Shown here: positions 1-64,000 of the stretch, in pieces
Position numbering within the stretch: the first letter of the stretch is position 1
Layout of the letters: each line of letters opens with the position of its first letter
Assembly (NCBI RefSeq): GCF_026626745.1
Contig: NZ_JAPNJW010000002.1
Coordinates: 1,254,151-1,318,150, forward strand
Length of the DNA: 64,000 nucleotides
From: Nannocystis sp. RBIL2
GTDB lineage: Bacteria; Myxococcota_A; Polyangia; Nannocystales; Nannocystaceae
Direction: 5' to 3'
Position numbers and translations under genes: made by a program
The notes under the pieces: model-generated
Database searches by the model: none
What the model saw: only the letters and a program-made list of their open reading frames with translations
What the model was told of the DNA's origin: nothing

Positions 1-421
1 GCGCCTTCTTGCCTGGCGCCGCGCCCGACGCGACCCAGTGCGCCGCCATCATCAGGCCGCCGGTGCCGCCGTAGCAGGCGTGCTTGGTCTCGAAGTTGCG
101 GCAGTTGGCGGTGAGCCCGCAGTAGCGCTGCACGTAGGTCGAGATCGGCTTGCCGAAGTCGACCGACGACTCGGTGCCGACGATCACGAGCTCGATGTCC
201 TGGCGGTCCTCGGGCCGGACGATCTGCAGCGCGGCGTTGACCGCCATCGTCACCGGATCTTCCCACGTCGGGTTGAGCGAGCGCTCGCTGACCCACAGCT
301 CCTCGAGCGGGTGGCGCGGGTCGTGGTCGCGCGCCTCCGCGAGCAGCTTCATGTCGAGCGAGAGCGTGCACGGGTACGCCGTGATCCGCTCGATGCCCAC
401 GCGCGGCCGGTGGTGCGCCAT
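1..421 (-). CDS. HMG-CoA synthase family protein (N-terminal part only; gene continues beyond window start)
   Basis: Reverse-complement translation from ATG at 421-419 gives MAHHRPRVGIERITAYPCTLSLDMKLLAEARDHDP...IVGTESSVDFGKPISTYVQRY...ACYGGTGGL, matching the conserved N-terminal and GTESxxD and CYGGTxxL motifs of the hydroxymethylglutaryl-CoA synthase family; not in ORF track because it runs off the edge. Confidence 0.7.
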   Translation of the reverse strand, partial: MAHHRPRVGIERITAYPCTLSLDMKLLAEARDHDPRHPLEELWVSERSLNPTWEDPVTMAVNAALQIVRPEDRQDIELVIVGTESSVDFGKPISTYVQRYCGLTANCRNFETKHACYGGTGGLMMAAHWVASGAAPGKKA

Positions 422-438
422 CGCCGTCCTCTCCCCTC

Positions 439-1182
439 TCAGTACGTCCAGTCGAGGCCGCCGGTGACCGGCACGACCTGACCGTTGATGAAGCTGCCGC
501 CCGTGGCCAGGAACAGGACCGTCGCCGCCAGCTCGGCCAGCGTGCCCATGCGCCCCTTCGGCATCGGGCAGTACTGCTGCCAGTAGTCCTTGGCCGCCTG
601 CGGCATGGTCTCGCGCGTCATGTCGGTGTCGAAGAAGCCCGGCACGACGACGTTGGCGGTGATGCCCTTGCGCCCGTACTCCTTGGCGAGCGCCTGGGTG
701 AAGCCGTGCAGGCCGGCCTTGCTGGCGGCGTAGTTGGCCTGGCCGGCCGCGCCGTTGTGCTGGATCGACGAGATGTTGACGATCCGCCCGAACCGCGCCG
801 CCAGCATCGCCGGCAGGAACGCGCGCACGACGTAGAACGGCCCGTGCAGGTTGGTGGCGAGCACGTCGTGCCACTCCTCGTCGGACATCGAGACCACGAG
901 GTTGGCGCGGTTGATGCCGGCGCAGTTGACGATCACCTCGACGCTGTCGAAGTCCTCGAGCACCGCGTCCGCGACCTCGCCGACGCGGTCGGAGCGGCTC
1001 ACGTCGAGCGCGTAGCCCTTGACCTTCGCGCCCGGGCGGATCGCCGCCGCCTCGGCCTCGATCTTGCGCGCCGCGTCGTCGTTGCTGCGGTACGCGAACG
1101 CGACGTCGTGGCCGGCGCGCACCGCCTCGAGCACGATGCCGGCGCCGATGCCCCGCGAGCCTCCGGTGACGAAGAAGTTCAT
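439..1182 (-). CDS. fabG: 3-oxoacyl-ACP reductase (short-chain dehydrogenase, FabG-like)
   Basis: ORF 439..1305 trimmed to internal ATG (MNFFVTGGSRGIGAGI Rossmann motif TGGSRGIG, NCAGI, YAASKAG active-site YxxxK); 8 nt after upstream KS gene. Confidence 0.8.
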   Translation of the reverse strand: MNFFVTGGSRGIGAGIVLEAVRAGHDVAFAYRSNDDAARKIEAEAAAIRPGAKVKGYALDVSRSDRVGEVADAVLEDFDSVEVIVNCAGINRANLVVSMSDEEWHDVLATNLHGPFYVVRAFLPAMLAARFGRIVNISSIQHNGAAGQANYAASKAGLHGFTQALAKEYGRKGITANVVVPGFFDTDMTRETMPQAAKDYWQQYCPMPKGRMGTLAELAATVLFLATGGSFINGQVVPVTGGLDWTY

Positions 1183-1190
1183 GGCGCGGC

Positions 1191-2501
1191 TCACAGGGTG
1201 TTCGGGTCCCACCGGCGGTACAGCGCGCAGCAATTGAGGCCGCCGAAGCCGAACGAGTTCTTGACCATCAGGTTGATGCGGTGCTCGACCGCCTTGTTGG
1301 CGCACACGTCGACGTCGACCTCGGGGTCGAGCTTGTCGATGTTGATCGACGGGTGCAGCACGCCGCCGCGCATCTGCAGCAGCGCAGCCACGGTCTCGAC
1401 CGCCGGCGCCGACCAGCAGGTGTGGCCGAGCATCGACTTCGGCGCGTTGATCTTGAGCCGCTTGGCGTGGTCACCGAAGACCTTGCGGATCGCGTTGAGC
1501 TCGGACAGGTCGCCGAGCGGCGTGCTGGTCGCGTGGGCGCAGACGAAATCGATCTCGTCGGGCCGCACCTGGGCGCGCCGCAGCAGCCGCTCGAGCGTGC
1601 GCGCCTGGCCCTCGGTCGACGGCGACGGCAGGTGGCAGCCGTCCGACGTCGAGGTGCAGCCGAGCACCTCGGCGTAGATCGTGGCGCCGCGCTTCAGCGC
1701 GTGGCCGAGCTCTTCGAGCACCAGCGCGCCGGCGCCGTGCGACGGCACGAAGCCCTCGCGCCGCGAGTCGTAGGGCCGGCTGGCCAGCTCGGGCGTGTCG
1801 TTGAAGCTCTCGAAGGTGATGGCGCCGAGCAGCGCCATCGCGTGCACGCCCATCTGCGAGAAGTCGAGCACCGCGCCGACCACCATCGCCATGTCGTGGT
1901 CGTGGTGGCGGATCTCGTCGATCGCGTTGCGCAGGGCCACGTTCGCGCTGGCGCACGCGCCCCCGAGCGTGTAGCAGGCGCCCTTCCAGCCGAGCATCTC
2001 GCTCACCGAGCCGGCGTGGTCGGTGTCGAGCATGTGCAGCGCCGCCATCGAGTCGATGTAGTCAGGGTCTTCCGTCTGGAAGGTGACGTAGTTGTCGGCG
2101 AAGTAGCGCTCGTTGAGGTTGTGGCCGCCGACCAGCACCGCGCAGCGGGTCGGGTCCGCGACCTCGACCATGCCGGCGTCGCGCCAGGCATCGGCCGCGC
2201 ACAGCACCGACAGCGACGTCGAGAACGGCGCCTTGTTGCACAGCTGGCGGGCCCGCTTGTGCACCTCGGCCGGCAGCACGTCGCGCAGACGCGCCAGCTT
2301 GGCCTTGACGTCGTACTCCGACAGATCGCCGCCGATCTTCGAGTACACGCCGTCGTTGTTGTGCCACTTCCAGCGCGAGATCGCCGACTTGCCGGCGACG
2401 AGGTTGGCGTAGAAGGTGTCGAGATCGTCGCCCAGCGGCGTGTTGATGCCGAGGCCGGTGACGACGACGCGGCGGGGCGATTGTGCCTGCGATGAGACCA
2501 T
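1191..2501 (-). CDS. beta-ketoacyl-ACP synthase (KAS I/II family, Cys-His-His triad present)
   Basis: 436-aa ORF; VVVTGLGINTPLG N-terminus, active-site GGACASAN cysteine, HATST and GHTCW histidine motifs typical of elongating FabB/FabF-type condensing enzymes. Confidence 0.85.
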   Translation of the reverse strand: MVSSQAQSPRRVVVTGLGINTPLGDDLDTFYANLVAGKSAISRWKWHNNDGVYSKIGGDLSEYDVKAKLARLRDVLPAEVHKRARQLCNKAPFSTSLSVLCAADAWRDAGMVEVADPTRCAVLVGGHNLNERYFADNYVTFQTEDPDYIDSMAALHMLDTDHAGSVSEMLGWKGACYTLGGACASANVALRNAIDEIRHHDHDMAMVVGAVLDFSQMGVHAMALLGAITFESFNDTPELASRPYDSRREGFVPSHGAGALVLEELGHALKRGATIYAEVLGCTSTSDGCHLPSPSTEGQARTLERLLRRAQVRPDEIDFVCAHATSTPLGDLSELNAIRKVFGDHAKRLKINAPKSMLGHTCWSAPAVETVAALLQMRGGVLHPSINIDKLDPEVDVDVCANKAVEHRINLMVKNSFGFGGLNCCALYRRWDPNTL

Positions 2502-2521
2502 GCGTGCTCTTCTGGGGGGAG

Positions 2522-3016
2522 TCAGTCCATCAAGTAGACCTCGAACACCGCGAGGGCCTGGACCTCCTCGCCGCGGAGGGCCTGGCCGACGCAGGTCGAG
2601 ACGTAGTCGCTGTGCTCGAGCGAGCGGGCGAGCAGCGTCAGCCGGTCACCCGGGCGGACGCCGCCCTGGAACAGGGCGTGGTGGACCTTGAGCAGCCGCA
2701 GGCGCGCGGGCGCGTCCGCGGCGTCGATGCTGGCTGTCCCTTTGGCCATGAGGTGCAAGAGACAGATCCCGAGCTGCCCGATCGCCTCGACCAGCAGCAC
2801 GCCCGGGTACACCGGGTCGCCGGGGAAGTGGCCGGCGAACACCGCGTCGCCGGCGTCGATGGTCCGCACGCCGCGGATCATGCCCGGGTCCTCGGGCGTG
2901 CGCGGCAGCTCGACCGCGTCGATCCCGTCGACGAACAGGAACGGATCGCGGTGCGGCAGCATGCGCTCGATCGCGGCGCGGCCGAACTCGACCCGCGTGC
3001 TGCCCTCTCCGGGCAC
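2522..3016 (-). CDS. FabA/FabZ-like hot-dog fold 3-hydroxyacyl-ACP dehydratase
   Basis: MLPHRDPFLFVD ... FAGHFPGDPVYPGVLLVEA motifs; start uncertain (ATG at 2962 gives core domain; GTG at 3016 or 3010 gives N-terminal extension comparable to E. coli FabZ); R-rich 5' part of ORF 2522..3205 judged noncoding. Confidence 0.65.
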   Translation of the reverse strand: MPGEGSTRVEFGRAAIERMLPHRDPFLFVDGIDAVELPRTPEDPGMIRGVRTIDAGDAVFAGHFPGDPVYPGVLLVEAIGQLGICLLHLMAKGTASIDAADAPARLRLLKVHHALFQGGVRPGDRLTLLARSLEHSDYVSTCVGQALRGEEVQALAVFEVYLMD

Positions 3017-3063
3017 GAACACGGGCCGCCGGCGGTGCTGCTTGATCAGCGCGTCGAGGCCGC

Positions 3064-4074
3064 TCAGCTCGTCCACGACGCCTCCTGAGCCACGTCCTTG
3101 CGCGGGGTCGGCGGCAGGTGCTGGCGCAGCGCCGCGAGCACGCCGGCCAGATGCCCGGCGGCGTCGTCGCGGTTGTCGGTGGCGTACTTCGGCCGCGACG
3201 ACCACTTACGGTCGAGCAGGTTGTGCAGCACCTGGCGCGGGCCGACCTCGATGAACACCGCGCCCGGGTGGCGCTCGGCGACGCGGTCGATCGACCGCCG
3301 CCACAGCACCGGCGTGTGCACGTGCTCCTCGAGCAGGTCGACGAATTCGGCGGCGGTCGGCGTCGGCACGAACTCGCCGCGGCGGTTCGGCAGGTACGGC
3401 AGCCGCGGGGCCTTGAAGCGCGCGCGCTGCAGGTGCGGGCGCAGGGCCGCGCCGACCGGCTCGAACAGCGACGAGTGCATCGGCACCTGGCGCTCGATGA
3501 TCGTCGGCACCACGTAGTGCTCGTCCTCCAGCAGCGCGACCGCGGCCTCGACCGCGGCGGCGTCGCCCGACAGCACGTGCTGCTTCGGCGAGTTGAGGTT
3601 GACGATCTCGAGCACTCCGAGGCCCTGGCCGCGGATCTGCTCGACCACCTCCTCGAGCGTCTCGAGGTCGAGCGGCTGGACCGAGGCCATCATCCCACGC
3701 GGGCCGGCGTCGTAGGCCTCGCCGCGGGCCTGGACCAGGCGCAGCGCCTCCGGCAGCTCGAGCGCGCCGATGTGGACGAGGTGGTTGTACTCGCCGAGCG
3801 ACAGCCCCAGCGACAGCTCGGCGTCGACGCCCTCGGCCTGCAGGATGCTGAGCATCATGTGGTTGGCGACGAACACGCCGACCTGGACGTCGACGTTGCG
3901 ATCGAACGCCGTCGGGTTGTCCTCGCTGGTGTGCGCGTCGAGGTCGCGGCCGAGCACGTCGTTGCAGCGCGCCAGCACCTCGGCGGCCCGGCGGTGCAGC
4001 CGGGCCAGCTTGCCGAGCATCCCCGGGTAGCGCGAGCTCTGCCCTGGGAACATGAACACCAGCGTCGTCTTCAT
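3064..4074 (-). CDS. malonyl-CoA:ACP transacylase family acyltransferase (FabD-like)
   Basis: MKTTLVFMFPGQSSRYPGM (GQGSQ-like oxyanion motif) and GLSLGEY nucleophile elbow (His of canonical GHSLG replaced by Leu); 336 aa. Confidence 0.8.
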   Translation of the reverse strand: MKTTLVFMFPGQSSRYPGMLGKLARLHRRAAEVLARCNDVLGRDLDAHTSEDNPTAFDRNVDVQVGVFVANHMMLSILQAEGVDAELSLGLSLGEYNHLVHIGALELPEALRLVQARGEAYDAGPRGMMASVQPLDLETLEEVVEQIRGQGLGVLEIVNLNSPKQHVLSGDAAAVEAAVALLEDEHYVVPTIIERQVPMHSSLFEPVGAALRPHLQRARFKAPRLPYLPNRRGEFVPTPTAAEFVDLLEEHVHTPVLWRRSIDRVAERHPGAVFIEVGPRQVLHNLLDRKWSSRPKYATDNRDDAAGHLAGVLAALRQHLPPTPRKDVAQEASWTS

Positions 4075-4096
4075 CGTGCCCCCTACCCTGTCCCGC

Positions 4097-5353
4097 TCAC
4101 TCGGCCGCCCCGTCGACGCGGCCGCGGATGATCGTGTCCTCGAGGATCTCGAGCGCGCGGTCGAGGTCGGCGCGCGTGTGCGCGGCCGTGATCGCGACGC
4201 GGAAGCGCAGCCCGTCCTCGGGCACCGAGGGGTAGTCGACCGGCGCGAGGAACAACCCGCGACGGTGGAGCGTGCGCGTCAACTCATACAGCCGGCGGCG
4301 ATCCGATCCGACCATGATCGGCACCACCTGACTCGAGCCGTGCCCGAGGTCGAGGCCGATCTGCTGCGCCTTCTCGCGGAAGTAGCGGGTGTTGGCCCAC
4401 AGCGTCTCGCGCAGCGAGTTGTCGCGGGTCGCCACCTCGAGCGCCTTGCGGAGCCCGGCCACCACCGCCGGCGGCAGCGCGCAGCTGAAGCCGTAGGCGT
4501 TGATGTAGTAGCGCATGTACTGCAGCAGCGCGCGCGGCCCGACGGTGAAGCCGCCGCAGCCGGCGAACGCCTTGCTGAAGGTCGCGAACTGCAGGCCGAT
4601 CGACTTCTCGGCCCCGTAGTGCTCGACCACGCCGCGGCCGTTGGCGCCGTACACGAGGATCGAGTGGGCCTCGTCGATCAGCACGCCCACGCCGTGCTTC
4701 TCGGCCACCGGCAGCAGCTTCGGCAGATCGGCGGTGTCGCCGTCCATCGAGTACACGCCCTCGACCACCACCAGCCGGCGCTGGCCCTCGCTGTCGGTCA
4801 ACGCCTGGTCGAGCGAGTCGGGGTCGTTGTGGTCGAAGAACACCAGCTTGGCGCGCGACAGCTTGGCGCCGTCGATCGAGCACAGGTGGGTCTTGGCGTC
4901 GAGGATCGCCACGTCGCCCTTGCGCAACACGCCGGCGAGCGTGCCCATTCCCCCGGCGAAGCCGCTGTTGAAGAGGATGCAGTCCTCTTGGCCGAGAAAC
5001 GCCGCCAGTTCCCGCTCGAGTCCGCGGTGCAGATCCGACAACCCCGACAGCAGCGGCGATCCGCAGGCCCCGGTGCCGTAGGTGCGCAGGGCCTCCTGCG
5101 CCGCCTCGACGACCTCCGGGTGCGTCGCTAGCCCGAGGTAGTTGTACGAGCTGAGGTTGATGACGTCGCTGCGTTCGCCGGCGCGTTCGATCGCCATGCG
5201 CGGTGCGACGGCCCCCAACATGTGGGGCTCGTACATCGACATCGCCCAGGAGCCAGCCTCGGCCCACTGCACGAAGCCCTCGGGCGGACAGAGCGGATCG
5301 TCGCTGTCCGAGAAGTAGAAGTCGGCCAAACTGTGCTCGGCTTCGCGGCCCAT
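4097..5353 (-). CDS. alpha-oxoamine synthase family PLP enzyme (serine palmitoyltransferase / 8-amino-7-oxononanoate synthase-like)
   Basis: INLSSYNYLGLA substrate-binding motif, SGFAGGMG, FSKAFAGCGG PLP-lysine motif; ATG at 5353 preferred over 5371 because of GGGAG 7 nt upstream; first gene of the minus-strand operon. Confidence 0.8.
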   Translation of the reverse strand: MGREAEHSLADFYFSDSDDPLCPPEGFVQWAEAGSWAMSMYEPHMLGAVAPRMAIERAGERSDVINLSSYNYLGLATHPEVVEAAQEALRTYGTGACGSPLLSGLSDLHRGLERELAAFLGQEDCILFNSGFAGGMGTLAGVLRKGDVAILDAKTHLCSIDGAKLSRAKLVFFDHNDPDSLDQALTDSEGQRRLVVVEGVYSMDGDTADLPKLLPVAEKHGVGVLIDEAHSILVYGANGRGVVEHYGAEKSIGLQFATFSKAFAGCGGFTVGPRALLQYMRYYINAYGFSCALPPAVVAGLRKALEVATRDNSLRETLWANTRYFREKAQQIGLDLGHGSSQVVPIMVGSDRRRLYELTRTLHRRGLFLAPVDYPSVPEDGLRFRVAITAAHTRADLDRALEILEDTIIRGRVDGAAE

Positions 5354-5371
5354 CACGGAACTCCCCGGCAT

Positions 5372-5798
5372 GTCGGGGCCCGGGCGTAGTTACAGCGAAA
5401 GTATCGCGGCTGTCACGGAAATTTTGTTCCTCAGCGCATGCGGATCCACGTGCAGCGCGCGCTGTCGCCTCGTTGCACATGTTGCAGATTGCGACGCGCT
5501 GGCCTTATCGGCGAACTATTTAAACCGGTGCATAAAATGATGCGCCTCGATACGGCCGCATGCGGCTGCTTCGGCCGCTGGTAGTTAATCTCGAGTGCAA
5601 CAATCTCCACGCCCTGCAGCGAACTCGACGGCCGAGTCGCGCTCGCGCTCGCGTGTGGACTGCGAAATGCGTCGCACACTGGCTGTATGTCACGCATGCT
5701 GCGGACAGGAGACCGCGATCGAAGCGTCGTGTGGTGAAGCTCTCGAGTCCTGTCACCGCCTTGACGTCGACGCATCACGGTAGGTAATCCCCCGCTTC
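5372..5798. promoter_or_regulatory. divergent intergenic region between the lipid operon and the epimerase-family gene; locally AT-richer (ctatttaaaccggtgcataaaatgatg)
   Basis: 427-bp gap between divergently transcribed CDSs; only short shadow ORFs; drop in GC at 5510-5545. Confidence 0.4.
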
Positions 5799-6893
5799 GT
5801 GCGCACGAAGGTCCTCGTCACCGGCGCGAACGGGTTCATCGGCAGTCACCTCGTCGATCGTCTGCTCGCGGGCGGCGACGCGGTGCGAGCGATGGTCCGC
5901 GCCAGCGCCAACCTCGACAACCTCGCCGACGCGCTCGCGCGGCCCGACGCGCAGCCCGAGCTCGTGCGCGCGTCGCTGTCCGACGTCGACGCGATGGCGG
6001 CCGCGTTCGACGGCGTCGACACCGTCTATCACGTGGCCGGCCTGACCGCCGCGTTCACCCGCGACGAGTTCGCGCGGGCCAACGCGGCCGGCGTCGCCAA
6101 CGTGCTCGCGGCGATCCGCCAGGCCCCGCGACGGCCGCGGCGGCTGGTCTACGTGTCGTCGTTGATGGCCGCCGGACCGTCGCACCCCGAGGTCGCGCGG
6201 CGCGAGCACCACGCCCCGCGCGTCGGCTTCACGCTCTACGGCGACAGCAAGCTCGACGGCGAGCGGCTGGTCTTCGCCGCCGCGCGCGCCGGCGACGTCG
6301 AGGCAGTGATCGTGCGTCCGCCCGCGGTCTACGGCCCGCGCGACCTCGACATGTTGCAGATGATCCGCTCGGCCAAGTTCGGGGTGATCGCCCAGCCCGG
6401 CCTGCGCCCCACGTGGATGTCCTTCATCCACGCCTTCGACCTCGTCGAGGGCATCGCCCGCGCCGGCGCTCGTGGCCGCCCGATCCCCCGCGACGGCGAG
6501 CACGTGCTCGCCGATCAAGGCAGCCCGTTCGACCATGTCCCCGAGGACATCTCGCACCCCGCCGGCGCCGGCATCTACTACTTGACCGACGGCCAGCGCA
6601 GCACCGTCGTCGAGTTCGGCCGGGCCGCCGCCGCCGCGCTCGGCCGGCGGGCGCTCGCGCTGCCGATGCCGCAGGCCGCGGTGTGGACCGTCGCCGGCAT
6701 CAACCACGCGATCGGCCGCCTGCGCGGCAAGGCCCCCGCGCTGACGCTCGACAAGGCCCGCGGCAGCATGGCGCCGGGCTGGTGGTGCGACGACAGCCGG
6801 GCCGTGCGCGAGCTCGAGTACGCCCCGCAGTGGCCGCTCGCGCGAGGGCTCGAGCACACCGTCGCGTGGGCCCGCTCCGTCGGTCGCCTGTGA
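5799..6893 (+). CDS. NAD-dependent epimerase/dehydratase family protein (extended SDR)
   Basis: VLVTGANGFIGSHLVDRLL glycine-rich NAD motif, YGDSK catalytic YxxxK; GTG start. Confidence 0.8.
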   Translation: MRTKVLVTGANGFIGSHLVDRLLAGGDAVRAMVRASANLDNLADALARPDAQPELVRASLSDVDAMAAAFDGVDTVYHVAGLTAAFTRDEFARANAAGVANVLAAIRQAPRRPRRLVYVSSLMAAGPSHPEVARREHHAPRVGFTLYGDSKLDGERLVFAAARAGDVEAVIVRPPAVYGPRDLDMLQMIRSAKFGVIAQPGLRPTWMSFIHAFDLVEGIARAGARGRPIPRDGEHVLADQGSPFDHVPEDISHPAGAGIYYLTDGQRSTVVEFGRAAAAALGRRALALPMPQAAVWTVAGINHAIGRLRGKAPALTLDKARGSMAPGWWCDDSRAVRELEYAPQWPLARGLEHTVAWARSVGRL

Positions 6894-7197
6894 CCCCTCG
6901 CGTCGACCTCGACGCGTGATGCAGAGCCGGCGCCCGCGGAACCGAGCTGCGACCTCGACGACGAGGGTTGTTCCGAGGGACGACGCCCGGTGCGACGGCG
7001 CCACTCCGACGTCGATCGCTACCTCGACCCGGACATCAGCTCCTCGCGCTCCGGAGGTTGCGATCTCGCGGTGAATCCGCAGTCGCCATCGGGGCGTCGC
7101 TAGCGTGCCGTCCGCACGTCACGCGCGGGCGCGTCCGGCGGGTCTTCGCGCCCTCGGGTTCGACCGCGCGGCCGACGTGGAGTAAGACCAGCGCGTC

Positions 7198-8322
7198 ATG
7201 CTCCGCCCTTCGGTCGCCGACATCGCCTTCGACGCCGCCCTCTTCGACTCTCTCCGCAGCGCCCTCGCCCGCGGCGAGCTCAGCCCCACGCGCGCCCGTC
7301 TGACCGCCCCGCCGCGGCCGCTCGGCGACGATGTCCTGCTCGACCTCGGCCGCGCCGACGCCCGGCCCGGCTGGCGCGCGCGCGGTCAGGACGCCCTCGC
7401 CGCGCGCAAGGTCGCCGCCCTGATCTTGAACGGAGGCATGGCCACGCGCTTCGGCGGCGTCGTCAAGGGCGTCGTCCCCGTCTTGCCCGATCGACCTGAC
7501 CTCTCGTTCCTGGCCGTCAAGCTCGCCGGCGTCCGTGCGGCCGGCGTCCCGGCCGTCGTCATGCACAGCTTCGCCACCCGGGCTGCCTCCGGCGATCACC
7601 TCGCCACCATCGGTTGGTCAGGCGTCCCTGCCGACGACCGCCACGAGTTCTTGCAGTCCTTGATGCCGCGCGTCTTGCCCGACGGCACCCCGCTCGTCAG
7701 TTTGCCCGGCGCCGACGTCTTGCCCGACACCACCGTCTACGCCGCCCCCGGCCACGGCGACACCCTCCGGCGCGTGCGCGACAGCGGCGTCGTCGCCGAG
7801 CTGCGCCGCCGCGGTGTCGAGCACCTCCTCGTCTCCAACGTCGACAACCTCGGCGCCTCCCTCGATCCCACCGTCCTCGGCGCCCACCTCGACGCAGTCG
7901 ACGGCGGCGCCGAGCTCAGCGTCGAGGTCGTCGCGCGGGCCCCCGACGACGCCGGCGGCTGCGTCGCCGAGGTCGAAGGCCGCGCCACCATCATCGAGTC
8001 CTTCCGTCTGCCCCCCGGCGTCTCCCTGGCCCAGTATCCGCACTTCAACACCAACACCCTGTGGATCTCCCTGGCCGCCCTCGAGCGCCCCTACCCGCTC
8101 ACCTGGTTCCCCGTCGAGCGCTCCGTCGAGTGGCCCGGCCGCGACGACCAGCCCGTCATCCAGTTCGAACAGCTCATCGGCCAGATCACCGAGTTCGCCA
8201 GGACCGCCTGCCTGCGGGTCGACCGCGCCCGCTTCCTCCCGATCAAGACCCGCGACGACCTCGCCGCCGCCCGCCCCGCGATGACCGAGATCGTCCGCAG
8301 CGTCGGCCTCGATCCCGGCTGA
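7198..8322 (+). CDS. UDP-sugar pyrophosphorylase (UTP-glucose-1-phosphate uridylyltransferase, UDPGP family)
   Basis: LNGGMATRFGG...KG nucleotide-binding signature of eukaryotic-type UDP-glucose/UDP-GlcNAc pyrophosphorylases; 374 aa. Confidence 0.7.
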   Translation: MLRPSVADIAFDAALFDSLRSALARGELSPTRARLTAPPRPLGDDVLLDLGRADARPGWRARGQDALAARKVAALILNGGMATRFGGVVKGVVPVLPDRPDLSFLAVKLAGVRAAGVPAVVMHSFATRAASGDHLATIGWSGVPADDRHEFLQSLMPRVLPDGTPLVSLPGADVLPDTTVYAAPGHGDTLRRVRDSGVVAELRRRGVEHLLVSNVDNLGASLDPTVLGAHLDAVDGGAELSVEVVARAPDDAGGCVAEVEGRATIIESFRLPPGVSLAQYPHFNTNTLWISLAALERPYPLTWFPVERSVEWPGRDDQPVIQFEQLIGQITEFARTACLRVDRARFLPIKTRDDLAAARPAMTEIVRSVGLDPG

Positions 8323-8348
8323 CACCGGCGCCCCCGCCGAGCAGATCG

Positions 8349-8430
8349 GCATGTCTGCACGGACATGCCCGAAGAGACATGCTCTTCTCACCATGTTCTT
8401 CGCAACATGCCGCGAAGGACATGTCCGCTC
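8349..8430. repeat. tandem array (about 6 units, 13-15 bp period) of GRCATGYCC palindromic elements directly after the UGPase stop
   Basis: catgtctgcac ggacatgcccgaag agacatgctcttc tcaccatgttcttc gcaacatgccgcgaag gacatgtccgctc; read directly. Confidence 0.8.
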
Positions 8431-8866
8431 GCGTCCGCCGCCGCCCCGGAGACGTCCGCCGCGCCGCCCATCGCCGCGCACCGACGAGCGCCGGATAAGT
8501 CTCCAGGAGGTCCGAGCGATGGGCGGCCGGCCCCGGCCGTCCATCGCTCGGAGAGCCCTCCCCGCCCCACGCCCTTCCCGACACCGGAGCCCACGACCGG
8601 CGCTCGGGCCACCCACGAGGCTGGCCGTGCAGCGGTCGGGGACGCGGGTCGGCGCCCATCCGCAGCGAGATGCGCCCGACGAAGGAAGGTGCATCCGCGA
8701 GGACTGGGCGCCGGCCCGCGTCCCCGACCGCCCGCGAGGCGGCCTCGGCAGTTCGCGAACCAGACCCCGAAGCAACCGCAACGAACCCCCGAAGCAAGGC
8801 CGCCCGCCCGAGGTCGAGCGTCCCCAGGCTCCCCGCGAGCGCCGACGCTGCTATAAAGCGCGCCAC

Positions 8867-10456
8867 ATGGCCGACGCACTCGACCACTATCTCACCTGGC
8901 GCCTTTACCGTGCCGAACTCGACATCGAGCTCGACTTCGCCGACGCCCAGCTCGACGAGCCCGCGCTGACCGCCAGCGCCCCGCGCCTCGAGGCCGCGCT
9001 GGACGCCCTCCACCGGATCGAGGGCGGCGCCGTCGCCAACGCCGACGAGGGCCGCATGGTCGGGCACTACTGGCTGCGCGACCCGGAGCGCGCCCCCGAT
9101 CCCGCGATCACCCAGGCCATCCACGACAGCTGGCGGCAGATCGAAGCCTTCGCCGCCGGCGTGCGCGGCGGCCAGATCCTCGCCGACGACGGCCGGCCGT
9201 TCACCGGCGCCATCCTCGTCGGGATCGGCGGCAGCGCTCTCGGCCCGCTGCTGCTCGAGGCCGCCCTGACCGCGCGAGACAGCGGCCCCGGCTTCAGCCT
9301 GCGCGTCCTCGACAACACCGACCCCGCCGGCATCGCCGACCTGCTCGCAGAGACAGGTACGCTCGCGCAGACCTTGATCCTCGTCGTCTCCAAGTCGGGC
9401 TCCACCGTCGAGACGCGCAACGGCATGCTCGAGCTGCGGGCCGCCTGTGCCCGTCAGGCGATCGAGTTCCCCAAGCGGGCGATCGCCATCACCCTCGAGG
9501 GCAGCACGCTCGATCAGCTGGCGCAGCGCGAGGGCTGGCTGGCGCGCTTCCCGATGTGGGACTGGGTCGGCGGGCGCACCAGCGTGCTCTCGCCGGTCGG
9601 CCTGTTGCCGGCCGCCCTGCTCGGCCACGACTGGCGCGGCCTCCTGCGCGGCGCCGCGGCGATGGACCAGTGGGGTCGCGTGCGGCCGGCGCGGCGCAAC
9701 CCGGCCGCCCTGCTCGCCTGGCTGTGGCACCAGCAGGGCTCGGGACATGGCCTTCGGGACATGGTCATTTTGCCATATAAGGATCGCCTGTCGCTGCTGT
9801 CGCGCTACCTGCAGCAGCTCGTGATGGAGTCGCTCGGCAAGCGGCTCGACCGCCAGGGCCGCGAGGTGTGGCAGGGGCTCGCGGTCTACGGCAACAAGGG
9901 CTCGACCGACCAGCACGCCTACGTGCAGCAGCTGCGCGACGGCCTGCACAACTTCTTCGCGGTGTTCGTGCGGGTGCTCCGCGACCTCGACGGCCAGGTC
10001 ACCGGCCCGGGCATGGTCGAGGTCGAGCCGCAGGTCAGCTCGGGCGACTGCCTCGACGGCTTCTACCAGGGCACCCGCGCCGCGCTCGCCGAGCGCGGAC
10101 GGGCCAGCGCGACGATCGTCCTGCGCCAGGTCGACGCCGCCGCCGTCGGCGCCCTGATCGCGCTGTTCGAGCGCGCCGTCGGGATCTACGCCGAGCTCAT
10201 CGACGTCAACGCCTACCACCAACCGGGCGTCGAGGCCGGCAAGCAGGCCGCGCAGGGCGTGCTCACGCTGCAGGCCGCGGTGCTCGCCGCGCTCCCGGGC
10301 GGCTCCGGAGGCAAGACCGCGCGCGAGCTCGCCGAGTCGCTCGGCGCCGACCCCGTGGCCGTGTGGCAGGTGCTGCGCCACCTCGCCAGCAACGGCCGCG
10401 TGAGCGTCGACAGCCTCGTCGATCCGGCGGCTGCACAGTTCGCGCGCGCGACTTGA
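8867..10456 (+). CDS. pgi: glucose-6-phosphate isomerase
   Basis: ORF 8351..10456 trimmed to in-frame ATG at 8867 (MADALDHYLTWRLY...); ILVGIGGSALGP, VVSKSGST motifs of PGI; upstream part is R/P-rich and overlaps the repeat array. Confidence 0.85.
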   Translation: MADALDHYLTWRLYRAELDIELDFADAQLDEPALTASAPRLEAALDALHRIEGGAVANADEGRMVGHYWLRDPERAPDPAITQAIHDSWRQIEAFAAGVRGGQILADDGRPFTGAILVGIGGSALGPLLLEAALTARDSGPGFSLRVLDNTDPAGIADLLAETGTLAQTLILVVSKSGSTVETRNGMLELRAACARQAIEFPKRAIAITLEGSTLDQLAQREGWLARFPMWDWVGGRTSVLSPVGLLPAALLGHDWRGLLRGAAAMDQWGRVRPARRNPAALLAWLWHQQGSGHGLRDMVILPYKDRLSLLSRYLQQLVMESLGKRLDRQGREVWQGLAVYGNKGSTDQHAYVQQLRDGLHNFFAVFVRVLRDLDGQVTGPGMVEVEPQVSSGDCLDGFYQGTRAALAERGRASATIVLRQVDAAAVGALIALFERAVGIYAELIDVNAYHQPGVEAGKQAAQGVLTLQAAVLAALPGGSGGKTARELAESLGADPVAVWQVLRHLASNGRVSVDSLVDPAAAQFARAT

Positions 10457-10500
10457 CGCGCGAGACGTCGCGGGCGAAGGGCGAGTATCCTGCCGCGCCC

Positions 10501-11916
10501 ATGGCCTCGGTCCCCGGACTCCGCGCGCTCATCACCCTCGCCTGGCCGATCGTGCTCGCACGCTCGGCGCAGTCGGTGATCAGCTTCAGCGACGCGGCGA
10601 TGGTCGCCCCGCTCGGCGACGACGCGCTCGCGGCCGCGACCACGGGCGCCATGAACGCGCTGGGGATCCTCGTGCTGCCGATGGGCATCACGTTCATCGT
10701 CCAGAGCTACGCGGCCCAGCTCGCCGGCCGGGGCGACCTCGCCAGCGCGCGCCGCTACGCCTGGTACGGCCTGTGCCTGTCCGCCCTGGCGTTGCTCGCC
10801 ACCATCGTCGCAATCCCGGCGATAGGCCCGCTGCTGTCGCTGACCGGCCACGAGCCGGCGGTGCGCGAGGTGATGGCCGAGTACATGGCGATCCGCATGC
10901 TCAGCACCGGCGTCGTCGTCGGCACCGAGGCGCTCGGCAACTGGTTCGCCGGCCTCGGCGACACCCGGGTGTCGATGCGCGCCAGCCTGGTCGCGATGGT
11001 CGTCAACATCGGCCTCAACTGGGTCCTGATCTACGGCAACCTCGGCGCCCCCGCGCTCGGCGTCCAGGGGGCCGCGTGGGCCAGCGTGTTCGCCAGCGTG
11101 GCCGGCTTCGCAGTGTGCTGCCACGCCTTCTGGCGCGCGCGCGGCCGGCGGGCGATCGACCCGGCGACGCTCGGCCCCGTCGAGCACCCGGTACCTGACC
11201 TTCCGGACAGCTCGGATGGCCGCCTCAACCTGCGCGAGTTCTCGCGGATGATGCGGTTCGGCCTGCCGAACGGCCTCAACTGGTTCCTCGAGTTCGCGGC
11301 CTTCCTGATCTTCATCAACCTCGTGGTCGCCGAGCTCGGGACCGTCGCGGTCGCGGCGCTGATGGCCGTGGTGGCCGTCAACTCCGTCTCGTTCATGCCC
11401 GCCTTCGGCCTCGGCTCGGCCGGCGCGGTCCTGGTCGGCCAGGCGATCGGCGCCGGCCGCCACGACCACGTGCCGCGGATCGTGGTGCGCACCTTCTCGG
11501 TCGCCGCCGTCTGGCAAGGCCTGGTCGGGCTGCTCTACTTCACGTTCCCGGTGCCGCTGATGATGATCTTCGCCCGCGACGAGATCGAGACGTCCGGCGA
11601 GGTCGTGAACCTCGGCGCCCAGCTGCTGGCGATCAGCGCGGTGTGGCAGCTGCTCGACGCCACCGTGATCACTATCAACGAGGCGCTGCGCGCCGCCGGC
11701 GACACCGCCTGGCCGCTGATCCTCCGGATCTCGCTCGCCTGGGTGATCTGGCTGCCCCTGGCCTGGCTGACCGTGTTCGTCTGGGACGGCGGCGCGGTCG
11801 CGGCGACGTGGAGCATGTGCGTGTACATGGTGTTCCTGGCCCTGGCGATGGTGCTCCGCTTCCGCACCGGCGCCTGGCGCCGCATCGACCTCACCGGCCG
11901 CGGCGCGACCGGCTGA
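10501..11916 (+). CDS. MATE family multidrug efflux transporter
   Basis: 12-TM-like hydrophobic profile, MATE-like N-terminus (LAWPIVLARSAQSVISFSDAAMVAPLG); ORF 9868..11916 trimmed to ATG 10501, upstream part is R-rich and overlaps pgi. Confidence 0.8.
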   Translation: MASVPGLRALITLAWPIVLARSAQSVISFSDAAMVAPLGDDALAAATTGAMNALGILVLPMGITFIVQSYAAQLAGRGDLASARRYAWYGLCLSALALLATIVAIPAIGPLLSLTGHEPAVREVMAEYMAIRMLSTGVVVGTEALGNWFAGLGDTRVSMRASLVAMVVNIGLNWVLIYGNLGAPALGVQGAAWASVFASVAGFAVCCHAFWRARGRRAIDPATLGPVEHPVPDLPDSSDGRLNLREFSRMMRFGLPNGLNWFLEFAAFLIFINLVVAELGTVAVAALMAVVAVNSVSFMPAFGLGSAGAVLVGQAIGAGRHDHVPRIVVRTFSVAAVWQGLVGLLYFTFPVPLMMIFARDEIETSGEVVNLGAQLLAISAVWQLLDATVITINEALRAAGDTAWPLILRISLAWVIWLPLAWLTVFVWDGGAVAATWSMCVYMVFLALAMVLRFRTGAWRRIDLTGRGATG

Positions 11917-11918
11917 TC

Positions 11919-11980
11919 GAGCATGCCCTCAAGGGCATGTCCTCGAGGGCATGCTCTTCAGGACATGTCCGTCAGTGGCA
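11919..11980. repeat. tandem array (4 units) of GRCATGYCC elements filling the convergent gap between the MATE gene and the DUF1963 gene
   Basis: gagcatgccctcaag ggcatgtcctcgag ggcatgctcttcag gacatgtccgtcag. Confidence 0.8.
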
Positions 11981-13381
11981 CTGCAGCGCCCCGCGCGCCT
12001 GCGACCAGTCGTGGACGGCCAGGGCGTCGGCGGGGATCCAGAAGTAGAAGAAGCCGCCGTCCTGGTTGAGCAGCAGCTCGCCGTCCTGCTGGGCGTCGAT
12101 CTGCAGCAGAAGCCGCCAGCGCAGCGATCGCCGACGGATCGCCAACGCCTCGGGGCTGCCGTCGTCCCAGCCGTCCCAGCCCTGGGGGCGAGTGTCGATC
12201 TCGACGTCGAGGTACGGATCGCCCTGGATCGAGGCCGGGTGGCCGAGCAGGCGGTGGTACGGCCGCTCGTAGTCGTCGAGCTCGCCGGAATCGGCGATGA
12301 AGCACTCGAGCGGGTTGAACGGGATCAGCTCGCCCCCCTTGCCCTGCTGACGCTGCCGATGGACCTCGAGGACGCGCGCCTCGGGCAGCAGCGACTCGTA
12401 GAAGAAGTAGCTGTCGACGCACGGGTACAGCCGTTCGTCGGCGACGTCGATGTCGTAGGCGCTCAGCCGCTCGACCCCCGGAGGCACCGGACGGCAGGCG
12501 AGCGCGTCGAGGTCGGTGAAGTGGAGCACCCGCACCGGATGGCCACGGACGCCGTCGGGCGGGATCGGGGCGTAGAAGAAGCTCAGGAGGCCATGCGCGG
12601 GCAGCTCGCGCGCGGCGGCGCGACCCGCCAGCTCGGCGAGATCGAACTGGGCGACGAAGGTCAGCTTGACGCCGTCGACCTCGGGCCACGGGAGGTCGGG
12701 CGGCAAGTCGGGAGCACCGCCCAGGCGCGTCTGGCCGGGATCATCAGTGACCTCCGCGTCGTCCCCGTCATCCTCGTCCCCGTCATCCTCGTCGACATCG
12801 GCATCGTCGTCTTCGTCCTCATCCTCGTCGAGCTCTTCGCTGCGAGAGAGGTGCAAGCGGATCGACGGGCGGGCCATGGCCCGCACCTCGGCGACGTGAT
12901 CGGCGAGGCCGAGCGGCTCCAGGCGCTCGCGCCACTCGGCCTCGCGCGCGGCCTCGTCCATGGCCGCGAGACGAACCGGATCGCGGAGCGCCGCGGCGAA
13001 GTCGTCGGGCCGCTGCAGCGCTTCGTCGGCGAGCACTGCCCCGTAGGCGAACAGGTCGCAGGGCATCATCGCGTCGGGTTCGCCGAAATGCGCGAGGATC
13101 GCCGGCATCGCCTGCAGGTGGCCCTCGACGTACGCCAGCCAGCGCCCGGGCGCGTGCTTGCGATCGTCGCCGATGAAGACCTCCTGCTCGCGGATATCGA
13201 GCGGGATGACGCCATCGACCGGATCGAAGGTCGTCAGCCGCAGGGCCACGAGGGGATAGCCCGCCTCGCTGCGCCACACCGGCGCGTCGTAGCCGGAGGC
13301 GAACGCGAGCTCGACGAACCCTTCGCGCAGCGGGAGGTGACGGCGGAACAACTCGAGCAACCGGTCGGGATCGACGCTCAC
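11972..13381 (-). CDS. DUF1963 (YwqG-like) domain protein with poly-acidic linker
   Basis: C-terminal LLLQIDAQQDGELLLNQDGGFFYFWIP matches DUF1963 family signature; long DEDEDEDDDADVDEDDGDEDDGDD stretch. Confidence 0.6.
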   Translation of the reverse strand: MSVDPDRLLELFRRHLPLREGFVELAFASGYDAPVWRSEAGYPLVALRLTTFDPVDGVIPLDIREQEVFIGDDRKHAPGRWLAYVEGHLQAMPAILAHFGEPDAMMPCDLFAYGAVLADEALQRPDDFAAALRDPVRLAAMDEAAREAEWRERLEPLGLADHVAEVRAMARPSIRLHLSRSEELDEDEDEDDDADVDEDDGDEDDGDDAEVTDDPGQTRLGGAPDLPPDLPWPEVDGVKLTFVAQFDLAELAGRAAARELPAHGLLSFFYAPIPPDGVRGHPVRVLHFTDLDALACRPVPPGVERLSAYDIDVADERLYPCVDSYFFYESLLPEARVLEVHRQRQQGKGGELIPFNPLECFIADSGELDDYERPYHRLLGHPASIQGDPYLDVEIDTRPQGWDGWDDGSPEALAIRRRSLRWRLLLQIDAQQDGELLLNQDGGFFYFWIPADALAVHDWSQARGALQCH

Positions 13382-13468
13382 GAGCGCATCATACCGACCT
13401 GCCGGATTCCCGCGCTCGCCCCGCGCGGCGCGTCGCGCCCGTACCGACGATGCGCGCGAGGAGCTGCC

Positions 13469-14494
13469 CTACCGCCCCGCCGGCCCGGCGAACGCGGCCA
13501 GCAGCTCGGCGGCCGCGTGGTCGGGGCTGAGCCGGCCGGTGCGGACGGCCGCCTCGAGCGCGGGTCGGCGCGCGAGCACCTCGGGATCGGCGGCGAAGCG
13601 GCGCATCAGCTCGGCCTCGATCGCCCGCCACAACCAGTACACATGCTGGGCCTCGCGCTGGGCCTGCCAGGCGGGCCCGGCCTGGAGGGCCTCGCGGTGG
13701 CGCTCGACGGTCTGCCACAGCGCGGGGAGGCCGGCGCCGGTGACGGAAGAAGTGGTGACGACGGGGACCGACCAGCCAGCGTGCTTGGGCCGGATGAGGC
13801 GCATCGCCAGGGCGTACTCGGCGCGAGCGCGCTCGGCAGCGGCGAGGTTGTCGCCGTCGGCCTTGGTGATGGCGAGGATGTCGGCGAGCTCGAGGATCCC
13901 GCGCTTGATGCCCTGCAGCTCGTCGCCGGCGCCGGCGAGCATGAGGACGAGGAAGCAGTCGACGAGCTGCGCGACCATCACCTCCGACTGGCCGACGCCG
14001 ACGGTCTCGACCAGGACGACGTCGAAGCCGGCGGCCTCGCACAGCAGCACTGTCTCGCGGGTGTGACGGGCGACGCCGCCGAGCTCGCCGAGCGACGGCG
14101 ACGGGCGGATGAAGGCGCGCGGCTCACGGGCCAGCTCCTGCATGCGGGTCTTGTCGCCGAGGATGCTGCCGCCGCTGCGCACCGAGCTCGGATCGACCGC
14201 GAGCACTGCTACGCGGCGACCGAGGTCCCGCACCAGATGGAGACCGAGCGCCTCGATCAGGGTGCTCTTGCCGGCCCCCGGGCTGCCGGTGATGCCGACG
14301 CGCAGCGCCCCGCCCGCCCGCGAATCGCCCGTCTGCAGCGCCGCCACCAGCTCGCGCGCCAGCGCCTGATCGTCAGCCCGCTGGCTCTCGACCAACGTGA
14401 TCGCCCGCGCCAGCACCGCCCGATCGCCGGCCTGCACCCCCGCTGCGTACGCCTCGACGCTGAGCCGCCCTCGTGCCATCGCCGGGCGCACCAT
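13469..14494 (-). CDS. meaB: methylmalonyl-CoA mutase-associated GTPase MeaB/ArgK family
   Basis: P-loop GITGSPGAGKST, LVETVGVGQSE, ITKADG motifs characteristic of MeaB. Confidence 0.85.
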   Translation of the reverse strand: MVRPAMARGRLSVEAYAAGVQAGDRAVLARAITLVESQRADDQALARELVAALQTGDSRAGGALRVGITGSPGAGKSTLIEALGLHLVRDLGRRVAVLAVDPSSVRSGGSILGDKTRMQELAREPRAFIRPSPSLGELGGVARHTRETVLLCEAAGFDVVLVETVGVGQSEVMVAQLVDCFLVLMLAGAGDELQGIKRGILELADILAITKADGDNLAAAERARAEYALAMRLIRPKHAGWSVPVVTTSSVTGAGLPALWQTVERHREALQAGPAWQAQREAQHVYWLWRAIEAELMRRFAADPEVLARRPALEAAVRTGRLSPDHAAAELLAAFAGPAGR

Positions 14495-14530
14495 ACCCGC
14501 TGGCCGGGCTGCGCGACAAGCGGCGCCACC

Positions 14531-14557
14531 GGATGTCCCGAGGGACCTGTCCCGAAG
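14531..14557. repeat. two-unit palindromic element (ggatgtcccgagg gacctgtcccgaag)
   Basis: same family as the other arrays; between meaB start and small gene stop. Confidence 0.6.
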
Positions 14558-14694
14558 TTCAGACGCGCATTACGCCGCGTCTGCCGCGCTCGCAGCGGGC
14601 ACGACGCGAGCCGCCGAGACAGCGCGCCTGCCGACGCGACAGGCGCCGGGACGCGAGGTGAAAAGCTCGATCGGACTGCGGGCCGCGACCGGCG

Positions 14695-14922
14695 TCAGGG
14701 CGCCACGGACGCCTGGGCGTGGGCACCACGGCTGGTCGGGCGGCTGTAGAACAGGGTGATGGTCAGGCAGTGAAACTCGCTGTCGGAGCTCTGGGTGACC
14801 ACCTTGTCGACGATCTCGACGCCGGGATTGGCCTCGAGCCACTCGTTGATGCGGTCGCTGATCTGCTCGCGCTCCCAAGCCTTGGTCGCCGAGAACACCT
14901 TGACTCCCGTAAATGCCACCAT
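14695..14922 (-). CDS. small hypothetical protein (75 aa)
   Basis: ATG at 14922 preceded by GGAGAG 5 nt upstream; non-biased composition (MVAFTGVKVFSATKAWEREQISDRINEWLEANPGVEIVDKVV...) unlike surrounding shadow ORFs. Confidence 0.55.
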   Translation of the reverse strand: MVAFTGVKVFSATKAWEREQISDRINEWLEANPGVEIVDKVVTQSSDSEFHCLTITLFYSRPTSRGAHAQASVAP

Positions 14923-15039
14923 GTGCCTCTCCCTCTTGCAGCGCCCGGGGGTGATGCGTCGCGGCCAACCCCTCATGGGTCGCCGTCGCCGGAGGCGCCG
15001 CCCAGATCTGGCCCTGAGGTATGGCAGAGGCAACGGGGC

Positions 15040-15165
15040 GAATAAAGTTAAAAAGTGCGCACGGGCCCGCGGGCCGCAGGTCACGGCCTGTTAGAGCCTT
15101 TTTTGTAATTGAGCATGCAATTTGATCCGTCGATATTGTGACGAACTCGCCTATATTGCCGCGCC
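15040..15165 (+). promoter_or_regulatory. AT-rich promoter-like region upstream of prmA (candidate TTGAGC-N17-GATATT)
   Basis: gaataaagttaaaaagtg ... ttttttgtaattgagcatgcaatttgatccgtcgatattgtgacg, strongly AT-enriched relative to window. Confidence 0.35.
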
Positions 15166-16134
15166 ATGCGTGAGACAGCAGAGACGACCGCCGAACCGTG
15201 GGCGACGCTTTTGGTCCAGCTCCGCGGCCGGTCCGACGACGACGGCCAGGGCCTCGACCTCGGCGAGCTGACCGAGGCGTCGGAGCGGCTCGAGGCGCTG
15301 GCGACGCTGATCGCCGAGGACCCGCGCGCTGCGGGCGTGGAGACGCGGGACACGTCGACCCTCGGCAGTCGGTGCGAGATCCCCGAGTTGACGATTTACA
15401 CCACCCCCGACGGCCTCGAAGGCCTCATTGCCGAGGTCGAGCGGCTCGGCGCCGACCTGCTTCTGCCGCTGCGGCTGACCCCGGCGGTGCGCACCGACGA
15501 CGACTGGCGCGACACGTGGAAGCAGTTCTACGCGCCGCTGGTGTTCTCGGCCGCGACGACCACGCTGCTGGTGCGGCCGAGCTGGATCGATCGCCGGCCC
15601 GGCGACCCGGAGCTCGAGCTGGTCCTCGACCCCGGCCGCGCCTTCGGCACCGGCCAGCACGAGACCACGCGGCTGTGCCTCGAGCTGCTGGTCGCCCTCG
15701 CCGAGGCCGGCGCGCGCCCCGACCGCGTGCTCGACCTCGGCTGCGGCTCCGGCATCCTGGCCCTCGCCGCGGCGCGGCTGTTCCCGCAGGCCGCGGTGGT
15801 CGCCGCCGACAATGATCCCGAGGCCGCCGACACCACCGCCGAGAACGCCGCTGCCAACAAGCTAGAAGACCGGCTCGAGATCCGGGCCGCGACCGTCTTG
15901 GAACTTTCGGACAGCTTCGATCTGATCCTCGCCAACATCCGCCCCGGCGTGCTGATCCCGATCGCCGGCGACCTCGCGCGCCGCCTCGCCCCCGGCGGCG
16001 CCGTCGTCCTCAGCGGCGTGCTCGGCGAGGAGGCCGAGGACGTGCTCGCCGCCTACACCGCGGCCGGGCTGGCGCTGGCCGACCGCCGCGACCTCGCCGA
16101 GTGGTGCGCGCTGGTCCTGCGAGCGGCCGGATGA
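15166..16134 (+). CDS. prmA: ribosomal protein L11 methyltransferase
   Basis: VLDLGCGSGILALAAARL SAM motif, PrmA-like length and N-domain; stop overlaps rsmE start (ATGA). Confidence 0.8.
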   Translation: MRETAETTAEPWATLLVQLRGRSDDDGQGLDLGELTEASERLEALATLIAEDPRAAGVETRDTSTLGSRCEIPELTIYTTPDGLEGLIAEVERLGADLLLPLRLTPAVRTDDDWRDTWKQFYAPLVFSAATTTLLVRPSWIDRRPGDPELELVLDPGRAFGTGQHETTRLCLELLVALAEAGARPDRVLDLGCGSGILALAAARLFPQAAVVAADNDPEAADTTAENAAANKLEDRLEIRAATVLELSDSFDLILANIRPGVLIPIAGDLARRLAPGGAVVLSGVLGEEAEDVLAAYTAAGLALADRRDLAEWCALVLRAAG

Positions 16135-16820
16135 GCACGCGGGTGTTCGTGGGCGCGCCGGCCGACCCGGCGCGTGTCGACCTGGACGCAGCCGAGTCGC
16201 ACTACCTCCGGCGGGTCCGCCGGGTCGGCGACGGCGCGCGCATCGAGGCGATCGACGACCACGGCGCCCTGTGGCTGGCCGAGGTCGTCGGCGGCGACGC
16301 GCGCGGCACCACCCTGAAGTTGCTCGAGCAACGAACGGTGCCGGCCCCCGCGCGCGAGGTCGTGGTCCTGCTCGGCATGCCCGAGCCGGCCACCGTGCTG
16401 GACGTGCTGCCGGCGCTGTGCGAGATCGGCGTCGCCGAGGTCGTGCTGGTCCGCTGCGCCCGCAGCCAGGGCGCGGCGCCCGGCGGCGAACGGATCGCGC
16501 GGGTGCTGCGAGCGGCGCAGCGTCAGTGCGGCAGGCCGCGCGCGCCTGCGATCTCGGGACCCGTCGATCTCCGCGAGGCCACGCACCGGCGCACCGACCT
16601 CCCCGGCTTGTTCGCGTGGGAGGAATTGCGCGCGACATCGAGCGACGCGCCGGCGGTCACGGCGGGTGCTCGTGTGTGCGTGGGGCCCGAAGGTGGGTTT
16701 ACCCCCGAGGAGGCGGCGCTGCTGCGCGCCGCGGGCTTCCGCGCGCTCGGCCTCGGGCCCTACACGCTGCGCACCGAGACGGCGGCGCTGGTCGCTGTCG
16801 CTCGCGTGATGTTCGCCTGA
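16131..16820 (+). CDS. rsmE: 16S rRNA (uracil1498-N3)-methyltransferase RsmE family
   Basis: MSTRVFVGAP...HYLRRVRRV...VLLGMPEPATVLDVLPALCEIGVAEVVLV...VCVGPEGGFTPEE, RsmE/SPOUT signatures. Confidence 0.8.
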   Translation: MSTRVFVGAPADPARVDLDAAESHYLRRVRRVGDGARIEAIDDHGALWLAEVVGGDARGTTLKLLEQRTVPAPAREVVVLLGMPEPATVLDVLPALCEIGVAEVVLVRCARSQGAAPGGERIARVLRAAQRQCGRPRAPAISGPVDLREATHRRTDLPGLFAWEELRATSSDAPAVTAGARVCVGPEGGFTPEEAALLRAAGFRALGLGPYTLRTETAALVAVARVMFA

Positions 16821-16874
16821 GCGCCGGCGGGGACCCGCCGCGCCGCGCGGGGACGGACCGGGAGGCCCGGGGCC

Positions 16875-17474
16875 GTGTTATGGTGCGCGCCGATGGCGTT
16901 TTGGTCCCGCAAGGAGCGACCCGCACCGTGTCCGAGCTGCGACGCGGCGCTGGACATCGGCCTCGTCAAGGACGGGCAACCGACGTGCCCGGCGTGCGGG
17001 CAAGCGCTGGTGCCGGTGCGCGTCGCCGGCTTCTGGCGTCGCCTCGCCGCCGCGGTGGTCGACGCCGCGATCCTGCTCGTCACCGCCGGGCCGCTGCATC
17101 TCGGGCTGCAGCGCGTGATCGGCGATGCCAGCCCGGTGCGCGGCGCCTTCTCGTGGGCCGGCCTGCTCCAGCTCTTGACCGTCGAGCCGCTCGAGATCCT
17201 GGTGTGGCTGGCGCCGCTCCTGGTGATGGTCGCGTTCTACTTCGTGCTCTTCATCGCCCTGTCCGGAAGGACACCCGGGCAGAAGCTCACCGGGATCCGC
17301 GTGGTCCACCGCGCCGGCGGCAAGGTCGGTCCGGTGCGCGCGACGGTGCGTTTCGCGGGCACCGCCGTCGGCCTGGTACCCGGCGGCCTCGGCTCGCTAT
17401 GGATGGCCTTCGACCGCGAGAAGCGGGCCTTCCACGACTACCTGACAGGCACCTACGTCGTGAGGGAACAGTGA
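16875..17474 (+). CDS. RDD family membrane protein with N-terminal zinc-ribbon (CPSC...CPAC)
   Basis: GTG 16875 with GGAGG 9 nt upstream (alt ATG 16893); RDD motif region RFAGTAVGLVPGGLGSLWMAFDREKRAFHDYLTGTYVV. Confidence 0.7.
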   Translation: MLWCAPMAFWSRKERPAPCPSCDAALDIGLVKDGQPTCPACGQALVPVRVAGFWRRLAAAVVDAAILLVTAGPLHLGLQRVIGDASPVRGAFSWAGLLQLLTVEPLEILVWLAPLLVMVAFYFVLFIALSGRTPGQKLTGIRVVHRAGGKVGPVRATVRFAGTAVGLVPGGLGSLWMAFDREKRAFHDYLTGTYVVREQ

Positions 17475-20400
17475 GCCTCCTCCTGCGCCACCTCGAAGCC
17501 AACGGCCCGCTCTCGCGCGCCGATCTCGAGGCCGCGACCCGGCGGCAGCAGCTGGCCGGCGGCAGCCTCGACACCGCGATCCTCGAGCTCGGGCTGATGA
17601 CCCCGCTGCAGCTCGACGCCCTGCTGCAGAGCGCCTGCGGCCTCCCCGGCGCGCCGGTGCGGCTGCTCGAGCGCGGGCCGACCCGTCCCTGGGAACATGT
17701 CCCGAGAGACCTGGTCGACATCGGCTGGGCCATGCCGCTCGCGCAGGAGGACGGCCGGCTGATCGTCGCCGTCCACCCCGACCTGCCCGACGCCAAGCTC
17801 GGCCAGCTCTACCGCATGGTCCGCGGCTTCTACCCGGTCGTCGCGCCCGAGTGCTGCCTGGCCAAGATCGCCGCCGAGCGCACCGGCTCGATCCTCGCCC
17901 CGCGCTACGCGCTGATCCTGCTCGACTACCTCGAGGCGCTGCGCACCGCCTCGATCACCATCAGCCTGATGCCGGGCGCCGCCGAGCCGCGTCCGAGCGA
18001 AGCGGCTGTCCCTGCGGACAGTCGGGCGGAAGACGCACCTGTCCCAACGGACAGGCAGACGACGGAGGTCCGCGCCGAGGCAGCTGTCCCTGGGGACAGG
18101 CCGACATCCGAGGCGCGCGAGGGGGCACCTGTCCCCGCGGACAGGCAACCGGCCGATGCCCGGGGCGCAGATGCAGCTGTCCCTGCGGACAGGTCGCACG
18201 CCGACGCGCGACCGGAGCCGTCCGGCGCAGACACGCCGGTCGACGCTCGCATCGCCGACGCGCCGAGCGCCGGCGATCGCCAGGCGACCAGCTCGGACCC
18301 GAGCCAGGGATCCGACACCCCGGCCCGTCGCACCGAGGCGCCCACCGCCACCCACGGGCTGGAGGTCGAGGCCGGAGGCCCTGCCCTCGATTCGTCGCGG
18401 ACCGGTGGGTCTGCGAGCGACCAGGTCGCCGCTGCTCATGTGGAAGCTCCTGTCCCTGCGGACAGGTCCGCCATCGACGCGAAGGTAGACGGCACCGAGG
18501 CCAGGCCTGCCGCCGCCCCGAGGGCCGACGCCGCGGACGCCACGCAGACCACCCCTGTCGCGGCGGACGGGACGACCGCGGGCGTGCGACCGGTGTCGCT
18601 GGCCGACGCGCTGCTGGCCGACGTACCTGTCCCCTCGGACAGGCAGATGGCCGGCCCGCGCCCGGCGGCGATGTCCGGGCCGAACACCGCGGCGCGCGCG
18701 ACGGGTTCGCCGTCCGGCGCGCCACCGCCGTCGGAGGCCGGCTCGCCGCGGACGGGCACGCCCGACGACGCCGCCGCGACGGCGCCTGTCCCCGGGGACA
18801 GGCCGGGCGACTCGCCCGCACCTGCCCTCAAGGACAGCCGCAACGAGGCGATTGACGCGGACCGAGCTCGCCCGGCGAACGGTTCGACGCTCACCGCGGG
18901 TTCCTCCCCCGCAGCGCCGACTCTCGCCGATTCGCCGACATCCGACTCCGACGCCCGCGCCCACGCGCCTCGCACCTCCGACGAGCTCGCCGCAGACCGT
19001 GCGGCCGCCGCGACCAGCAGTTCCGCGACGACCCCGGCCGCCACACCTGTCCCTCAGGACAGCCGGGCCGCAGCATCGACGCCGCCGAGCGTCAACGCCG
19101 CGCCCGCACCTGTCCCCGCGGACAGCTCCGCTTCAAACGCCTCGGCCCTGCCCTCCGGCCGCGAGCCCGCGCGTGACGCTGCACCTGTCTCTGAGACCAG
19201 GTCGCCCCAGCTCGACACCCCGAGCCACGCCGCTGCGGGGCGCCGGACCGAGACCGCCCCCACGCCTGCCGCCGCGGCGAGCCGCCAGACGGCGGCGTAC
19301 GACTCGCGGGCGCCCGAGCCCGACCCGGCACCCGCCGCCAATCGGCCGCCCTCGACGCGGCCCTCGCCCGTCCCCGTCGCCCCGGACGCCCCGCTCATCG
19401 ACCCCGGCGGCTTCGAGGACGAGAACGCCTCGCTGGCGGCGATGGCCATCGCCCCCGACACGCCGCTCATCATCCTGCCGCCGGCGACCACGCCGCGACC
19501 GGTGACCCCAGCCCTCGGGGTGCCGATCTATTCCGACACCTCGTCTGGCAATTGGGACAGGCGCACCCTCGTCGGCATCCCGGTAGGCGTGGCGCCCGCC
19601 CCCGCCCCCGCCCCCGACAAGCCCGCGGCCGCGCACGGCCCCAGCAACGGCGTCGCTCGCCCCACGGCCGCATCGAGTCCACCTGTCCCTTCGGCCAGCC
19701 CCGCCGAGCCCGCGCCGAGCCCGCCCGTCCCTTCGGCCAGCCCCGCCGAGCCCGCGCCGAGCCCGCCTGTCTCTTCGACCAGCTCCTCGGAGGCCGCGCC
19801 GAGCGCCCCCGAAGCCGCGTCTGACGAGGATCTGGTCGAGTCGTCGACGCGCAAGCCGCCGGCCCTGCCGCAGCCGATGGTCATGACTCTGGCGCAGCGC
19901 CTCGACGCCGCCCGCGCCACTCTGGCCACCGCGCGCGAGCGCGACCGGATCACCGAGGCCCTGGTGCGGGCCGCGAGCCTGATCGCCCCGCGCGTGGCCC
20001 TGTTCGGGGTCAAGCGCGAGGGTCTGCGCGTCCTGGCCGCGCCCGGCAGCGCGCTGCGGATGTCCGAGGGTCTCGTCATCCCGCTGCCCGAGGGCGGCCT
20101 GCTCGATCGCGCAGTGTCGGGCCAGGGTCCGCTGCACCTCCTGATCGAGCCGAGCCTGTCGTTCGCAGTCGGCCAGCCGCTGGGGATCCCCTGCATCTTC
20201 GAGCCCGTGCTCGCCGGCGGCCGCACCGTGCTGATGCTCTACCTCGACCGCTCCGGCGTCGCCTTCGATCCGCGCGAGCGGACCGTCCTGCGCGAGCTGT
20301 GCGACACGGCCCGGCAGAGCCTCGAGGCGCTGCTGCGGCTGCTCGGCTGGGTGGTGCCCGGCGGCACGCCCGGGGCCGGCCCCGCCGACCGCACGCGCCC

Positions 20401-22780
20401 GTCGATCCGGCCGGCGACCCCGATCGTCACCGTCGACGAGGCCGACGCGCCGGCCACGACGCCACCTGTCTCTGCGGACAGCTCCGAAACCGAGCCGCCG
20501 TCCGGCGAGACCTCGGCCGAACCCGACGATTCCGAGCCGCCGCCGACCGCGAGCGGGGCGGCGAGTGAACCTGGCTTCGGGGACAGCAACAGCCTCGCCA
20601 GCCGGCTGCGCAGCCGCGGCAACCGCGGGCGCGCCGTCATCACCCTGAAGAACCCGATCCGCCGCGACGACCCGGCGACCGTGACGCCGCTGCCGGTCCG
20701 CGCCGAGAGCTCCGCGCTCGTGCGGGCCCAGACGCTCGCCGACGAGCCGCCGCCCCCGCCCGTCGACGAGCCGGAGTACGAGGACCTCACCGACGACCCC
20801 GAGGAGCTCGACAGCCCGCCGCCGCGCCGTGACGGCCCCGGCCTCGGCCTCGCGCCGGTCCCGGTGCCTCTCGGCCCCGAGAACGGCCAGGACAGCCCGC
20901 TCGTGGCCCGCTTCGCCGCGATGTTCACCAAGCCGCCGCTGCCGGCGGTGACGATCGACCTGTCCGATCGGCCCAATACCTTCGGACATGCGCGATCGGA
21001 CAGCCCCGAGGCGCCGCCAGCGAGCCCGCAGCCGGAGATGCCGGGCTGGATCGCCACCGCCGAGCCGTCAGGCATCGAGGACCCGCTGCCCGTGGCCGCG
21101 GCGCTGCGCTCGGCCGCGACCGCCGCCGAGGCCCGCGTCGACCACGATCCGGCGGCGACGCTGCCGGGCGCGCCGCGGGTCATGCTCGAGGAGACCACGC
21201 GGGCATCGACGCGCGACGAGTTCGACGAGTGGCCGCGCGCCGCCTCCGACACCCCGACCATCCTCGACCTCTCGCCGCCGCCGACCCACGAGCCGCTGCT
21301 GGTCGAGACCCGCGCCGCGCCCGACGCCAAGACCGTCCTCGACCTCCCGCGGGTCGACTCCCCGGTCCCGCCCGAGACCCTGATCCCCAACCTCGTCGCC
21401 CCGCCCGGCACGCCCGGCGCGGGCCGCCGTCGCCGCGCGAACGAGGCGGCCGAGGACGAGCCGGTATTGGTGATCCCGAAGACGCTGCGGCGCTCGGGCG
21501 GCCTCACCGCCACGCCGCACCCGATGGCCCGTCGCAGCGACCCCGACGAGCTCGAGGGCGGTCCGACGCTGACGATGCCGACCACTCTGATCGGCCCGCG
21601 CAGCGGCCGGCGACGCGGCAAGCACGACCCGCGCCCTGACTCCTCGTCCAGCGCCCTGACCATGCCCCGGCTGGTACGCGAGGCGGAGGCCGACGACGCC
21701 GCGGCCCAGTCGACTGCGAATGGGATCGCTCCTTCGGAACATGCCCCTGAGGACATGTCCCCGGCGACCGGTTCCAAAGCGCAGGTCGACGCGAGCGCGT
21801 CGCCAGCCGGCGCCGCCGAGGCGAGCGGGTCCGTCGCGGCCCCGCCGGCCGACGAGCGCCCTGCGGCCGACGAGCTGTCGAGCGAGGAGCCGGCCGCGGC
21901 CGCCGACGCCGCCCCCGGCGCGGCGCTCGACGACCGCGAGATCGACGCGGTGATCGAGGGCTTTTTGCAGAACCCGGCCGAGTGGACCAGCGTGTCGCGG
22001 CTGCGCGCGCTCGACGAGCGCGGCCTGGCCCGCCTGGCGGCGCGCTTCCCGGGGCCCATCGACCTCGCCAACGCGACCAACTTCCCGCCGCCGAGCGCTC
22101 ACGGCCCGCTGCTGCGCGCGTGCGTCGAGCTCGGCCACGCGGTCAGCCCGCACGTGCTCGCCCTGTTCGCCAGCGCACGGCCGCAGATCCGCTTCTACGC
22201 CGCGTTCCTGTTCCAGGAGCTGCGCGACCCGAAGTGCCTGCGGCCGCTCGGCGAGCTGGCGTTCGACTCCGACCCCGACGTGCGGCTGATCGCCACCCGC
22301 GTGCTCGAGTCCTACAGCCGCGTGCCTGACTTCGCAACGGTGGCCGCGGAGATCCGCGGCGAGCTCGAGAGCTCGGACCGCGACCGCCAGCTGCTCGCCG
22401 TCGAGGCCGCCGGCACCCTGCGCGACACCCTCGCAGTGCCGCGTCTCATCGACTTGCTGGCGGTCCGCGACAAGCACGTCCGCGAGGCCGCGCTCGAGGC
22501 CCTGTGCTCGATCACCGCCAAGCACCACGGCTACCGCGCCCAGCGCTGGCGGGCCTGGTACGCCGAGCACGGCCAGGAGCCGCGCATCGAGTGGGTCATC
22601 GACGGCCTGCGCCACCGCGACGAGGCCGTGCGCCGCTGGGCCGCCGACGAGCTGGCGCGGATCACCGGCCAGCGGATCCCGTTCCCGGCGGAGGGCGACC
22701 GCCGCAGTCGCGAGCTGGCCCTGCGCGCCTGGCAAGCCTGGTGGGACAGCAACCGCGAGGACTTCACCGCCGGTAGCTGA
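17471..22780 (+). CDS. giant multidomain protein (1769 aa): MshEN/T2SSE_N-like N-terminal domain, disordered Pro/Ala/Asp repeat region, GAF-like segment, C-terminal HEAT repeats
   Basis: GTG at 17471 overlaps RDD stop (GTGA) with GAGGGA 4 nt upstream; N-term SLDTAILELGLMTPLQLDALLQ resembles MshEN/GspE-N motif; aa 170-770 low complexity with xxAPVPxDRxx repeats; ITEALVRAASLIAPRVALFGV...MLYLD GAF-like; C-term PRLIDLLAVRDKHVREAALEAL HEAT-type repeats; ORF 16271..22780 upstream portion judged noncoding (overlaps rsmE). Confidence 0.7.
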   Translation: MSLLLRHLEANGPLSRADLEAATRRQQLAGGSLDTAILELGLMTPLQLDALLQSACGLPGAPVRLLERGPTRPWEHVPRDLVDIGWAMPLAQEDGRLIVAVHPDLPDAKLGQLYRMVRGFYPVVAPECCLAKIAAERTGSILAPRYALILLDYLEALRTASITISLMPGAAEPRPSEAAVPADSRAEDAPVPTDRQTTEVRAEAAVPGDRPTSEAREGAPVPADRQPADARGADAAVPADRSHADARPEPSGADTPVDARIADAPSAGDRQATSSDPSQGSDTPARRTEAPTATHGLEVEAGGPALDSSRTGGSASDQVAAAHVEAPVPADRSAIDAKVDGTEARPAAAPRADAADATQTTPVAADGTTAGVRPVSLADALLADVPVPSDRQMAGPRPAAMSGPNTAARATGSPSGAPPPSEAGSPRTGTPDDAAATAPVPGDRPGDSPAPALKDSRNEAIDADRARPANGSTLTAGSSPAAPTLADSPTSDSDARAHAPRTSDELAADRAAAATSSSATTPAATPVPQDSRAAASTPPSVNAAPAPVPADSSASNASALPSGREPARDAAPVSETRSPQLDTPSHAAAGRRTETAPTPAAAASRQTAAYDSRAPEPDPAPAANRPPSTRPSPVPVAPDAPLIDPGGFEDENASLAAMAIAPDTPLIILPPATTPRPVTPALGVPIYSDTSSGNWDRRTLVGIPVGVAPAPAPAPDKPAAAHGPSNGVARPTAASSPPVPSASPAEPAPSPPVPSASPAEPAPSPPVSSTSSSEAAPSAPEAASDEDLVESSTRKPPALPQPMVMTLAQRLDAARATLATARERDRITEALVRAASLIAPRVALFGVKREGLRVLAAPGSALRMSEGLVIPLPEGGLLDRAVSGQGPLHLLIEPSLSFAVGQPLGIPCIFEPVLAGGRTVLMLYLDRSGVAFDPRERTVLRELCDTARQSLEALLRLLGWVVPGGTPGAGPADRTRPSIRPATPIVTVDEADAPATTPPVSADSSETEPPSGETSAEPDDSEPPPTASGAASEPGFGDSNSLASRLRSRGNRGRAVITLKNPIRRDDPATVTPLPVRAESSALVRAQTLADEPPPPPVDEPEYEDLTDDPEELDSPPPRRDGPGLGLAPVPVPLGPENGQDSPLVARFAAMFTKPPLPAVTIDLSDRPNTFGHARSDSPEAPPASPQPEMPGWIATAEPSGIEDPLPVAAALRSAATAAEARVDHDPAATLPGAPRVMLEETTRASTRDEFDEWPRAASDTPTILDLSPPPTHEPLLVETRAAPDAKTVLDLPRVDSPVPPETLIPNLVAPPGTPGAGRRRRANEAAEDEPVLVIPKTLRRSGGLTATPHPMARRSDPDELEGGPTLTMPTTLIGPRSGRRRGKHDPRPDSSSSALTMPRLVREAEADDAAAQSTANGIAPSEHAPEDMSPATGSKAQVDASASPAGAAEASGSVAAPPADERPAADELSSEEPAAAADAAPGAALDDREIDAVIEGFLQNPAEWTSVSRLRALDERGLARLAARFPGPIDLANATNFPPPSAHGPLLRACVELGHAVSPHVLALFASARPQIRFYAAFLFQELRDPKCLRPLGELAFDSDPDVRLIATRVLESYSRVPDFATVAAEIRGELESSDRDRQLLAVEAAGTLRDTLAVPRLIDLLAVRDKHVREAALEALCSITAKHHGYRAQRWRAWYAEHGQEPRIEWVIDGLRHRDEAVRRWAADELARITGQRIPFPAEGDRRSRELALRAWQAWWDSNREDFTAGS
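18006..19783. repeat. 14 or more in-frame copies of the CCTGTCC-N4-GGACAGG palindrome (first five as 39-47 bp tandem units) inside the giant ORF
   Basis: e.g. ctgtccctgcggacag 18006, cctgtcccaacggacagg 18038, ctgtccctggggacagg 18084, cctgtccccgcggacagg 18128, ctgtccctgcggacagg 18177, 18440, 18627, 18784, 19048, 19109, degenerate 19185, 19682, 19727, 19766; further copies 20464 and 21731. Confidence 0.85.
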
Positions 22781-22784
22781 GAGC

Positions 22785-22945
22785 CTGCCGCTTCGGGCAT
22801 GTCCTGGGAGACATGCCCGAAGCAGCATGGCGATTCGGGCATGTCCGCCCGGTCATGTCCTTGAGCTCCGCGGCCGACCTCCAGCCGCGCTCGCAGGACG
22901 CGTCAGCATGACCGCTCGGACATGTCTCTTCGACCATGCACGTCG
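22785..22945. repeat. two adjacent tandem arrays (about 8 units) of GRCATGYCC elements immediately after the giant ORF stop
   Basis: cttcgggcatgtcctggga gacatgcccgaag cagcatggcgattcgg gcatgtccgcccg gtcatgtccttgag ... gtcagcatgaccgctcg gacatgtctcttc gaccatgcacgtc. Confidence 0.8.
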
Positions 22946-23117
22946 CCGCGGCGACGCCTCTCCCATCGAACGAGACCAGCGGCCTTCGTCCTCCCACGAG
23001 GACGAAGGGCTTTGACGACGAGCCGCCCTGCCGACGCCGCTCAGGCGTTCACGTGGCTCGAGGACGGCTCGCTCGACGCCAACTTCCGGCGCGCAGCAGC
23101 TCGACCCGAACGCACCC

Positions 23118-23972
23118 TCAGAGGTCGCCGACGACCTTCACCTTGCCGGTCTTGGCCGGGGCGATCCGGCCCATCCGCACCGGCTCGGGCGGCGGCGGCG
23201 GCGGGATGTCGGCGACGACGTCGCCCATCAGCGGCACCGCCGGCGGCGGCTCGACCACCTTCAGCGGCACCTGGCCCATCTGCGGCGGCGGCGGCGGGGC
23301 GAAGCCGGGCTGCGGATCGCACGGCTCCTTCACCTCCGGCATCGCCTCGCCCATCTTCGCGTGCTCGACCGGCGCCACCTTGCCCATCAGCTCCTCGGTC
23401 ACCGGCGGCGGCGGCGGCGGGTCGGCGGCGATCGGCGCGGCGCCCATCGTCGGCACCGTCACCTCGGGGACCGGCGGGATCGGCGGCGGCTGGGGCGGAC
23501 GGATCTGGGCCCCGAGGTCGACCACGTTCCTGCAGACCTCGTGGCCCGCCGGGAAGTGCATGGTGGTGAAGGGCCCGGTCTGGACCTCGCAACCGCCCTC
23601 GGGCGAGGGCTTGGCGTCGCGGGCCATCGCCTCGATGGCGATGTCGCCGATGTCCTGGATCGGCGGGCCGTCGCCGTGCGGGGCGCAGGCGGCCAAGAGC
23701 ATCGCCGCGAAGGCGGTCCGCACCGGGCGGAGGCGAGACAGCGGGACGGTGTCGCGGAACGAGATCTGGCCGTCATCCTGGTTCGAGTAGCGGACGCACA
23801 GGTGCTCGCCCTTGTGCGCCTGCAGGAGATCGGTGGCCGCCTGCCGCGTCATCGCCGAGAGGTTGTGCACGTGTTTGGCGCAGACATCGCAGAAGCGGCG
23901 CTCCGCATCGCCGTGCATGGCGTCCCACGACTCGTGGCAGGGGCTCTTGATCTCGACGTTGCGGCTGTGCAT
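23118..23972 (-). CDS. hypothetical proline-rich protein with N-terminal Cys/His cluster (possible zinc-ribbon)
   Basis: MHSRNVEIKSPCHESWDAMHGDAERRFCDVCAKHVHNLS then poly-Pro tracts (PPQPPPIPPVP, PPPPPPV, PPPPPPEP); opposite-strand ORF 22936..23790 regarded as shadow. Confidence 0.5.
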   Translation of the reverse strand: MHSRNVEIKSPCHESWDAMHGDAERRFCDVCAKHVHNLSAMTRQAATDLLQAHKGEHLCVRYSNQDDGQISFRDTVPLSRLRPVRTAFAAMLLAACAPHGDGPPIQDIGDIAIEAMARDAKPSPEGGCEVQTGPFTTMHFPAGHEVCRNVVDLGAQIRPPQPPPIPPVPEVTVPTMGAAPIAADPPPPPPVTEELMGKVAPVEHAKMGEAMPEVKEPCDPQPGFAPPPPPQMGQVPLKVVEPPPAVPLMGDVVADIPPPPPPEPVRMGRIAPAKTGKVKVVGDL

Positions 23973-24034
23973 GGCGGCGGGACAACGCGCGTGGTGGGGG
24001 CCAGGTCTCGGGCGAGAGCTCGGCGCAGCGCGTC

Positions 24035-25078
24035 GTGAGGACCAGCGTATCCCCCGTGCGAGAAGCTTGGTATAGGGCCGGCGTGCCCCACGTCCCTGCC
24101 CTCCTCGCGCGACTGCGCGACGAGCCGCGCTACCTCGCCGCGCTGGCAGCGCTGCTGGTCGACGAGGTCCTCGCCGCGCCGGCGCGCCGCTTCATCGATC
24201 CCGTAAGGCTGACCCCGCTGATCGTCACCGGCCTGCAGGCCGTCGCCGCCGCGCCCGGCCACGCGGCGTGGCTCGAGCAGCGCCTCCGCGACGCGCTGGC
24301 ACGGATCCGGCCGCGGCAGGGCACGCTGCGCGCGCGGCTGCCCGGCGATCTGCTGCCGTTGCTGCGCACCGTGGTCCGCAGGCCCTACACGCCGAGCCGC
24401 ACGCTCGTGCGAGCCGTCGTCGATCAGGCGACCGTGCGCGACCTGTCGCGCACGATCCTCCACACCACGCTGCTCGACTTCGCCAAGAAGGTCGGCTCGA
24501 TCTTCCCGGACACCAGCAAGATCCCCGGCGCCGGCGTCACCTCGAAGCTGTTCGGCGTCGCCAAGGGTATGGCCTCCGTGGTCGGGCTCGACGCCTCGGT
24601 CGAGGACCGCGTGCGCGGCTTCGTCGACGGCGCCGTCGGCCGCGTGATCGACATGATCGTCGACCGCGTCAGCGACCCCAAGCACGCCGGCGAGGGCGCG
24701 GCCTTTCGCGCCGACGTGCTCGCCTCGCTGCTCGACCTACCCGAGTCGGCCGTCCACGCCGAGCTCGTCAAGCTCGACCCGGCCGTGGTCGCGGCCGACG
24801 TCCAGGCCGCGCTGGTCGCAGTCGCCGCCTGGGACCGCCTGCCCGCCGAGGTCGAGGCGGTGCTCACGGAGGCGGTCGCCAGCCTCGGCGACGCCACTAT
24901 CGGCGAGCTGCTGGCCGGCTCGGGCGAGGTCGAGGCGTGGCGCGGCGCGGTCGAGGCCGAGCTGCGCTACCACCTCGGCCACGGGCTCGCTGGCCCGCGC
25001 TTCGCCGCGTGGCTCGAGCACCTGGTCGCCGGGACATTGCCCGAAGAGCAGGTCTCTGCGGACAGCAGCGCGGAGTGA
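24035..25078 (+). CDS. hypothetical protein
   Basis: 347-aa ORF with balanced composition in mid/C-terminal part (TILHTTLLDFAKKVGSIFPDTSKIPGAGVTSKLFGVAKGMASVVG); no recognisable motif. Confidence 0.5.
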   Translation: MRTSVSPVREAWYRAGVPHVPALLARLRDEPRYLAALAALLVDEVLAAPARRFIDPVRLTPLIVTGLQAVAAAPGHAAWLEQRLRDALARIRPRQGTLRARLPGDLLPLLRTVVRRPYTPSRTLVRAVVDQATVRDLSRTILHTTLLDFAKKVGSIFPDTSKIPGAGVTSKLFGVAKGMASVVGLDASVEDRVRGFVDGAVGRVIDMIVDRVSDPKHAGEGAAFRADVLASLLDLPESAVHAELVKLDPAVVAADVQAALVAVAAWDRLPAEVEAVLTEAVASLGDATIGELLAGSGEVEAWRGAVEAELRYHLGHGLAGPRFAAWLEHLVAGTLPEEQVSADSSAE

Positions 25079-25089
25079 GCCGTTGCCTG

Positions 25090-25112
25090 CGCCTCAGGAC
25101 ATGTCCTGAAGC
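25090..25112. repeat. single GGACATGTCC palindromic element in convergent intergenic gap
   Basis: cctcaggacatgtcctgaag. Confidence 0.6.
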
Positions 25113-25223
25113 GCAGGTTCGATGCCACGCTTGCGGAGGCGATGCGTGCTCGCAACGGGCCGCCCCCGCGGGCTCACCTGGGCACGAGCCCGGCTGTGCC
25201 CCCTCAGCGCGCAGCGGGCACGT

Positions 25224-27623
25224 TCACACCCCTGCCGCCTGCGCGACCTCGCCGAGCGGGCGGGCGCGGCCGATCGCCGGGTCGGCGGCGGCAAGATCTT
25301 CGTAGGCCTCCGGGTTGGCCTGCTTGAGCGCCCCGCCGGGGGCCTCGGCCGTGCCGATGAGCTCGCGGATGCCGCGCGCCGACCCGTAGTAGTTGCCGTT
25401 GTCGTGGTCCTCGTCGCTGTTGCAGCGGCGGATCAGCGAGCGGGACAGCCGCGGCAGCTGCAGCATGTCGAGCGCCATCTCCCACAGGCCGTCGACGAGG
25501 TTCTGGTCGGCCGGGAACTCGAGCAGCCCGGCCAGCAACAGCAGCAGCCCGGCGCGCTGGCCGAGCGGCGTGTCGAGCGGCGGCGCGTCGACGAGGTAGC
25601 CGAGGTCGATCGCCCGCCACCACGCCTCCGCGGCGACCAGCAAGCGCTTGAGCTCCTGCGCGCTGTGGCTGAGGTGGCTGTGAAACAGCACGTCGGCGGT
25701 CAGCGCGTCACCGGCCGGATCGCGGACGTAGCGGACCACCGCGGGCAAGCGGCCGAGCTCCCCGCGCGGGCCCTTGCCGGCCGGCACGTCGCGCGGCGGC
25801 TCGGCGCCGCTGAAGAAGCCGCCGGCCCGGAACGCGTAGAGGATCTCGGCCTGGCCCGGCAAGCTGTCCCAAAGTTCAGAGTACTGCGTGACCCGGTTGA
25901 GGCTGCCGGCGGCCCAGCCGAGCCCGCGCGCGGCCTCGCCGCTGATCTGCGACGGCGACGCGCCGGGGTCGCGCGGCACCGCCGAGTCCTTGAGGCTCTC
26001 GGCGATCTCGACCAGGCGGAAGTCGAGGAAGCCGTCGTAGTAGTCGGCCTTGCCGTCGCGGTTGATGTCCTGGTAGCGCGCCACCACCAGCGGGTGGGCC
26101 GGGCCGATGAACTGCACGAAGTCGGGCGTGCGGCTCTGGCGGTGGTGCCACTGGGCCTTGCGGATCCGCTGGTCGATCGCCGCGAAGTCCTCCTCCTCGG
26201 CGAGGCCGCGCAGGATCGCCACGAAGCAGTCGATGCCCTCGGAGGCCACCACCTTGTCGCCCTCGCCGGTGCGGAAGTAGGTCGAGTCCCAGCTCGAGAA
26301 GATGTCGGCGTCGGGGAACATACGGGCGATGGCGAAGCGCGTGGTCAGCCCGGCGCACTGGCAGTTCATCATCAGCTTGTAGCCGACCTGCTGGGTCTGG
26401 ATCGCCGAGGCGCGCATGTCGTAGGCGCCGAGGTTGGCGTGGCGACTGACGAGCAAGCCGGTGAAGAACTCCTGCGACATCTCGAAGTTCTCGTCGCGCG
26501 GCGAGGCCGAGCGGGCGAACAGCAAGAACTCGCGCCCGCCCTTGCCGACGAACGGCGCCTGCAGCACCACGTAGCCCTCGCCCCACAGGTTCGGCGGCTT
26601 CGGCGTGCCCTCGGGCGCGGCGATCTTGGTGAAGCCGTACTTGGTCTGCAGCAGCTCGACCTCACCGGGGGAGAACTCGGACGCCGAGGCCAGGGCGAAC
26701 CGCCACGGCCCGGTCAGCGTGGCGTACGGCGGGGCCTGCCGCGACAGCGAGCGCAGCAGCGCCTGCGCGCGCGCCTGCTGCTCGGTTCGCAGGGCCGGGC
26801 CGCGCAGCGACAGCAGCGAGATGGCGTGCGCCCGCAGCTCGCTGCGCCCGCCGGGACCGGCCTCCTCGTCGACCAGTCGGAAGATGCGTCCGGCGGCTGC
26901 GTCGGCGGCGGCGCGGAACTCGGGATCCTTGAGCACCGTGGCGACCACGTGCGACAGCACGGTCAGCGCCGCCGAGCGCAGCTGCACCGCATCGTCGACC
27001 GCCCCGTGCGGGCCTGCGGGCGCCGCCGCGGTCAGCACCGCCTCGACCTGCTGCTGCAGCGCCCCCGCCTGCGCCGGCGTCAGCTGCTCGGTCCGCAGCG
27101 GTTCGTCGGGGAAGAACGCGCTCGGCGGGAACAGGCACTCGAAGCTCGACGTCCGCCGCGCGGAGATCCAGCGCGCCGCAGCGACGAACACCGGCAGCGC
27201 TGACATGTCCTTCGGGGCAGGTCCGGCCGCGTCGCCGGCCAGCTCGCCGGACGGCAGCAGGAACAGGGGAGCCGCGCCGTGGATGCCGGCGGTCAGGTCG
27301 AGCGCCGCCGCCTGCGGCTCCGGCCTGTCCCGAAGACCCTGTCCCGAGAGACCGGCGAGGCGCTGGCGGACGGCGCGGCGGCCGGGGAAGTCGAGCAGGA
27401 TCTTGTGCCCGACCGACGATCGCAGCAGCGCCTTGTCGGCCGCCGAGGGTTCGGCGACGAGGGCGACGTGGTAGCCGCGCTCGCCGGTGAGGTGGATCTG
27501 CACGCCCGGGCCGCTGCGAGCGCGCTCGAAGCTGCGGGTGGCCGTGCTGCCCGACTTGACCAGGACGGCGGCGAAACGCGTGGCCGCGGCGCCACGCCCG
27601 ATCCGAATCTCGATCTCCTTCAT
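25224..27623 (-). CDS. large hypothetical protein (799 aa)
   Basis: ATG at 27623 preceded by GGAGGG 4 nt upstream (ORF track extends to 27668); contains DINRDGKADYYDG Ca-binding-like loop; N-terminal 150 aa carries in-frame palindromic elements at 27199-27224 and 27324-27350. Confidence 0.6.
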   Translation of the reverse strand: MKEIEIRIGRGAAATRFAAVLVKSGSTATRSFERARSGPGVQIHLTGERGYHVALVAEPSAADKALLRSSVGHKILLDFPGRRAVRQRLAGLSGQGLRDRPEPQAAALDLTAGIHGAAPLFLLPSGELAGDAAGPAPKDMSALPVFVAAARWISARRTSSFECLFPPSAFFPDEPLRTEQLTPAQAGALQQQVEAVLTAAAPAGPHGAVDDAVQLRSAALTVLSHVVATVLKDPEFRAAADAAAGRIFRLVDEEAGPGGRSELRAHAISLLSLRGPALRTEQQARAQALLRSLSRQAPPYATLTGPWRFALASASEFSPGEVELLQTKYGFTKIAAPEGTPKPPNLWGEGYVVLQAPFVGKGGREFLLFARSASPRDENFEMSQEFFTGLLVSRHANLGAYDMRASAIQTQQVGYKLMMNCQCAGLTTRFAIARMFPDADIFSSWDSTYFRTGEGDKVVASEGIDCFVAILRGLAEEEDFAAIDQRIRKAQWHHRQSRTPDFVQFIGPAHPLVVARYQDINRDGKADYYDGFLDFRLVEIAESLKDSAVPRDPGASPSQISGEAARGLGWAAGSLNRVTQYSELWDSLPGQAEILYAFRAGGFFSGAEPPRDVPAGKGPRGELGRLPAVVRYVRDPAGDALTADVLFHSHLSHSAQELKRLLVAAEAWWRAIDLGYLVDAPPLDTPLGQRAGLLLLLAGLLEFPADQNLVDGLWEMALDMLQLPRLSRSLIRRCNSDEDHDNGNYYGSARGIRELIGTAEAPGGALKQANPEAYEDLAAADPAIGRARPLGEVAQAAGV

Positions 27624-27716
27624 CGCACCCTCCGAAGGCGCGAGCGTAACACGCTGCCCCGACGTCACCGGACGCGCGCTCCCACGCGCGCGAGCGCGGC
27701 GGCGCCGGAGAAACGC

Positions 27717-27737
27717 GACATGTCCTCAGGGACAGCC
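27717..27737. repeat. GACATGTCC-TCAG-GGACAGC composite palindromic element 3' of the sigma-54 activator gene
   Basis: gacatgtcctcagggacagcc. Confidence 0.6.
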
Positions 27738-27787
27738 AGTGAGCTCGGTGAACCGTGGTCACGCGCCGCGGTTCGATGTTCTGCGCC

Positions 27788-29206
27788 CTACTTCAGCGCG
27801 CCGCGGTGCGCGTGCGATTCGGGTGGCACGGGAGGCATCCCCGTCTGCGGAGCGACGCGGTATTCGTTGAGGCGGTACTGAATCTTGCGCGGCGAGATCC
27901 CGAGGATCTTCGCGGCCTTGCTCGTGCTGCCGCCGACGTGCTCGAGCGTCCGCAGGATCGCGTAGCGCTCGATCTCTCGCAGCGACGCGCCCGGGATCAC
28001 GGGCGCCGAGTCGTCGCCGCGCATCTTCGACATCAGCTCGCGCGGCAGGTCGCGCGGCTCGATCTCCGCCCCGCGCGCGAGCACCACCGCCCGCTCGACG
28101 CTGTTCTCGAGCTGACGGATGTTGCCCGGCCAGTCGCACCCGAGCAGCACGCCGAGCGCTCGCTCGCTGAAGCCGACCATCGGTCGGTGCGCCTGGGCGG
28201 CGAACTGCCGCAGGAAGTGCATCGCCAGCAGCGGGATGTCGTCCCGGCGCTCGCGCAGCGACGGCATGCGCAGGCTGACCACGTTGAGGCGGTAGTACAG
28301 GTCCTCGCGCAGCTTGCTGCCCTTGGCCGCGCCGAGGTCCTGGCTGGTCGCCGCGATCACGCGGACATCGGCCTGCAGCGGCTCGCTGTCGCCGACGCGG
28401 CAGAACGCCCGGTCCTGCAGGAACCGCAGCAGCGCCGCCTGTACGCCCGCCGGCAGCTCGTCGACGTCGGCGAGGAAGAGCGTGCCGCCGTCGGCCTCGA
28501 CGAGCCGGCCCTCGCGCAGCACCGCCTCGCCGTCGCGCACCCCGAACAGCTCGCGGGCGCACGCCTCGTCGGTGAAGCCGCTGCATTGCAGGCTGACGAA
28601 CGGGCCGCGGCGGCCGCTCCACTGGTGGATCAGGCGCGCCAGGTGTTGCTTGCCGGTGCCGCGTTCGCCGGTGACGAGCACCGACACCGGCGAGTCGGCG
28701 ACCTGGCGCGCGAGGCCGAGGAGGTCGCGGAACACCTTCGACTGGCCGATGATGCCGGCCCGCTGGTCGGCGCGCTGGCTCTCGAGCGCCGAGCGGAGGT
28801 GCCGGGCCTCGCGTTGCAGCGCGCGGTGTCGCAGGACCCGCTGCAGCACGATGAGCAGCTGCGGCAGGTCGACGGGTTTGCTGAGGTAATCGTCGGCGCC
28901 GAGGTGGAGCGCCTCGACGGCGCCCTCGACCGAGCCGAAGGCAGTCATCACAACGACCGCGACGTCAGGGTAGAGTTCACGAAGTTTGGATATGAGCTCG
29001 AGGCCGTTGAGGCCGGGCATCTTGACGTCGGTGATGACGACATCCGGCTCCCACTGGTCGATGCGTCCGAGCGCCTTGTATCCGTCGGCGGCGGACTGGA
29101 CTTCATAACTTTCCTCGCGCAGCAGCTCGCTGAGTGCAGAGCGTGCGCTTGACTCGTCATCGACCACCAAAATTCGGGTCGGCCTGGTCTCTTCAAATTT
29201 CGTCAT
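27788..29206 (-). CDS. sigma-54-dependent response regulator (NtrC family: REC + AAA+ + HTH)
   Basis: ILVVDDE...D..MPGLNG receiver, GESGTGK Walker A, GAFTGA sigma-54 contact motif variant ([11 protein letters not shown] region), C-terminal HTH; ATG 29206 with GGAGGT 7 nt upstream. Confidence 0.8.
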
Positions 29207-29248
29207 AGGCGGTACCTCCGCGGGGGCTTCGCCTACTCTGCGGGCGGA

Positions 29249-29266
29249 AGATGCGCGGGTGTAATG
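29249..29266. promoter_or_regulatory. near-perfect palindrome TTTGCGCG-N2-CGCGCAAA about 45 nt upstream of the activator gene start; two TGGCACG motifs lie 75-110 nt further (29339, 29357)
   Basis: read directly; candidate operator or terminator hairpin. Confidence 0.3.
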
Positions 29267-29369
29267 CATACTTTGCGCGCTCGCGCAAACCCGCGACCCC
29301 CGCCCACGACGTTTCTCCTATCGTTGCGAGATTTTCATGTCTGGCACGAAAGGCGCACTGGCACGGCGT

Positions 29370-30917
29370 TCAGCCAGTCGGCGCGTCATTCGGCGGCGGC
29401 GCCTCGCCCTCGCGAGGTGCCTCGGCCGGCGCCTGGCCGTCCGGCTGGCCTTCGGGCGGGACCTGACCGTCGCCCTGGCCTTGGCCCTGACCACCCTCGG
29501 GCTGCTGCACTTCCTCCATCGCCGGCGGCAGCGGTGGCGGCGGCAGTTGCTCGGCCGGGCGCTCGTCTTGCCGGGCCTCGGGCTCCGGCTCGGGCGGCGG
29601 CGGCTGGGTCGACGGCGTCGGCGGCGGCTCGGCCGGACGCATCTCGGAGTCAGGCGTCTTCGTCGGCTCGCGGTCCGTCCCGCCGGTCTCGCCGGCGCCG
29701 ACGCTCGGCTGCTCCGGCCCGTTGTTGCGCTCGAGCGCGTCCTTTTCCTCGGTCTTCTTCGTCGAACGCGACTTGGTGCGCGCCTTCTTGGCCGCCTCGC
29801 GCTCGGCGTTCTTCTGCCGCCGCTCGAGCATCCGCTCCTCGGTGGTCTTGGTCTTGACGCCCATGAAGCGCGGCTTGCCGACGGTGCCCCGCAGCTTGAA
29901 GCCGAGCCAGCCTTCGTCCGGCGGATCCATCCGCGACGACGGGCCAGCAGTCTGCACCGCGAAGCGCAGCGTCTCGCTCTTGTCTTGCAGCGCCTGCGTG
30001 ACCAGCAGCTTCATCTGGAACGCGAACTCGGACTTCGAGAACGGATCCTTGAGCGGCATGTCGCCGGTGACCTCGAGCTCGATGTCCGCGCTCTTGGTCT
30101 TGAAGTCCTCGACGGTGATCCGGCCCTCCGACACCTTCAGCTTGCCGACCAGGGTGCCGAGGTCGATCTCGGGGATGGTGATGCCCTTGGCGGTGATGCC
30201 CGACGAGCCGGGGATGAACAGCAGCTCCTGGCCGTCACCGATCAAGCACGAGGCACACTCGAGCGAGACCGACCCCTCGGCCTTCTCGAACAGGTTCTCC
30301 GGCATCGTCATGTCGACGTGGAGGGCGAACAGGCCGCGCAGCGGAGCGCCCAGCGCCTGCTGCAGCTTCGGCACCGAGCCGAGCGGCAGCTCGGTGACCT
30401 CGATCTTGATGCTCGACTCGCTGCTGCTGCGCGCGTACTCGGCGTGGATCGGCGCCTCGTCGAGCACCGTGTCGACCTCGACATCGATGTTGCCGAGCAG
30501 CAGGTAGCCCAGGATCGAGAAGTCGACGTCGACCGCGTCGAGCACCATCTGGTGCGGGATCTGGCCCGGGTGCGACGGCGCGTACGTCCACGTGACGTTG
30601 TAGAGCGTCGCGCTGCCCCACGGCCGCACCGACATGTCCTCGATGTCGATGAGGTAGCCGGCCTGGCGCGCCTGGTGGCCGATCCGCCACGCGAGCGCGC
30701 GGGTCGGCAGGCTGATCCAGATGAAGGCGAAGAACACGAACACGGCCAGGAACACCCAGCCGGCGGAGCTGCGGAGGCGCCGCGAGAACAGGCGCATGCG
30801 ATCGCCGAAGCCGCCGATCGGGGCGGCCGGCGCGACCATCGTGCCGCTCGCGGGCGGGGCCGCGGGCAGGTCGCCGCCGCGGCGGAGGTTGGCGAGGTTG
30901 GGCAGGCGGATCTTCAC
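29370..30917 (-). CDS. gspN: type II secretion system protein GspN-like
   Basis: last gene of gsp operon; GTG start with AGGAGGG upstream overlapping gspM stop; single N-terminal TM (WVFLAVFVFFAFIWISL), C-terminal low-complexity PEPE tail. Confidence 0.6.
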   Translation of the reverse strand: MKIRLPNLANLRRGGDLPAAPPASGTMVAPAAPIGGFGDRMRLFSRRLRSSAGWVFLAVFVFFAFIWISLPTRALAWRIGHQARQAGYLIDIEDMSVRPWGSATLYNVTWTYAPSHPGQIPHQMVLDAVDVDFSILGYLLLGNIDVEVDTVLDEAPIHAEYARSSSESSIKIEVTELPLGSVPKLQQALGAPLRGLFALHVDMTMPENLFEKAEGSVSLECASCLIGDGQELLFIPGSSGITAKGITIPEIDLGTLVGKLKVSEGRITVEDFKTKSADIELEVTGDMPLKDPFSKSEFAFQMKLLVTQALQDKSETLRFAVQTAGPSSRMDPPDEGWLGFKLRGTVGKPRFMGVKTKTTEERMLERRQKNAEREAAKKARTKSRSTKKTEEKDALERNNGPEQPSVGAGETGGTDREPTKTPDSEMRPAEPPPTPSTQPPPPEPEPEARQDERPAEQLPPPPLPPAMEEVQQPEGGQGQGQGDGQVPPEGQPDGQAPAEAPREGEAPPPNDAPTG

Positions 30918-31489
30918 GACTCACCCTCCTCGCCGCCGGGCACCGGCGCCGGCTCTTCGGGCTTCTGCAGCTGCCACGTGGCGAGCTCGACCTCGGCGTT
31001 GAGGCGGTCCTCGAGCGCCGAGGGCGAGCGCAGCATCAGGCGCTCGACGAACAGGATGTTGCCCGGCTGCCCCTCGAGCTTGGAGAGGAAGTTCAGCAGC
31101 TCCTCGAGCGCGACGTTGCGGACCTCGAACGCGACCACGCGCTTGGTCAGGCCCTTCTCCTCGTCGACCACCATCGCCTGCCGCTCCTCCTCGCCGCGCA
31201 GGGTGCCCGTGACGAGGTCCTTCTGCGCCTCCTCGAGGAGGATCGAGAACACGATCGGCTGGGCGCTGGCGATCCTGCCCTCGCGCGCCTCCTTCTCCTT
31301 CTTCTTGGTGTCGTACGCGGTGCCCTTGGTGCGCACGAGGACGAGGGCCTCGCGCAGCTCGGCGATCTCGGCGCGGGCCGTGTCGAACGAGCTCTTGCGC
31401 ATCATGTAGAGCACGCCGACCGCGGTGACGAAGAACACCAGCATCAGCACGCCGAGCAGCGCCCGCTCGCGCGGGTTGAAGCGGGACAT
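30914..31489 (-). CDS. gspM: type II secretion system protein GspM-like
   Basis: ATG 31489 (MSRFNPRERALLGVLMLVFFVTAVGVLYMM single TM), position between gspL and gspN; R-rich 5' extension of ORF rejected. Confidence 0.6.
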   Translation of the reverse strand: MSRFNPRERALLGVLMLVFFVTAVGVLYMMRKSSFDTARAEIAELREALVLVRTKGTAYDTKKKEKEAREGRIASAQPIVFSILLEEAQKDLVTGTLRGEEERQAMVVDEEKGLTKRVVAFEVRNVALEELLNFLSKLEGQPGNILFVERLMLRSPSALEDRLNAEVELATWQLQKPEEPAPVPGGEEGES

Positions 31490-31518
31490 GAACCCGAACA
31501 GGGTAGTTTCGATGGCGC

Positions 31519-33273
31519 TCACGACTCGGTCTCCGCGCTGCTGTAGCAGTCGTGCTCGATGTTGGGGTCGAACACCTTCTTGGTGCCCTCGTCGCGCACC
31601 TTGGCGACCTGGAACGGGATGACGCAGGGCAGCGTCTGCAGCAGCTTGTTCTTGAACCGCTCCTGCGCCGACGAGCGCGTGGCGGAGGCGCGGAACTGGA
31701 TCGCGCGCGGCCGGATCTCGATCAGCGACAGCACGAATTCGTCGTCCCACACGACGCCCGCCGAGCCTTCGACCGAGGGCAGCTGCACCGGCGACGTCGG
31801 CGTCGCCACCGACGAGCTCTCGGCGTCAGGGCTGGCGCCCTCCTCCGCGACCATCGGCGCCGGCGCCGGCGCCGGCTTCGGACCGGTCGGCGTGGCCGCC
31901 TTGACGAAGCCTGCGAGCACGTCGAGCGCGCCCCGCTGCGGGATGAGCTTGGTGATGTCGCGGCCGTCGACGGCGTTGAGGCGCTCCTCGATTTCGGCCT
32001 TCGAAATGAGCGCCTCGCCGAACACCTTGTGGCTGGCCTCGCCGAGCTCCTCCTCGTAGGCCGCGCGCTCCGCCTCGAGCGCGCTCGAGCCGATCACGGT
32101 GTCGACCACGCCGAACGCGAGGATCGCGAACCCGAGCGCGGCGACGGTGGCGATCCGCTCGGCGATCCAGCTGCCGTCGCCGCCGCGCTGGACGGCGGCG
32201 TCCTTGTGCAGCTGGATCAGCGGCCGGCGGGCGCAGCCGACGGCGCCGCCGAGCGCGGCCGACATGGCCGTCCAGTCATGTCCCGCGAGACCTTTGAGCC
32301 CGAGGCTCTCGCGCGGGCGGGCGCGCTCGGTCGGCAGCCCGAGCTGCTCGGCCAGGTAGGCGTCGAGGCCGCGGAGGTTGGCGCCGCCGCCGGACAGGCG
32401 CAGTTGCACCACCTCGGCCGAGAACTCGGCCCGCAGCCACATGCGCGTGTGCTCGATCTCCCGCACCACCGGCTCGAGCGCGCGGGCCACGAGCGTCGCC
32501 GACTCGAGCTGCTCCGCCGACAGGTCGCCCTGACCGCGGTGCGGCAGGAAGGCGTTGTCGCGCTTGGCCGCCTCAGCCTCGGCGTCGCTGAGCTGATAGC
32601 GCTGCTGCAGCGCGCGGGTGACGTGCACGCCGCCGCGGCGGAGCATGCGGGCCGCGAGCGGGCCCTTGGCGCCGAAGGCCACCAGGTCGGTGGTCGCGTG
32701 GCCGATGTCGAGGCCGAGCACCACCGGCGTGCGCGCCTCGGCCGGCGCGCCCTTGGCTGGCTCGGGCAGGTCGGCGGTGAGCACCTGCGCGGTCGCCAGG
32801 ACGTCGACCGTGATGAGCTTGACGTCGATCGTCGCCGCCTTGAACGCGGCCTGGACCTGGTCGATGGCGGAGCGGCGGACCGCGACCGCGAGCGCCTGGC
32901 CGCCGCCGCCGGAGACGGTCGCGGGCACGTGGTCGAGCTCGAGGTTCTCGAGCGGGACCGGGAACTGGCCCTCGGCCTCGAACGCGATCGCCTGGGCGAT
33001 CCGGCGCGGGTCGCTGAACGGGAACTTGAACACGCGATAGGCCGCGAAGCTGCCGGGCAGCACCACGCCGATCGGGTAGTGGTTCCAGCCGCGGCGGCGC
33101 AGCACGGCGATGCCGATGTCGAGCGCCGCGGCCAGCGAGGTGTCGCCCTGCGGGGTGAGCGTCACCGGCTCGACGACCGTCTCGAGCACCTGGATGGTGC
33201 GCAGGCCGGCGTTGATGAGCACGGCCTTGACTTCGGAGGTTCCGAGGTCGAGTCCTACGTACTTCTGAGCCAC
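31519..33273 (-). CDS. gspL: type II secretion system protein GspL-like (actin-like ATPase fold N-domain)
   Basis: MAQKYVGLDLGTSEVKAVL PilM/GspL-like start, position in operon. Confidence 0.65.
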   Translation of the reverse strand: MAQKYVGLDLGTSEVKAVLINAGLRTIQVLETVVEPVTLTPQGDTSLAAALDIGIAVLRRRGWNHYPIGVVLPGSFAAYRVFKFPFSDPRRIAQAIAFEAEGQFPVPLENLELDHVPATVSGGGGQALAVAVRRSAIDQVQAAFKAATIDVKLITVDVLATAQVLTADLPEPAKGAPAEARTPVVLGLDIGHATTDLVAFGAKGPLAARMLRRGGVHVTRALQQRYQLSDAEAEAAKRDNAFLPHRGQGDLSAEQLESATLVARALEPVVREIEHTRMWLRAEFSAEVVQLRLSGGGANLRGLDAYLAEQLGLPTERARPRESLGLKGLAGHDWTAMSAALGGAVGCARRPLIQLHKDAAVQRGGDGSWIAERIATVAALGFAILAFGVVDTVIGSSALEAERAAYEEELGEASHKVFGEALISKAEIEERLNAVDGRDITKLIPQRGALDVLAGFVKAATPTGPKPAPAPAPMVAEEGASPDAESSSVATPTSPVQLPSVEGSAGVVWDDEFVLSLIEIRPRAIQFRASATRSSAQERFKNKLLQTLPCVIPFQVAKVRDEGTKKVFDPNIEHDCYSSAETES

Positions 33274-33313
33274 GTGCGGCAGTCCTTGCGGTTGAAGATG
33301 GGAGCCATGGAGA

Positions 33314-34684
33314 TCAGTCCTCGCGCAGGTAGAGCCACGCGCCGGTGCCCTTCGCGCCCTCGCTGCGGACGAACTGCATGTCGTAGATGGCGGTGAGGCG
33401 CTTCTTGACCGCGCCGACCTCGGCGATGATCTCGATGCGATAGACCCGCTCGGGCGCGATGGTCGCGATGTCGCTGAGGCCGCCGAGCTGCTCGCCCGAG
33501 CTCTTGTCCTCCTCGCTGTTCTCGCGGATGTTCATGCCCTCGGGGATGCGCGGCAGGTTGGCCCGGTTGAGCGCCTGCCCGGCCGCCCCGCCGCCGCCGA
33601 GCGCGGCCATCGGGTTCATGAGCTTGTCGGGCTTCTCGACGAACTCCTTGAACGCCTTCATGTCGGTGAACAGGCTCATCGTCCGCGTGTCGACCACGTA
33701 GCGGGCCAGCGGCAGCGTCTTGATCAAGAAGTTCTCGCCCTCGGTCTTCCACTTGTCCTCTTCGGTGACCGAGTGACGCAGCACCAGGGCGATCTGGTCG
33801 GCGCTGGCGAAGTTGAGGTTGACCTTGCAGCCGCCGTAGACGGTGAGGTCGGCGGCGATCGCCGACATCAGATCGTCGTCGACGCCCTGGACCAGGTGCA
33901 GCTCCTCGACGCTGTCGATCCGGGCGTTGCGCGGCTGGTACGGGTCGAAGATCTCGGTGTAGCGGTAGCGCTCCTGCGTCGACGACGACGCCAGCTTGAC
34001 CATGTCCCAGGACTTGTTGTCCTCGTCGATGTAGTCGACGATCGCCTTGATGACGTCGGCCCGGGTGTAGCGCTGGCCGTCGCTCTTCTCCTCGTCGAAC
34101 AGCGGGTCGTAGAGCGTCGGCATCAGCATCGCCTCGAGCGTCTCGACGGTGCGCGCCTGCGAGTTGTCCTTGCCCTGCCCCGGCGACGCCAGGCAGTTGA
34201 CGTTGAGCTTGCCGCTCTCGGCCTCGACGCGGATCTCGAAGCCGCCGTGGTCGATGGCGAGATCCTTGAAGGTCGAGTTGTCGAGGCCGACGAGGCCCGA
34301 GATGGCCTCGTGGCCGTCCTTCGAGCCGAACGCCGACATCAGGTACGGCGCGACCTGGGTGATGTCCCAGGTGCCGAGCATCTGCCGGAACTGCTTCTGG
34401 TTGAACACCATGCGCTGCAGCTCGAACAGCAGCAGCGACAGGCGCATCCCGCCGCGGGTCAGGTTGCGCGCCGAGATCTCGTCGCGCAGGTTGATCGCGG
34501 CCTGCCAGTCGACGCGCGTGGTGTAGCTGAACGCGGCGGTGAACGGCAGCAGCACCGCGATGCAGGCCAGCACCATCAGCAGGGCGATGCCGTGCTCCTT
34601 GCCGCCGCCGCGCCGACGCGCCGCGCCGGACCTGGCCGGACGGACATGTCGCTTGGGCTTGGTGGTGGCGGCTTCGACGGTCAC
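33314..34684 (-). CDS. gspK: type II secretion minor pseudopilin GspK-like
   Basis: GIALLMVLACIAVLLPFTAAF N-terminal hydrophobic segment typical of GspK, operon position. Confidence 0.65.
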   Translation of the reverse strand: MTVEAATTKPKRHVRPARSGAARRRGGGKEHGIALLMVLACIAVLLPFTAAFSYTTRVDWQAAINLRDEISARNLTRGGMRLSLLLFELQRMVFNQKQFRQMLGTWDITQVAPYLMSAFGSKDGHEAISGLVGLDNSTFKDLAIDHGGFEIRVEAESGKLNVNCLASPGQGKDNSQARTVETLEAMLMPTLYDPLFDEEKSDGQRYTRADVIKAIVDYIDEDNKSWDMVKLASSSTQERYRYTEIFDPYQPRNARIDSVEELHLVQGVDDDLMSAIAADLTVYGGCKVNLNFASADQIALVLRHSVTEEDKWKTEGENFLIKTLPLARYVVDTRTMSLFTDMKAFKEFVEKPDKLMNPMAALGGGGAAGQALNRANLPRIPEGMNIRENSEEDKSSGEQLGGLSDIATIAPERVYRIEIIAEVGAVKKRLTAIYDMQFVRSEGAKGTGAWLYLRED

Positions 34685-34696
34685 GGCGTGAACCTT

Positions 34697-35422
34697 TCAG
34701 CGGGAGAAGTCGATGCGCTCCTGCATCGGGATGAGGGTCTGGGTCACGTACTTGACCTCCTTGCCGAGGTCCGCGTCCCACACGCCGAGGCTGATCTTCA
34801 CGCGCTCGGGCAGGCGGTTGGGCTGCATGTCCTGCTTCATCGTGCGCCACTCGTCGCGCCACTCGATGCGCTTGTTGTCCCAGAACTTGACGTCGAACGA
34901 CTTGATGTCCTCGCAGAACACGTAGGCCGGCCACCACTCCTCCATCTTCTCCGGCACGTCGGCCATCAGCCGCCGCGTCTCGCGCTTGAAGAGGTGGGTG
35001 CGGTTGGCGTCGTTCGGGTCCTTGGCGAGGAAGTACTGGACGACCGACTGGTCGCTCTCGTTGGCGTCCTTGCGCATGCGGATGTGGGCGAACGCCGAGA
35101 ACGTCAGGCTGTCGGAGTTGAACTGGTCGCGGCCCTCGAACAGCGTGTAGTGCCGGTCCTCGCCCGCCGGGCGGTTGTGCGACAGATAGGCCAGCGAGAT
35201 CTCGGTGCCCATGCGCGCCAGGCAGTTGCGCAGCACCGCGTACTTCTGCTGGGTCTTCTCCGCCGAACGCATGCTCTGCGCCGTGGTGCTGAAGCTGGCG
35301 TAGACCGAGGCGGTCATCATCGTCATCATCGCCACCGCGACGAGGATCTCGATCAGCGACAGGCCGCGCTGGCGGGCTGTCCTGGAGGACATGGTCGGAA
35401 CGACATGGCCGATGGTGCTCAT
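34697..35422 (-). CDS. gspJ: type II secretion pseudopilin GspJ-like
   Basis: prepilin-type N-terminus RGLSLIEILVAVAMMTMM; ATG 35422 with GGGAGGG 5 nt upstream, overlaps gspI stop; long G/R/H-rich 5' extension of ORF rejected. Confidence 0.7.
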   Translation of the reverse strand: MSTIGHVVPTMSSRTARQRGLSLIEILVAVAMMTMMTASVYASFSTTAQSMRSAEKTQQKYAVLRNCLARMGTEISLAYLSHNRPAGEDRHYTLFEGRDQFNSDSLTFSAFAHIRMRKDANESDQSVVQYFLAKDPNDANRTHLFKRETRRLMADVPEKMEEWWPAYVFCEDIKSFDVKFWDNKRIEWRDEWRTMKQDMQPNRLPERVKISLGVWDADLGKEVKYVTQTLIPMQERIDFSR

Positions 35423-36180
35423 CGCTTCCCTCCCATGCCCATGCTCGCCCCCGGGCCCGTGGCGCCCGTCTGGCGCCCGCCGGCCGGCTGCGCCCCGGCG
35501 CCCGTGCCCGTGCCCGTGCCCGCGCCGCCGCCCTCCTGCGCCTTCTCGTTGCCGAGGTCGCCCTCCTTCGCCTCGCCGCCGAGGCCGGGCAGCTGCTTGA
35601 GCTTCTCCGGGTCGGCCCAGAAGGTGTTGACGATGTACTCCTCGTCGAGGTTGCCGTTCTTCCACTTGACCGTGCACTTGACCTTGCGGATCGAGCGCTC
35701 GATCGCCTGCTTGACCGGGGTCCAGACCATACCGAGCGCCGTGAACGCCTGATCGGCGGCGCTGCGGTAGTACATGCTGCTCTCGCCGCGGTTGGCCCGG
35801 TCGGTGTCGTCCTTGGCCGCGCGCAGCTCGGTGAACTCCGGCAGCTTGAGGAAGTCGACGATGCACTTGTACTTGACGTCGGGCCAGCCCTGGTCGGCGA
35901 AGGTGCCCTCGTAGAACTTGTCCTCGAGCACCCAGCCGCCTTCCTTGCGGACGATGTACTCGGTCTCGATCAGCTGGTAGTCGGCGAGGAACGCCACCGA
36001 GGTGATGGTCTGGGCGTAGCGAGTGGCCCGCAGACTGGCCATCTGCGAGGTCAGCATCGACGTCAGCGACAGCGCCAGCACGGCCATGGCGATCATGACC
36101 TCGAGCAGGGTGAAGCCTGCCGCGGCGTAGCGCTGCTCGGGCGGCCGCAGCCGCGGGCGCTTGGTGTCGGGCGAGGTCAT
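35419..36180 (-). CDS. gspI: type II secretion pseudopilin GspI-like
   Basis: prepilin-type N-terminus AAGFTLLEVMIAMAVLAL. Confidence 0.7.
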   Translation of the reverse strand: MTSPDTKRPRLRPPEQRYAAAGFTLLEVMIAMAVLALSLTSMLTSQMASLRATRYAQTITSVAFLADYQLIETEYIVRKEGGWVLEDKFYEGTFADQGWPDVKYKCIVDFLKLPEFTELRAAKDDTDRANRGESSMYYRSAADQAFTALGMVWTPVKQAIERSIRKVKCTVKWKNGNLDEEYIVNTFWADPEKLKQLPGLGGEAKEGDLGNEKAQEGGGAGTGTGTGAGAQPAGGRQTGATGPGASMGMGGKR

Positions 36181-36181
36181 G

Positions 36182-37174
36182 TCAGAACGCCCTCCGGTTC
36201 ATCTTCTTGCCGAGGTCGTCGCGGATCGACGTCGGGTCCTCCTGCAGCGCCAGGTCGATGTGGCCCTCCTTGACCTCGACGCGGCCGGTCAGCGGCTTGA
36301 CGATGATGGTGAACTCGTTCTCCGGGTTGGCGACCTCTTGCACGTGGATGTGCGCCAGCTGGGTGTGGCCCTGCGGGAAGAAGTAGAGGCTCGCCTCGCC
36401 CTTGGTGATCGGCTTGAGGTCCTCGGCGGTGCGCACGGCGATGACCTTGACCTCGGCCGGGAACTTGAACGGCTTGCGCAGCTCCGACAGGCTGTTGTCG
36501 TCCTCGAAGGCGCCGAAGATCGGCGGCTTGCGCCGCGGGACCTTCTTCGGCGGCGTGATGTACTTGTCGAGCGACCCGGTCGACGACGGCGTGGTGCCCG
36601 GCTTGGCCGCGCCGGCCGCCGGCTGCCCCGGCGTAGCGGGCGCGCCCGGGGTGCCGGCCTTCGTCGGCTGTCCCGGAGTACCTGTCCCCTGGGCCACGCT
36701 CGCCATCGGCTGCCCGAGCGGGCCCATGGTCTGGCCCGGCTTGCCGACCGGCGCGCCCTTGACGGCGTCGAGGACGCGCGCCTGCAGCGACCGGTTGTAG
36801 TTCTCCTCGGCCCGCTTGTCCCGCTCCTCGCGCTCCTTCACCTTGCCCGGGTCGATGACGACGATCCGGCCGTAGCGGTCGGTCGCAGGCAAGTACATGC
36901 GGTCGTCGCCGCGCTGCATGGTGAAGGAGTTCTTGTCGATGTCGATGAGGAGGCGGTAGTAGGTGCCGGTGACGCGGGCCTTGTTGTAGGCGAAGCGGAT
37001 CGTGTTGGCGAGCTGGTTGGTGACGCGAGCCACCTGCGCCTGCTTGCTGGCGCCGAGGCCGGTGATCACCGAGCCGATCAGCAGCGCGAGGATCCCCATG
37101 ACGACGAGGACCTCGATCAGCGTGAAGCCGAGGCTCCCGCGCCGCGCTGCTGTATGTCGACTCCGCATGGCCAT
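36182..37174 (-). CDS. gspH: type II secretion pseudopilin GspH-like
   Basis: prepilin-type N-terminus RGSLGFTLIEVLVVMGILALL. Confidence 0.7.
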   Translation of the reverse strand: MAMRSRHTAARRGSLGFTLIEVLVVMGILALLIGSVITGLGASKQAQVARVTNQLANTIRFAYNKARVTGTYYRLLIDIDKNSFTMQRGDDRMYLPATDRYGRIVVIDPGKVKEREERDKRAEENYNRSLQARVLDAVKGAPVGKPGQTMGPLGQPMASVAQGTGTPGQPTKAGTPGAPATPGQPAAGAAKPGTTPSSTGSLDKYITPPKKVPRRKPPIFGAFEDDNSLSELRKPFKFPAEVKVIAVRTAEDLKPITKGEASLYFFPQGHTQLAHIHVQEVANPENEFTIIVKPLTGRVEVKEGHIDLALQEDPTSIRDDLGKKMNRRAF

Positions 37175-37215
37175 GACGATCCTCGCGGGAGAGAACGATC
37201 GGGGCTAGCGCCCGA

Positions 37216-37662
37216 TCACTTCTTCTCCTCCTTGGCGGCCTCGATCTCCTTCGGGTCCTCCCAGCTGTTGACGTCGTCGCCGCCTGACGGCTTCTTGTCG
37301 GGGCCGTTGGAGGTGACGTCGACCGGGCCGTGCTGACCGGGGCAGACGATGATGTACTCCTCGCCCCACGGGTCCTTCTTGACGCGCGCCGTGACACCGG
37401 CGGCCTTGAGGTCCGCCATGCTCTTCGGGCACTTGTCGTTCTTCTGCAGCATGTACTGCTCGCTGAGCTTCTGGATCTCGACCACCTCGTTGTAGGCGAC
37501 CTTGACCTTCGAGTCCGAGAGCGCGTTGAAGGCGACGACGCTGACGCCGCCGACGATGAGGCCGATGATCGCCAGCACGACGAGGATCTCGATCAGCGTC
37601 ATGCCGCGGCTCTGACGACGGCGGCGGACGGCCTGGCGGACGGTGTGAAGTTGCGGATTCAT
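37216..37662 (-). CDS. gspG: type II secretion major pseudopilin GspG
   Basis: ATG 37662 with AGGAGAG upstream; SRGMTLIEILVVLAIIGLIVG prepilin motif; 148 aa; rest of ORF 37216..39360 is shadow of gspF. Confidence 0.85.
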   Translation of the reverse strand: MNPQLHTVRQAVRRRRQSRGMTLIEILVVLAIIGLIVGGVSVVAFNALSDSKVKVAYNEVVEIQKLSEQYMLQKNDKCPKSMADLKAAGVTARVKKDPWGEEYIIVCPGQHGPVDVTSNGPDKKPSGGDDVNSWEDPKEIEAAKEEKK

Positions 37663-37688
37663 GGGTGGTCTCTCCTGAGGTACTCGGG

Positions 37689-38927
37689 CTACTGCGCGGC
37701 CATTTCGTTGAGCATCATGATCGGCTGCATGATCGAGAACACGATAAAGCCGACGCTGCCGCCCATGAACACGATCATGAGGGGCTCCAGCAGCGCGGTC
37801 ATGCGCGTGAGCGCGGTGTTGACCTCGCGGTCGTAGGCGTTGGCGACGTCGGTGAGCATCTGCTCGAGCTGGCCGGAGCGCTCGCCGACCGAGATCATGT
37901 GCGTCACCAGGGCCGGGAACTGGCCGCTGCGCTTGAGCGCCGGGGCGATGCCCTCGCCCTCGCGGATGTTGTCGCGGGCGGTGGCGACGACCTTCTCGAG
38001 CACCCAGTTGCCGAGCAGCGCCCGCACGATGTCGAGCGCCGCGAGCAGCTGCACGCCGCTGGCGAGCATGGTCGCAAGTGTACGGGCGAACCGCGCGATC
38101 GCCAGCTTGCGCGCGAGGTCGCCGATGATCGGCAGCTTGAGCAGGATGGTGTCGCCGGTCGCGCGGCCGACGTCGGTCTTGCGCCAGCGGCGGAACAGCC
38201 AGCCGAGGCCGAAGAAGCCGACGATGATCATGTACCACCAGACGGCGATGAAGTCGCTGAGCCAGATCAGGAACGCGGTGTTCCACGGCAGCTGAGCGTT
38301 CATGCCCTCGAACATCTCCGTGATCTGCGGGACCACGTTGAGCATCAGCATCGTGATGATGCCGCCCGACAGCACGGTCATGATCGCCGGGTAGATCATC
38401 GCCGAGGTGACCTTGCCCTTCAGCTCCTCCTGCTGATCCATGAAGTCGGCGATGCGCAGGAGCACGGTCTCGAGCGAGCCGGAAGCCTCGCCCGCGCGGA
38501 CCATGTTGATGAACAGCGGCTGGAACACGTCGGGGTAGCGGGCGCAGGCGTCGGCCAGCGAGCTGCCCTCGTTCACCTTGTTGGCGATGTCGCTGAGGAT
38601 GCCCTTGAGCCGCCGACTCTCGCTCTGCTCGGTGATCGCCGCCAGCGACTCGGGCAGCGTGACGCCGGCGCAAAGCAGCGTGGCCAGCAGCCGCGTGGTG
38701 CGCGAGATCGTTTTCTGCGAGACGCGGTCGAACAGCGCCCCGAGGTCGACCTCGCGGCCGCCTGCCCCGCCCGCGGCCGCCACCTGCGCCGTGGTCTCGC
38801 TGACCGCGGTGAGGAAGATGCCGGCGCGCTTGAGGTTGGCCTTGAGCGCGGCGACCGTGTCGGCCGACTCGACGCCCTTGACCGTCTTGCCGTCCTTGCG
38901 CAGGCCCGTATACGCGTACGCCGGCAT
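37689..38927 (-). CDS. gspF: type II secretion inner-membrane platform protein GspF
   Basis: 412 aa, duplicated GspF/PilC-type domains, 3 TM segments. Confidence 0.85.
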   Translation of the reverse strand: MPAYAYTGLRKDGKTVKGVESADTVAALKANLKRAGIFLTAVSETTAQVAAAGGAGGREVDLGALFDRVSQKTISRTTRLLATLLCAGVTLPESLAAITEQSESRRLKGILSDIANKVNEGSSLADACARYPDVFQPLFINMVRAGEASGSLETVLLRIADFMDQQEELKGKVTSAMIYPAIMTVLSGGIITMLMLNVVPQITEMFEGMNAQLPWNTAFLIWLSDFIAVWWYMIIVGFFGLGWLFRRWRKTDVGRATGDTILLKLPIIGDLARKLAIARFARTLATMLASGVQLLAALDIVRALLGNWVLEKVVATARDNIREGEGIAPALKRSGQFPALVTHMISVGERSGQLEQMLTDVANAYDREVNTALTRMTALLEPLMIVFMGGSVGFIVFSIMQPIMMLNEMAAQ

Positions 38928-38933
38928 GCTTCG

Positions 38934-40781
38934 TTACGACTCCACCGAGGTCGCGCGCAGGACCTCGTCGAGGGTGCTGATGCCGCAGACGACTTTGTGC
39001 GCGCCGTCGTCGCGGAGCGTGCGCAGGCCCTGAGCCAGCGCCGCCTGCTTGATCTGCATGGCGTCGGCGTTGCGGATCGCCAGGCGGCGGACCTCTTCGC
39101 TGACCATCAAGACCTCGTACACGCCGGTTCGCCCGGAGTAGCCGCTGCCCTGGCACTTGTCGCAGCCGACGGCGCGGTAGACGTGACCGCGCGGCGGCAA
39201 CCGCCGCGGCTCGGGCACCGACAGCGGGATGACCTCGCCGTTCTCGTCGCGCACCGGCACCTTGAGCGCCTGCTCGCCGGCGTAGAAGGCCGCGGGGATG
39301 ATGCCGATCTCCTCGAGCTCGGTCGCCAACGGCCGGTACGGCTCGCAGCAGTGGACGCACACGCGGCGGATCAGGCGCTGGGCCTGCAGCGCGACCAGCG
39401 ATGAGGCGACCAGGAACGGCTGCACGCCCATGTCGACCAGACGCGTGATGCCGGTCGCGGCGTCGTTGGTGTGGATGGTGCTGAGCACCAAGTGACCGGT
39501 GAGCGACGCCTGGATCGCGATCTCGGCGGTCTCGACGTCTCGGATCTCGCCGACCATGATCACGTCGGGGTCGTGGCGCAGGAAGGAGCGCAGGCCGGCC
39601 GCGAAGGTCAGGTTGATCTTGCTCTGCACCTGCACCTGCGAGATGCCGGCGAGCTGGTACTCGACTGGGTCCTCGACGGTGAGGATGTTGAGGTCCGGCG
39701 TGTTGATCTCGGTCAGCGCCGAGTACAGCGTGGTCGTCTTGCCCGAACCGGTCGGGCCGGTGACGAGGAAGATGCCGTGCGGCCGGTTGATGACGTCGCG
39801 GATCATACGCAGGTGGTCGGCCGCGATGCCGATGTTGTCGAGCTTGAGCGCGACGGCGGACTTGTCGAGGAGACGGACCGTGATACGCTCGCCGTGGGCC
39901 GTGGGCACGGTGGCGACGCGCATGTCGACCTCCTTGCCGGCGATTTTGCGGCGGATGCGGCCGTCCTGCGGCAGCCGCTTCTCGGCGATGTTGAGGCCCG
40001 CCATGATCTTGACGCGGGCGATGACGCTAGGAAGGTGGGCCTTGGGCGCCCGCTTGACCTCGTGCAGCACGCCGTCGACGCGGTTGCGGACGATGATCTC
40101 CTTGTCACCCGGCTCGATGTGGATGTCGCTGGCCTTCTCCTTCGAGGCGTTGAAGATCAGGCTGTTGACGAAGCGGATGATCGGCGCGTCCTCGGCCGAG
40201 GCGTGCAGGATGTCCTCGTCCTCCTCCTCGTACTCCTCTTCCTTCTTCTCGAGGTCGACGTCCTTGGTGCGCCGCGCGTAGGTGCGGTTGATGAGGTCGA
40301 GGACGTTCGACTCCGGCATCAGCGTGACGTCGACGTCGGCGTCGTAGAGGGTGCCGAGGTCGTCGAGGTCGAGGAGTCGCAGCGGGTCGGCGGCGTAGAC
40401 GCTGAGCACGCTGCGCTCGCGGTCGAGGCGGTATGGCAGGACCTTGTTGGCGCGCGCGTACTGGATCGGCAGCTGCTCGACCAGCTCGTCCTGGATGTCG
40501 CCGATCTCGGTGTTCTCGCGGGCGGGCAGGCCGAACTGCCGCGCCAGCCCGCGCGCGAGGTCCCACTCGGAGCAGTGCTTGAGCCGCACCAGCGTCTCGC
40601 CGATCTTCTCGCCCTCGAGGTGCTGCGCCTGCAAACCCTCGGCGAGCGCCTCGGCGGTGGTGCAGCCCATCTCGATCAAGATCTCGCCGAGCGGGCGCGC
40701 GAGCGGACGGACCCCGAGCGGCGCGAAGGTCGGGCCGGCGTTGCGTTCTGCGGTGGTCTTGAGGGCGGTGTCCATGGGCAT
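38934..40781 (-). CDS. gspE: type II secretion ATPase GspE
   Basis: N-terminal GspE-N/MshEN motif RPLGEILIEMGCTTAEALAEGLQAQ, Walker A GPTGSGKTT, tetracysteine CVHCCEPY...CDKCQGSGYSGR; start ATG 40781 or TTG 40790. Confidence 0.9.
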   Translation of the reverse strand: MPMDTALKTTAERNAGPTFAPLGVRPLARPLGEILIEMGCTTAEALAEGLQAQHLEGEKIGETLVRLKHCSEWDLARGLARQFGLPARENTEIGDIQDELVEQLPIQYARANKVLPYRLDRERSVLSVYAADPLRLLDLDDLGTLYDADVDVTLMPESNVLDLINRTYARRTKDVDLEKKEEEYEEEDEDILHASAEDAPIIRFVNSLIFNASKEKASDIHIEPGDKEIIVRNRVDGVLHEVKRAPKAHLPSVIARVKIMAGLNIAEKRLPQDGRIRRKIAGKEVDMRVATVPTAHGERITVRLLDKSAVALKLDNIGIAADHLRMIRDVINRPHGIFLVTGPTGSGKTTTLYSALTEINTPDLNILTVEDPVEYQLAGISQVQVQSKINLTFAAGLRSFLRHDPDVIMVGEIRDVETAEIAIQASLTGHLVLSTIHTNDAATGITRLVDMGVQPFLVASSLVALQAQRLIRRVCVHCCEPYRPLATELEEIGIIPAAFYAGEQALKVPVRDENGEVIPLSVPEPRRLPPRGHVYRAVGCDKCQGSGYSGRTGVYEVLMVSEEVRRLAIRNADAMQIKQAALAQGLRTLRDDGAHKVVCGISTLDEVLRATSVES

Positions 40782-40800
40782 CTCAGACAACAGGATAGCT

Positions 40801-43215
40801 TCAGGGCTCGCGCCGGATCACCGGCGCGGGGTTCACCGTCGCGGGCGGCGCGCCGCCGCCCCCGCCCTCGCCGCCGACGTTGTCGTCGACGGCCGAACGC
40901 GGGCTGAGGCCGAGCTCGCCGGTGATGATCTCGCGCCGCATCTCCTCCTCGGCGCGACGCAGCAGCAGCTCCTCCTGCTCCATGCGCCGGGCCTCCTTGT
41001 CGATCGCGGCCAAGATGCCGGACTTCTTGCGGTAGTTGATGTTGCTCTTGAGCTCGCGCTTGCGGAAGTTGGTCTCGCGCTCGATGAACTCGAGCCGCTC
41101 CTTGTCGCGCCGCTCGTGGATCCGGCGCACGTCGTCGGGGCTGTCGATGATGTGCGGGACCATGATGAGGAGGAGGTTGATCTTCTCCTTCTCCTTGACG
41201 CGGTTCTTGAACAGCCAGCCGAGGAGCGGGATCGAGCCGAGGCCGGGGACCTGCTTGACGTTCTCGCTCTCGCGGTCGCGGATGAGGCCGCCGAGCACGA
41301 CCGGCTGACCGTCGCGGCCGACGATCTTGTCGAGCTTGATGCGCCGCTTGGTGGTGGTGACGCCGAGCACCGGGTCCTTCTCGGTGATGTCGCGGTCCTC
41401 GACCTCGACGTCCATCGTCACGTTGCGCTCGTCGTTGATGTAGGGCTTGACCTTGATGCGCAGCGTGACGTCCTGGCGCTCGACCGACTGCAGCGGGACC
41501 AGGCCGGTGCCGCCGCCGCCACCTGCCCCGAAGGACAGGGCGCCCGGGGTCGGGACGTTGCGGCCGACCTCGATGGTGGCCTCCTGGTTGTCGGCCGCGT
41601 ACATGTGCGGCTCGCTGACGACGTTGACGTCGCTGTTGCTCTGCAGCGCCTGGATGACGGCGCCGAAGGCCGGGACGTCGCGGCCGGTGCCGAGGATCGT
41701 GCCCGAGTTGATCAGCGGGGGACCGATGATGCCGAGGGTGAAGTTCTTCAGCGAGTCGGGCGAGAGCAGCAGCGAGTTGAGCGCAGGCGTCGGAGAGCTA
41801 CTGACCAGGCCGATCGCGGTGGCAGAGGTGCCGCCGAGCTGGGTGGTGATCGGGTAGCCGAAGTGGCCGCCGGCGCCGGCGTCGGTGCTGTGCTTGATGC
41901 TCACCTCGAGCATGTAGATCTCGATGTAGAGCTGGCGCCGCTCGCGGTCGAGCTTCTCGATCACCGGCTCCAAGTTCTTGTAGTCGGCCGCCGAGGCGAT
42001 GATGACCAGCGAGCGCGTCGCCGGGTCGGGCGTGACCTTGACGTCGCCGGAGAATAGGTCGGCGCTGACCGGGTTGCCCGCGGGCGGCTTCTGCCCGCCC
42101 TGCTGCGAGGCCTGGGCGGCCTGCTTGGCGCCGGTGGCCAGCTGCGACAGCACCTGCGCGACCTCGGTGGCGTCGGCGTTCTTGAGCTTGTAGACGTGGA
42201 TCCGGCCGCCGCCGCCGGGCAGCTTGACGTCGAGGCGCTCGATCAGCTTGCGGATGACGATGTAGTCGGACTCGGTGGTGACGATGATGAGGGTGCTGCT
42301 GCGCTCGTCGACGATCACGCGGCTGATCGCCGAGTCGGTCTGACCGCCGCCGCCGCCGCCGCCGCCGGCCCGTCGACCGGCACGGCCGCCCGTGGCTCCG
42401 CCGCCGCCGCCACCGCCGCCGCCGCTGGCCTTGGCCTCGCCGAAGATGTCACGAATGATCTGCGCGACCTCCTCGGCGTTGGCGTACTGCAGCTGGTAGA
42501 AGAAGATCTTCTCGCTGCCCATCGGCTGATCGAGCTCGGCGGCGAAGGTCTCGAGCCGCCGCACCATCGAGCCCTTGTCGGTGATGATGAGGAGGTTGCC
42601 GACCAGGTCGACGCTGCCCGACTTGCTCTTGAGCTGGCCGAGGACGTCGCTGATCTCCTTGCTGTTACCGTGCTTGACGCGCATCAGCTTGGTGACGAAG
42701 CGGTCGCTGTTGGGCGCGTCGGCGTCGTCGCCGTAGGTCGGCAGCGTGCGGTTCTTGGCGTCGGTGGTCTCGACGATCTTGAAGTAGCGACCCGAGGGCT
42801 CCACCGTCAGGCCCATCGTCTCGAGCGCGGCGTAGAAGGCCGCGTAGGCCTCCTCGGCCGTGACCGGCTCGGGCGACAGGATCGTCACCTTGCCGGACCG
42901 CACCTTGCGGTCCCAGATGAACTTCTGACACGTGATCGACATGATCCAGTTGACGAGGTCCTCGAGCTCGGTCTCCTTCGGCAACGTGATCGTGAACTTG
43001 GCCCCGCGCGGGGTCTTCTTGCACGTGTTGAACGGGATCGGGCCGCCGCCGGGCGTGCCGCCGCCCTCGTCGCCGATCAGCTCGCCACCACGGCTGCCGG
43101 TGGTCGGATCCTGCGCGGACGCGGAGACGGTGGTCGGGCCGAGCGTCAGAGCGGCCAGACCGAGAGAGACGAGGCCCAGTGCAGTCGGGCGGACGGGGTT
43201 GCTACGCGCAATCAT
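40801..43215 (-). CDS. gspD: type II secretion outer-membrane secretin GspD
   Basis: signal peptide, N0-N3 domains, secretin core (VPLLGWLFKNRVKEKEKINLLLIM), Gly-rich insert. Confidence 0.85.
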   Translation of the reverse strand: MIARSNPVRPTALGLVSLGLAALTLGPTTVSASAQDPTTGSRGGELIGDEGGGTPGGGPIPFNTCKKTPRGAKFTITLPKETELEDLVNWIMSITCQKFIWDRKVRSGKVTILSPEPVTAEEAYAAFYAALETMGLTVEPSGRYFKIVETTDAKNRTLPTYGDDADAPNSDRFVTKLMRVKHGNSKEISDVLGQLKSKSGSVDLVGNLLIITDKGSMVRRLETFAAELDQPMGSEKIFFYQLQYANAEEVAQIIRDIFGEAKASGGGGGGGGGATGGRAGRRAGGGGGGGGQTDSAISRVIVDERSSTLIIVTTESDYIVIRKLIERLDVKLPGGGGRIHVYKLKNADATEVAQVLSQLATGAKQAAQASQQGGQKPPAGNPVSADLFSGDVKVTPDPATRSLVIIASAADYKNLEPVIEKLDRERRQLYIEIYMLEVSIKHSTDAGAGGHFGYPITTQLGGTSATAIGLVSSSPTPALNSLLLSPDSLKNFTLGIIGPPLINSGTILGTGRDVPAFGAVIQALQSNSDVNVVSEPHMYAADNQEATIEVGRNVPTPGALSFGAGGGGGTGLVPLQSVERQDVTLRIKVKPYINDERNVTMDVEVEDRDITEKDPVLGVTTTKRRIKLDKIVGRDGQPVVLGGLIRDRESENVKQVPGLGSIPLLGWLFKNRVKEKEKINLLLIMVPHIIDSPDDVRRIHERRDKERLEFIERETNFRKRELKSNINYRKKSGILAAIDKEARRMEQEELLLRRAEEEMRREIITGELGLSPRSAVDDNVGGEGGGGGAPPATVNPAPVIRREP

Positions 43216-44267
43216 TGGATCGTGATGTCCTTGGTGATCGACTCGCCCTTGCGCTCAATCGTGACCTGAAGGTTGCTGGCGCTGCGCATCTTGGTCAAAA
43301 GGCCCATGACCTGGTCGACCGACTTCAGCTCGATGCCGTTGACCGAGGTGAGGAGGTCGCCGTTCTTCATGCCGAGCAGCTTGGGCAGGCTGCCCGGGCG
43401 GATCCCGTAGAACTTGAAGCCCTTGGTCTCGCCGTCCTTGATCGACGGCATCACCCGCGCCTGCTTGGTCAGCGCGGCCGGGTTGGCGAACAGGCTGTCG
43501 ATGAACATGCGATCGACGGTGCACGAGTTCTCGCTCTCGCACTTGATCGCGTCCTCGGCCCCGGGGATGGCGCCCGCCGCCGGCGGCGCGTCTTCCTTCT
43601 TCTCGGCCACCTGGACGGGCTTGGCCGAGGGCTTCGGTGGCTCGACGCCGAGCTCGATGTACTCGAGCGCGCCGCCGTTCTTGACGTGGACGAGGCTGCG
43701 CTCGACGCTGACGAGGTAGACTCCGGAGCGGATGCGGTCGCCGGGCCAATACGGACCGACGCTGCCGTCTTCCTCGTCACGGATGGTCGCCCACGAGTAC
43801 TCGGGCATGTTGGTCTCCATCGTGGCGATGAGCCGCAGCGGCTGCGTGCACGGGCCCTCGCCGGGCTGCTTGCCGCCGGCGACCTGCGGCAGCTCGCCGG
43901 GCCCGAGGTCGGGCGCGACCGCGGGGCCGCCGGGGCCGGTCTCGGGCGTGATGACCTTGGTGCAGGTCGGGCAGAACAGGTTGAGCGAGAGGATGGTCTG
44001 CGTGACCTTGTTGCGGTCGGCCGCGGAGGGTCCGCGCGAGGGGCTCGACATCAGCCGCGGGTTGATGATGGGCTTGTCCTCCTCGTCCTCTTCCTCTTCC
44101 TTGGCGCCGTCGGTGTCGGTGCCGGTCGCCTCGGCCTCGTCGGTCGGGGTCTCGTAGATGTACGAGGTGCCGAGCCAGGTGGTGAACGCCGAGGCGGCGA
44201 ACGCAGCGGCGACGCTGAGGCCCAGCGCCTTGACGACCCAGAAGTGCTGCTTGAAGACGGCTTCCAT
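43212..44267 (-). CDS. gspC: type II secretion protein GspC-like (N-terminal TM, C-terminal PDZ)
   Basis: operon position upstream of gspD (overlap ATGA), TM near N-terminus, PDZ-like LLGMKNGDLLTSVNGIELKS. Confidence 0.65.
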   Translation of the reverse strand: MEAVFKQHFWVVKALGLSVAAAFAASAFTTWLGTSYIYETPTDEAEATGTDTDGAKEEEEDEEDKPIINPRLMSSPSRGPSAADRNKVTQTILSLNLFCPTCTKVITPETGPGGPAVAPDLGPGELPQVAGGKQPGEGPCTQPLRLIATMETNMPEYSWATIRDEEDGSVGPYWPGDRIRSGVYLVSVERSLVHVKNGGALEYIELGVEPPKPSAKPVQVAEKKEDAPPAAGAIPGAEDAIKCESENSCTVDRMFIDSLFANPAALTKQARVMPSIKDGETKGFKFYGIRPGSLPKLLGMKNGDLLTSVNGIELKSVDQVMGLLTKMRSASNLQVTIERKGESITKDITIQ

Positions 44268-44276
44268 CGCTCTCCG

Positions 44277-45686
<1,410 letters not shown>

Positions 45687-45855
45687 GGGCGCTCGAGTCG
45701 AACCCGCGGTGTGCAAGCCGGGGTCCTCGGTGAAAAGCGAATGATTCTAAGGCAACTCCTGGAGCCAGAACGAGGCTGTCACGCGCAATTGTCAGGCCGT
45801 CCGAGGCGGGATGCCAAAATGGCAATCGCGGCCCTCGCGCCCAACTCCCGGCGCC

Positions 45856-47469
45856 TCAACCGCCACCCCCCTGCCCCGCCTTGGCGGCGCGGCGGCGAGG
45901 TCGGCCAGCGGGGGATTCGGGGGCTGGCGCTTGGGACAGGTCGAGGAGCGGCAGCTGGGACGAAGGCGAGGCCGATGAGGTGCGGGGGGATGTCTCGCGG
46001 GACAGGTCACCGGTGACAGCTCGCGTCGTCGGTGTGCTCGGTGGTCGCTCGGCCTGGTGCGCGCCTGTCTCGACGGACATGTGAGGGTTGTCGGGCTGCG
46101 GCTCGCTCGGCTCGCTGCGTAGGGTCGCGGGTGCCGGTGCACCTGTTTTTTGGGACATCTCCGCTTCGGCGGGCTTCGCGGTCGCTCGGGTGCTCGTAGT
46201 CCTGGCTTGCGCGACCGTCTTCGCCGCGGGCTCGGTCGGCGCCTCTGACTTCGACGGCCCTGTCCCGGAAGACAGGCCATCCTCGGTAGCGCGCTTGGTG
46301 GCTGCTTTGCGCTGTTTCTTGCTCGGGTCCGCGCCTGTCTCTTCGGTCAGCTTCCCAGGGACGGCCGCAGCTGTCCTTGCGGACGTGTCGGCGCCGGCCG
46401 CGAAGTCGCGGACGCTGCGGATCGCCACGCGCCGCTTCTCGAACACGAGGAAGTAGGAGTGGTTCTTGCGCGCGTGGACCTGGGCCTTGAGCCGGCTGAC
46501 CCCGGGGCTGTTGGGGCGCACGAGCACGAACAGGTCCTTGCAGTAGAGGCCGAGCGACTCGCCGCCCGTGATCAGCTCGACATGAGTAAGCCGCTGCTTG
46601 TTGGCGCTGACCTCGTCCTGGCACTTGACGATCAGGACGCCGCCCGGCACGAGCACGCGCGCGGCCTCGCGGCAGGCCTTTTCGTAGAGGTCGACGACCG
46701 CGTCGTGCCACTTGGGGCCGGACTCGGTGACGGCGGCGGCCGAATAGGCGCGGCGGAAGGCGGCGTGGGTGCCGGAGCCGGCCATGTGGTCGACGCTGCG
46801 GCGGTACATGCCCTCCATGTACGGGGGGTCGAGGACGACGCAGTCGAGGCTCGCGTCGGCGTACGGCAAGGCGCGGCAGTCGACGCCGCTCGTCAGCTTC
46901 GCGCCGGCGCGCGCGGGGACATCCGGCTTGAGGGCGATGTCGCTGGCGAGCAGGGTGTAGACGCCGTCGGGGACGCGGCGCCAGAACACGCCGAGGCCGT
47001 AGGTCACGTCGGCGACGGTGCTGCCCTTCGGGACATGTAACTCGAGGATCTGGGCGAACAACTCGGCGTTGTCGCCGACCCGCGCGGAAACGACGACGTC
47101 GGCGGTGGCCACCCCACCCTGCACGCGCCGGGCAGGTCGCGACTCGGTGGGCGCGACCTCGGGGGTATGTTCTTTCGGCGCGGCAGGATGCGATTTGGCG
47201 GGCGCGGCTTCACGCACGCTGGACCGCGCGGCTCGGCGTGGCTCGGCGCCTGAGGTCCCGCGGGCCCGCATGCGCCGGGTGGTTGCAGGCTGCGGCTCGT
47301 CCCCGGTGGTCTCCCGGGTCCGCTCGCTACCAGTGGTCGCACGGGGCCGCGCCGAGGCTCGGCGCGACTCGGCGGGTGCGCCCGGCTCGTCCGTGGCGGC
47401 CTTGCGCGCCCGTCCGCGTCGGGCGGTCGCGGAGCGCGGCTCGGCGGCGGATCGGGAGCGGGCGGCCAT
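45856..47469 (-). CDS. putative N6-adenine/N4-cytosine-type amino-methyltransferase (DPPY motif) with long disordered N- and C-terminal tails
   Basis: central domain ...[10 protein letters not shown]...[13 protein letters not shown]...GVLIVKCQD; about 110 N-terminal and 180 C-terminal residues are R/S/T/A/P-rich; substrate (DNA vs RNA) not determinable. Confidence 0.55.
46064..46389. repeat. five dispersed CCTGTC-N4-GACAGG-type palindromic elements embedded in the coding region of the methyltransferase C-terminal tail
   Basis: cctgtctcgacggacatg 46064, cctgttttttgggacatc 46142, cctgtcccggaagacagg 46259, cctgtctcttcggtcag 46334, ctgtccttgcggacgtgtc 46371. Confidence 0.7.
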
Positions 47470-47572
47470 GGGGGCCGGACGGTACCCGATCTCGCGGCCG
47501 CTGGCCCGAAATGCGCGCGCCGGCGCGGCCCGCTCGCGGCAGGCCGGCCGGCGCCGGCAGGGAGCGCGGGGC

Positions 47573-49480
47573 TCAGCGGTCCGAGGCGGCCTCGTCCTCC
47601 TGCTGGTCGCGCAGCTGGGCCAGCAGGCGGTCGCCGCGGGTCGTGATCTCCTCGTAGAGGGCGTTGCAGCGCGGTTCGGCGCGCTCGAGCCAGCGCTCGA
47701 GGATGCTGCGGCGCTCCGGGTGCTTGCGCGACTGCTCGAGGAGGATCTCGACGATCGCGGTGTCAGCCATCAGGCGCGTCAGCCGCTCGGCGTGCAGCAT
47801 CGCGTAGGAGAAGTCGCGCTTGGGGTCCCAGTTCTGGAAGAACTCCTTGGACCACTCGGTGATCTTGTGCTTGCCGAGGCCGCGCAGCTTGTCGGCGGCG
47901 GTGCGCTGGATCAGGTGCTGCTGGGCGGCGAGCGTCAGCGAGGTGAGGCGAGCGACGCGGCGCTCGAGCGCGTCGAGGGCCGAAAGGCTGCGCCAGCGGG
48001 CCTGCGCCACCCGGGTGAGGAAGCGCTGCGGGTTGCGCATGATGCCGCTCATCGCGTCCTTCATCGCCATGAGCGACTGGATCTGGCTGGTGCCCTCGTA
48101 GATCGGCAGGACCATGGCGTCGCGCAGCAGCTTCTCGGCCCCGTACTCGCGGACGTAGCCGGCGCCGCCGAGGATCTGGATGCACTTGCGCGACATCTCG
48201 ACGGCCTTCTCGCTGGCGATGTACTTGAGCAGCGGGGTGAGCCGGCGGGCCCGGTTGCCGTGGCGCTTGGCCTGCTTGAGCACGCGCGCCCGCTCGATGC
48301 TGTCGGGGTCGGTGTCGAGCACGCCCTGCATCTTGGTCCGCTGGTGCAGCTCCTCGTGGTAGGCGCACTGCATGGCGAGCGCGCGCAGGCCGAGGATCTC
48401 GGTCTGCATCTCGTCGAGGAAGTCGGCGATCATCTCGTGGCGATCGATCGACTTGCCCATGCTGCGGCGCTCGGCGGCGTAGGCCTTGGCCTTGCGGTAG
48501 GCGGCCTCGCAGGCGCCGATCGACTCGAAGCCGACGCCGACGCGGGCGTTGTTCATCAGCAGCAGCATGAGCTGGAAGCCCTCGCCGCGCTTGCCGATCA
48601 GGCGGCCCGGGGCGCGCTCGAAGCTGACCGCGGCGGTGGCCGAGCCGTGGTGGCCGAGCTTCTCCTCGAGGCGGTCGATCACGGCGATCCGGCGCCGCGA
48701 GCCGTCGGGCATGTCCTCGTAGGCCGGGACGTGGAACAGCGACAGGCCGCCGAGGCCGGGCTTGTCGGGCTCGGTGCGGGCGATGACGATGTGGTGCTTG
48801 CCGTGGCCGGAGGTCAAGAAGATCTTCTGGCCGGTGATGTACCAGTTGCCCTCTTCGTCCTGCTCGGCGCGGGCCTTGAGCGCGGCCATGTCGCTGCCGG
48901 CGTCGGGCTCGGTGATGTCCATGCTGCCCCACGCCTCGCCGCGCAGGATCTCGGCGATCTCGGGCTGGAAGCGCGTGCCAGTGATGACCCGCTGCTCGCG
49001 GTCGAAGGTGGTGGAGCCCTCGTGCACCGAGTACAGCAGGAGCATCAGGGCGATGCCGCTGTAGAAGTTGTAGTGCGTCATGACGACGTTGTCGGCCCGC
49101 GCCATCAGCTCGCACACCATGAAGTGGACGACCGCGGGGCAGCCGATACCGCCGAGCTCACGCGGCAGGGCCAGACCGTGGAGGTCGAGGCCCTTGATCT
49201 GCTCGAACAGGGCGTCGGTCTCGGGCGCGAGGTGGCCCTCGCCGTCCTTCAGGTGGACGCCCTTCGCGTCGATGGCCATCGACTTCGGCGCAATCTGCTC
49301 GGCGGCGAACTCACCGACCATGCCGAGGATGTCGCGGTAGGCGGCCCGCGCCTCGTCCAGCGAGGCATAACCGCCGGGGATGCGGAAGTCCTGCTCGACG
49401 AGCCCGACGATCGGCGCCCAGTCGAGGCCGCGATCCATGTAGAACTGGAGGTCTTCGTTGTCGTCGAAGTAGTTGGCCAC
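47573..49480 (-). CDS. acyl-CoA dehydrogenase family protein (long form)
   Basis: 635 aa; ACAD middle and C-terminal domains (YEGTSQIQ catalytic-region motif); GTG start. Confidence 0.8.
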
Positions 49481-49646
49481 GAGACGACACTAGCCGAGGC
49501 CGATATGCTGAGCAAGCTCAGGAAAAGTCCGTGCAGGCAGCGGGCTGGAGGCAGTTTGAGCCGTTCGAGGGCCTGCGCGAGCGGCGCTAGGCGGTCGAAT
49601 GTCCGCACCGCGGAGTGCCGCATGGTGGCGTGATAAAAGGAGGACC

Positions 49647-50375
49647 GTGAGCCGAGGCAAGGGGATGCGGAGCCGTGAGCACGAGTCGTTCCGCCGCGAG
49701 GCGACGTTCCACGCGGCGGCTCACGCGCTGACGGAGACCGTGCTCGAGGCAGACCGCGAGGCGACCGCCCGCCGCGAAGAGGTGGCGCCAGGGGTGCATG
49801 TGCTCCACGGGGTGATGTCGCCGAAGGAGTGCAAGCGATTGATCGCGGCGGCGGAGGCGATCGGCTTCACTCACGCGGGCCTGGCGATCGGCGACGACAC
49901 GTACCGGGTCAACCTGGCGGCCCGCAACAACCTGCGGGTGGTGTTCGACGCGCCGGAGCTGGCCGAGGGGCTGTGGCAGCGGATCCGCGGGATCGCCGAT
50001 CCACAGCACGAGGGCGCGCCGCTGCGCGGGCTCAACTTCCGCTTCCGCGTGTACCGCTACGAGGTCGGGATGCGCTTCTCGCCTCACGTCGACGTCCGCA
50101 CTGCGGTGCCGCTCGGCGAGACGCGCGAGTCGCTGGTCATCTTTCTCAACGCCGAGTTCGAGGGCGGCGCGACCCGCTTTTTCGAGGAGAAAGACAAGTC
50201 GCAGCGCCGCGGCCAGGGTCGCGGGCGCAAGTTCGACAACAAGGTGAGGTTCGCGCTGAAGCCCCCCGTCGGCGGCGCGGTGGTGTTCGACCACCTGCTG
50301 CTCCACGAGGGCGCAGAGGTGACGGCGGGCGTGAAGTATGCGGTGCGCACCGACGTGATCTACGGGCCGCGCTGA
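49647..50375 (+). CDS. 2OG-Fe(II) oxygenase superfamily protein (prolyl-4-hydroxylase-like)
   Basis: GTG 49647 with AAGGAGG 4 nt upstream; HxD...H triad (SPHVDVRT ... LLLHEGAEV). Confidence 0.7.
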   Translation: MSRGKGMRSREHESFRREATFHAAAHALTETVLEADREATARREEVAPGVHVLHGVMSPKECKRLIAAAEAIGFTHAGLAIGDDTYRVNLAARNNLRVVFDAPELAEGLWQRIRGIADPQHEGAPLRGLNFRFRVYRYEVGMRFSPHVDVRTAVPLGETRESLVIFLNAEFEGGATRFFEEKDKSQRRGQGRGRKFDNKVRFALKPPVGGAVVFDHLLLHEGAEVTAGVKYAVRTDVIYGPR

Positions 50376-50400
50376 CTGGCGCGGAGGTGGCGAGGAAGAT

Positions 50401-50510
50401 CGCCTGTCTTTGAGGACAGGCGATTCCGCAACGCCGGTCGAACAGTGACCTGTCCCCGGGGACATCCACGCCGATCGAGATCGTGGATGTCCGCAAGGAC
50501 AGGTGCCCGC
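50401..50510. repeat. composite inverted-repeat structure between convergent genes: hairpin cgcctgtc-tttgag-gacaggcg plus about 60-bp nested palindrome acctgtccccggggacatccacgccgatcgagatcgtggatgtccgcaaggacaggt
   Basis: read directly; built from the same TGTCC/GGACA half-sites as the repeat family. Confidence 0.75.
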
Positions 50511-51959
50511 TCAGGGCGTGTAGCTCGGCAGTTCGACCACGTAGGCGTCGACGGTCTCGCCGCCGCCCCAGTCGCTGCCGAACAGGATCCGCGTGCCGCT
50601 CGGGCTCGGGACGGCGGTCGGCGCGGCCCAGTACGGCTCGCCGAGGTTGGTGTTGTTCTGCCCCCAGCTGCGATGCCGGCCCACGCGGCACACCTGGCCG
50701 GTGTTGGTGTCGGCCAGCAGCAGCTCTTGGTCGAGGAGCCCCTGCCCGGAGGGATCGCCGATGGTCGACACGACGACCCAGCCGGGCCGGTGAATCGCCA
50801 GCGCCGAGATGTGGCCCGCCGGCGGATACGGATAGCCCGTCTTCGGGCCGATGATCACTCGCGAGGTCGCGTCGGTGAGGTCCCAGGTCACGAGGGCGCC
50901 GATGTCGTCGTTGCCGCCGGGGCCCGGGTCGTAGACGAAGCCGTTCCAGGTGTCGTGGCCGTTCGCCAGCATGCCGAGCGAGGCGTGACCCCAAGGCTCG
51001 AGCAGATCGAGGGTGTGCAGCACGTCGAGCGCAGGATCGACGACCCGGCCGGTGTCGCTCAAATACGCCAGCGAGCCGCTGGGCCCGATCTGGGCCGGGT
51101 TCTCGTCGAGCGTGACCTGCCCGAGCACCGCGTCGGTGGCGACGTCGTAGACGAACACCTGATCGTCGCAGACGAGGCCGAAGCGGTTCGAATCCCACGA
51201 CGAGAACATCGGGTCGCTGCCGCCGCTGACCGGACCGCCGCAGAAGTCGAAAGTGTGCACGGGCTCCTCGACCTCGGTGTCGACGTCGAAGCGCACCAGC
51301 GTCTTGCCGTGCATGAACATCACGATGCTCGGGTCGGCTCCGTGCCAGTAGAACTGCTCGAGGTCCGGCGGATCGATCGGCAGTTTTTTCAGAAATTCGT
51401 AGGTCTTGCCGTCGTAGAGCAGGTGGCCCTCCGTCACGTCGTAGAGGATGAGGCGCGTCTCGTCCGTGTTCCACGCGGCGATCGTGCTGTAGGCGGGCTT
51501 GATCACCGGATTTGCGCCCATCGCAGTGACGCCGCTGATCCGCCGGATCGTGGTGCCGAACTCCGCGTCGACCACGGTCGCGCCCACCTCGGGCTTGGCG
51601 AGCGGGGTCATCGGCCGGTCCATCAGATCCTGCACCAGCCCGGCGCACAGGTCGGGCGGGTCGACCGGTTCGCCGGTGGTGTCGCCCTCGGTCGTCGTCG
51701 CCGCAGTCGGGTCGCTGGTGGCCTCGGTCGTCGTCCCCGGTCCGGCGGTCGTCGGCGTGGGATCGTCGGTGCCGACAGACGAGCTCGCTGTCGTCGAGGT
51801 GGTCGTGAGGCCGCTGTCGTCGGTGGTCGAGGCTGTCGTCGAGGTGGTGGTCGTCTGCGGCCCGTCGGTCGTCGAGCCGGCGTCGTCGTTGCTGCCGCCG
51901 CCGCCGCAACCGCAGGCGACGAGGAACGCGAAGGTCCATCGATGCGAAGCGAATGTCAT
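50511..51959 (-). CDS. secreted lipoprotein with Thr-rich linker (hypothetical)
   Basis: signal peptide with lipobox FLVACGC, TTTTSTTASTTDD low-complexity linker, globular C-domain. Confidence 0.65.
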   Translation of the reverse strand: MTFASHRWTFAFLVACGCGGGGSNDDAGSTTDGPQTTTTSTTASTTDDSGLTTTSTTASSSVGTDDPTPTTAGPGTTTEATSDPTAATTTEGDTTGEPVDPPDLCAGLVQDLMDRPMTPLAKPEVGATVVDAEFGTTIRRISGVTAMGANPVIKPAYSTIAAWNTDETRLILYDVTEGHLLYDGKTYEFLKKLPIDPPDLEQFYWHGADPSIVMFMHGKTLVRFDVDTEVEEPVHTFDFCGGPVSGGSDPMFSSWDSNRFGLVCDDQVFVYDVATDAVLGQVTLDENPAQIGPSGSLAYLSDTGRVVDPALDVLHTLDLLEPWGHASLGMLANGHDTWNGFVYDPGPGGNDDIGALVTWDLTDATSRVIIGPKTGYPYPPAGHISALAIHRPGWVVVSTIGDPSGQGLLDQELLLADTNTGQVCRVGRHRSWGQNNTNLGEPYWAAPTAVPSPSGTRILFGSDWGGGETVDAYVVELPSYTP

Positions 51960-52281
51960 GGGTCGACGCTAACACGCCGATCGGCCGCGGGAGCACAGGC
52001 GAATGCGCGCCCTGCGGCCCGTAGTCGCCGTTCTGCAGCGGTTTACGGGGTCCGCGAGCCTCACGTCGCGGGCGATCAGGCGCAGTCGAACATGGCTTGA
52101 AGGACAGATGCTGAGAATCGCAGCGCGCGGGTCATCGATGGCAGAGCAATGTCTCGATAGACATGTCGTAATGGCCAGCCGTGAGCGGGCGCGCTCGCTC
52201 GCGGCGGCACGGCCCTCCCGGGAGGCGCGTCCGCGTCTGCGCTGGTTGCCGAGGTCGCCCTGCCGCGTGTACGATCGCGCG

Positions 52282-52842
52282 ATGACCTTGTCCCGCTCCT
52301 TAACAGTCTCCGCCGCGCGGTGGTCCGCGGCCCTGTTGTTCCTGCTCGCCCCGGCCGCGAGCCGCACCGCCCGCGCCGACGCAGTGTCCGAGCCGCCGAG
52401 CTGCCCCGACGGCTCGAGCCCCGACGGCTGTCACGGGGGCGAGTACTGCGAGCCCAACGAGTGCACCGACACCTGTCCTTCGGGCAAGGTGTGCAAAGAA
52501 GTCGAGCGCTGCGCGGGCACGATCACGTGCGGCGGCGGGTGGACCAGCACCGGCGGCGACTTCTCGGTCGACAACATCCTCGGAGACTGCGGCGAAGGGG
52601 GTGCGTGCGCTGCGGGGATGTGCAAGTCGTTCAAGCTGTGCGTGTCGGACACGACCGGCTCGACGTCGACGAGCGACGGCTCCGGCACCTCTCAGGGCTC
52701 CGAGTCCGACGGCGCGAGCGACGGCACGCCGCCGAAGAAAGAGGGCTGCGAAGGGTGCCGGACGAGCGACGACGCCGCGCCGGCGCTGCTGGCCCTGGGC
52801 GTCCTCGGCCTGGCGATCGGCCGGCGCTCGCGACGACGCTGA
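52282..52842 (+). CDS. Cys-rich secreted protein with MYXO-CTERM sorting signal
   Basis: ATG 52282 (MTLSRSLTVSAARWSAALLFLLAPAASRTARA signal peptide); 20+ cysteines; C-terminal GCEGCRTSDDAAPALLALGVLGLAIGRRSRRR matches MYXO-CTERM (Cys-containing segment, TM helix, Arg cluster). Confidence 0.7.
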   Translation: MTLSRSLTVSAARWSAALLFLLAPAASRTARADAVSEPPSCPDGSSPDGCHGGEYCEPNECTDTCPSGKVCKEVERCAGTITCGGGWTSTGGDFSVDNILGDCGEGGACAAGMCKSFKLCVSDTTGSTSTSDGSGTSQGSESDGASDGTPPKKEGCEGCRTSDDAAPALLALGVLGLAIGRRSRRR

Positions 52843-53195
52843 CGGCGGCACGACGCGAGCCGGCGAACGCTCCTCGGGTCCGACCCGAAACGCAGGGGCA
52901 GACCGGCGCGTGGTGCCGTTGCGGCGCTCGGTCGGCGAAGACCGGGCGCCCGGCGCTCTGCGTGCACCCTGCCCTGCGCGCCCAGGCTCCGCGCGGCGGG
53001 TTCGGCCGCAGAGCGCCGATCGATGCGTGCGCCCTGCCCTGCGCGCCCGGAGTCCGCGCCATGCGTGGGCCTCGCGCTGCCATCGACCACCGACTGACCT
53101 GTCCCTTACGCCAGGTACCGCCCTCGGCGCGAAATCGAGCATCACTGCTCGCATCGACAAGTGCGGGGCCATTTGCGACTCTGCATGCTGCCGAC

Positions 53196-54248
53196 ATGCC
53201 GATCGAACAGCAGCTCGTCCCCACCTCGCGTCTCCGCGTCCACACCCGCATCGCCGGTCCGGCAGGGGCCCCGCTCGTCGTCCTCGTCCACGGCAACGCC
53301 TCGAGCGGCGGGTTCTTCGAGCCGCTGATGCTGGCGCTCTCCGATCGCTTCCGCGTGATCGCGCCCGACATGCGCGGCTTCGGCGACACCGAGCCGGCGC
53401 CGATCGACGCGACCCGTGGCGTGCGCGACTTCGCCGACGATCTGCACGCGCTGCTGGTCGCGCTCGACCTGTCCTCGCGGCCAGCCGTGTTCGTCGGCTG
53501 GTCGGCGGGCGGCGGCGTGATCATGCAGTACGCGATCGACCACGCCAGCAATGTCGCCGGGCTGGTGCTCGAGAACCCGATGTCGCCGTACGGCTTCGGC
53601 GGCACCCGCGACGCCCGCGGCACCGCGACGACCGCCGACTTCGCCGGCTCGGGCGGCGGCACTGCCAACCCCGAGTTCGCGCGCCTGATCAAGGCCGGCG
53701 ACCGCAGCGGCGACAACCAGGTGTCGCCGCGCAACGTGATGAACACTTTCTACTTCAAGCCGCCGTTCCGGGTCGAGCCGGCCCTCGAGGACGTGTTCGT
53801 CGAGGCGGTGGTGAAGACCAAGATCGGCGACGACCACTACCCCGGCGACATGACTGCCTCGTCGAACTGGCCGGGAGTCGCGCCCGGCACGCGCGGGATG
53901 AACAACGCGATCTCGCCGAAGTACGTCGACCTGTCGCCGTTCGCCGGCATCGAGCCGCGGCCGCCGGTGCTGTGGATCCGCGGGGCCGACGACCAGATCG
54001 TCAGCGACACGTCGGTGTTCGACTTCGGGTTCCTCGGCAAGCTGGGCGCGGTGCCGGGCTGGCCGGGCGACGAGGTCGCGCCGCCGCAGCCGATGGTCGG
54101 GCAGATGCGCGCGGTCCTCGACGTCTACGCCGGCAACGGCGGACGCTACGAGGAGGTGGTGTTCTCCGACTGCGGACACTCCCCGCACATCGAGCAGCAC
54201 GAGCGCTTTCTTGCGGCGCTGCGAAATTTGGCCGAGTCGGTGTTTTAG
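53196..54248 (+). CDS. alpha/beta hydrolase
   Basis: ORF 52320..54248 trimmed to ATG 53196; VVLVHGNASSGGFFEPL and GWSAGGG nucleophile elbow. Confidence 0.7.
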   Translation: MPIEQQLVPTSRLRVHTRIAGPAGAPLVVLVHGNASSGGFFEPLMLALSDRFRVIAPDMRGFGDTEPAPIDATRGVRDFADDLHALLVALDLSSRPAVFVGWSAGGGVIMQYAIDHASNVAGLVLENPMSPYGFGGTRDARGTATTADFAGSGGGTANPEFARLIKAGDRSGDNQVSPRNVMNTFYFKPPFRVEPALEDVFVEAVVKTKIGDDHYPGDMTASSNWPGVAPGTRGMNNAISPKYVDLSPFAGIEPRPPVLWIRGADDQIVSDTSVFDFGFLGKLGAVPGWPGDEVAPPQPMVGQMRAVLDVYAGNGGRYEEVVFSDCGHSPHIEQHERFLAALRNLAESVF

Positions 54249-54308
54249 CCGCAACAGCGGGCTTCTGTGCACTTTTGCGCCGGCGATGAATGGGCTAAAT
54301 TGCTGCAC

Positions 54309-55817
54309 ATGCGAACAAGCCGTCCCTGGGCCGTCCTCACCCTCCTCCTCGCCTGCACGCCGCAAGGTGGCGGCGACACCGACGCGACGACCGCGGCGGT
54401 GACCGACTCCACGCCGGGCACCGATTCGACCGACTCGAGCGACGCGACCAGCACTGCGACGACGGGGCCGACGTCGACCGGCGACGAGCCGCCGACGGGG
54501 ACGACGACCGAGCCGTCGGCGACCACCTCGACGACGGAGGACCCGACCGCGCCGACGAGCACGACCACCGAGACCGGCGGCGATCTACTGCATGGGCTCG
54601 TCCTCGAGGACACGTTCGAGGACGGGATCTTGAACGGCTGGGTCCGCGTCGAGCGGTGGTTCGACCCCGATCCGTTCTTCATTCAGGAGGATCGGTTCGA
54701 CCTCGATCAGCGGGCCCACCAGACCGGGCAGCGGCTCGAGTTCTTCGGCAACGACCCGGTGCCGCACAGCGGGCGCTTCTTGCTGTACTACGCGCCCGGC
54801 TGGAACAACGGCGCCAAGTCGACGGTGCTGCTGGCGCACGGCGCCAACGACCAGGCCGACCGCGCGTGGGCCAACCCCGGCGAGAGCGGCGACTTCGGCT
54901 GCGGTCAGTCGACCTGCCCCGACATCGGCCTGATGCAGGAGCTGGCGGCGGCGGGCCACCGCGTGTTCGCGGTGTCGCACGCGCACAGCCAGGGCGACAA
55001 CGTGTTCTGGGCCCTGCAGATCGCGTGGGCCATCGACATCATCCGCGAGCGCACCGGGGTCGACAAGGTCGACGTGATCGGGTGGAGCAAGGGCGTGATG
55101 TCGTCGCGCATGTACGCGTCGGGCCTCACCGGCGGTCACCTCGAGTACCGCAACGACATCGGCAAGCTGATCCTGATCGGCGGGCCGAACCTCGGCTTCG
55201 ACTACATCTTCCGCTACGGCACGGCCCACAACGCCGGCGTCTACGCCGACTTCGGCGGCAAGATCCACGCGCCCGGGCCGCACGACGAGCTGCTGATCTT
55301 CGGCCTGTGGGAGGACCGCTCGGAGTACGCGATCTACAAGTCGGCCGCCGGCGACAACTATCGCGGGCAGCTGCAGATGCTCGCGGCGTGGGACGACGTC
55401 TATCCGCTGACCGGCACGGCCAACAACGGGCTGATGCAGTGGATCGTCGGCGACAGCGAGTCGACCTACTACGGCGAGGGCCAGTACAAGGGCGTGTACG
55501 CCCGCGGCAAGGGCATCGACTACGCGATCCAGCAGGGCTCGGTGATCGCCGACATGATCGACGCCGGCATCCCGGCCTCGATCTCGACCCACCTGCTGTG
55601 CGGCGACCTGAACCTGGGCGACAACAGCGTGCTGATCCCGGGGATCCCCAACGAGATCGCCGGGCCGAGCGACGGCGTGGTGTTCGTCGACAGCTGCGCG
55701 GCGACCGACGGGATCGGGACGCTCACCGACTCAGCTGTCCTGAAGGACATCAACCACCTCAAGCTGGGCTGGCACCCGACGGCGGCCGCCCAGATCTCGA
55801 CGTGGCTCGGACAGTGA
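54309..55817 (+). CDS. lipoprotein, putative secreted lipase/esterase (alpha/beta hydrolase fold)
   Basis: MRTSRPWAVLTLLLACT lipobox, T/S/D-rich linker, VIGWSKG GxSxG motif. Confidence 0.65.
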   Translation: MRTSRPWAVLTLLLACTPQGGGDTDATTAAVTDSTPGTDSTDSSDATSTATTGPTSTGDEPPTGTTTEPSATTSTTEDPTAPTSTTTETGGDLLHGLVLEDTFEDGILNGWVRVERWFDPDPFFIQEDRFDLDQRAHQTGQRLEFFGNDPVPHSGRFLLYYAPGWNNGAKSTVLLAHGANDQADRAWANPGESGDFGCGQSTCPDIGLMQELAAAGHRVFAVSHAHSQGDNVFWALQIAWAIDIIRERTGVDKVDVIGWSKGVMSSRMYASGLTGGHLEYRNDIGKLILIGGPNLGFDYIFRYGTAHNAGVYADFGGKIHAPGPHDELLIFGLWEDRSEYAIYKSAAGDNYRGQLQMLAAWDDVYPLTGTANNGLMQWIVGDSESTYYGEGQYKGVYARGKGIDYAIQQGSVIADMIDAGIPASISTHLLCGDLNLGDNSVLIPGIPNEIAGPSDGVVFVDSCAATDGIGTLTDSAVLKDINHLKLGWHPTAAAQISTWLGQ

Positions 55818-55838
55818 GGCGAAGGCCCGCCCGGGGCC

Positions 55839-56990
55839 TCACCCGGGCGGCAGCGGCTCGCTGTGCTCGGCGAGCCAGCCGGCGATCTTCGGCCAGATGA
55901 CCCTGGGGCCCTTGCTCGAGGTCGACAGGCCGATGTGCCCGACCGGGAACCGCAGCAGGGTCTTGTCGGTCGAGCTCACCGCGCCGAGCAGCGCCTCCGA
56001 CGAGGGCGGCGGGGCGATGGTGTCGTTGTCGGCGACGAGGACGAGCAGCGGGCCGTGGATCTGGCGCAGGTCGACGCGCCGGCCGCCGACGATCATGCGG
56101 CCCTCGAAGAAGTTGTTCTCCTGGTAGCAATCGCGGACGTACTGCCGGTACACCTCGCCGGGGAACGGCACGTTGTCGGCGGCCCAGTGCTCCATGGCGA
56201 GGAAGTTGGTGACGAAGTCGCGGTCGTCGAGGCGGCGAAACACCTCGAACCACTTCGAGATCCGCTGCACCGGGGCCATCATCGAGAAGCCCGACTCCAT
56301 CAGGTCGATCGGGACGTTGCCGTAGGCGTCGACCATGCTGTCGACGTCGAAGAACTCGGGGTCGGTCCAGGTGGTGAAGATGCCGCCGTGCTTGAAATCG
56401 ACCGGGGTGGCCTGGGCGACGAAGTTGCGCACGCCATTTGGGTGGAGCGCGGCGGCGGCCAGGGCCATCGTGCCGCCCATGCAGTAGCCGTACATCGTCA
56501 GGTCGTCGGCGCCGGACAGCTTGAAGACCCACCGCTTGGCGGCCTCGACGAAGCCGCCGAGCAGGTCGTCCCAGGTCATGTCCTGCTCGACCGCGCCGGG
56601 CGTGCCCCAGTCGATGGCGTAGACGTCGAAGCCCTGCTGGGTCATGAACTCGATCAGGCTGCGACCCGGCAGGAAGTCGAGGATGTAGTAGCGGTTGATC
56701 AGCGAGTAGACGAACAGGATCGGGGTGCGGAAGCGACGCACGGCCGGCTCGAAGCGGATCAGCTTCATGCCGCCGCGCGCGTACACGACCCGCTTCGGGG
56801 TCGAGTTGACCGGCGGATCGCCGAGCCCGGTGGCGCGCTTGACCAGCGGCGCCAGGTAACGCGTCGGGCTGATCGCGCGGTCGCGCAGCGCTCGCTGCCA
56901 GGCGGCGCCGATCGTGGCTGTCCCTTCGGCCATGTCCGCGAGCTTGCGCGCGGCGCCCTTGACCCGCGAGAACGGTCCGCCGTCGCCCAT
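55839..56990 (-). CDS. phaC: poly(3-hydroxyalkanoate) synthase, class III/IV-type PhaC
   Basis: GYCMGG lipase-box with catalytic Cys, about 383 aa from ATG 56990; upstream R-rich extension of ORF rejected. Confidence 0.75.
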   Translation of the reverse strand: MGDGGPFSRVKGAARKLADMAEGTATIGAAWQRALRDRAISPTRYLAPLVKRATGLGDPPVNSTPKRVVYARGGMKLIRFEPAVRRFRTPILFVYSLINRYYILDFLPGRSLIEFMTQQGFDVYAIDWGTPGAVEQDMTWDDLLGGFVEAAKRWVFKLSGADDLTMYGYCMGGTMALAAAALHPNGVRNFVAQATPVDFKHGGIFTTWTDPEFFDVDSMVDAYGNVPIDLMESGFSMMAPVQRISKWFEVFRRLDDRDFVTNFLAMEHWAADNVPFPGEVYRQYVRDCYQENNFFEGRMIVGGRRVDLRQIHGPLLVLVADNDTIAPPPSSEALLGAVSSTDKTLLRFPVGHIGLSTSSKGPRVIWPKIAGWLAEHSEPLPPG

Positions 56991-56992
56991 CG

Positions 56993-57391
56993 TCACGCGG
57001 CCCCCCGGACCGAGCGGGCCAGCTCGGCCTGCAGCTTCTCCAGCAGCTGGAGCGCGAGCTCGAGCTGGGTGGTGGTGATCTCGAGCCGGTCCTCGGCCCG
57101 CCGCAGCTGCGCCCGCACCTCGTTGAAGTCGCCGAGGGTCGGCACGCGCCAGAAGTGCAGGACCTCCTCGGTGAGGTCGACGACGTCGCGGTGGAGGTGG
57201 AACATCTTCTGCAACCCGCGGCCCGCGAACTTGAGGTAGCGCGGGCTCGTGGCCAGGCGCGTCATGACGCCGGTCGAGGCGCCCTCGAAGCGCATCCACC
57301 ACTTGCCCGGGCCGCTCCTGGGGTCGGTGAGGTAGCCGACGAGCCGGAGGATCCGGGCGGTGAGGTTCTTGGGGGCTGTCTCTTGGGACAT
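56993..57391 (-). CDS. small coiled-coil protein, candidate PHA synthase partner subunit (PhaE/PhaR-class-IV-like) or phasin
   Basis: ATG 57391 embedded in a palindromic repeat element; 132 aa; C-terminal heptad-like EDRLEITTTQLELALQLLEKLQAELA; 2 nt before phaC. Confidence 0.45.
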   Translation of the reverse strand: MSQETAPKNLTARILRLVGYLTDPRSGPGKWWMRFEGASTGVMTRLATSPRYLKFAGRGLQKMFHLHRDVVDLTEEVLHFWRVPTLGDFNEVRAQLRRAEDRLEITTTQLELALQLLEKLQAELARSVRGAA

Positions 57392-57404
57392 GGCGAATAG
57401 AGTC

Positions 57405-58928
<1,524 letters not shown>

Positions 58929-59066
58929 GCGAAGATCCTCCGCTCCCGAGGCTACCCGAAGGCCCGGCCGTGCTGCACCTGCGAAACGGCCTGCCGGGGT
59001 CTGCCGGCCGAGGATAGGCCGACGCGGCGGGAGATCAAGGCGTGAATTGTGCAGCGCACAAACGGC

Positions 59067-59678
59067 TCAGGAGGCGGGCCGCCTGCCCTTGCGGGGGGGC
59101 CGGCCGTCCTCGACGGTGCGCCGCAGCTCGGCGAGCTCGCGCCGCAACGCGGCCAGCTCGTCGGACATGCCGCCAGGCTCGGGCGGAGGCGGCTCGTCGG
59201 GGAACGGCGGCGGCGCCGGCTCGCCGGCCGCGGGCCCGCTCCCGCCGAACCATCGCTTGAGGATCCCCGGCATCGCCAGGTCGGCCAGCGGGTTCCACGG
59301 GACGACGGCGCGCGCGCCCCCCTTGAGCTGCAGGTAGACCTCGAGGGCCCAGGCGATGTAGCGGCCGAAGAACTCGGCGAGCGCGTCGTCCCGCATGCGC
59401 ACGAGCTGCTTGAGCAGGGACACCGGGAGCAGGCGCGCGGCCCCACGGCTCTCGAGGATGATCTGCGCGAGCGTGACCTGGGTGAGGTCCTGCCCGCTCT
59501 TGGCGTCGACGACCTTGAGGTCCTCGCCCATGCGCACGCGCTCGGCGATCTCCTCGAGGGTGACGTACCTGCTCCCCTCGGTGTCGTAGAGCCGACGGTT
59601 GCCGTACTTCTTGACCTGCAACACGGCGAGAACGGTAGCCGAGGTCGTGCTGCAGGTGCGAGGGGCGATTTCGCGCAA
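59067..59678 (-). CDS. phaR: polyhydroxyalkanoate synthesis repressor PhaR
   Basis: VKKYGNRRLYDTEGSRYVTLEEI matches PhaR N-terminal DNA-binding signature; start uncertain (TTG 59678 or GTG 59624). Confidence 0.7.
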   Translation of the reverse strand: MREIAPRTCSTTSATVLAVLQVKKYGNRRLYDTEGSRYVTLEEIAERVRMGEDLKVVDAKSGQDLTQVTLAQIILESRGAARLLPVSLLKQLVRMRDDALAEFFGRYIAWALEVYLQLKGGARAVVPWNPLADLAMPGILKRWFGGSGPAAGEPAPPPFPDEPPPPEPGGMSDELAALRRELAELRRTVEDGRPPRKGRRPAS

Positions 59679-59913
59679 ACGAGGGCGAGGGCCGTGAACG
59701 GGCGAAAAGACGGGCTTCGTCGCCTTCTACAGGTGTTCGGCCCCTGGTGCCGGGCGGCGAATCATCGGCCGGTCGAGCTCGGCGCGGGGCACGGTCGGCC
59801 GCGCCGCGGAAGGTTCGCGCCTGGAGGTGCGGCGGCCAGCGGACGGTGAGACGCGAGCTGGCCGAGGGGACAGGTCGCCTAGGACATTCGCAGCCCGCAC
59901 CCTCCCGCTGTCC

Positions 59914-60888
59914 TCACGGACATGTCGCGGGGGCCAGCTTGCAATCGGAGAACCAGGCGGCCACGTCGCGGCACTGCGGGTCGGCCGGGTCGGCGGCGGC
60001 GCAGGCGAGGAAGCCGGCGCGGTCGCGCAGGGAGCACAGGCGCGGCAGCTCCCACTTGCGGTCGCGGCAGCTGGTGTCGCGCGGGTCGCAGGTGCTGCGC
60101 ATCCAGGTAGCGGTGCCGTCGCCGCGGAGGAACACGCGGTCGTCGATGTTGCGGTTGCCGACGAGGCTCTCGACGCGGAGGCTGGCGGCGGCCTCGGCGG
60201 CCAGGGCCCGGTAGAGACAGGCGTCGCCGGCGACCTCGTCGTCGCACGGGCGCGGCGAGGCGCAGGCGTCGAGCAGCGCGAGGGCGATGTCACCCGGGCA
60301 GCGGCCAGCCGCGCACACGCAGGCGCACTCCTCGGGATCCTGCGGTCCGAGGCCGCACTCGGTCCAGCCTGCAGGATGCTCGGGGCCGGGGAAGTCGCCG
60401 GCCTTGCGACCGACGCGGCGGACGTGGAAGACGTCGCCGACCCGCTTGTAGAAGGTGGAGTCGTAGTCCTCGTCGCCGGTCGAGGCGCTGGCGGTGGCGC
60501 AGAAACCCGCGGCCTCGAAGGCGCAGCTCGAGCGATCGGCGAGGCGCTCGGTGGCGAACCAGATGCAACCGGCGGCGTCGCAGTCGGCCTCGACCGCGTG
60601 CGACTCGCACGGCTCGACGGGCGCGGGCGGGAGCTCGGGCGCGAGGTCGGGCAACGGCGTGACGAGAGCGCCCGTGCCGGTGACCGGCATGCTGGTGGCG
60701 GCGTCGCCGGTGCTCGTGCTGCCGGCGGTACCGGTGGTGCTCCCCTCGCCGGCGGTCGCCACGGTGCTGCCCTCGCTGTCGGTGCCGCGCGAAGCCGCGT
60801 CGGACCGCCCGGGGCTACACCCAGTCGCAACCAGCCACAAGAAGAGAGAGGCGACGCCTGCCAGGCGCGCGCCAAGACCTAACCGCAC
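59914..60888 (-). CDS. secreted lipoprotein, Cys-rich C-terminal domain (hypothetical)
   Basis: GTG 60888 giving VRLGLGARLAGVASLFLWLVATGCS lipoprotein signal; S/T/G-rich linker; 20+ cysteines in C-domain; upstream 190 aa of ORF 59914..61476 is R-rich and judged noncoding. Confidence 0.55.
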   Translation of the reverse strand: MRLGLGARLAGVASLFLWLVATGCSPGRSDAASRGTDSEGSTVATAGEGSTTGTAGSTSTGDAATSMPVTGTGALVTPLPDLAPELPPAPVEPCESHAVEADCDAAGCIWFATERLADRSSCAFEAAGFCATASASTGDEDYDSTFYKRVGDVFHVRRVGRKAGDFPGPEHPAGWTECGLGPQDPEECACVCAAGRCPGDIALALLDACASPRPCDDEVAGDACLYRALAAEAAASLRVESLVGNRNIDDRVFLRGDGTATWMRSTCDPRDTSCRDRKWELPRLCSLRDRAGFLACAAADPADPQCRDVAAWFSDCKLAPATCP

Positions 60889-61770
60889 GGTCTCATGTTG
60901 CCAGAGCACGCCGAGGAGATCAAGGAATCGCCGCGCTGGCGGACCTGGCGCGACGCGACGATCGCAACTTTGGGCTGCCCGGTGATGTGGGCGAGCATCG
61001 CCGGTGTAAGAAGGTCGCTGCGACGAATGGGTGATGCGCGACACAGGCCCGGCGCGATGAAGGATGAAGAAGGAGTGCCGGCCTGAAGTCGGCGCACCGA
61101 TCGCTCCCCTGCCGTCGCGGGGGAGAGGCCCACGCCGAGGCGCTTTCGCGGGCCCGCGGCGCCCGGGCGCTGGAGGTGCGAGTCGATGCTCGGCTCGTCG
61201 GAGCGCGAGTCGTCGGTCGCGAGGATGACCCGCGCTCGCGGCTGCACGGTCGATGACGTCGGTCGGCGCGCCGCCTGCCCTTCCGGCTCGGTCGTCGCGC
61301 GCCCGTTCCTGGCGCTCGCGCGGGTCGATCCTTGCGGTGACATCGGTGTCCGTTTCGGGGACGCGCCTCGATGGTGAGGCGAACTGAAACGCGTTGTTCA
61401 ATCGCGCGGCGGCGCAGGCGACGTCGCCCGGTCCGCGCTGGAGCCGATGGGCGAAGCGCAGTGCGTCGATCGGCATGACAGTGGGGTGCTGCGGCGGGAG
61501 TACGACTGTCCGGTCCAGGGGGGCTGGAGCCGGAGCGCGACCGTCGATGCGACGCGCGAGTCAGCGCCCGGCACGACAGCGTCGCCGCAGGGTCGGGATC
61601 GGCTGGCGTGGGCCGAGGTCGGGGCGCGGTCCCTGCCCCGTTCGCGTCGAAACGCCGCGCGGCCGAGCCAAGCCCTGGTCCGCGCCGCGCGAGGGCACTC
61701 CCGAGGCACGCGGCCTCCTGCTCGCCCAGCCCGCTGGCGGCTGCGGCGGGGAGTTCGGCGCGCAATCACA

Positions 61771-61870
61771 TGTCCGAAAGAACATATCTCCTGCGACATG
61801 TCTTATCGACAATGCTCCATGGAGCATGTCTTTTCGCCAATGCCCGAAAGAGCATGTCTCTTCGCACACG
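61771..61870. repeat. tandem array (7 units, 13-15 bp period) of GRCATGYCY elements 70 nt downstream of the hydrolase gene
   Basis: cacatgtccgaaag aacatatctcctgc gacatgtcttatc gacaatgctccatg gagcatgtcttttc gccaatgcccgaaag agcatgtctcttc. Confidence 0.8.
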
Positions 61871-61939
61871 GCGCCCTCGCTACCGAGGACACGCCAGCCC
61901 TTCGGGCCTCGGACGCGCCCTCGCGGGGCCTGCTGCGCC

Positions 61940-63022
61940 TCAGCGCGGCCCGGGGATGATGCGGAGGTCGGTGAGGAAGCGGGCGAGCTCGCGGATGTAG
62001 TCGCGGCGGCCGAGCTGCAGGAAGTGGCCGCCGGTGAAGCGGAAGCGGCGCGGGCGCTGCCAGTGGTTCCACAGCACGTCGGCGTGGGCCTCGGTGACGA
62101 GGGCGTCGCCGCGGGCGGTGACGACGAGCCGGCGCTCCCACGGGACCTTGGGCTCGTACGAGAGCGGGCTGTGCAGCGCCCACGAGCTGTGGAAGCGCTC
62201 GCGGGTCATGCCGAGCGCCTCGGCCTGGCGGCGGAACGAGTCGCCCTCGCCGTGATCCCAGAAGAGGTGCGCGAACGAGGCGGGGGCCATGATCGGGACG
62301 ACGAAGGACAGCCGCGGATCGATCGAGGCGACCAGGGCCGAGGTGTAGCCGCCGAGGCTCGAGCCCATCATGCCGAGCGGCGCCGGGCTGTGGCGCAGGA
62401 TGGCAGTGATGGCGGCGCGCACGTCCTGGACGGTCTGGATGAAGGCCTCGTTGGTGCGCACCAGATCGGTCGAGGGGAACAGCTCGCCCGAGAAGCGCGC
62501 GGCGGTCGGCTTGCGCAGGCTGTGGAACGGCTGGACGTAGAGGTAGACGTCGAGGCCGAGGTCCCGGTAGAGGGTGGAGATGCTGAACTCGATCTCGTGC
62601 AGGCGGCGGTTGCCGACGCACCAGCCGTGCGCGAGCAAGATCGAGGCGGGCGCGGGCCGGTCGTGCTGCCAGGCGTGCAGGTGGACGGTGTCGACGCGAT
62701 CGTAGGTGGCGTACTCGCGAGCGTAGCCAGGGTCGCGCGGGCGGTACGGCGAGGCGAAGCTGAAGTGCGTGGCGCGGCCGTCGACGAGCGGCCGCACGGC
62801 GAGCGGGACGAGCGGCGGCGGGGCCGGCGGCGGCGCGAGCAGGCGATCGGGCTCGGCGAGCACGGCGGGGTCGGTGTACTGCGCGACGACCTCGAGGCGG
62901 CGCTCGTGCTCGGCCCGCGCGAGCCGGTCGAGCTCGTTGCGCTGCATGAGGACGCGGCGGAGTCCGTGCCGCATGACGCGGTCGAAGCGGGCGCAGGCGT
63001 GATCGGCGAGGGCGCTGAACAT
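61940..63022 (-). CDS. alpha/beta hydrolase
   Basis: GSSLGG nucleophile elbow, HGWCVGN; 360 aa. Confidence 0.7.
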   Translation of the reverse strand: MFSALADHACARFDRVMRHGLRRVLMQRNELDRLARAEHERRLEVVAQYTDPAVLAEPDRLLAPPPAPPPLVPLAVRPLVDGRATHFSFASPYRPRDPGYAREYATYDRVDTVHLHAWQHDRPAPASILLAHGWCVGNRRLHEIEFSISTLYRDLGLDVYLYVQPFHSLRKPTAARFSGELFPSTDLVRTNEAFIQTVQDVRAAITAILRHSPAPLGMMGSSLGGYTSALVASIDPRLSFVVPIMAPASFAHLFWDHGEGDSFRRQAEALGMTRERFHSSWALHSPLSYEPKVPWERRLVVTARGDALVTEAHADVLWNHWQRPRRFRFTGGHFLQLGRRDYIRELARFLTDLRIIPGPR

Positions 63023-63117
63023 GCGGGTCTGATTTTTGTTTTAGGCGCGCGGACGGCGTTTGAGAAGCAAAATCCCGCCTTGCGCCGCGGGCCCGGCGGG
63101 TGCGAGGCTGGTTGCGC

Positions 63118-64000
63118 ATGCAGGTCGCCGTGGCCGGAGCGAGCGGGTTCATCGGACAGGCGACCGTCCACGCGCTGCTGCAGGCCGGTCACGCGGTGGT
63201 CGGGCTGTCGCGGGGCCGTCGCGGCCGCTCCGACCGGCCGGGGCTGGTGTGGCGAGAAGTGGACGTGAGCCGCGGGGGCCCCGAGCTGGTGGCCGCATTG
63301 GCGGGCTGCGAGGCGGTGGTCAACCTGGTGGGGATCAAGCGGCCCGAGCCGGGGCAGTCGTTCGACTCGGCCCACGTGGCGACAGTGGCGGCGCTGACGA
63401 CCGCGATGCAGGCGGCGGCGATCCGGCGGCTCGTCCACGTCAGCGTGGCGGGACCGCGAGCGGAGCCGCCGCGGCCGACCCAGTACATGGCGACGAAGCG
63501 AGAGGCTGAACGTTCGGTCATGTCCTCGGAGACAGACTGGACGATCCTCCGTCCGGGGCCGGTGGCCGGGCCGGGCGACGACTTCGTGCGCAACCTGGCG
63601 GCGACGCTGCGCCACGCGGGGGTGTTCCCGGCCCCCGACGGCGGCCACGCGCCGCTGCAGCCGGTGCTGGTCGAGGACGTGGCGCTGGCGATCGCGGCGG
63701 CGCTGGAGCGACCGGCGGCGATCGGGCGCTGCTACGACGTGGTCGGGCCGGAGGTGCTGACGCTGCGCGAAGTGGTGACGCGGGTGGCCGACGCGCTGGC
63801 GCTGCCGGTGACTCTGGTGCCCTGCCCCGCCCCGCTGCTGGCGGTCGCGGTCGCGGGGCTCGAGAAGCAGCCCGAGCCGCTGCTGACGCGGGCGCAGCTC
63901 GGGCTGCTCAGCCACGGTCTGGTCGGCGATCCGGGGCCGGCAGCCTCCGAGCTCGGGCTGGTGACTCAGCCGCTGACCGCGGCCAAGATCGTGGCGCTGT
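63118..64000 (+). CDS. NAD(P)-dependent oxidoreductase, atypical SDR (NmrA/NDUFA9-like); 3' end beyond window
   Basis: MQVAVAGASGFIGQATVHALLQAGHAVVGLSR Rossmann motif; runs to window end. Confidence 0.75.
   Translation, partial: MQVAVAGASGFIGQATVHALLQAGHAVVGLSRGRRGRSDRPGLVWREVDVSRGGPELVAALAGCEAVVNLVGIKRPEPGQSFDSAHVATVAALTTAMQAAAIRRLVHVSVAGPRAEPPRPTQYMATKREAERSVMSSETDWTILRPGPVAGPGDDFVRNLAATLRHAGVFPAPDGGHAPLQPVLVEDVALAIAAALERPAAIGRCYDVVGPEVLTLREVVTRVADALALPVTLVPCPAPLLAVAVAGLEKQPEPLLTRAQLGLLSHGLVGDPGPAASELGLVTQPLTAAKIVAL

Follow-up and report, generated by a model that had tools for sequence, protein, structure and literature searches.

Cassettes for HMGS-dependent beta-branching are known from polyketide synthases (PKSs), such as AcpK/PksC/PksF/PksG/PksH/PksI of B. 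subtilis and CurB-CurF of the curacin pathway. In Myxococcus xanthus, an alternative isovaleryl-CoA pathway is formed by MvaS, LiuC, AibA/AibB and AibC. The Caulobacter/Sphingomonas ceramide pathway involves Spt, AcpR, AasR, bCerS and CerR (Olea-Ozuna 2021, Stankeviciute 2022; summarised in PMC11324152, PMC11334938). In Nannocystis sp. RBIL2, a dedicated fatty-acid synthase and a methyl-branching cassette of the polyketide type are joined to an Spt-like alpha-oxoamine synthase (AOS) in one operon. No published description of such a route was found, in agreement with an earlier note on this DNA, which could not match the locus to a described cluster.

The window (the whole stretch of 64 kb that was analysed) carries the promoter-proximal half of this 11-gene operon, AOS-AT-DH-KS-KR-HMGS followed by ECH1-ECH2-ER-ER-ACP. 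The six minus-strand genes are collinear, and Pfam and NCBIfam assignments (Table 1) confirmed the families and order given in the earlier note, as well as the divergent epimerase-family SDR. Its close spacings or overlaps were measured as gaps of 22, -13 (a 13-nt overlap between DH and AT), 20, 8 and 17 nt. Conservation fixed the true start of AOS at the ATG at 5353 (MGREAEH...), not at 5371, and the DH start was picked by comparison with positions 12283-12822 of locus L004. HMGS starts at 421 and leaves the window at its edge, about 140 of its approximately 415 codons lying inside.

Table 1. Coordinates of the operon genes and neighbouring features in the window
Feature	Position	Strand	Remarks
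AOS (Spt-like alpha-oxoamine synthase, 418 aa)	4097..5353	-	First operon gene; PF00155
AT (FabD-like malonyl-CoA:ACP acyltransferase, 336 aa)	3064..4074	-	PF00698
DH (FabZ/ApeI-like 3-hydroxyacyl-ACP dehydratase, ~184 aa)	2522..3076	-	PF07977 and FabZ models
KS (KAS I/II-type ketosynthase, PksF-related family, 436 aa)	1191..2501	-	PRK07103
KR (FabG-like 3-ketoacyl-ACP reductase, 247 aa)	439..1182	-	TIGR01830; adh_short and KR domains
HMGS (ACP-dependent type by sequence, N-terminal 140 codons)	2..421	-	PF01154, TIGR01835
Extended SDR (NAD-dependent epimerase/dehydratase family, 364 aa)	5799..6893	+	PF01370; divergent
Conserved 37-nt element upstream of AOS	5385..5421	-	Alignment of Nannocystaceae loci

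Beyond HMGS, all complete relatives continue with ECH1-ECH2-ER-ER-ACP, both ERs being SDRs. This was also the case in Nannocystis pusilla Na p29 (about 97% DNA identity), position 15359 of whose locus (L006) corresponds to window position 1. The earlier statement that the operon contains no ACP gene was thus mistaken: the window boundary cuts the operon, the ACP gene comes last in the relatives, and its apparent absence is an edge artefact. Over 15 independent loci shared this gene order, coming from Myxococcota, Spirochaetota and one Candidatus Eisenbacteria MAG, a recurrence that far exceeds chance. Two variant loci bear on the role of individual components. Locus L015 lacks HMGS but has both ERs and a KS orthologous to the present one (60% identity), and the ER pair is therefore not bound to branching. 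In Bradymonadales, a FAAL-ACP-KS loader takes the place of AT and the HMGS cassette, suggesting that this cassette serves chain initiation. A 37-nt element located 32-68 nt upstream of the AOS start was nearly invariant across Nannocystaceae while its flanks had diverged; it matched neither Rfam nor the sigma-70 consensus, and is probably the promoter or operator of the operon.

In AOS, residues His162, Asp233, His236, Lys267 and Arg389/391 are invariant. The SYNYLG motif, previously taken as an Spt mark, is present but not diagnostic. The AOS clade is characterised by the signature GSPLLSG plus FSCALPP (loop pattern GSPxLSG), whereas the loop of both canonical Spts compared (Myxococcaceae L089 and S. 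multivorum) is GSRxLNG, the Arg and Asn of which are missing from AOS. Canonical myxobacterial Spt, to which AOS is about 36% identical, displays GSRLLNG and FSAS where AOS has GSPLLSG and FSC. Scores against curated Spt models were far below their cut-offs (299 bits vs 640, 290 vs 500 and 232 vs 670), and no curated NCBIfam equivalog cut-off for BioF, Kbl or Spt was reached. Curated score and motif place AOS in a distinct clade outside the characterised Spt families. Its amino-acid substrate is probably serine, but could be another one given the missing loop Arg and Asn.

The FAS-like set resembles housekeeping type II FAS (FabD, FabF, FabG, FabZ, FabI/L, AcpP) in providing one homolog per activity with intact catalytic motifs. 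AT shows the motifs GLSLGE, ARG and VPMHS (149 bits against TIGR00128 fabD, under cut-off) and KR scored 239 bits against TIGR01830. KS scored higher with PRK07103 (358.6 bits) than with fabF (327.6), its motifs ACAS, HATST and GHT line up with FabF, and its Cys-His-His triad is intact, so that it is predicted to be able to condense. In contrast with housekeeping FAS, each of these proteins falls under the equivalog cut-off of its housekeeping family, FabH is missing, and the genes share one operon with AOS and the HMGS cassette. Since this operon has no thioesterase, AOS is its sole chain-release step, and there is no acyltransferase as an alternative outlet.

The HMGS sequence inside the window includes GTES and HACYGG with the catalytic Glu and Cys. 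Among solved structures, the full-length ortholog scored 267 bits with CurD and 225 with PksG, versus 213 with M. xanthus-type MvaS and 178 with that of S. aureus. In the relatives, ECH2 exceeded the PksI-type NCBIfam cut-off (278 vs 215) and its best solved matches were PksI (157) and CurF ECH2 (148), with generic crotonases at 93 or less; PksH was among the best NCBIfam models for ECH1. On these scores HMGS and ECH2 are assigned to the ACP-dependent polyketide type, and the presence of an ECH1/ECH2 pair after HMGS supports the earlier proposal of beta-branching or iso-primer supply. The ACP has as its top model PRK07117, which we take to be the AcpK-type ACP model (59.9 bits, under the cut-off of 79). 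Both ERs display the Y-x6-K motif of FabI/FabL enoyl reductases and match the NCBIfam FabL/FabI models. All six component types of the trans-AT/hybrid PKS cassette are therefore represented, with best affinities to its proteins (HMGS to CurD/PksG, ECH2 to PksI/CurF, ECH1 to PksH, KS to PksF) and a FabD-like AT. Unlike that cassette, however, the present one has no modular PKS as target and lies inside a complete reductive FAS set ending in AOS. Its KS retains the catalytic Cys, the usual Cys-to-Ser decarboxylating KS being absent from the operon, and a single ACP lacking the Trp flag of beta-branching acceptor ACPs must act as both donor and acceptor. The lack of both counts against the reading proposed below, as it leaves the origin of the acetyl donor unexplained.

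The predicted chemistry follows that of the M. xanthus pathway, from acetoacetyl plus acetyl through HMG-thioester, 3-methylglutaconyl and dimethylacrylyl to isovaleryl; both would give a leucine-independent iso-primer, and both are myxobacterial. They differ in that carriers would be ACP-bound here and are CoA-bound there, in that decarboxylation is attributed to a crotonase-fold ECH2 instead of the CoA-transferase-like decarboxylase AibA/B, and in the SDR-type, Y-x6-K reductases found here.

The divergent SDR is syntenic in all Nannocystaceae loci and is 57% identical to a Plesiocystis SDR that is co-operonic with a tandem-GNAT N-acyltransferase linked to the AOS clade. This agrees with the keto-reductase role suggested earlier and makes the SDR a candidate CerR-like 3-keto reductase. 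In Plesiocystis and locus L008, tandem-GNAT and SDR genes are divergent to AOS. In Verrucomicrobia, about 30 loci likewise have a tandem-GNAT gene 1-7 kb from a member of the AOS clade; in L017, the one of them studied closely, it is accompanied by PIP-synthase-like CDP-alcohol transferases and an LpxO-like hydroxylase. The spirochaete operon begins with a gene of this family, and in Myxococcaceae such a gene immediately follows a canonical GSRLLNG-type Spt. Gemmatimonadota members of the AOS clade adjoin DAGK_cat lipid kinases. These neighbours of the AOS clade (tandem-GNAT, CDP-alcohol phosphotransferases and lipid kinases) point to a sphingolipid-type function. No GNAT homolog was found in the 64-kb window; in Nannocystis it is encoded elsewhere, beside its own ACP and an AMP-binding, acyl-ACP-synthetase-like enzyme. 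As in Caulobacter/Sphingomonas, a dedicated ACP would supply the acyl chain to a PLP-dependent AOS, an epimerase-family SDR adjoins AOS, a GNAT-type N-acyltransferase is genetically linked to AOS (here in relatives), and the genome has an ACP and acyl-ACP-synthetase-like pair. This pair is located with the GNAT, however, not with AOS, and acyl-ACP, which the known pathway obtains by activation of free fatty acids, would be made de novo by AT, KS, KR, DH, ER and the branching cassette.

These data led us to propose, with a probability of roughly 55%, a self-contained ACP-bound line that builds a methyl-branched acyl-ACP for a sphingolipid-type lipid and in which AOS condenses this chain with an amino acid. 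AT would load malonate on the AcpK-like ACP, and KS would form acetoacetyl-ACP by decarboxylation and condensation. The beta-keto group would become a methyl branch through addition of acetate by HMGS, dehydration by ECH1 and decarboxylation by ECH2, most simply giving 3-methylcrotonyl-ACP, which the ER pair would reduce to isovaleryl-ACP. Extension of this iso-primer by KS, KR, DH and ER would give a long iso-branched acyl-ACP. AOS would then join this chain to an amino acid, probably L-serine, in a Claisen condensation that yields a branched 3-keto long-chain base, whose ketone may be reduced by the divergent SDR and to which the tandem-GNAT enzyme may add the amide chain. The branch might equally be set on a longer beta-ketoacyl-ACP, and the odds between an iso-terminal and a mid-chain branch are about even. 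We infer every chemical step, the chain length, the branch position and the amino acid from sequence and gene context. The core of the branched amino-lipid or sphingoid-base interpretation made in the earlier note thus holds, with an AOS outside the characterised Spt families and an ACP that the note had denied.

It is unlikely that the product is instead a diffusible small molecule, an amino-ketone or amino-alcohol acting as a signal or volatile (CAI-1/alpha-hydroxyketone or pyrazine-precursor type). AOS would in that case join glycine or alanine to a short acyl-ACP with a beta branch, for instance isovaleryl- or 3-methylcrotonyl-ACP. The cassette alone could supply an acyl-ACP of this C5 isoprenyl type, some AOS enzymes (CqsA, for example) do make signals, the AOS loop is unlike that of both canonical Spts compared, and the window shows neither head-group nor acyltransferase genes next to the operon. 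However, the CqsA model gave the lowest score of the AOS families (199 vs a cut-off of 428), and a C5 product would leave KR, DH and ER superfluous. The links of the AOS clade to tandem-GNAT, CDP-alcohol phosphotransferases, lipid kinases and the FAAL loader are membrane-lipid contexts, and the operon was present, core-like, in all retrieved Nannocystaceae loci, whether from genomes or from MAGs. Slightly less probable still is a specialised polyketide-like metabolite without ties to sphingolipids, in which discrete type II PKS enzymes and beta-branching would give an unsaturated or partly reduced, amine-capped chain. KS, ACP, HMGS and ECH2 are indeed closest to trans-AT PKS cassette proteins, DH shows weak ApeI-like matches and KR also matches a flexirubin reductase model. 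Against this, neither the operon nor 10 kb on either side contained a modular PKS, chain-length factor, cyclase, tailoring oxygenase or exporter, a saturated chain is to be expected where KR, DH and ER are all present, and the operon order is kept across three phyla with links to lipid head-group enzymes.

A fortuitous clustering of BioF or Kbl with an MvaS of mevalonate or isovaleryl-CoA metabolism is very improbable. It could draw on bioF being the top NCBIfam score of AOS (331 bits vs a cut-off of 426), with Kbl-related models next, and on the match of HMGS to TIGR01835, the prokaryotic HMG-CoA synthase model. Yet the AOS scores all fall under curated cut-offs, HMGS resembles MvaS less closely than it does the ACP-dependent CurD and PksG, neighbouring genes are either translationally coupled or separated by 8-22 nt, and the gene order is maintained across phyla. 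BioA/bioD beside AOS and a mevalonate operon around HMGS, which the earlier note had named as evidence against itself, were both absent from the vicinity, and none of bioA/B/D, tdh, HMG-CoA reductase, mevalonate kinase, AibA/B or LiuC occurred in any locus. Scores, neighbours, coupling and conserved order thus largely refuted this explanation.

The operon that we propose to make a branched sphingolipid-type lipid is conserved in Nannocystis-type myxobacteria and in some spirochaetes, and among Nannocystaceae it behaves like a core gene set, not a strain-specific one.

The six minus-strand genes at the start of the window (see the table of coordinates) lie head to tail, with gaps of 22, -13 (an overlap), 20, 8 and 17 nt, and these spacings are consistent with a single transcription unit. 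The start of the alpha-oxoamine synthase (AOS) gene was placed at the ATG at 5353 (MGREAEH..., 418 aa), since the 18 nt upstream are unconserved, homologs begin there and the nearest database proteins also have 418 residues. The G+C content of the window is about 70%, and the DNA of its first 12 kb is about 97% identical to that of Nannocystis pusilla Na p29, window position 1 corresponding to position 15359 of that contig (L006). Related contigs found through AOS homologs included those of N. pusilla, N. radixulma, Plesiocystis pacifica SIR-1 and several metagenomic Nannocystaceae. In every one of them the genes 3' of HMGS run ECH1, ECH2, a pair of short-chain dehydrogenases, then an ACP of 89 residues. 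The statement in the earlier note that the operon contains no ACP gene is an artefact of the window edge, because the operon continues past HMGS to an ACP in all related contigs; its own ACP is predicted about 4.3 kb beyond position 1. In translation, both additional dehydrogenases show Y-x6-K, spaced as in FabI/FabL enoyl reductases (ER), and they match the NCBIfam FabL/FabI models. With the parts past the edge read in relatives, the complete operon comprises AT, KS, KR, DH, ER and ACP, the HMGS/ECH1/ECH2 set and the AOS; no thioesterase was found in it.

Coordinates of the features in the window and in related loci
Feature	Source	Position	Strand	Remark
AOS, alpha-oxoamine synthase	window	4097-5353	-	
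AT, FabD-like acyltransferase	window	3064-4074	-	
DH, FabZ/ApeI-like dehydratase	window	2522-3076	-	
KS, KAS I/II-type ketosynthase	window	1191-2501	-	
KR, FabG-like ketoreductase	window	439-1182	-	
HMGS	window	2-421	-	first 140 codons only (window edge)
37-nt conserved block	window	5385-5421	-	TTTCCGTGACAGCCGCGATACTTTCGCTGTAACTACG, minus-strand sense
Two further conserved blocks	window	5512-5527, 5582-5607		kept within Nannocystis
Extended SDR, NAD-dependent epimerase/dehydratase family	window	5799-6893		
Eukaryote-type UTP-sugar-1-phosphate uridylyltransferase, PF01704	window	7198-8322	+	
Glucose-6-phosphate isomerase	window	8351-10456	+	
Type II secretion/pilus-like set and 2169-aa ORF	window	31519-45716 (-), 16271-22780 (+)		
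Frameshifts and 244-aa ORF	L006, N. pusilla Na p29	12864-14924, 17040-17816, 18640-19512, about 9227-9230, 20393-21127		
C-terminally extended AOS; fused ERs	L087, Plesiocystis pacifica	10001-11560; 18109-19821		
Phosphopantetheinyl transferase, extra SDR	L086, metagenomic relative	9137-9736, 19583-20434		
AOS, N-acyltransferase and lipid genes	L017, Verrucomicrobiae MAG	7622-14544		
AOS clade member and lipid kinase	L076; L072	11941-12954; 11850-12857		
N-acyltransferase operon	L088; L090, Nannocystis-type contigs	10001-13338; 8001-11370		
FAAL-ACP-KS variant locus	L050, Bradymonadales MAG	4574-11760		

Some of these contigs differ locally from the window. That of N. pusilla Na p29 carries frameshifts in KS/KR, ECH2, the second ER, ACP and the divergent extended SDR, all intact genes where present in the window; errors in the long-read assembly are the probable cause. 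On the opposite strand, some 0.6 kb beyond its ACP in the downstream direction, lies a minus-strand ORF of 244 aa, judged by eye to encode a DDE/IS630-like transposase. In the metagenomic relative L086, an ACPS-family phosphopantetheinyl transferase replaces the SDR, divergent from the AOS operon, and an extra SDR follows the ACP.

All components of a type II fatty acid synthase (AT, KS, KR, DH, ER and ACP) were present with their catalytic motifs, and since every one of them scored under the housekeeping equivalog cut-off, the operon set is best regarded as a paralogous, dedicated one. The top or near-top NCBIfam matches of KS, ECH1 and ACP were PRK07103, PRK07112 and PRK07117, respectively, which we take to be the PksF, PksH and AcpK models; all stayed under cut-off (59.9 against 79 for the ACP, 103 against 250 for ECH1). 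ECH2 was recognised more firmly, with 278 against a cut-off of 215 for the PksI-type model PRK07110, and its nearest solved structures were PksI (157 bits) and the CurF ECH2 domain (148), ordinary crotonases reaching at most 93. Catalytic Glu (GTES) and Cys (HACYGG) can be read in the HMGS fragment of the window. The full-length ortholog was taken from locus L004, whose AOS is 90% identical to that of the window; it scored 267 bits with CurD, 225 with PksG, 213 with an M. xanthus-type HMG-CoA synthase and 178 with S. aureus MvaS. An ACP-dependent HMG synthase with its Glu-Cys-His triad, followed straight away by ECH1 and ECH2 (read in the relatives, beyond the window), makes this set, to judge from sequence, a genuine polyketide-type beta-branching cassette. 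Two features that define such a cassette were lacking. There was no decarboxylating KS with a Cys-to-Ser exchange, the operon KS keeping its Cys-His-His set (GGACASA and both His, in the window and in four relatives), and there was no pairing of a dedicated AcpK-type donor ACP with an acceptor ACP that bears the Trp flag and belongs to a modular PKS. The single operon ACP carries no Trp flag after the Ser of GANSLD (GANSLDIVEV); the use of this flag for acceptor ACPs reportedly goes back to Haines et al. in 2013.

The AOS matched Aminotran_1_2 (PF00155) with E = 1e-48. It carries the His, Asp-x-x-His, Lys and C-terminal Arg set of the alpha-oxoamine synthase superfamily (PLP fold type I; BioF/Kbl/Spt/ALAS): H162, D233, H236, K267 and R389/R391 do not vary among 15 clade members and can be aligned with Spt of S. 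multivorum. None of the curated NCBIfam family thresholds tested was passed. Scores were 302 bits for Kbl (cut-off 460), 299, 290 and 232 for the CFB-type, beta-proteobacterial and alpha-proteobacterial Spt models (cut-offs 640, 500 and 670), and 199 for CqsA (428). Three enzymes of solved structure, Thermus AONS/KBL, Sphingobacterium Spt and E. coli Kbl, were equally distant from the AOS. A signature G(S/A)PxLSG plus FSC, in the window GSPLLSG and FSCALPP, was common to all 85 AOS loci examined (the best 80 of a genome-collection scan and those from a protein look-up). Both canonical Spts compared, one of S. multivorum and one of a Myxococcaceae genome, have GSRxLNG instead; the latter (GSRLLNG, FSASMTP, the FSAS motif being read in this Spt only) is 36% identical to the window AOS, which lacks the GSRxLNG and FSAS(M)TP motifs. 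Clade members were found in Myxococcota, Verrucomicrobiota, Spirochaetota, Gemmatimonadota, Acidobacteriota and others. The AOSs of Plesiocystis and Pseudenhygromyxa have a C-terminal extension of about 100 residues, absent from Nannocystis.

Gene context points to a putative sphingolipid-type function of the AOS operon. In Plesiocystis and a related MAG (L008), the unit divergent from the operon consists of two genes, a 408-residue N-acyltransferase (in Plesiocystis at 8221-9447 of L087) and an ortholog of the window SDR (57%). The acyltransferase has a GNAT domain, and its AlphaFold model (pLDDT 88) displays a generic tandem-GNAT fold only. Among the loci examined, its homologs were located 1-7 kb from AOS clade genes in about 30 from Verrucomicrobia, in which this was the neighbour checked, and they adjoin the AOS in two spirochaete loci and one Bradymonadaceae locus. 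The spirochaete operon begins with the acyltransferase gene, the rest being the same AT-KS-KR-HMGS-ECH1-ECH2-ER-ACP-AOS-DH set. It also stands directly 3' of the canonical Spt in a Myxococcaceae genome; ceramides have been reported from M. xanthus. The one Verrucomicrobiae locus studied in detail, L017, additionally holds two PIP-synthase-like CDP-alcohol phosphotransferases, an LpxO-like Asp/Asn beta-hydroxylase and a Kdo transferase, and looks like an inositol-phospho-sphingolipid locus of Chthoniobacterales / Udaeobacter. Gemmatimonadota members adjoin DAGK_cat lipid kinases: in L076 and L072 of this phylum, more distant AOS clade members (42-43% identity) are followed by a DAGK_cat/YegS-type kinase, with a PlsC-type acyltransferase before in L072. 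The acyltransferase is absent from the 64-kb window; in Nannocystis-type contigs its operon lies elsewhere and includes, besides it, another ACP gene and that of an AMP-binding, acyl-ACP-synthetase-like enzyme, an arrangement suggesting that in Nannocystis a different ACP supplies the amide-linked chain. By gene context alone, the triad of Spt, N-acyltransferase and reductase resembles that of bacterial ceramide synthesis (PMC11324152; PMC11334938). NCBIfam offered no bCerS or CerR model that gave a match, and the PDB no relative of bCerS or CerR at the sequence level.

Some loci of the same AOS clade are built differently. In the Bradymonadales MAG locus, FAAL, ACP and KS form one 1152-residue protein followed by KR, ER, ACP, AOS and DH, and AT, HMGS and ECH genes are absent; here a loader followed by extension would feed an AOS of this same clade. 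A MAG labelled alphaproteobacterial (L015) has the orthologous KS (60%), KR and both ERs near its AOS, and no cassette. A second ER specific for the beta-methyl enoyl intermediate was considered and dropped, since this HMGS-less locus keeps both ERs and since in Plesiocystis the two ERs form a single protein of 570 residues. The locus is modular: one version holds a fatty-acid loader, another AT and the HMGS cassette. This alternation points to a role of the cassette in chain initiation, and branching at the acetoacetyl stage is therefore favoured.

Functions throughout the operon are assigned from sequence and context. In the proposed pathway, acetoacetyl-ACP would be converted via HMG-ACP, 3-methylglutaconyl-ACP and 3-methylcrotonyl-ACP to isovaleryl-ACP, KS, KR, DH and ER would elongate the latter to an iso-branched long acyl-ACP, and the AOS would condense this product with an amino acid. 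Conversions from acetoacetyl to isovaleryl type have reportedly been shown in vitro with PksG/H/I and with CurD/E/F, and the MvaS-Aib route of M. xanthus performs the same ones on CoA. We put the odds of a branch at the acetoacetyl stage, giving an iso terminus, at about even; alternatively, a longer beta-ketoacyl-ACP would receive the branch, or branching would recur. We consider rather unlikely, as a whole, a scenario in which a polyketide HMGS cassette was recruited into primary membrane-lipid synthesis, one KS/ACP system alternates reductive and beta-branching cycles to yield a multiply methyl-branched, isoprenoid-like chain purely from malonyl-CoA, or at least an iso-terminal one, and the GSPxLSG clade makes from it a new class of branched sphingoid bases, in which another amino acid may take the place of serine.

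Other readings of the operon were weighed. A fortuitous clustering of BioF or Kbl with MvaS is essentially excluded, scores, spacing, context and conservation all being against it. The earlier note had itself named, as findings that would speak against its reading, an AOS clustering with BioF or Kbl beside bioA/bioD and an HMGS from a mevalonate operon. The AOS reached 331 bits with bioF (TIGR00858; cut-off 426), and no bioA, bioD or bioB was found within 10 kb in five annotated relatives; BioF, Kbl, ALAS and CqsA identities were all rejected on curated scores and missing partner genes. The mevalonate or MvaS reading of HMGS was likewise rejected, this protein being nearer to the ACP-dependent enzymes and the partner genes being absent: mevalonate-pathway genes were not found nearby in the annotated related loci, and neither were the HMG-CoA reductase, LiuC and AibA/AibB/AibC families.

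An AOS of this kind can also be thought to make a short amino-ketone signal. This is disfavoured by the complete reductive set, by the lipid gene contexts and by the CqsA model scoring lowest of those compared. A secondary polyketide is disfavoured as well, PKS and tailoring genes being absent from the operon and from 10 kb on either side, and the set being kept across phyla; an accessory cassette of a trans-AT PKS was rejected because a megasynthase is missing, no modular PKS occurring within 10 kb in the annotated related loci.

The operon and the SDR gene are divergent and separated by a 445-nt intergenic region. The 37-nt block, 32-68 nt upstream of the AOS start, is almost invariant even where the AOS is only 80-90% identical and other intergenic DNA has diverged. 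Together with the two other blocks it may serve the divergent pair as promoter or operators. Rfam gave no match at E <= 1 for a riboswitch or known RNA in this leader, and a scan of the region for sigma-70 promoters and terminators found nothing. Beyond the SDR, the PF01704 gene is syntenic with it in all Nannocystis-type loci long enough (L001-L004, L006, L007); the enzyme could supply UDP-sugar for a glycosylated lipid, or be unrelated. The secretion/pilus-like set further downstream (PilM-like, T2SS-K, GspE ATPase, secretin) and the 2169-aa ORF, whose sole match was a weak one to HEAT repeats, appear unrelated to the operon.

A literature search found no paper joining Spt or AOS with an HMGS cassette and none on sphingolipid genes of Nannocystaceae, and HMG, ceramide and oxoamine are unmentioned in a 2025 survey of conserved Myxococcota BGCs. 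All components are known, but their combination and the AOS clade appear undescribed. To our knowledge, the chemistry of the cassette is known so far only from polyketide antibiotics and toxins; confirmation of the proposed pathway would extend such cassettes from secondary into core lipid metabolism, and under the rather unlikely scenario above this would be the first polyketide HMGS beta-branching cassette taken into primary membrane-lipid synthesis. In the current view of bacterial sphingolipid synthesis, Spt acts on acyl-CoA, or on acyl-ACP made from free fatty acid. The operon predicts a third supply route, a private de novo fatty acid synthase hard-wiring a methyl branch. The Nannocystis group is rich in straight-chain fatty acids, and such a route, if confirmed, would explain branched long-chain bases in these myxobacteria without leucine catabolism. 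It would also offer environmental lipidomics a genetic marker of branched sphingoid lipids, applicable to Myxococcota and Spirochaetota MAGs, and would draw attention to a large AOS clade whose active-site loop is altered and which current Spt models miss.

Follow-up and report, generated by a model that had tools for sequence, protein, structure and literature searches.

The DNA analyzed here, a 64,000-nucleotide stretch of the Nannocystis sp. RBIL2 genome (the window), carries among others genes for UDP-glucose pyrophosphorylase, PGI, MeaB, a HEAT-repeat protein, sigma-54 response regulators, T2SS pseudopilins and an N6/N4 DNA methyltransferase. Between and within these genes lie the short palindromic elements collected in Table 1. 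Each array given in the preliminary description was found at its place, and the proposal that they form one dispersed palindromic family is borne out by an excess of palindromic pairs far above chance. Units are built from GGACA and TGTCC pentamers on a fixed 14-bp lattice, in which the pentamers abut head-to-head without a gap and face each other tail-to-tail across a 4-nt spacer. Distances between CATG tetramers in the window peak at 14, 28, 42 and 56 (18, 13, 7 and 6 pairs, against about 0 to 1 elsewhere), and GGACA follows TGTCC at offsets of 9 (n = 19), 23 (n = 3) and, once, 37, with no other offsets. The tandem arrangement described earlier is therefore correct, but its period is exactly 14 bp rather than a range of 13 to 15 bp; likewise, the two motifs described, GGACATGTCC and CCTGTCC-N4-GGACAGG, both occur, but as two phases of a single lattice of GGACA-TGTCC plus N4 rather than as separate elements. 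The commonest spacer, CCGG, gives a perfect palindrome without a loop.

Table 1. Members of the palindromic family in the window. L081 is from a strain 95% identical to the window; L001 is N. radixulma.
Position	Strand	Element	Context	Fold (kcal/mol; z)	Related genomes
6536–6549		Single perfect TGTCC-CCGA-GGACA, CATG before it	In epimerase gene		One mismatch in L001 and L082
8348–8427		Six-unit array; CATG at 8350, 8364, 8378, 8392, 8406, 8420, exact 14-bp phase	Begins 27 nt past UDP-glucose pyrophosphorylase stop (8320–8322), ~440 nt upstream of PGI start	−41.3; −3.9	Altered version in L081; missing in L001
9743–9765		Two GGACATG units 14 bp apart	Within PGI CDS		Conserved in L081, L001 and L082
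11919–11971		Four-unit array, nested hairpin; CATG at 11922, 11936, 11950, 11964	Entire gap between convergent stops of MatE (11914–11916, +) and DUF1963 gene (11972–11974, −)	−37.7; −5.1	Unrelated 57-nt hairpin instead in N. radixulma
14534–14557		Degenerate pair, two TGTCC half-sites 14 bp apart	Upstream of MeaB		Kept in L081
17260–17273		Single perfect hairpin unit	In RDD-family gene		L081 and L001 identical; L082 degenerate
18007–19124	+	Ten perfect and ~2 near-perfect (C/G)CTGTCCC-NNN-GGACAG(G/C) units	HEAT-repeat protein gene		
20467–20480	+	TGTCT-CTGC-GGACA	HEAT gene, frame as units at 18007–19124 (P-V-S-A-D-S)		
21740–21763		Two-unit array CATGCCC-CTGA-GGACATGTCC	Within HEAT gene		Both units retained in L081 and L001 orthologues, T/C variants swapped
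22795–22860		Five-unit array; CATG at 22798, 22812, 22826, 22840, 22854	Convergent gap; begins 14 nt past HEAT-gene stop (22778–22780)	−51.9; −5.6	L081 differs in loop alone (TGGG to TCGA); unalignable seven-unit array in N. radixulma
22907–22938		Three more units; CATG at 22907, 22921, 22935, 14-bp phase	Same convergent gap as 22795–22860	No better than shuffles	
25084–25119		Single GGACATGTCC, flanks lengthening palindrome to ~16 bp per arm	Convergent genes; 18 nt past stop at 25078	−26.5; −4.4	
27716–27734		GACATGTCC-TCAG-GGACA	53 nt downstream of sigma-54 response-regulator stop (27788, − strand)		
35378–35407		TGTCC-TGGA-GGACATG and second CATG 14 bp on	Two T2SS pseudopilin genes, whose 26-nt gap it fills; contains ATG (35392) of downstream one		Hairpin kept in L174 with different loop; no alignment across it in more distant genomes
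45579–45597		TGTCC-GAAC-GGACATG	5' part of sigma-54 response-regulator gene (44277–45686, −)		
45991–46385	−	Five to six near-perfect units	Disordered C-terminal tail of N6/N4 DNA methyltransferase (45856–47469, −)		Tail absent in 253-aa L176 orthologue; no alignment with L174
50401–50505		Composite: CGCCTGTCT-TTGA-GGACAGGCG hairpin and REPIN-like inverted unit pair, ACCTGTCC-N4-GGACATCCACG ... CGTGGATGTCC-N4-GGACAGGT	Convergent genes (stops 50375, 50511)	−60.3; −5.4	Orthologous stop in L174 followed by other units (CATGTCC-N7-CATG)
55736–55749		Perfect unit in CDS	68 nt before stop at 55817; gene convergent with phaC, gap 21 nt		
57377–57392		TGTCT-CTTG-GGACATG	Right after AMP-binding gene stop (57405, −); contains ATG (57391) of phaC-like ORF		
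59859–59927		Two units, 59859–59872 and 59909–59927	At or just past stop of gene 59914–60762 (−), upstream of phaR		
61769–61870		Degenerate array, CATGTC/CAATGC units alternating; TRF period 28 bp (2 × 14), 2.5 copies	70 nt downstream of hydrolase gene stop (61940, −)	Weak	

Chance, or an artefact of peptide repeats or low complexity, might be suspected, as about 5 of 75 matches with at most one mismatch in coding sequences (CDSs) are expected at random and twelve copies sit in one repetitive gene. However, TGTCC-N4-GGACA with at most one mismatch occurs 49 times in the window against 1.81 ± 1.5 in dinucleotide shuffles (27-fold), CATG-N10-CATG 18 times against 0.45 expected from shuffles (40-fold), and GGACATGTCC with at most one mismatch 26 times against 3.5 expected from third-order Markov simulations, under which the spacing controls N3, N5 and reversed order show no excess. 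The motif also recurs on 91 independent metagenome contigs where fewer than one is expected, and the synonymous sites of the peptide repeat are fixed for rare codons. The shuffle excess, the flat spacing controls and the metagenome recurrence refute this reading, whose probability is practically nil. TGTCC/GGACA ranks first among the over-represented pentamers of the window, with 85 paired occurrences against 5 expected and 81 solitary ones against 94 expected. As the excess is confined to paired contexts, what is over-represented is the palindromic pair and not the single word.

Copies lie directly 3' of stop codons, chiefly between convergent genes, and divergent (promoter) regions are avoided. 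The distance from stop codon to array has a median of 14 nt and is within 70 nt in 83% of cases, a clustering that agrees with the placement 0 to 70 nt after stop codons proposed earlier and is not random with respect to gene ends. Convergent gaps had also been said to be filled, and 4 of 5 convergent junctions in the window are occupied, against 0 of 6 divergent ones. Over 555 kb, with gene boundaries drawn by an in-house codon-bias caller, cluster density reaches 6.9 per kb in convergent gaps, 1.4 in tandem gaps, 0.44 in divergent gaps and 0.32 in CDSs. Metagenome loci were chosen via a perfect double unit; among regions without such a search seed, 18 of 47 convergent, 24 of 253 tandem and 6 of 73 divergent ones are occupied. 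Between tandem genes, the median distance from array to next start is 156 nt.

The preliminary description listed no intragenic copies, but a purely extragenic picture does not hold: 41 of the 56 clusters in the window lie in CDSs, and more than 20 intragenic copies were found beyond those listed. Within the HEAT gene (17474–22780), the units at 18007–19124 fall in a disordered region of the ~1768-aa protein and share one frame, CCT GTC CCN NNG GAC AGG, encoding P/A-V-P-x-D-R/S, with the rare codons CCT/GCT and AGG fixed. Compared with L081, substitution is 3% in these stems but reaches 11.5% in flanks and 15% in loops, and a single compensatory C-G to T-A double change (n = 1) is seen at 18040. 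The units in the methyltransferase tail also share one frame, xTG TCC NNN NGG ACA, encoding L/M-S-x-x-T. The unit at 45579–45597 was gained stepwise by point substitution from L180 through L178 and L176 to L174/window, amino-acid changes included. CDS copies arose in place via point substitution and not by insertion, a pattern unlike that of a REP/MITE model and suggestive of selection or drive specific to the sequence.

A molecular drive without local function, whether uptake-signal-like (DUS/USS) or a repair- or methylation-linked bias (HIP1-like) toward the motif where tolerated, would fit the in-place convergence of conserved genes on the motif, with codon usage and amino acids overridden, as well as the enrichment in disordered protein segments, the specificity at genus level, the presence of CATG/ACATGT within the core and the orphan-looking appearance of the methyltransferase in the window. 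DUS/USS uptake signals are asymmetric words whose inverted pairs double as terminators, and for the evenly spread cyanobacterial HIP1 a repair- or methylation-linked bias has been proposed. In contrast to the former, single pentamers here are not over-represented, the fixed-spacing palindrome alone being so; in contrast to the latter, enrichment at convergent gene ends is ~20-fold relative to CDSs; and neither model features 14-bp tandem arrays. Drive of this kind is accordingly judged improbable.

In a metagenome scan, 91 perfect double units were found, nearly all on contigs of 67–77% GC. The earlier guess of a myxobacterial (Myxococcales) source agrees with Nannocystis. The family is dense in the window's own N. 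pusilla/exedens-like clade, sparser in more distant Nannocystis, and absent from the other Nannocystaceae and unrelated genomes compared. Predicted earlier to be genome-wide, the element is so and is lineage-wide as well, and it appears to be restricted to, and expanded in, the Nannocystis pusilla/exedens/radixulma clade. It had been assigned to no nameable repeat family; there is no Rfam match and no description was found in the literature searched, and the family seems to be undescribed so far. Arrays turn over between species, and substitutions spare the half-sites but accumulate in spacers and flanks.

Numerous copies and a lineage-specific expansion could also mark mobile elements of REP/REPIN or MITE type that are non-autonomous, are copied by an HUH/RAYT-like or other transposase elsewhere in the 12-Mb genome, and persist at gene ends as insertions that do no harm. 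Orthologous sites at which arrays are present, absent or replaced across species, the inverted REPIN-like pair at 50447–50505 and double units that look inserted into a longer hairpin at its loop are consistent with such an origin, and REPs within genes are known from other species (PMC3733652). It is nevertheless of low probability. The GTAG/CGTC tag was not found, as the earlier remark on a missing classical-REP GTAG head had anticipated, nor was a RAYT homologue in the 835 kb sampled, a transposase in the window or a recurring gene family beside 69 seeds. Strains 95% identical over 42 kb show no clean unit indels and none of the target-site duplications of an IS/MITE terminal repeat, CDS copies arise via substitution with length unchanged, and the spacers vary most, which is not what recent copying from a master element would lead one to expect.

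The hairpin-forming capacity attributed to the arrays is confirmed by very stable predicted folds, with z between −3.9 and −5.6 except at 22907–22938 (0.15) and 61769–61870 (−2.1). Among perfect double units, 17% gain 4 or more further base pairs from complementary flanks (0.3% in controls), with extensions reaching 13 and 18 bp, and variant half-sites match their pairing partners (GAGCA/TGCTC and GGGCA/TGCCC at 11919–11971). Across the family, compensatory double changes show only a weak excess: at the closing pair, 5 T-A doubles are seen where about 1.8 are expected. No U-tracts occur at the hairpins, and no sense-strand bias toward GNRA/UNCG tetraloops; G.U versus C.A variants show no strand bias in 3' regions (20 G.U-preserving variants on the sense strand, 15 on the other), and in CDSs the bias is reversed (8 versus 27). 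For the REP-like terminator or RNA-stability role suggested earlier, placement speaks in favor, whereas the RNA signatures (G.U bias, tetraloop bias and U-tracts) do not. Mycobacterial RNA polymerase is reported to require a U-tract for intrinsic termination (PMC3993855); with no U-tracts here, hairpins alone may not terminate. Further weakening a reading as RNA hairpins, the commonest spacer, CCGG, leaves no loop, and neither the strict N4 spacing nor the core is required to form a hairpin.

These properties could instead reflect arrays of duplex-DNA binding sites, with a dimeric or oligomeric protein on GGACA pentamers (TGTCC-N4-GGACA or abutting GGACA-TGTCC) forming a 14-bp coating at gene ends. 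Such sites could serve as a transcriptional roadblock or in topology (gyrase-type) or chromosome organization, hairpin potential being a by-product of dyad symmetry. The strictness of core and N4 spacing alongside a free spacer sequence, full strand symmetry, the absence of wobble and tetraloop bias, the avoidance of promoter regions, and in-place intragenic sites, as if sites were wanted wherever tolerated, all point this way, and conserved half-sites with variable spacers are predicted equally well. FNR-type operators have the 5-N4-5 layout that TGTCC-N4-GGACA shares, and GGGGACA/TGTCCCC iteron-like clusters in prophage-like contigs of high-GC isolates hint at a GGACA-binding protein there. 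Yet many units with poor half-sites remain complementary to their partners (8348–8427, 11919–11971), in the 17% of double units noted above the palindrome is lengthened by outer stems whose sequence is arbitrary, proximity to stop codons is very tight where promoter avoidance alone would suffice, and no candidate protein was found. Binding-site arrays are thus an unlikely explanation, although the likeliest of the rival readings.

The reading preferred here, with a rough probability of 0.45, is a lineage-specific, bidirectional gene-end element of REP/TRIT-like type, built on the GGACA/TGTCC lattice and recognized by a putative sequence-specific factor, as the invariant core and spacing suggest. 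It may work either as RNA hairpin or as duplex DNA. REPs are both terminators and stabilizers and are enriched between convergent genes (bioRxiv 10.64898/2026.03.23.713779), and the TRITs of mycobacteria are genus-restricted, palindromic, bidirectional and stop-codon-proximal (PMC3152330). The Nannocystis family resembles E. coli REPs as hairpin repeats at gene ends, although without the GTAG head, and TRITs as lineage-limited palindromic repeats at gene ends near stops. Transcribed arrays would fold into hairpins acting as gene-end signals in both directions, which may halt or attenuate read-through and shield upstream mRNA against 3' exonucleases, a dual role that has been described in E. 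coli for REP and that mycobacterial TRIT is proposed to share. Local duplication, in tandem or inverted, together with selection or drive on point mutations, would give rise to new copies, rather than cut-and-paste transposition. A 3'-end function leaves unexplained the intragenic copies made at the expense of amino-acid changes. Canonical terminators of the hairpin-plus-T kind were not found in 20 kb, and at one orthologous junction N. radixulma has an unrelated hairpin in the same 57 nt, both observations counted for the gene-end role.

The repeated unit in this DNA is a fixed-spacing palindrome and not a single word. Distance histograms for the window show CATG-CATG spacings that peak at 14, 28, 42 and 56 bp (18, 13, 7 and 6 pairs), while start-to-start offsets from TGTCC to GGACA occur only at 9 bp (equivalent to N4; 19 times), 23 bp (three times) and 37 bp (once), and the 5-bp offset from GGACA to TGTCC that corresponds to GGACATGTCC occurs four times. 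These peaks therefore define a 14-bp lattice in which a 10-bp palindrome, GGACA joined to TGTCC, alternates with a 4-nt spacer; CCTGTCC-N4-GGACAGG is the other phase of the same lattice. Direct reading of the sequence finds the arrays listed in a preliminary description present as described, and both of the motifs it named are real, although the histograms show that they belong to one lattice rather than being separate.

Compared with shuffled sequence, TGTCC-N4-GGACA with at most one mismatch is found 49 times in the window (1.81 expected) and CATG-N10-CATG 18 times (0.45 expected). In third-order Markov simulations of the window, GGACATGTCC with at most one mismatch occurs 26 times against 3.5 expected, while controls with N3, N5 or reversed order remain at expectation. 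TGTCC/GGACA is also the most over-represented pentamer of the window (z 7.4, maximal-order Markov model), with an excess that comes entirely from paired occurrences (85, where 5 are expected), solo ones numbering 81 against an expected 94. Flanked by CA..TG or CC..GG, each unit measures 10 bp as a perfect palindrome or 14-18 bp as a hairpin; lengths of 24-60 bp occur only in flank-extended double units, and clusters of units occur in the window at a density of about one per kb.

The family is genus-restricted, and its half-sites and spacing are under constraint. The MeaB protein of the window matches that of Nannocystis radixulma (locus L001) at 93% identity and that of N. pusilla (P0001) at 99%, its GspE matches that of N. 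exedens (P0121) at 96%, and an N. exedens-like locus (L174) has 95.6% DNA identity. The nearest assemblies, GCA_049060185.1 and GCA_002343915.1, are about 95% identical in nucleotides, and the first contributes 21 kb (L081) that is syntenic with the window at 95% DNA identity. The lattice is found in both L001 and L081. None is seen in two other Nannocystaceae MAGs, one Myxococcota MAG and 75 unrelated loci, in whose combined 1.17 Mb CATG-14-CATG occurs 7 times, hairpins twice and GGACATGTCC not at all; the search of other myxobacterial genomes that the preliminary description had proposed places the family in the Nannocystis lineage and finds it absent from the other genomes sampled. Along the collinear type II secretion (T2SS) locus, counts of hairpins and palindromes (at most one mismatch) drop with distance, from 13/5 in the window and 10/4 in L174 to 4/1, 2/2 and 2/0 in L176, L178 and L180, three Nannocystis loci whose GspE is 88%, 81% and 78% identical to that of the window; the last count is near chance level. 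This difference between lineages is not due to ascertainment, because each genome was counted independently. The analysis as a whole covered some 0.1 Mb per Nannocystis genome. The perfect double unit GGACATGTCC-N4-GGACATGTCC is present on 91 metagenome contigs where fewer than one is expected, and of 80 contigs fetched, many with additional copies, 75 have a GC content of 66-77%. As these metagenome loci were picked through the perfect double unit as seed, non-seed regions were used where selection mattered. Between the window and its 95%-identical relative, substitutions affect 3% of stem positions (6/200), 11.5% of flank positions (46/400) and 15% of loop positions (12/80), and one case is a compensatory double change, from TGTCC-caac-GGACA to TGTCT-catc-AGACA. 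Scans of viral contigs returned the perfect double unit once and 21 matches to a 16-base pattern, which by a rough estimate is about what chance would give, so these scans do not indicate use of the motif by phages of this host.

Copies cluster directly downstream of stop codons, most of all where genes converge. Genes were called with a codon-bias caller trained on the window and checked against Pfam and the gene calls of related loci, with starts that are approximate. An element occurs at four of the five convergent junctions in the window and, allowing one mismatch, at none of the six divergent ones; the fifth convergent gap is 21 nt long, and a unit lies 68 nt inside the upstream coding sequence. 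In tandem gaps of the window, copies are nearer the upstream stop than the next start in four of five cases. Across 555 kb of Nannocystis-type sequence freed of redundancy, clusters are densest in convergent gaps (6.9 per kb), followed by tandem gaps (1.4) and divergent gaps (0.44), and sparsest in coding sequence (0.32), an approximately 20-fold difference between the first and the last. Of the regions that hold no seed, elements occupy 18 of 47 convergent, 24 of 253 tandem and 6 of 73 divergent ones. That arrays stand right after stop codons, as the preliminary description had claimed, holds on this larger sample, with a median stop-to-array distance of 14 nt, 69% of arrays within 30 nt, and in tandem pairs a median of 156 nt between array and next start. 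Units fill a convergent gap from stop to stop at 11919-11971 in the window and in loci L090, L101 and L129, and abut or overlap stop codons in the same three loci and at 11971/11972 and 59909-59927 in the window. The extragenic arrays are as first reported, but more than 20 intragenic copies had been overlooked, 41 of the 56 window clusters being inside coding sequence.

These copies can also form very stable hairpins. Folded in silico, a step suggested with the preliminary description, the main arrays give z values of -3.9 to -5.6 relative to dinucleotide shuffles. At least four extra complementary flank pairs extend 17% of perfect double units against 0.3% of shifted controls, with longest extensions of 13 and 18 bp, and half-sites that depart from consensus complement their pairing partner (GAGCA/TGCTC and GGGCA/TGCCC at 11919-11971). 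Placement and folding are consistent with a bidirectional gene-end element that would serve as a read-through barrier and in 3'-end protection, a reading to which we assign a probability of roughly 0.45. Such an element would block read-through in both directions at gene ends and shield the 3' ends of upstream transcripts. Since the core and the N4 spacing do not vary, recognition by a sequence-specific reader is implied.

Conventional terminator signals are not part of this architecture. A gathering-threshold Rfam scan of the window gave no matches, no T-tracts were found at the arrays (at most three T in the 15 nt after and four A in the 15 nt before each), and hairpin-plus-T terminators at 8000-27900 number one, where 2.9 are expected by chance, with none at arrays. 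Variants that preserve G.U pairing on the transcribed as against the other strand number 20 and 15 in 3' regions and 8 and 27 in coding sequence, and sense-strand GNRA/UNCG loops are not enriched in tandem contexts (6 against 9). Family-wide covariation per stem pair amounts to a weak excess of complementary doubles. With these two RNA-specific signatures absent and covariation weak, a model in which the motif is bound as duplex DNA, acting as a roadblock or a topology site, is therefore a serious rival, and one that we nonetheless judge unlikely.

The way in which copies are gained and lost bears on explanations that require no role at gene ends. Arrays have turned over relative to N. radixulma (87% identity), which lacks the one at 8348 and has an unrelated hairpin of near-equal length (57 against 56 nt) in the gap at 11919 and a seven-unit array that cannot be aligned in the gap at 22795; other units likewise follow the orthologous 2OG-oxygenase stop codon in L174. 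Over 42 kb aligned between 95%-identical strains, indels of 7 nt or more include no clean gain or loss of a unit, and no target-site or unit-sized duplications occur; an IS or MITE with target-site duplications, the explanation that the preliminary description had set against its own, was looked for in these 42 kb and not found. In conserved genes, orthologue alignments show that copies are gained by point substitution with length unchanged. At site 45579 the series runs from ggtgc-GCAC-gacga in L180 and gatcc-GCAC-gtgca in L178 through TGTCC-gaac-GGCCA in L176 to TGTCC-N4-GGACA in L174 and the window, and amino-acid replacements accompany the stepwise gain. Sites 41524, 48707 and 30630 have gained the motif in the same manner, and at 11196 it has decayed in the window. 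New copies in intergenic DNA come from local duplication or replacement; those in genes come from point substitution. No transposase genes were found in the window; a tblastn search with E. coli RayT (NC_000913) against 835 kb of Nannocystis-type sequence, a sample that covers under about 1% of each genome, had a best E-value of 0.43; and clustering of the genes beside 69 seeds gave only orthologous housekeeping neighbors and no recurrent family. Pure transposition accounts for part of these data but not all of them, and we consider it improbable; the same verdict applies to a drive without function, which also explains a part and leaves the remainder.

Two proteins carry clusters of intragenic units in disordered segments. 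The HEAT-repeat protein combines a conserved N-terminal domain of ~170 aa, a proline/alanine-rich disordered region of ~1300 aa and the HEAT/Arm C terminus, and the disordered region contains 10 perfect and several near-perfect units. All share the frame CCT GTC CCN NNG GAC AGG, read as P/A-V-P-x-D-R/S, in which the first codon always ends in T and the last always begins with AG, so that the coding relies consistently on the rare codons CCT, GCT and AGG. The disordered C-terminal tail of the DNA methyltransferase has 5-6 units in another frame, xTG TCC NNN NGG ACA, read as L/M-S-x-x-T; its L176 orthologue, of 253 aa, is without the unit-bearing tail. Because each gene uses one frame, the sequences point to probable intragenic duplication with the DNA core kept constant, for which a 45-bp TRF repeat at 18035-18193 provides further support.

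A broader proposal, which we regard as doubtful, is that of a factor-dependent gene-end code. Here a candidate protein would read GGACA/TGTCC on the 14-bp lattice as an RNA or a DNA hairpin or as a duplex roadblock, and the same recognition would write the motif into coding sequence. If true, this candidate code would be the main way in which Nannocystis ends or insulates transcription units without canonical terminators, recognition would through selection or drive bring the motif into genes over codon usage and amino acids alike, the disordered repeats PVPxDR and L/M-S-x-x-T would have been seeded by it, and the whole would parallel, independently, the mycobacterial TRIT system, itself unexplained.

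Among known families, this one resembles REP/BIME and especially TRIT in placement and architecture and belongs to neither. With the REP/BIME of Enterobacteria, Pseudomonas and Stenotrophomonas it shares short species-specific palindromes in high copy number, tandem clusters of alternately inverted units, sites after genes with enrichment between convergent ones, and a copy content that varies between related genomes. Intragenic REP copies occasionally occur (PMC3733652), and for a model E. coli REP both terminator and mRNA-stabilizing activity have been shown (bioRxiv 10.64898/2026.03.23.713779). The Nannocystis family is set apart from REP/BIME by the absence of the GTAG/CGTC tag and by a unit of the wrong size, and no RAYT was found in the 835 kb sampled. 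REP/BIME are 20-40-bp imperfect palindromes with variable linkers, whereas in Nannocystis 10-bp palindromes are set on a rigid 14-bp lattice; within 8 nt of 19 perfect hairpins GTAG, CTAC and CGTC are not found and GACG only twice, which bears out the lack of a GTAG head remarked on earlier. Unlike REP/BIME, many copies are in coding DNA and were made there by point substitution, and insertion polymorphism is not seen at 95% identity.

TRIT of Mycobacterium is likewise genus-restricted and conserved in sequence and structure, is palindromic and hence bidirectional, lies close to stop codons or even overlaps the end of the coding sequence, and occurs in a high-GC lineage with few canonical terminators; those who described TRIT inferred an unknown motif-binding factor and proposed a gene-end role as read-through barrier and in 3'-end protection for what is one longer hairpin in 147 copies (Gardner et al. 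2011; PMC3152330). In Nannocystis too, a sequence-conserved bidirectional hairpin lies only a few nt from stop codons. It is not TRIT because sequence and phylum differ: compared by description, the Nannocystis family is of Myxococcota, has the unrelated core GGACATGTCC, derived without reference to TRIT, and forms multi-unit 14-bp arrays that are several-fold denser and extend well into coding regions. No description of a 14-bp palindrome family in Nannocystis was found in the searchable literature.

Other comparisons are more partial. The DUS/USS of Neisseria and Pasteurellaceae, whose inverted copies 3' of genes fold into terminator-like hairpins, are also short lineage-specific motifs that point mutation builds up in place, also in coding parts that tolerate them. 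A competence receptor takes up DNA with these signals preferentially. They are, however, asymmetric words over-represented singly and without tandem lattices, whereas in Nannocystis only the fixed-spacing palindrome is over-represented and lattices are present; we know of no competence link for Nannocystis. HIP1 of cyanobacteria is a short lineage-specific perfect palindrome imposed on coding sequence against codon preference, as the Nannocystis palindrome is, but this 8-mer, which is associated with a cognate methyltransferase, is spread roughly evenly across coding and non-coding DNA, without the gene-end concentration (~20-fold here), arrays or hairpin partners. Intrinsic terminators offer a GC-rich hairpin directly 3' of the stop codon that is bidirectional between convergent genes, but their stems are arbitrary, while the Nannocystis hairpins share a conserved core and have no U-tract. 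Rickettsia palindromic elements lie in frame within protein-coding genes and add peptide segments (PMC3733652), a likeness in that both are palindromic repeats in frame inside genes; they are inserts of ~100-150 bp with a CGTC tag, whereas the Nannocystis units are 14-18 bp and arise via substitution or intragenic duplication. A CRISPR array, with 23-50-bp repeats and unique spacers of similar length, was rejected, the repeats here being 10 bp and the spacers 4 nt, as was a MITE, given no unit-sized indels or duplications in the 42 kb and coding-sequence gains without length change. Several sites resemble the motif: the p53 half-site GGACATGTCC, the NifA site TGT-N10-ACA, the IS50 end CTGTCTCTT, the FNR-type 5-N4-5 operator and the PadR operator ATGT-N8-ACAT, which matches the lattice phase alone and leaves CCTGTCC-N4-GGACAGG unmatched. 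All were rejected as explanations because transcription-factor operators do not account for thousands of gene-end copies.

For the way in which transcription units end in high-GC bacteria without hairpin-plus-U terminators, TRIT has so far been an isolated and unexplained case; Nannocystis provides a second system in an unrelated lineage, denser and more regular, with a defined 10-bp core that is usable as bait for a recognizing factor. The making of a DNA-level motif inside conserved genes by point mutation, where it shapes disordered protein repeats, also bears on the origin of REP-, DUS- and HIP-like sequences. In practice, the motif may serve as a gene-end marker in annotating Nannocystis genomes and metagenome bins, and as a source of candidate insulator or terminator parts for engineering Nannocystis natural-product producers.

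Features of the window and of related loci that are referred to in the text
Feature	Coordinates	Strand	Remarks
HEAT-repeat protein, ~1768 aa	17474-22780	+	C-terminal HEAT/Arm repeats
Complete type II secretion operon	28934-45746	-	secretin, GspE, GspF, pseudopilins including gspJ, GspK, PilM-like
N6/N4 DNA methyltransferase	45856-47469	-	DPPY motif
ORF, 482 aa, no Pfam match	50511-51959	-	inside ~1.9-kb segment with array 50401-50505
~300-bp copies in L001 (N. radixulma)	4508-4811, 9571-9871 (window orientation)		bracket PGI-MatE-DUF1963 block
GGGGACA/TGTCCCC repeat regions	L192 1-140; L195 13529-13850; L204 360-700		prophage-like contigs

The surroundings of the arrays include several further features. 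The type II secretion operon is flanked by two sigma-54 response regulators, with PHA genes (phaC-like, phaR) beyond it and a fatty-acid-type synthase cluster (KR, KS, FabA, AT, aminotransferase) at the start of the window; all are ordinary housekeeping context. The ~1.9-kb segment at 50371-52265 is missing from the otherwise collinear L174 and has on its far side a variant palindrome, TGTCT-CGAT-AGACA, at 52150. A ~300-bp segment upstream of PGI (8457-8762) is present in L001 in two copies of inverted orientation. Gene calls in L081 are broken or fused (PGI and MatE as one product of 1015 aa, the epimerase in three, the HEAT gene truncated), which suggests indel or frameshift errors in GCA_049060185.1. 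The HEAT gene also has a 42-bp tandem repeat (19674-19811, 3.3 copies) besides its PVPxDR units, and its disordered part is scarcely alignable with N. radixulma, yet the reading frame is open there. The methyltransferase, which may be connected with the CATG-containing palindrome, has Arg/Ala-rich disordered tails at both ends, with no restriction-enzyme domain detected in the neighboring genes, and its tail in L174 has ~97-nt tandem repeats with GGACAGG inside.

Related repeats are also found elsewhere. Three prophage-like contigs from high-GC isolate genomes have in common a non-coding region with 15-20 GGGGACA/TGTCCCC repeats, which flank a CT-rich core of lower GC and include GGACATGTCC-ccgg-GGACA; this region looks like an iteron or operator built on the GGACA pentamer. 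Among the metagenome contigs, L159 (2155-2219) has at least five perfect tandem GGACATGTCC-tcct units up to the contig end, L096 (1587-1750) a composite repeat of ~37 bp that contains the double unit, and L149 (7476-7540) a 9-bp repeat, (CATGTCGGG)n, that passes into the lattice.

Follow-up and report, generated by a model that had tools for sequence, protein, structure and literature searches.

FrgA of Myxococcus xanthus (MXAN_1130) has a published MshEN-UNK-HEAT architecture (Wang et al. 2016, Suppl. Table 4) and is a predicted non-binder of c-di-GMP (Wang et al. 2016). The frgA phenotype in this organism comprises reduced swarming and frizzy aggregates. The protein is among the motility-implicated proteins in MglA proximity labelling (PMC10630675), and in Tn-seq data frgA insertions resemble those in frzF, frzE and frzB (bioRxiv 10.64898/2026.08.28.747804). 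The sole characterised protein of the RDD family is a Na+(Li+,K+)/H+ antiporter (PMC5996927). Here we describe, in a window of 64,000 nucleotides (the whole stretch of DNA that was analysed), a giant Nannocystis gene that is orthologous to M. xanthus frgA and lies directly after an RDD gene. The sequence-only reading of this DNA had considered the architecture not assignable to a characterised protein, a view overturned by the hhalign and BLASTP homologies and the shared synteny given below.

The gene block and its last member

The giant gene is the last in a block of four, with the following features:

15130-15157, 5' of prmA: promoter-like site (one sigma-70-like site versus 0.1 expected)
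15166..16134, + strand: prmA, ribosomal protein L11 methyltransferase, first gene of the block (Pfam PrmA E=4e-54)
16101..16820, + strand: rsmE-type RNA methyltransferase with PUA_4 and Methyltrans_RNA, second gene (Pfam E=6e-31)
16893..17474, + strand: RDD membrane protein with N-terminal zinc ribbon (Pfam RDD 85 bits, cut-off 24.1)
17462..17474, + strand: translational-coupling junction (GAGGGA 17462-17467, GTG 17471-17473, TGA 17472-17474)
17471..22780, + strand: complete frgA-family gene, 1769 aa plus stop (ORF, GC3 plot, full-length orthologues, FrgA homology)

This interval had been taken as one giant gene, and that proved correct. According to the ORF list and translation it is a single ORF without in-frame stops, and in the GC frame plot the codon-position GC maximum is GC3 in the frame of the gene from ~17530 to 22750, switching to the RDD frame 5' of 17471. 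The closest protein, a hypothetical protein of Nannocystis sp. ILAH1, is 99% identical to the product; the homologue search returned eight Nannocystis proteins of 1673-1840 aa, and the best local alignment covered 100% of the query for three of them, and also for a fourth at 81% identity. The region is also crossed by many antisense ORFs of 500-600 aa, and low-complexity sequence makes up about two thirds of the protein, as could be expected of a spurious long ORF typical of 75% GC DNA or of genes fused by frameshift. However, one frame keeps high GC3 through all 5.3 kb, the eight Nannocystis proteins are full-length orthologues, the three-module order is common to dozens of Myxococcota loci despite varying linker lengths, and both the N- and C-terminal modules occur in 56 of the 143 new representatives from a search with the GAF profile. 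The single ORF, the GC3 frame and the full-length orthologues exclude a frameshift or several separate genes; an artefact has practically no probability left and is already refuted.

The prmA-rsmE-RDD-frgA block is found in about 50 Myxococcota loci, including Anaeromyxobacter, Myxococcaceae and Archangium. If translated from ATG 16893, the RDD gene encodes 193 aa, matching the called length of its orthologues; GTG 16875, which has GGGAGG 9 nt upstream, is another possible start. The product was correctly recognised beforehand as an RDD protein with a zinc ribbon: besides the Pfam RDD match it carries the ribbon CPSC-x17-CPAC at ~16929-16997, for which the zinc-ribbon Pfam matches are weak. 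In 46 of 53 loci a CxxC...CxxC pattern stands ahead of the RDD domain; some Cystobacterineae and Anaeromyxobacter partners lack the ribbon. Direct reading of the junction gives gtGAGGGAacaGTGA, as had been described: the GTG start, preceded by its own GAGGGA, overlaps the RDD stop (GTGA). As frgA starts within the stop of this predicted inner-membrane protein, joint translation in linked amounts is expected. The 4-nt NTGA overlap is present in 41 of 48 Nannocystales-type loci, 38 of them with GTGAGG ahead of it, and is specific to these; in the analysed Cystobacterineae-type loci the two genes are 15-52 nt apart, and in Archangium three genes come between them. This split between RDD and frgA in Archangium and the RDD partners without a zinc ribbon both count against a scaffold role for the protein. 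Translational coupling through a 4-nt overlap with the gene of a zinc-ribbon RDD membrane protein is new here.

Three folded modules, two linkers and the FrgA homology

From N to C terminus the protein comprises an MshEN/GSPII fold, linker 1, a GAF-fold domain, linker 2 and HEAT repeats:

17471..17965, + strand: MshEN/GSPII-type domain, aa 1-165 (profile search, AF2, Foldseek)
17966..19885, + strand: disordered linker 1, aa 166-804 (639 aa; Ala 23%, Pro 17%, net charge -32)
18035-18193, + strand: tandem DNA repeats with a 45-nt unit, in linker 1
19674-19811, + strand: tandem DNA repeats with a 42-nt unit, in linker 1
19886..20344, + strand: divergent GAF-fold domain, aa ~806-958 (AF2, Foldseek, hhalign)
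20345..21937, + strand: disordered linker 2, aa 963-1489 (527 aa; Pro 17%, Ala 16%, net charge -37)
21938..22777, + strand: C-terminal HEAT-repeat domain with Trp-rich tail, aa 1490-1769 (Pfam, PDB matches)

All three folded modules had been anticipated, and the Pfam searches proposed for them bore out only the HEAT repeats (HEAT_2 E=8e-13, above the cut-off; HEAT E=1e-5), which also match alphaRep, a HEAT-like protein, in the PDB (E=1e-13). PF05157 gave no match with the N-domain of the giant protein and Pfam GAF stayed under its cut-off (E=0.054). Structure prediction, also proposed, settled both cases. The AF2 model of the N-domain (pLDDT 92.5) has the MshEN fold: its top 20 Foldseek matches are all N-domains of MshE, PilF, PilB or XpsE, and the top eight matches in the PDB profile search are all N-domains of PilF, PilB and MshE (best E=3e-6). 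The domain consists of a four-helix MshEN_N half, in which two degenerate 24-residue motifs are separated by the canonical 5-residue spacer, and an alpha/beta MshEN_C half; its family invariants include GGSLDT, H102-P103 (VAVHPDLPD block) and E127 (PECCL). The model of the GAF block (pLDDT 89.3) matched exclusively GAF domains among its top 50 PDB structures in Foldseek (TM 0.6-0.67), and a distant homologue (P0093) passes Pfam GAF_2 across the region aligned to it. The giant protein is cytoplasmic and has no recognisable enzyme domain: neither Pfam nor NCBIfam found one, an ATPase domain being absent according to Pfam.

The long acidic Pro/Ala-rich disorder noted earlier corresponds to linker 1; the second linker had not been separated from the rest. 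Linker 1 contains ten copies of [VI]PxD[RS], seven of them PVPxD[RS], between aa 180 and 553 (nt 18008-19129), against a mean of 0.16 and a maximum of 2 in 2000 shuffles. PVPxD[RS]-type motifs also occur in the linkers of orthologues, while Cystobacterineae-type relatives have no such arrays, with one isolated match each in 3 of 23. Conservation of linker 2 is confined to the genus Nannocystis. The recurrent PVPxD[RS] motif filling the linkers is new here.

All three folded modules are colinear with M. xanthus FrgA. By hhalign, the N-domain matches FrgA at 98.4% (E=8.8e-15) and the GAF domain its central region at 96.7% (E=4e-10); by BLASTP, the HEAT region matches Archangium FrgA with E=3e-24 (33% identity over 242 aa) and the N-terminus with E=8e-5. 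The Cystobacterineae relatives are named "FrgA protein" and have Pfam MshEN and HEAT_2, and their consensus N-terminus agrees with the M. xanthus FrgA sequence given in Wang et al. 2016. The domain published as "UNK" is a divergent GAF domain, which is also new here.

Ligand site, secretion genes and possible roles

The MshEN fold is retained and the c-di-GMP contact residues are not. In V. cholerae MshE numbering the substitutions are R9L, G11L, R38S, G40D and Q61A, which removes the arginine and the glycine of each motif as well as the second glutamine, while Q32 and the hydrophobic L10, L14, L39, L43/44, L54 and L58 are kept. Of 48 Nannocystales sequences, 47-48 carry S38, D40 and A61; G11, R38, G40 and Q61 occur in none of the FrgA sequences (48 Nannocystales and 23 Cystobacterineae). 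In MshE, G11L made binding undetectable, and G40I and Q61A weakened it 72-fold and 12-fold. The NCBIfam c-di-GMP_motif model NF053729 did not match the giant protein, and the relatives score 20-30 bits, below its cut-off of 38. A scaffold in which the MshEN domain binds c-di-GMP and relays the signal to secretion or motility, as had been suggested, would agree with the fold, the two 24-residue half-sites with their exact spacer, the conserved Leu positions and Q32, and a perfect motif is not invariably needed (Wang et al. 2016). [quoted passage not shown] Given the strict invariance of GGSLDT, another small ligand could still occupy the former site.

On the strand opposite to frgA, the stretch from 31.5 to 44.3 kb holds a full gspC-D-E-F-pseudopilin-K-L cluster, whose GspE does contain the motif RPLGEILIEMGCTTAEALAEGLQAQ, as had been pointed out. 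The distance had been given as 5 kb; the nearest recognisable type II secretion gene (PilM_2/GspL-like, 31519-33531) begins 8.7 kb past the end of the giant gene, and gspE is 16 kb away. An accessory or regulatory protein of this system, its GspE-like N-domain competing for or docking on GspL, might be imagined from the neighbourhood, from the identical layout in N. punicea and from the fold shared with the N-domains of XpsE and GspE. However, gsp genes are near frgA only within the genus Nannocystis. No core gene was found within 8-10 kb of four distant orthologue loci (L001, L002, L059 and Archangium L057), nor did tblastn with the Gsp proteins of the window match any of 56 loci, whose downstream flanks are short. 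With at least five unrelated genes in between, the opposite strand, no ATPase domain and a conserved synteny that is instead prmA-rsmE-RDD, this role is extremely improbable, and a link to type II secretion is not supported.

We consider it probable that this FrgA orthologue helps to control motility and aggregation as a non-enzymatic scaffold tethered to the membrane; the earlier idea of a motility-linked scaffold was right insofar as the gene is the orthologue of a motility and fruiting-body protein. As suggested by gene order and overlapping codons, FrgA may bind to the RDD protein from the cytoplasmic side. Its MshEN domain would be a protein-docking module, like the N-domains of GspE and PilB with GspL and PilZ, rather than a nucleotide sensor; the GAF domain would provide a small-ligand or partner-binding input, and the HEAT repeats and PVPxD[RS] repeats of the linker may recruit further partners. 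The whole could then control gliding-cell behaviour and aggregation, a role that fits the M. xanthus phenotype, the proximity to MglA and the frz-like Tn-seq pattern. Effector modules are commonly gated by GAF domains, and it is possible, though unlikely, that the RDD protein is a putative ion/solute transporter or exporter with FrgA as its cytoplasmic regulatory subunit, controlling production or export of an extracellular aggregation signal. The antiporter activity of the one characterised RDD protein and the tight, conserved RDD-frgA coupling are in its favour. Moreover, wild-type cells reportedly rescued the frizzy phenotype of frgA cells extracellularly, and the phenotype was similar to that of an abcA mutant; this complementation is said to have pointed to signal production or export and not to intracellular motility control. 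However, the RDD protein is small (193 aa) and newer M. xanthus data group FrgA with reversal and motility regulators, near MglA. The two explanations overlap, and regulation of a transporter does not exclude a scaffold.

Comparison with known systems

M. xanthus FrgA and the Nannocystis protein share three modules in identical order, each with significant homology, the upstream prmA, rsmE and RDD genes, and the degenerate motif II (x-L-D for R-L-G, A/V for Q). They differ in length, as the Nannocystis protein (1769 aa) is twice as long, most Cystobacterineae relatives having 839-925 aa and M. xanthus FrgA reportedly 883 aa; the extra length lies wholly within the linkers, which carry the PVPxD[RS] arrays. 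In motif I, which is degenerate as well, R9 is L, H or Q in Nannocystis and R in most Cystobacterineae, and the Nannocystis N-domain escapes PF05157. The two-component genes frgB/frgC, which come after frgA in Cystobacterineae, were not found next to the Nannocystis gene, so part of the M. xanthus wiring may not transfer.

Two-domain MshEN-GAF proteins of ~400 aa (40 of the 143 new representatives) have the same GAF subtype directly downstream of MshEN, but they lack HEAT repeats and long linkers and their MshEN domains pass PF05157. With the receptors MshE, PilB and PilF GSPII-B/C the Nannocystis domain shares the fold, the tandem 24+5+24 arrangement and the residues of the hydrophobic core, but the contact residues are gone and no ATPase domain follows. 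Closer in character are PilF GSPII-A and XpsE, members that do not bind. The partner has the full-length RDD domain with the R/D/D positions of its family (PF06271; Halobacillus andaensis antiporter), to which it adds an N-terminal cytoplasmic zinc ribbon and, in Myxococcota, the invariable pairing with FrgA.

The gene and its assignment to the FrgA family

The open reading frame under study is preceded by, and overlaps, a gene for an RDD-domain protein:

16893-17474, forward strand: RDD gene (alternative GTG start at 16875)
17471-22780, forward strand: frgA-like gene, GTG start, 1769 codons

The GC content of the window is about 70-77%, and an ORF scan showed that 16271-22780 is a single open frame. 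Within it, the GC content of the third codon position is highest (0.73-1.00) from about 17530 through 22750, and upstream of 17471 the GC peak belongs to the frame of the RDD gene. The junction sequence is gtGAGGGAacaGTGA. Translation from the GTG at 17471-17473, which overlaps the stop codon of the RDD gene (TGA, 17472-17474), gives a product of 1769 aa. The hypothetical protein OV203_34725 of Nannocystis sp. ILAH1 is 99% identical to it over the full length, and seven further Nannocystis proteins of 1673-1840 aa share 60-87% identity. Since these orthologues are full-length and only one frame is coding, this is one real gene, as the sequence-only reading had described it, and a frameshift joining several separate genes is excluded. 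No terminators were detected by scan, as expected at 75% GC.

Scanning species-representative genomes gave 54 related loci, mainly from Nannocystales (Nannocystis, Plesiocystis, Enhygromyxa and Paraliomyxa); Polyangiaceae, Anaeromyxobacteraceae and Myxococcaceae contribute weaker matches. Like the locus in the window, nearly all of these have prmA, rsmE and an RDD gene directly upstream. The 845-aa protein of one such locus, from a Myxococcaceae MAG (L053), retrieves Cystobacterineae proteins, several of which are named "FrgA protein" by NCBI and carry the Pfam domains MshEN and HEAT_2. The consensus N-terminus of these proteins matches the Myxococcus xanthus FrgA (MXAN_1130) sequence that Wang et al. 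2016 give in their supplement. Two contigs of one Nannocystis sp. MAG (JADJNN01) each carry a prmA-rsmE-RDD-FrgA-like locus, L009 and L010, the latter cut by the contig end; their N-domains are 72% and 68% identical, respectively, to that of the protein studied here, and the two may be either true paralogues or the product of a mixed bin.

Every module of the 1769-aa protein is significantly homologous to FrgA, and the modules occur in the same order. The alignment profile of its N-domain (A1) matched the FrgA alignment in hhalign with 98.4% and E=8.8e-15, residues 2-156 falling onto 3-156, and BLASTP of this domain against Archangium FrgA gave 30% identity (E=8e-5). The profile of the central block (A2) matched with 96.7% and E=4.1e-10, onto residues 374-534 of Archangium FrgA, and the HEAT region with its Trp-rich tail is 33% identical to the same protein over 242 aa (BLASTP, E=3e-24). 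On sequence homology, the protein is a FrgA orthologue and a member of a known Myxococcota family. The architecture is already published, as Wang et al. 2016 list "MshEN - UNK - HEAT: M. xanthus FrgA, Myxococcales"; the sequence-only reading, which could not assign it to a characterised protein, is superseded on this point.

Folded modules and the former c-di-GMP site

BLASTP against 28 homologues delimits three conserved islands in the protein (aa 1-165, ~827-958 and 1490-1769), separated by two linkers which vary in length among homologues of 981-1936 aa. For the first island, the top eight PDB matches of profile A1, built from 16 sequences, were all N-domains of PilF, PilB or MshE, the best being Thermus PilF (E=3e-6). 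With the AF2 model of this domain (pLDDT 92.5), all of the top 20 Foldseek matches were MshE with c-di-GMP, PilF GSPII-A/B, Xanthomonas PilB-N or XpsE-N. Pfam PF05157 (MshEN) gave no match even at E<=10 across the 16 family members, thus the fold assignment rests on the PDB profile search, on AF2 with Foldseek and on hhalign. The only Pfam family matching the N-domain was DUF2949, in 14/16 members. This 56-residue family (best E=1.7e-7 among the members) aligns with the four-helix MshEN_N half, aa 4-52 of the protein (17480-17626), and may itself be an MshEN_N-like domain.

The central block scored 14.5 bits with Pfam GAF PF01590 (E=0.054), below the gathering cut-off of 22.4, and its sequence profile recovered no GAF structure from the PDB. 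Its AF2 model (pLDDT 89.3) retrieved GAF domains as all of the top 50 Foldseek matches in the PDB (E down to 1e-5, TM 0.6-0.67), and in the homologue P0093 the aligned region passes Pfam GAF_2 (30.9 bits, cut-off 28.6). As modelled, the central block has the three-dimensional fold of a GAF domain, and the published "UNK" domain of FrgA is a GAF fold, which is new relative to the literature searched. The C-terminal island matched Pfam HEAT_2 (E=8e-13, 48.9 bits, cut-off 27.7) and the HEAT-like alphaRep proteins of the PDB (E=1e-13). The HEAT repeats named in the sequence-only reading were therefore confirmed at the level of Pfam, whereas its T2SSE_N/MshEN and GAF assignments hold as folds and not as a PF05157 match or a GAF score above cut-off. 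Neither Pfam nor NCBIfam found an enzyme domain in the protein. The T2SSE ATPase domain PF00437 is absent from it by Pfam, and the true GspE of the window scores 462 bits; NCBIfam has no FrgA-specific model and gave no match.

The GAF block is not restricted to FrgA. An exhaustive search with its profile gave 789 cluster representatives at E<=1e-3, 64 of them at E<=1e-10, and their make-up was counted on the best 150 of the 789, of which 143 were additional to the earlier homologues.

Composition of the 143 additional representatives (modules; count; median length)
GAF block with FrgA-type N- and C-terminal modules; 56/143; 984 aa
GAF block with MshEN N-terminus only; 40/143; 418 aa
GAF block with C-terminal module only, possibly fragments; 10/143; 636 aa
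GAF block with neither module, possibly fragments; 37/143; 234 aa

PF05157 was present in nine of the ten additional representatives run through Pfam, P0093 among them. P0089, P0093, P0104, P0106 and others are about 400 aa long and consist of two domains, MshEN and then the FrgA-type GAF. Since 40 of the 143 representatives are MshEN-GAF proteins, MshEN-GAF is apparently the core module, with HEAT repeats as the addition in FrgA.

The N-domain keeps the layout of MshEN, with two 24-residue half-sites and the canonical 5-residue spacer. Mapping by HMMER alignment to Vibrio cholerae MshE and by a 73-sequence alignment showed that the hydrophobic residues L10, L14, L39, L43/44, L54 and L58 are retained, as well as Q32, while five contact residues of the motif RLGxx(L/V/I)(L/V/I)xxG(L/V/I)(L/V/I)xxxxLxxxLxxQ are not conserved.

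Contact residues of MshE and their replacements (replacement in the protein studied; 48 Nannocystales; 23 Cystobacterineae FrgA)
R9L; H/L/Q; mostly R
G11L; never G; never G
R38S; S in 48/48; never R
G40D; D in 48/48; D in 23/23
Q61A; A in 47/48; never Q

The G11L mutant of MshE itself shows no detectable binding, and G40I and Q61A cause 72-fold and 12-fold losses (Wang 2016, Suppl. Tables 1-2). Moreover, the NCBIfam c-di-GMP_motif model NF053729 (cut-off 38 bits) did not match the protein, and a shorter Nannocystales orthologue and Archangium FrgA scored 29.6 and 20.6 bits, both below the cut-off. Judging from the replaced residues, the mutant data and the silent model, canonical c-di-GMP sensing is unlikely, contrary to the c-di-GMP responsiveness proposed from the sequence alone, and the MshEN domain of the FrgA family should not be regarded as a c-di-GMP sensor. 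The sequence GGSLDT is strictly invariant, which argues that the former c-di-GMP site is still selected for another function.

Linkers, RDD partner and neighbouring genes

Linker 1 (639 aa) contains 23% Ala and 17% Pro with a net charge of -32, and linker 2 (527 aa) contains 17% Pro and 16% Ala with a net charge of -37. The first holds ten copies of [VI]PxD[RS], mostly PVPxD[RS], against 0.16 expected by shuffling, and its DNA includes two tandem repeats, which are probably sites of strain-to-strain length variation:

18008-19129, forward strand: ten motif copies (aa 180-553), consensus aPVPxD[RS]
18035-18193, forward strand: tandem repeat, 45-nt unit, 3.5 copies, encoding PVPxDR units
19674-19811, forward strand: tandem repeat, 42-nt unit, 3.3 copies, encoding SPPVPSASPAEPAP

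The motif is also present in the homologues P0010, P0011, P0012, P0016 and P0028. In distant Nannocystaceae orthologues it forms tandem arrays elsewhere in the protein, repeating every 9, 12, 15 or 40 aa; the core of the motif is constant in these arrays and the surrounding repeat units differ. It is missing from the orthologues of about 1000 aa, and 3/23 Cystobacterineae-type relatives have one isolated match, the other 20 none. A PVPEDR match at 46259 (forward strand) was dismissed, as the frame in question is a non-coding one within a methyltransferase-like gene on the reverse strand. Both the recurrent linker motif and the doubling of protein length by linkers in Nannocystis are new relative to the literature searched.

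In the RDD product, a CPSC-x17-CPAC ribbon precedes a full RDD domain (Pfam RDD, 85 bits, cut-off 24.1, profile positions 1-136 of 137). This zinc ribbon is present in Archangium and in virtually every complete Nannocystales partner, and it is lost in some Cystobacterineae and Anaeromyxobacter loci. Start and stop overlap by 4 nt (GTGA, TTGA or ATGA) in 41/48 Nannocystales-type loci, 38 of these 41 with a preceding GTGAGG, unlike the Cystobacterineae-type loci analysed, where a gap of 15-52 nt separates RDD gene and frgA. A conserved, coupled zinc-ribbon RDD partner of FrgA is likewise new relative to the literature searched. Just upstream of prmA-rsmE-RDD-frgA, three Nannocystaceae loci from outside Nannocystis (L002, L058 and L059) encode an FHA-FHA-ABC transporter fusion of about 856 aa, and the same region has a small ORF of 71-74 aa. 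N. punicea (L060) has a 74-aa ORF upstream of prmA without the FHA-ABC gene; in the window, the region upstream of prmA was scanned for longer ORFs only.

The sequence-only reading had also proposed that the protein could be linked to secretion or motility, and noted type II secretion (T2SS) genes close by:

25224-27668, reverse strand: 814-aa ORF, good GC3, no Pfam match
27788-29269, reverse strand: NtrC-type sigma-54 activator
29370-30917, reverse strand: 515-aa ORF, good GC3, no Pfam match
31.5-44.3 kb, reverse strand: T2SS cluster (gspC-D-E-F, pseudopilins, gspK, PilM/GspL-like gene)
44277-45716, reverse strand: second NtrC-type activator
45856-47469, reverse strand: 537-aa ORF with a DNA-methyltransferase-like core

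The cluster lies 8.7-16 kb from the frgA-like gene, and this layout recurs in N. punicea. No T2SS genes were found beside orthologues outside the genus Nannocystis; since most loci come with 6-kb flanks, not long enough to decide, the comparison depends on four distant loci with 8-10 kb flanks (L001, L002, L057 and L059), at which the layout is absent. Thus, the proximity is synteny at the level of the genus and is no sign of a functional link. The 814-aa and 515-aa ORFs flank the first activator between the frgA-like gene and the cluster, and the second activator marks the opposite end of the cluster; this arrangement is also found in N. punicea (L060). The methyltransferase-like ORF has the DPPY motif "VLDPPYMEG" and long basic and disordered tails, and sits in a stretch without gene calls by the GC3 filter.

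A possible role for FrgA and its RDD partner

The protein combines three binding-type folds with a degenerate nucleotide site, has no catalytic domain and is encoded together with a coupled membrane-protein gene. Most likely, FrgA is held at the membrane by the RDD protein and works as a scaffold; its MshEN domain would serve as a docking module, by analogy with GspE-N/GspL and PilB-N/PilZ. Docking of GspE-N to GspL is known from the T2SS, and the PilB-N/PilZ structure (PDB 7LKO) is among the Foldseek matches of the N-domain. The biological role is carried over from M. xanthus, in which frgA mutants swarm less and form frizzy aggregates, FrgA was recovered near MglA by proximity labelling (PMC10630675) and frgA insertions behave like frzF/E/B insertions (bioRxiv 10.64898/2026.08.28.747804).

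The FrgA/RDD pair could form a membrane-anchored multivalent hub, although we consider this unlikely. The zinc-ribbon RDD protein would anchor FrgA at the inner membrane, and the PVPxD[RS] arrays, expanded independently across Nannocystaceae lineages with an unchanged core, would bring in one partner in many copies, for instance a Ser/Thr-kinase, FHA or motility protein. The resulting polar or focal assembly, with disordered regions as its driving force, would tune gliding behaviour, and a different ligand or partner would occupy the invariant GGSLDT of the former c-di-GMP pocket. Alternatively, FrgA might regulate transport by the RDD protein, tied to an extracellular signal, an explanation which we also judge unlikely. 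It would agree with the extracellular complementation of the frgA mutant that Cho et al. reportedly described in 2000. The single characterised RDD antiporter (PMC5996927) also speaks for it; no literature on RDD-domain proteins in Myxococcus was found. For the hub as for simple tethering, the RDD protein is the candidate partner suggested by gene arrangement, being consistently co-encoded with FrgA and usually translationally coupled to it in Nannocystales-type loci.

FrgA has been studied by genetics since 2000 with no mechanism yet, and in 2016 its central domain was listed as "UNK"; the GAF identity of this domain, which also occurs in numerous MshEN-GAF proteins, provides a lead. In Archangium (L057), a histidine kinase (FrgB) and an NtrC-type regulator (FrgC; PMC3892784) are encoded after frgA, and prmA, rsmE and the RDD gene lie within 9 kb upstream. 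In the 64-kb window tblastn found no match to the FrgB-like kinase, no frgB/frgC partners lie near the frgA-like gene, and the two NtrC-type genes are elsewhere on the opposite strand; frgBC was likewise missing from the downstream flanks examined at other Nannocystales loci. The frgA-frgB-frgC operon is a feature of Cystobacterineae which the Nannocystis locus does not share. The outcome of this analysis is a refinement of the known FrgA family rather than a new kind of system.
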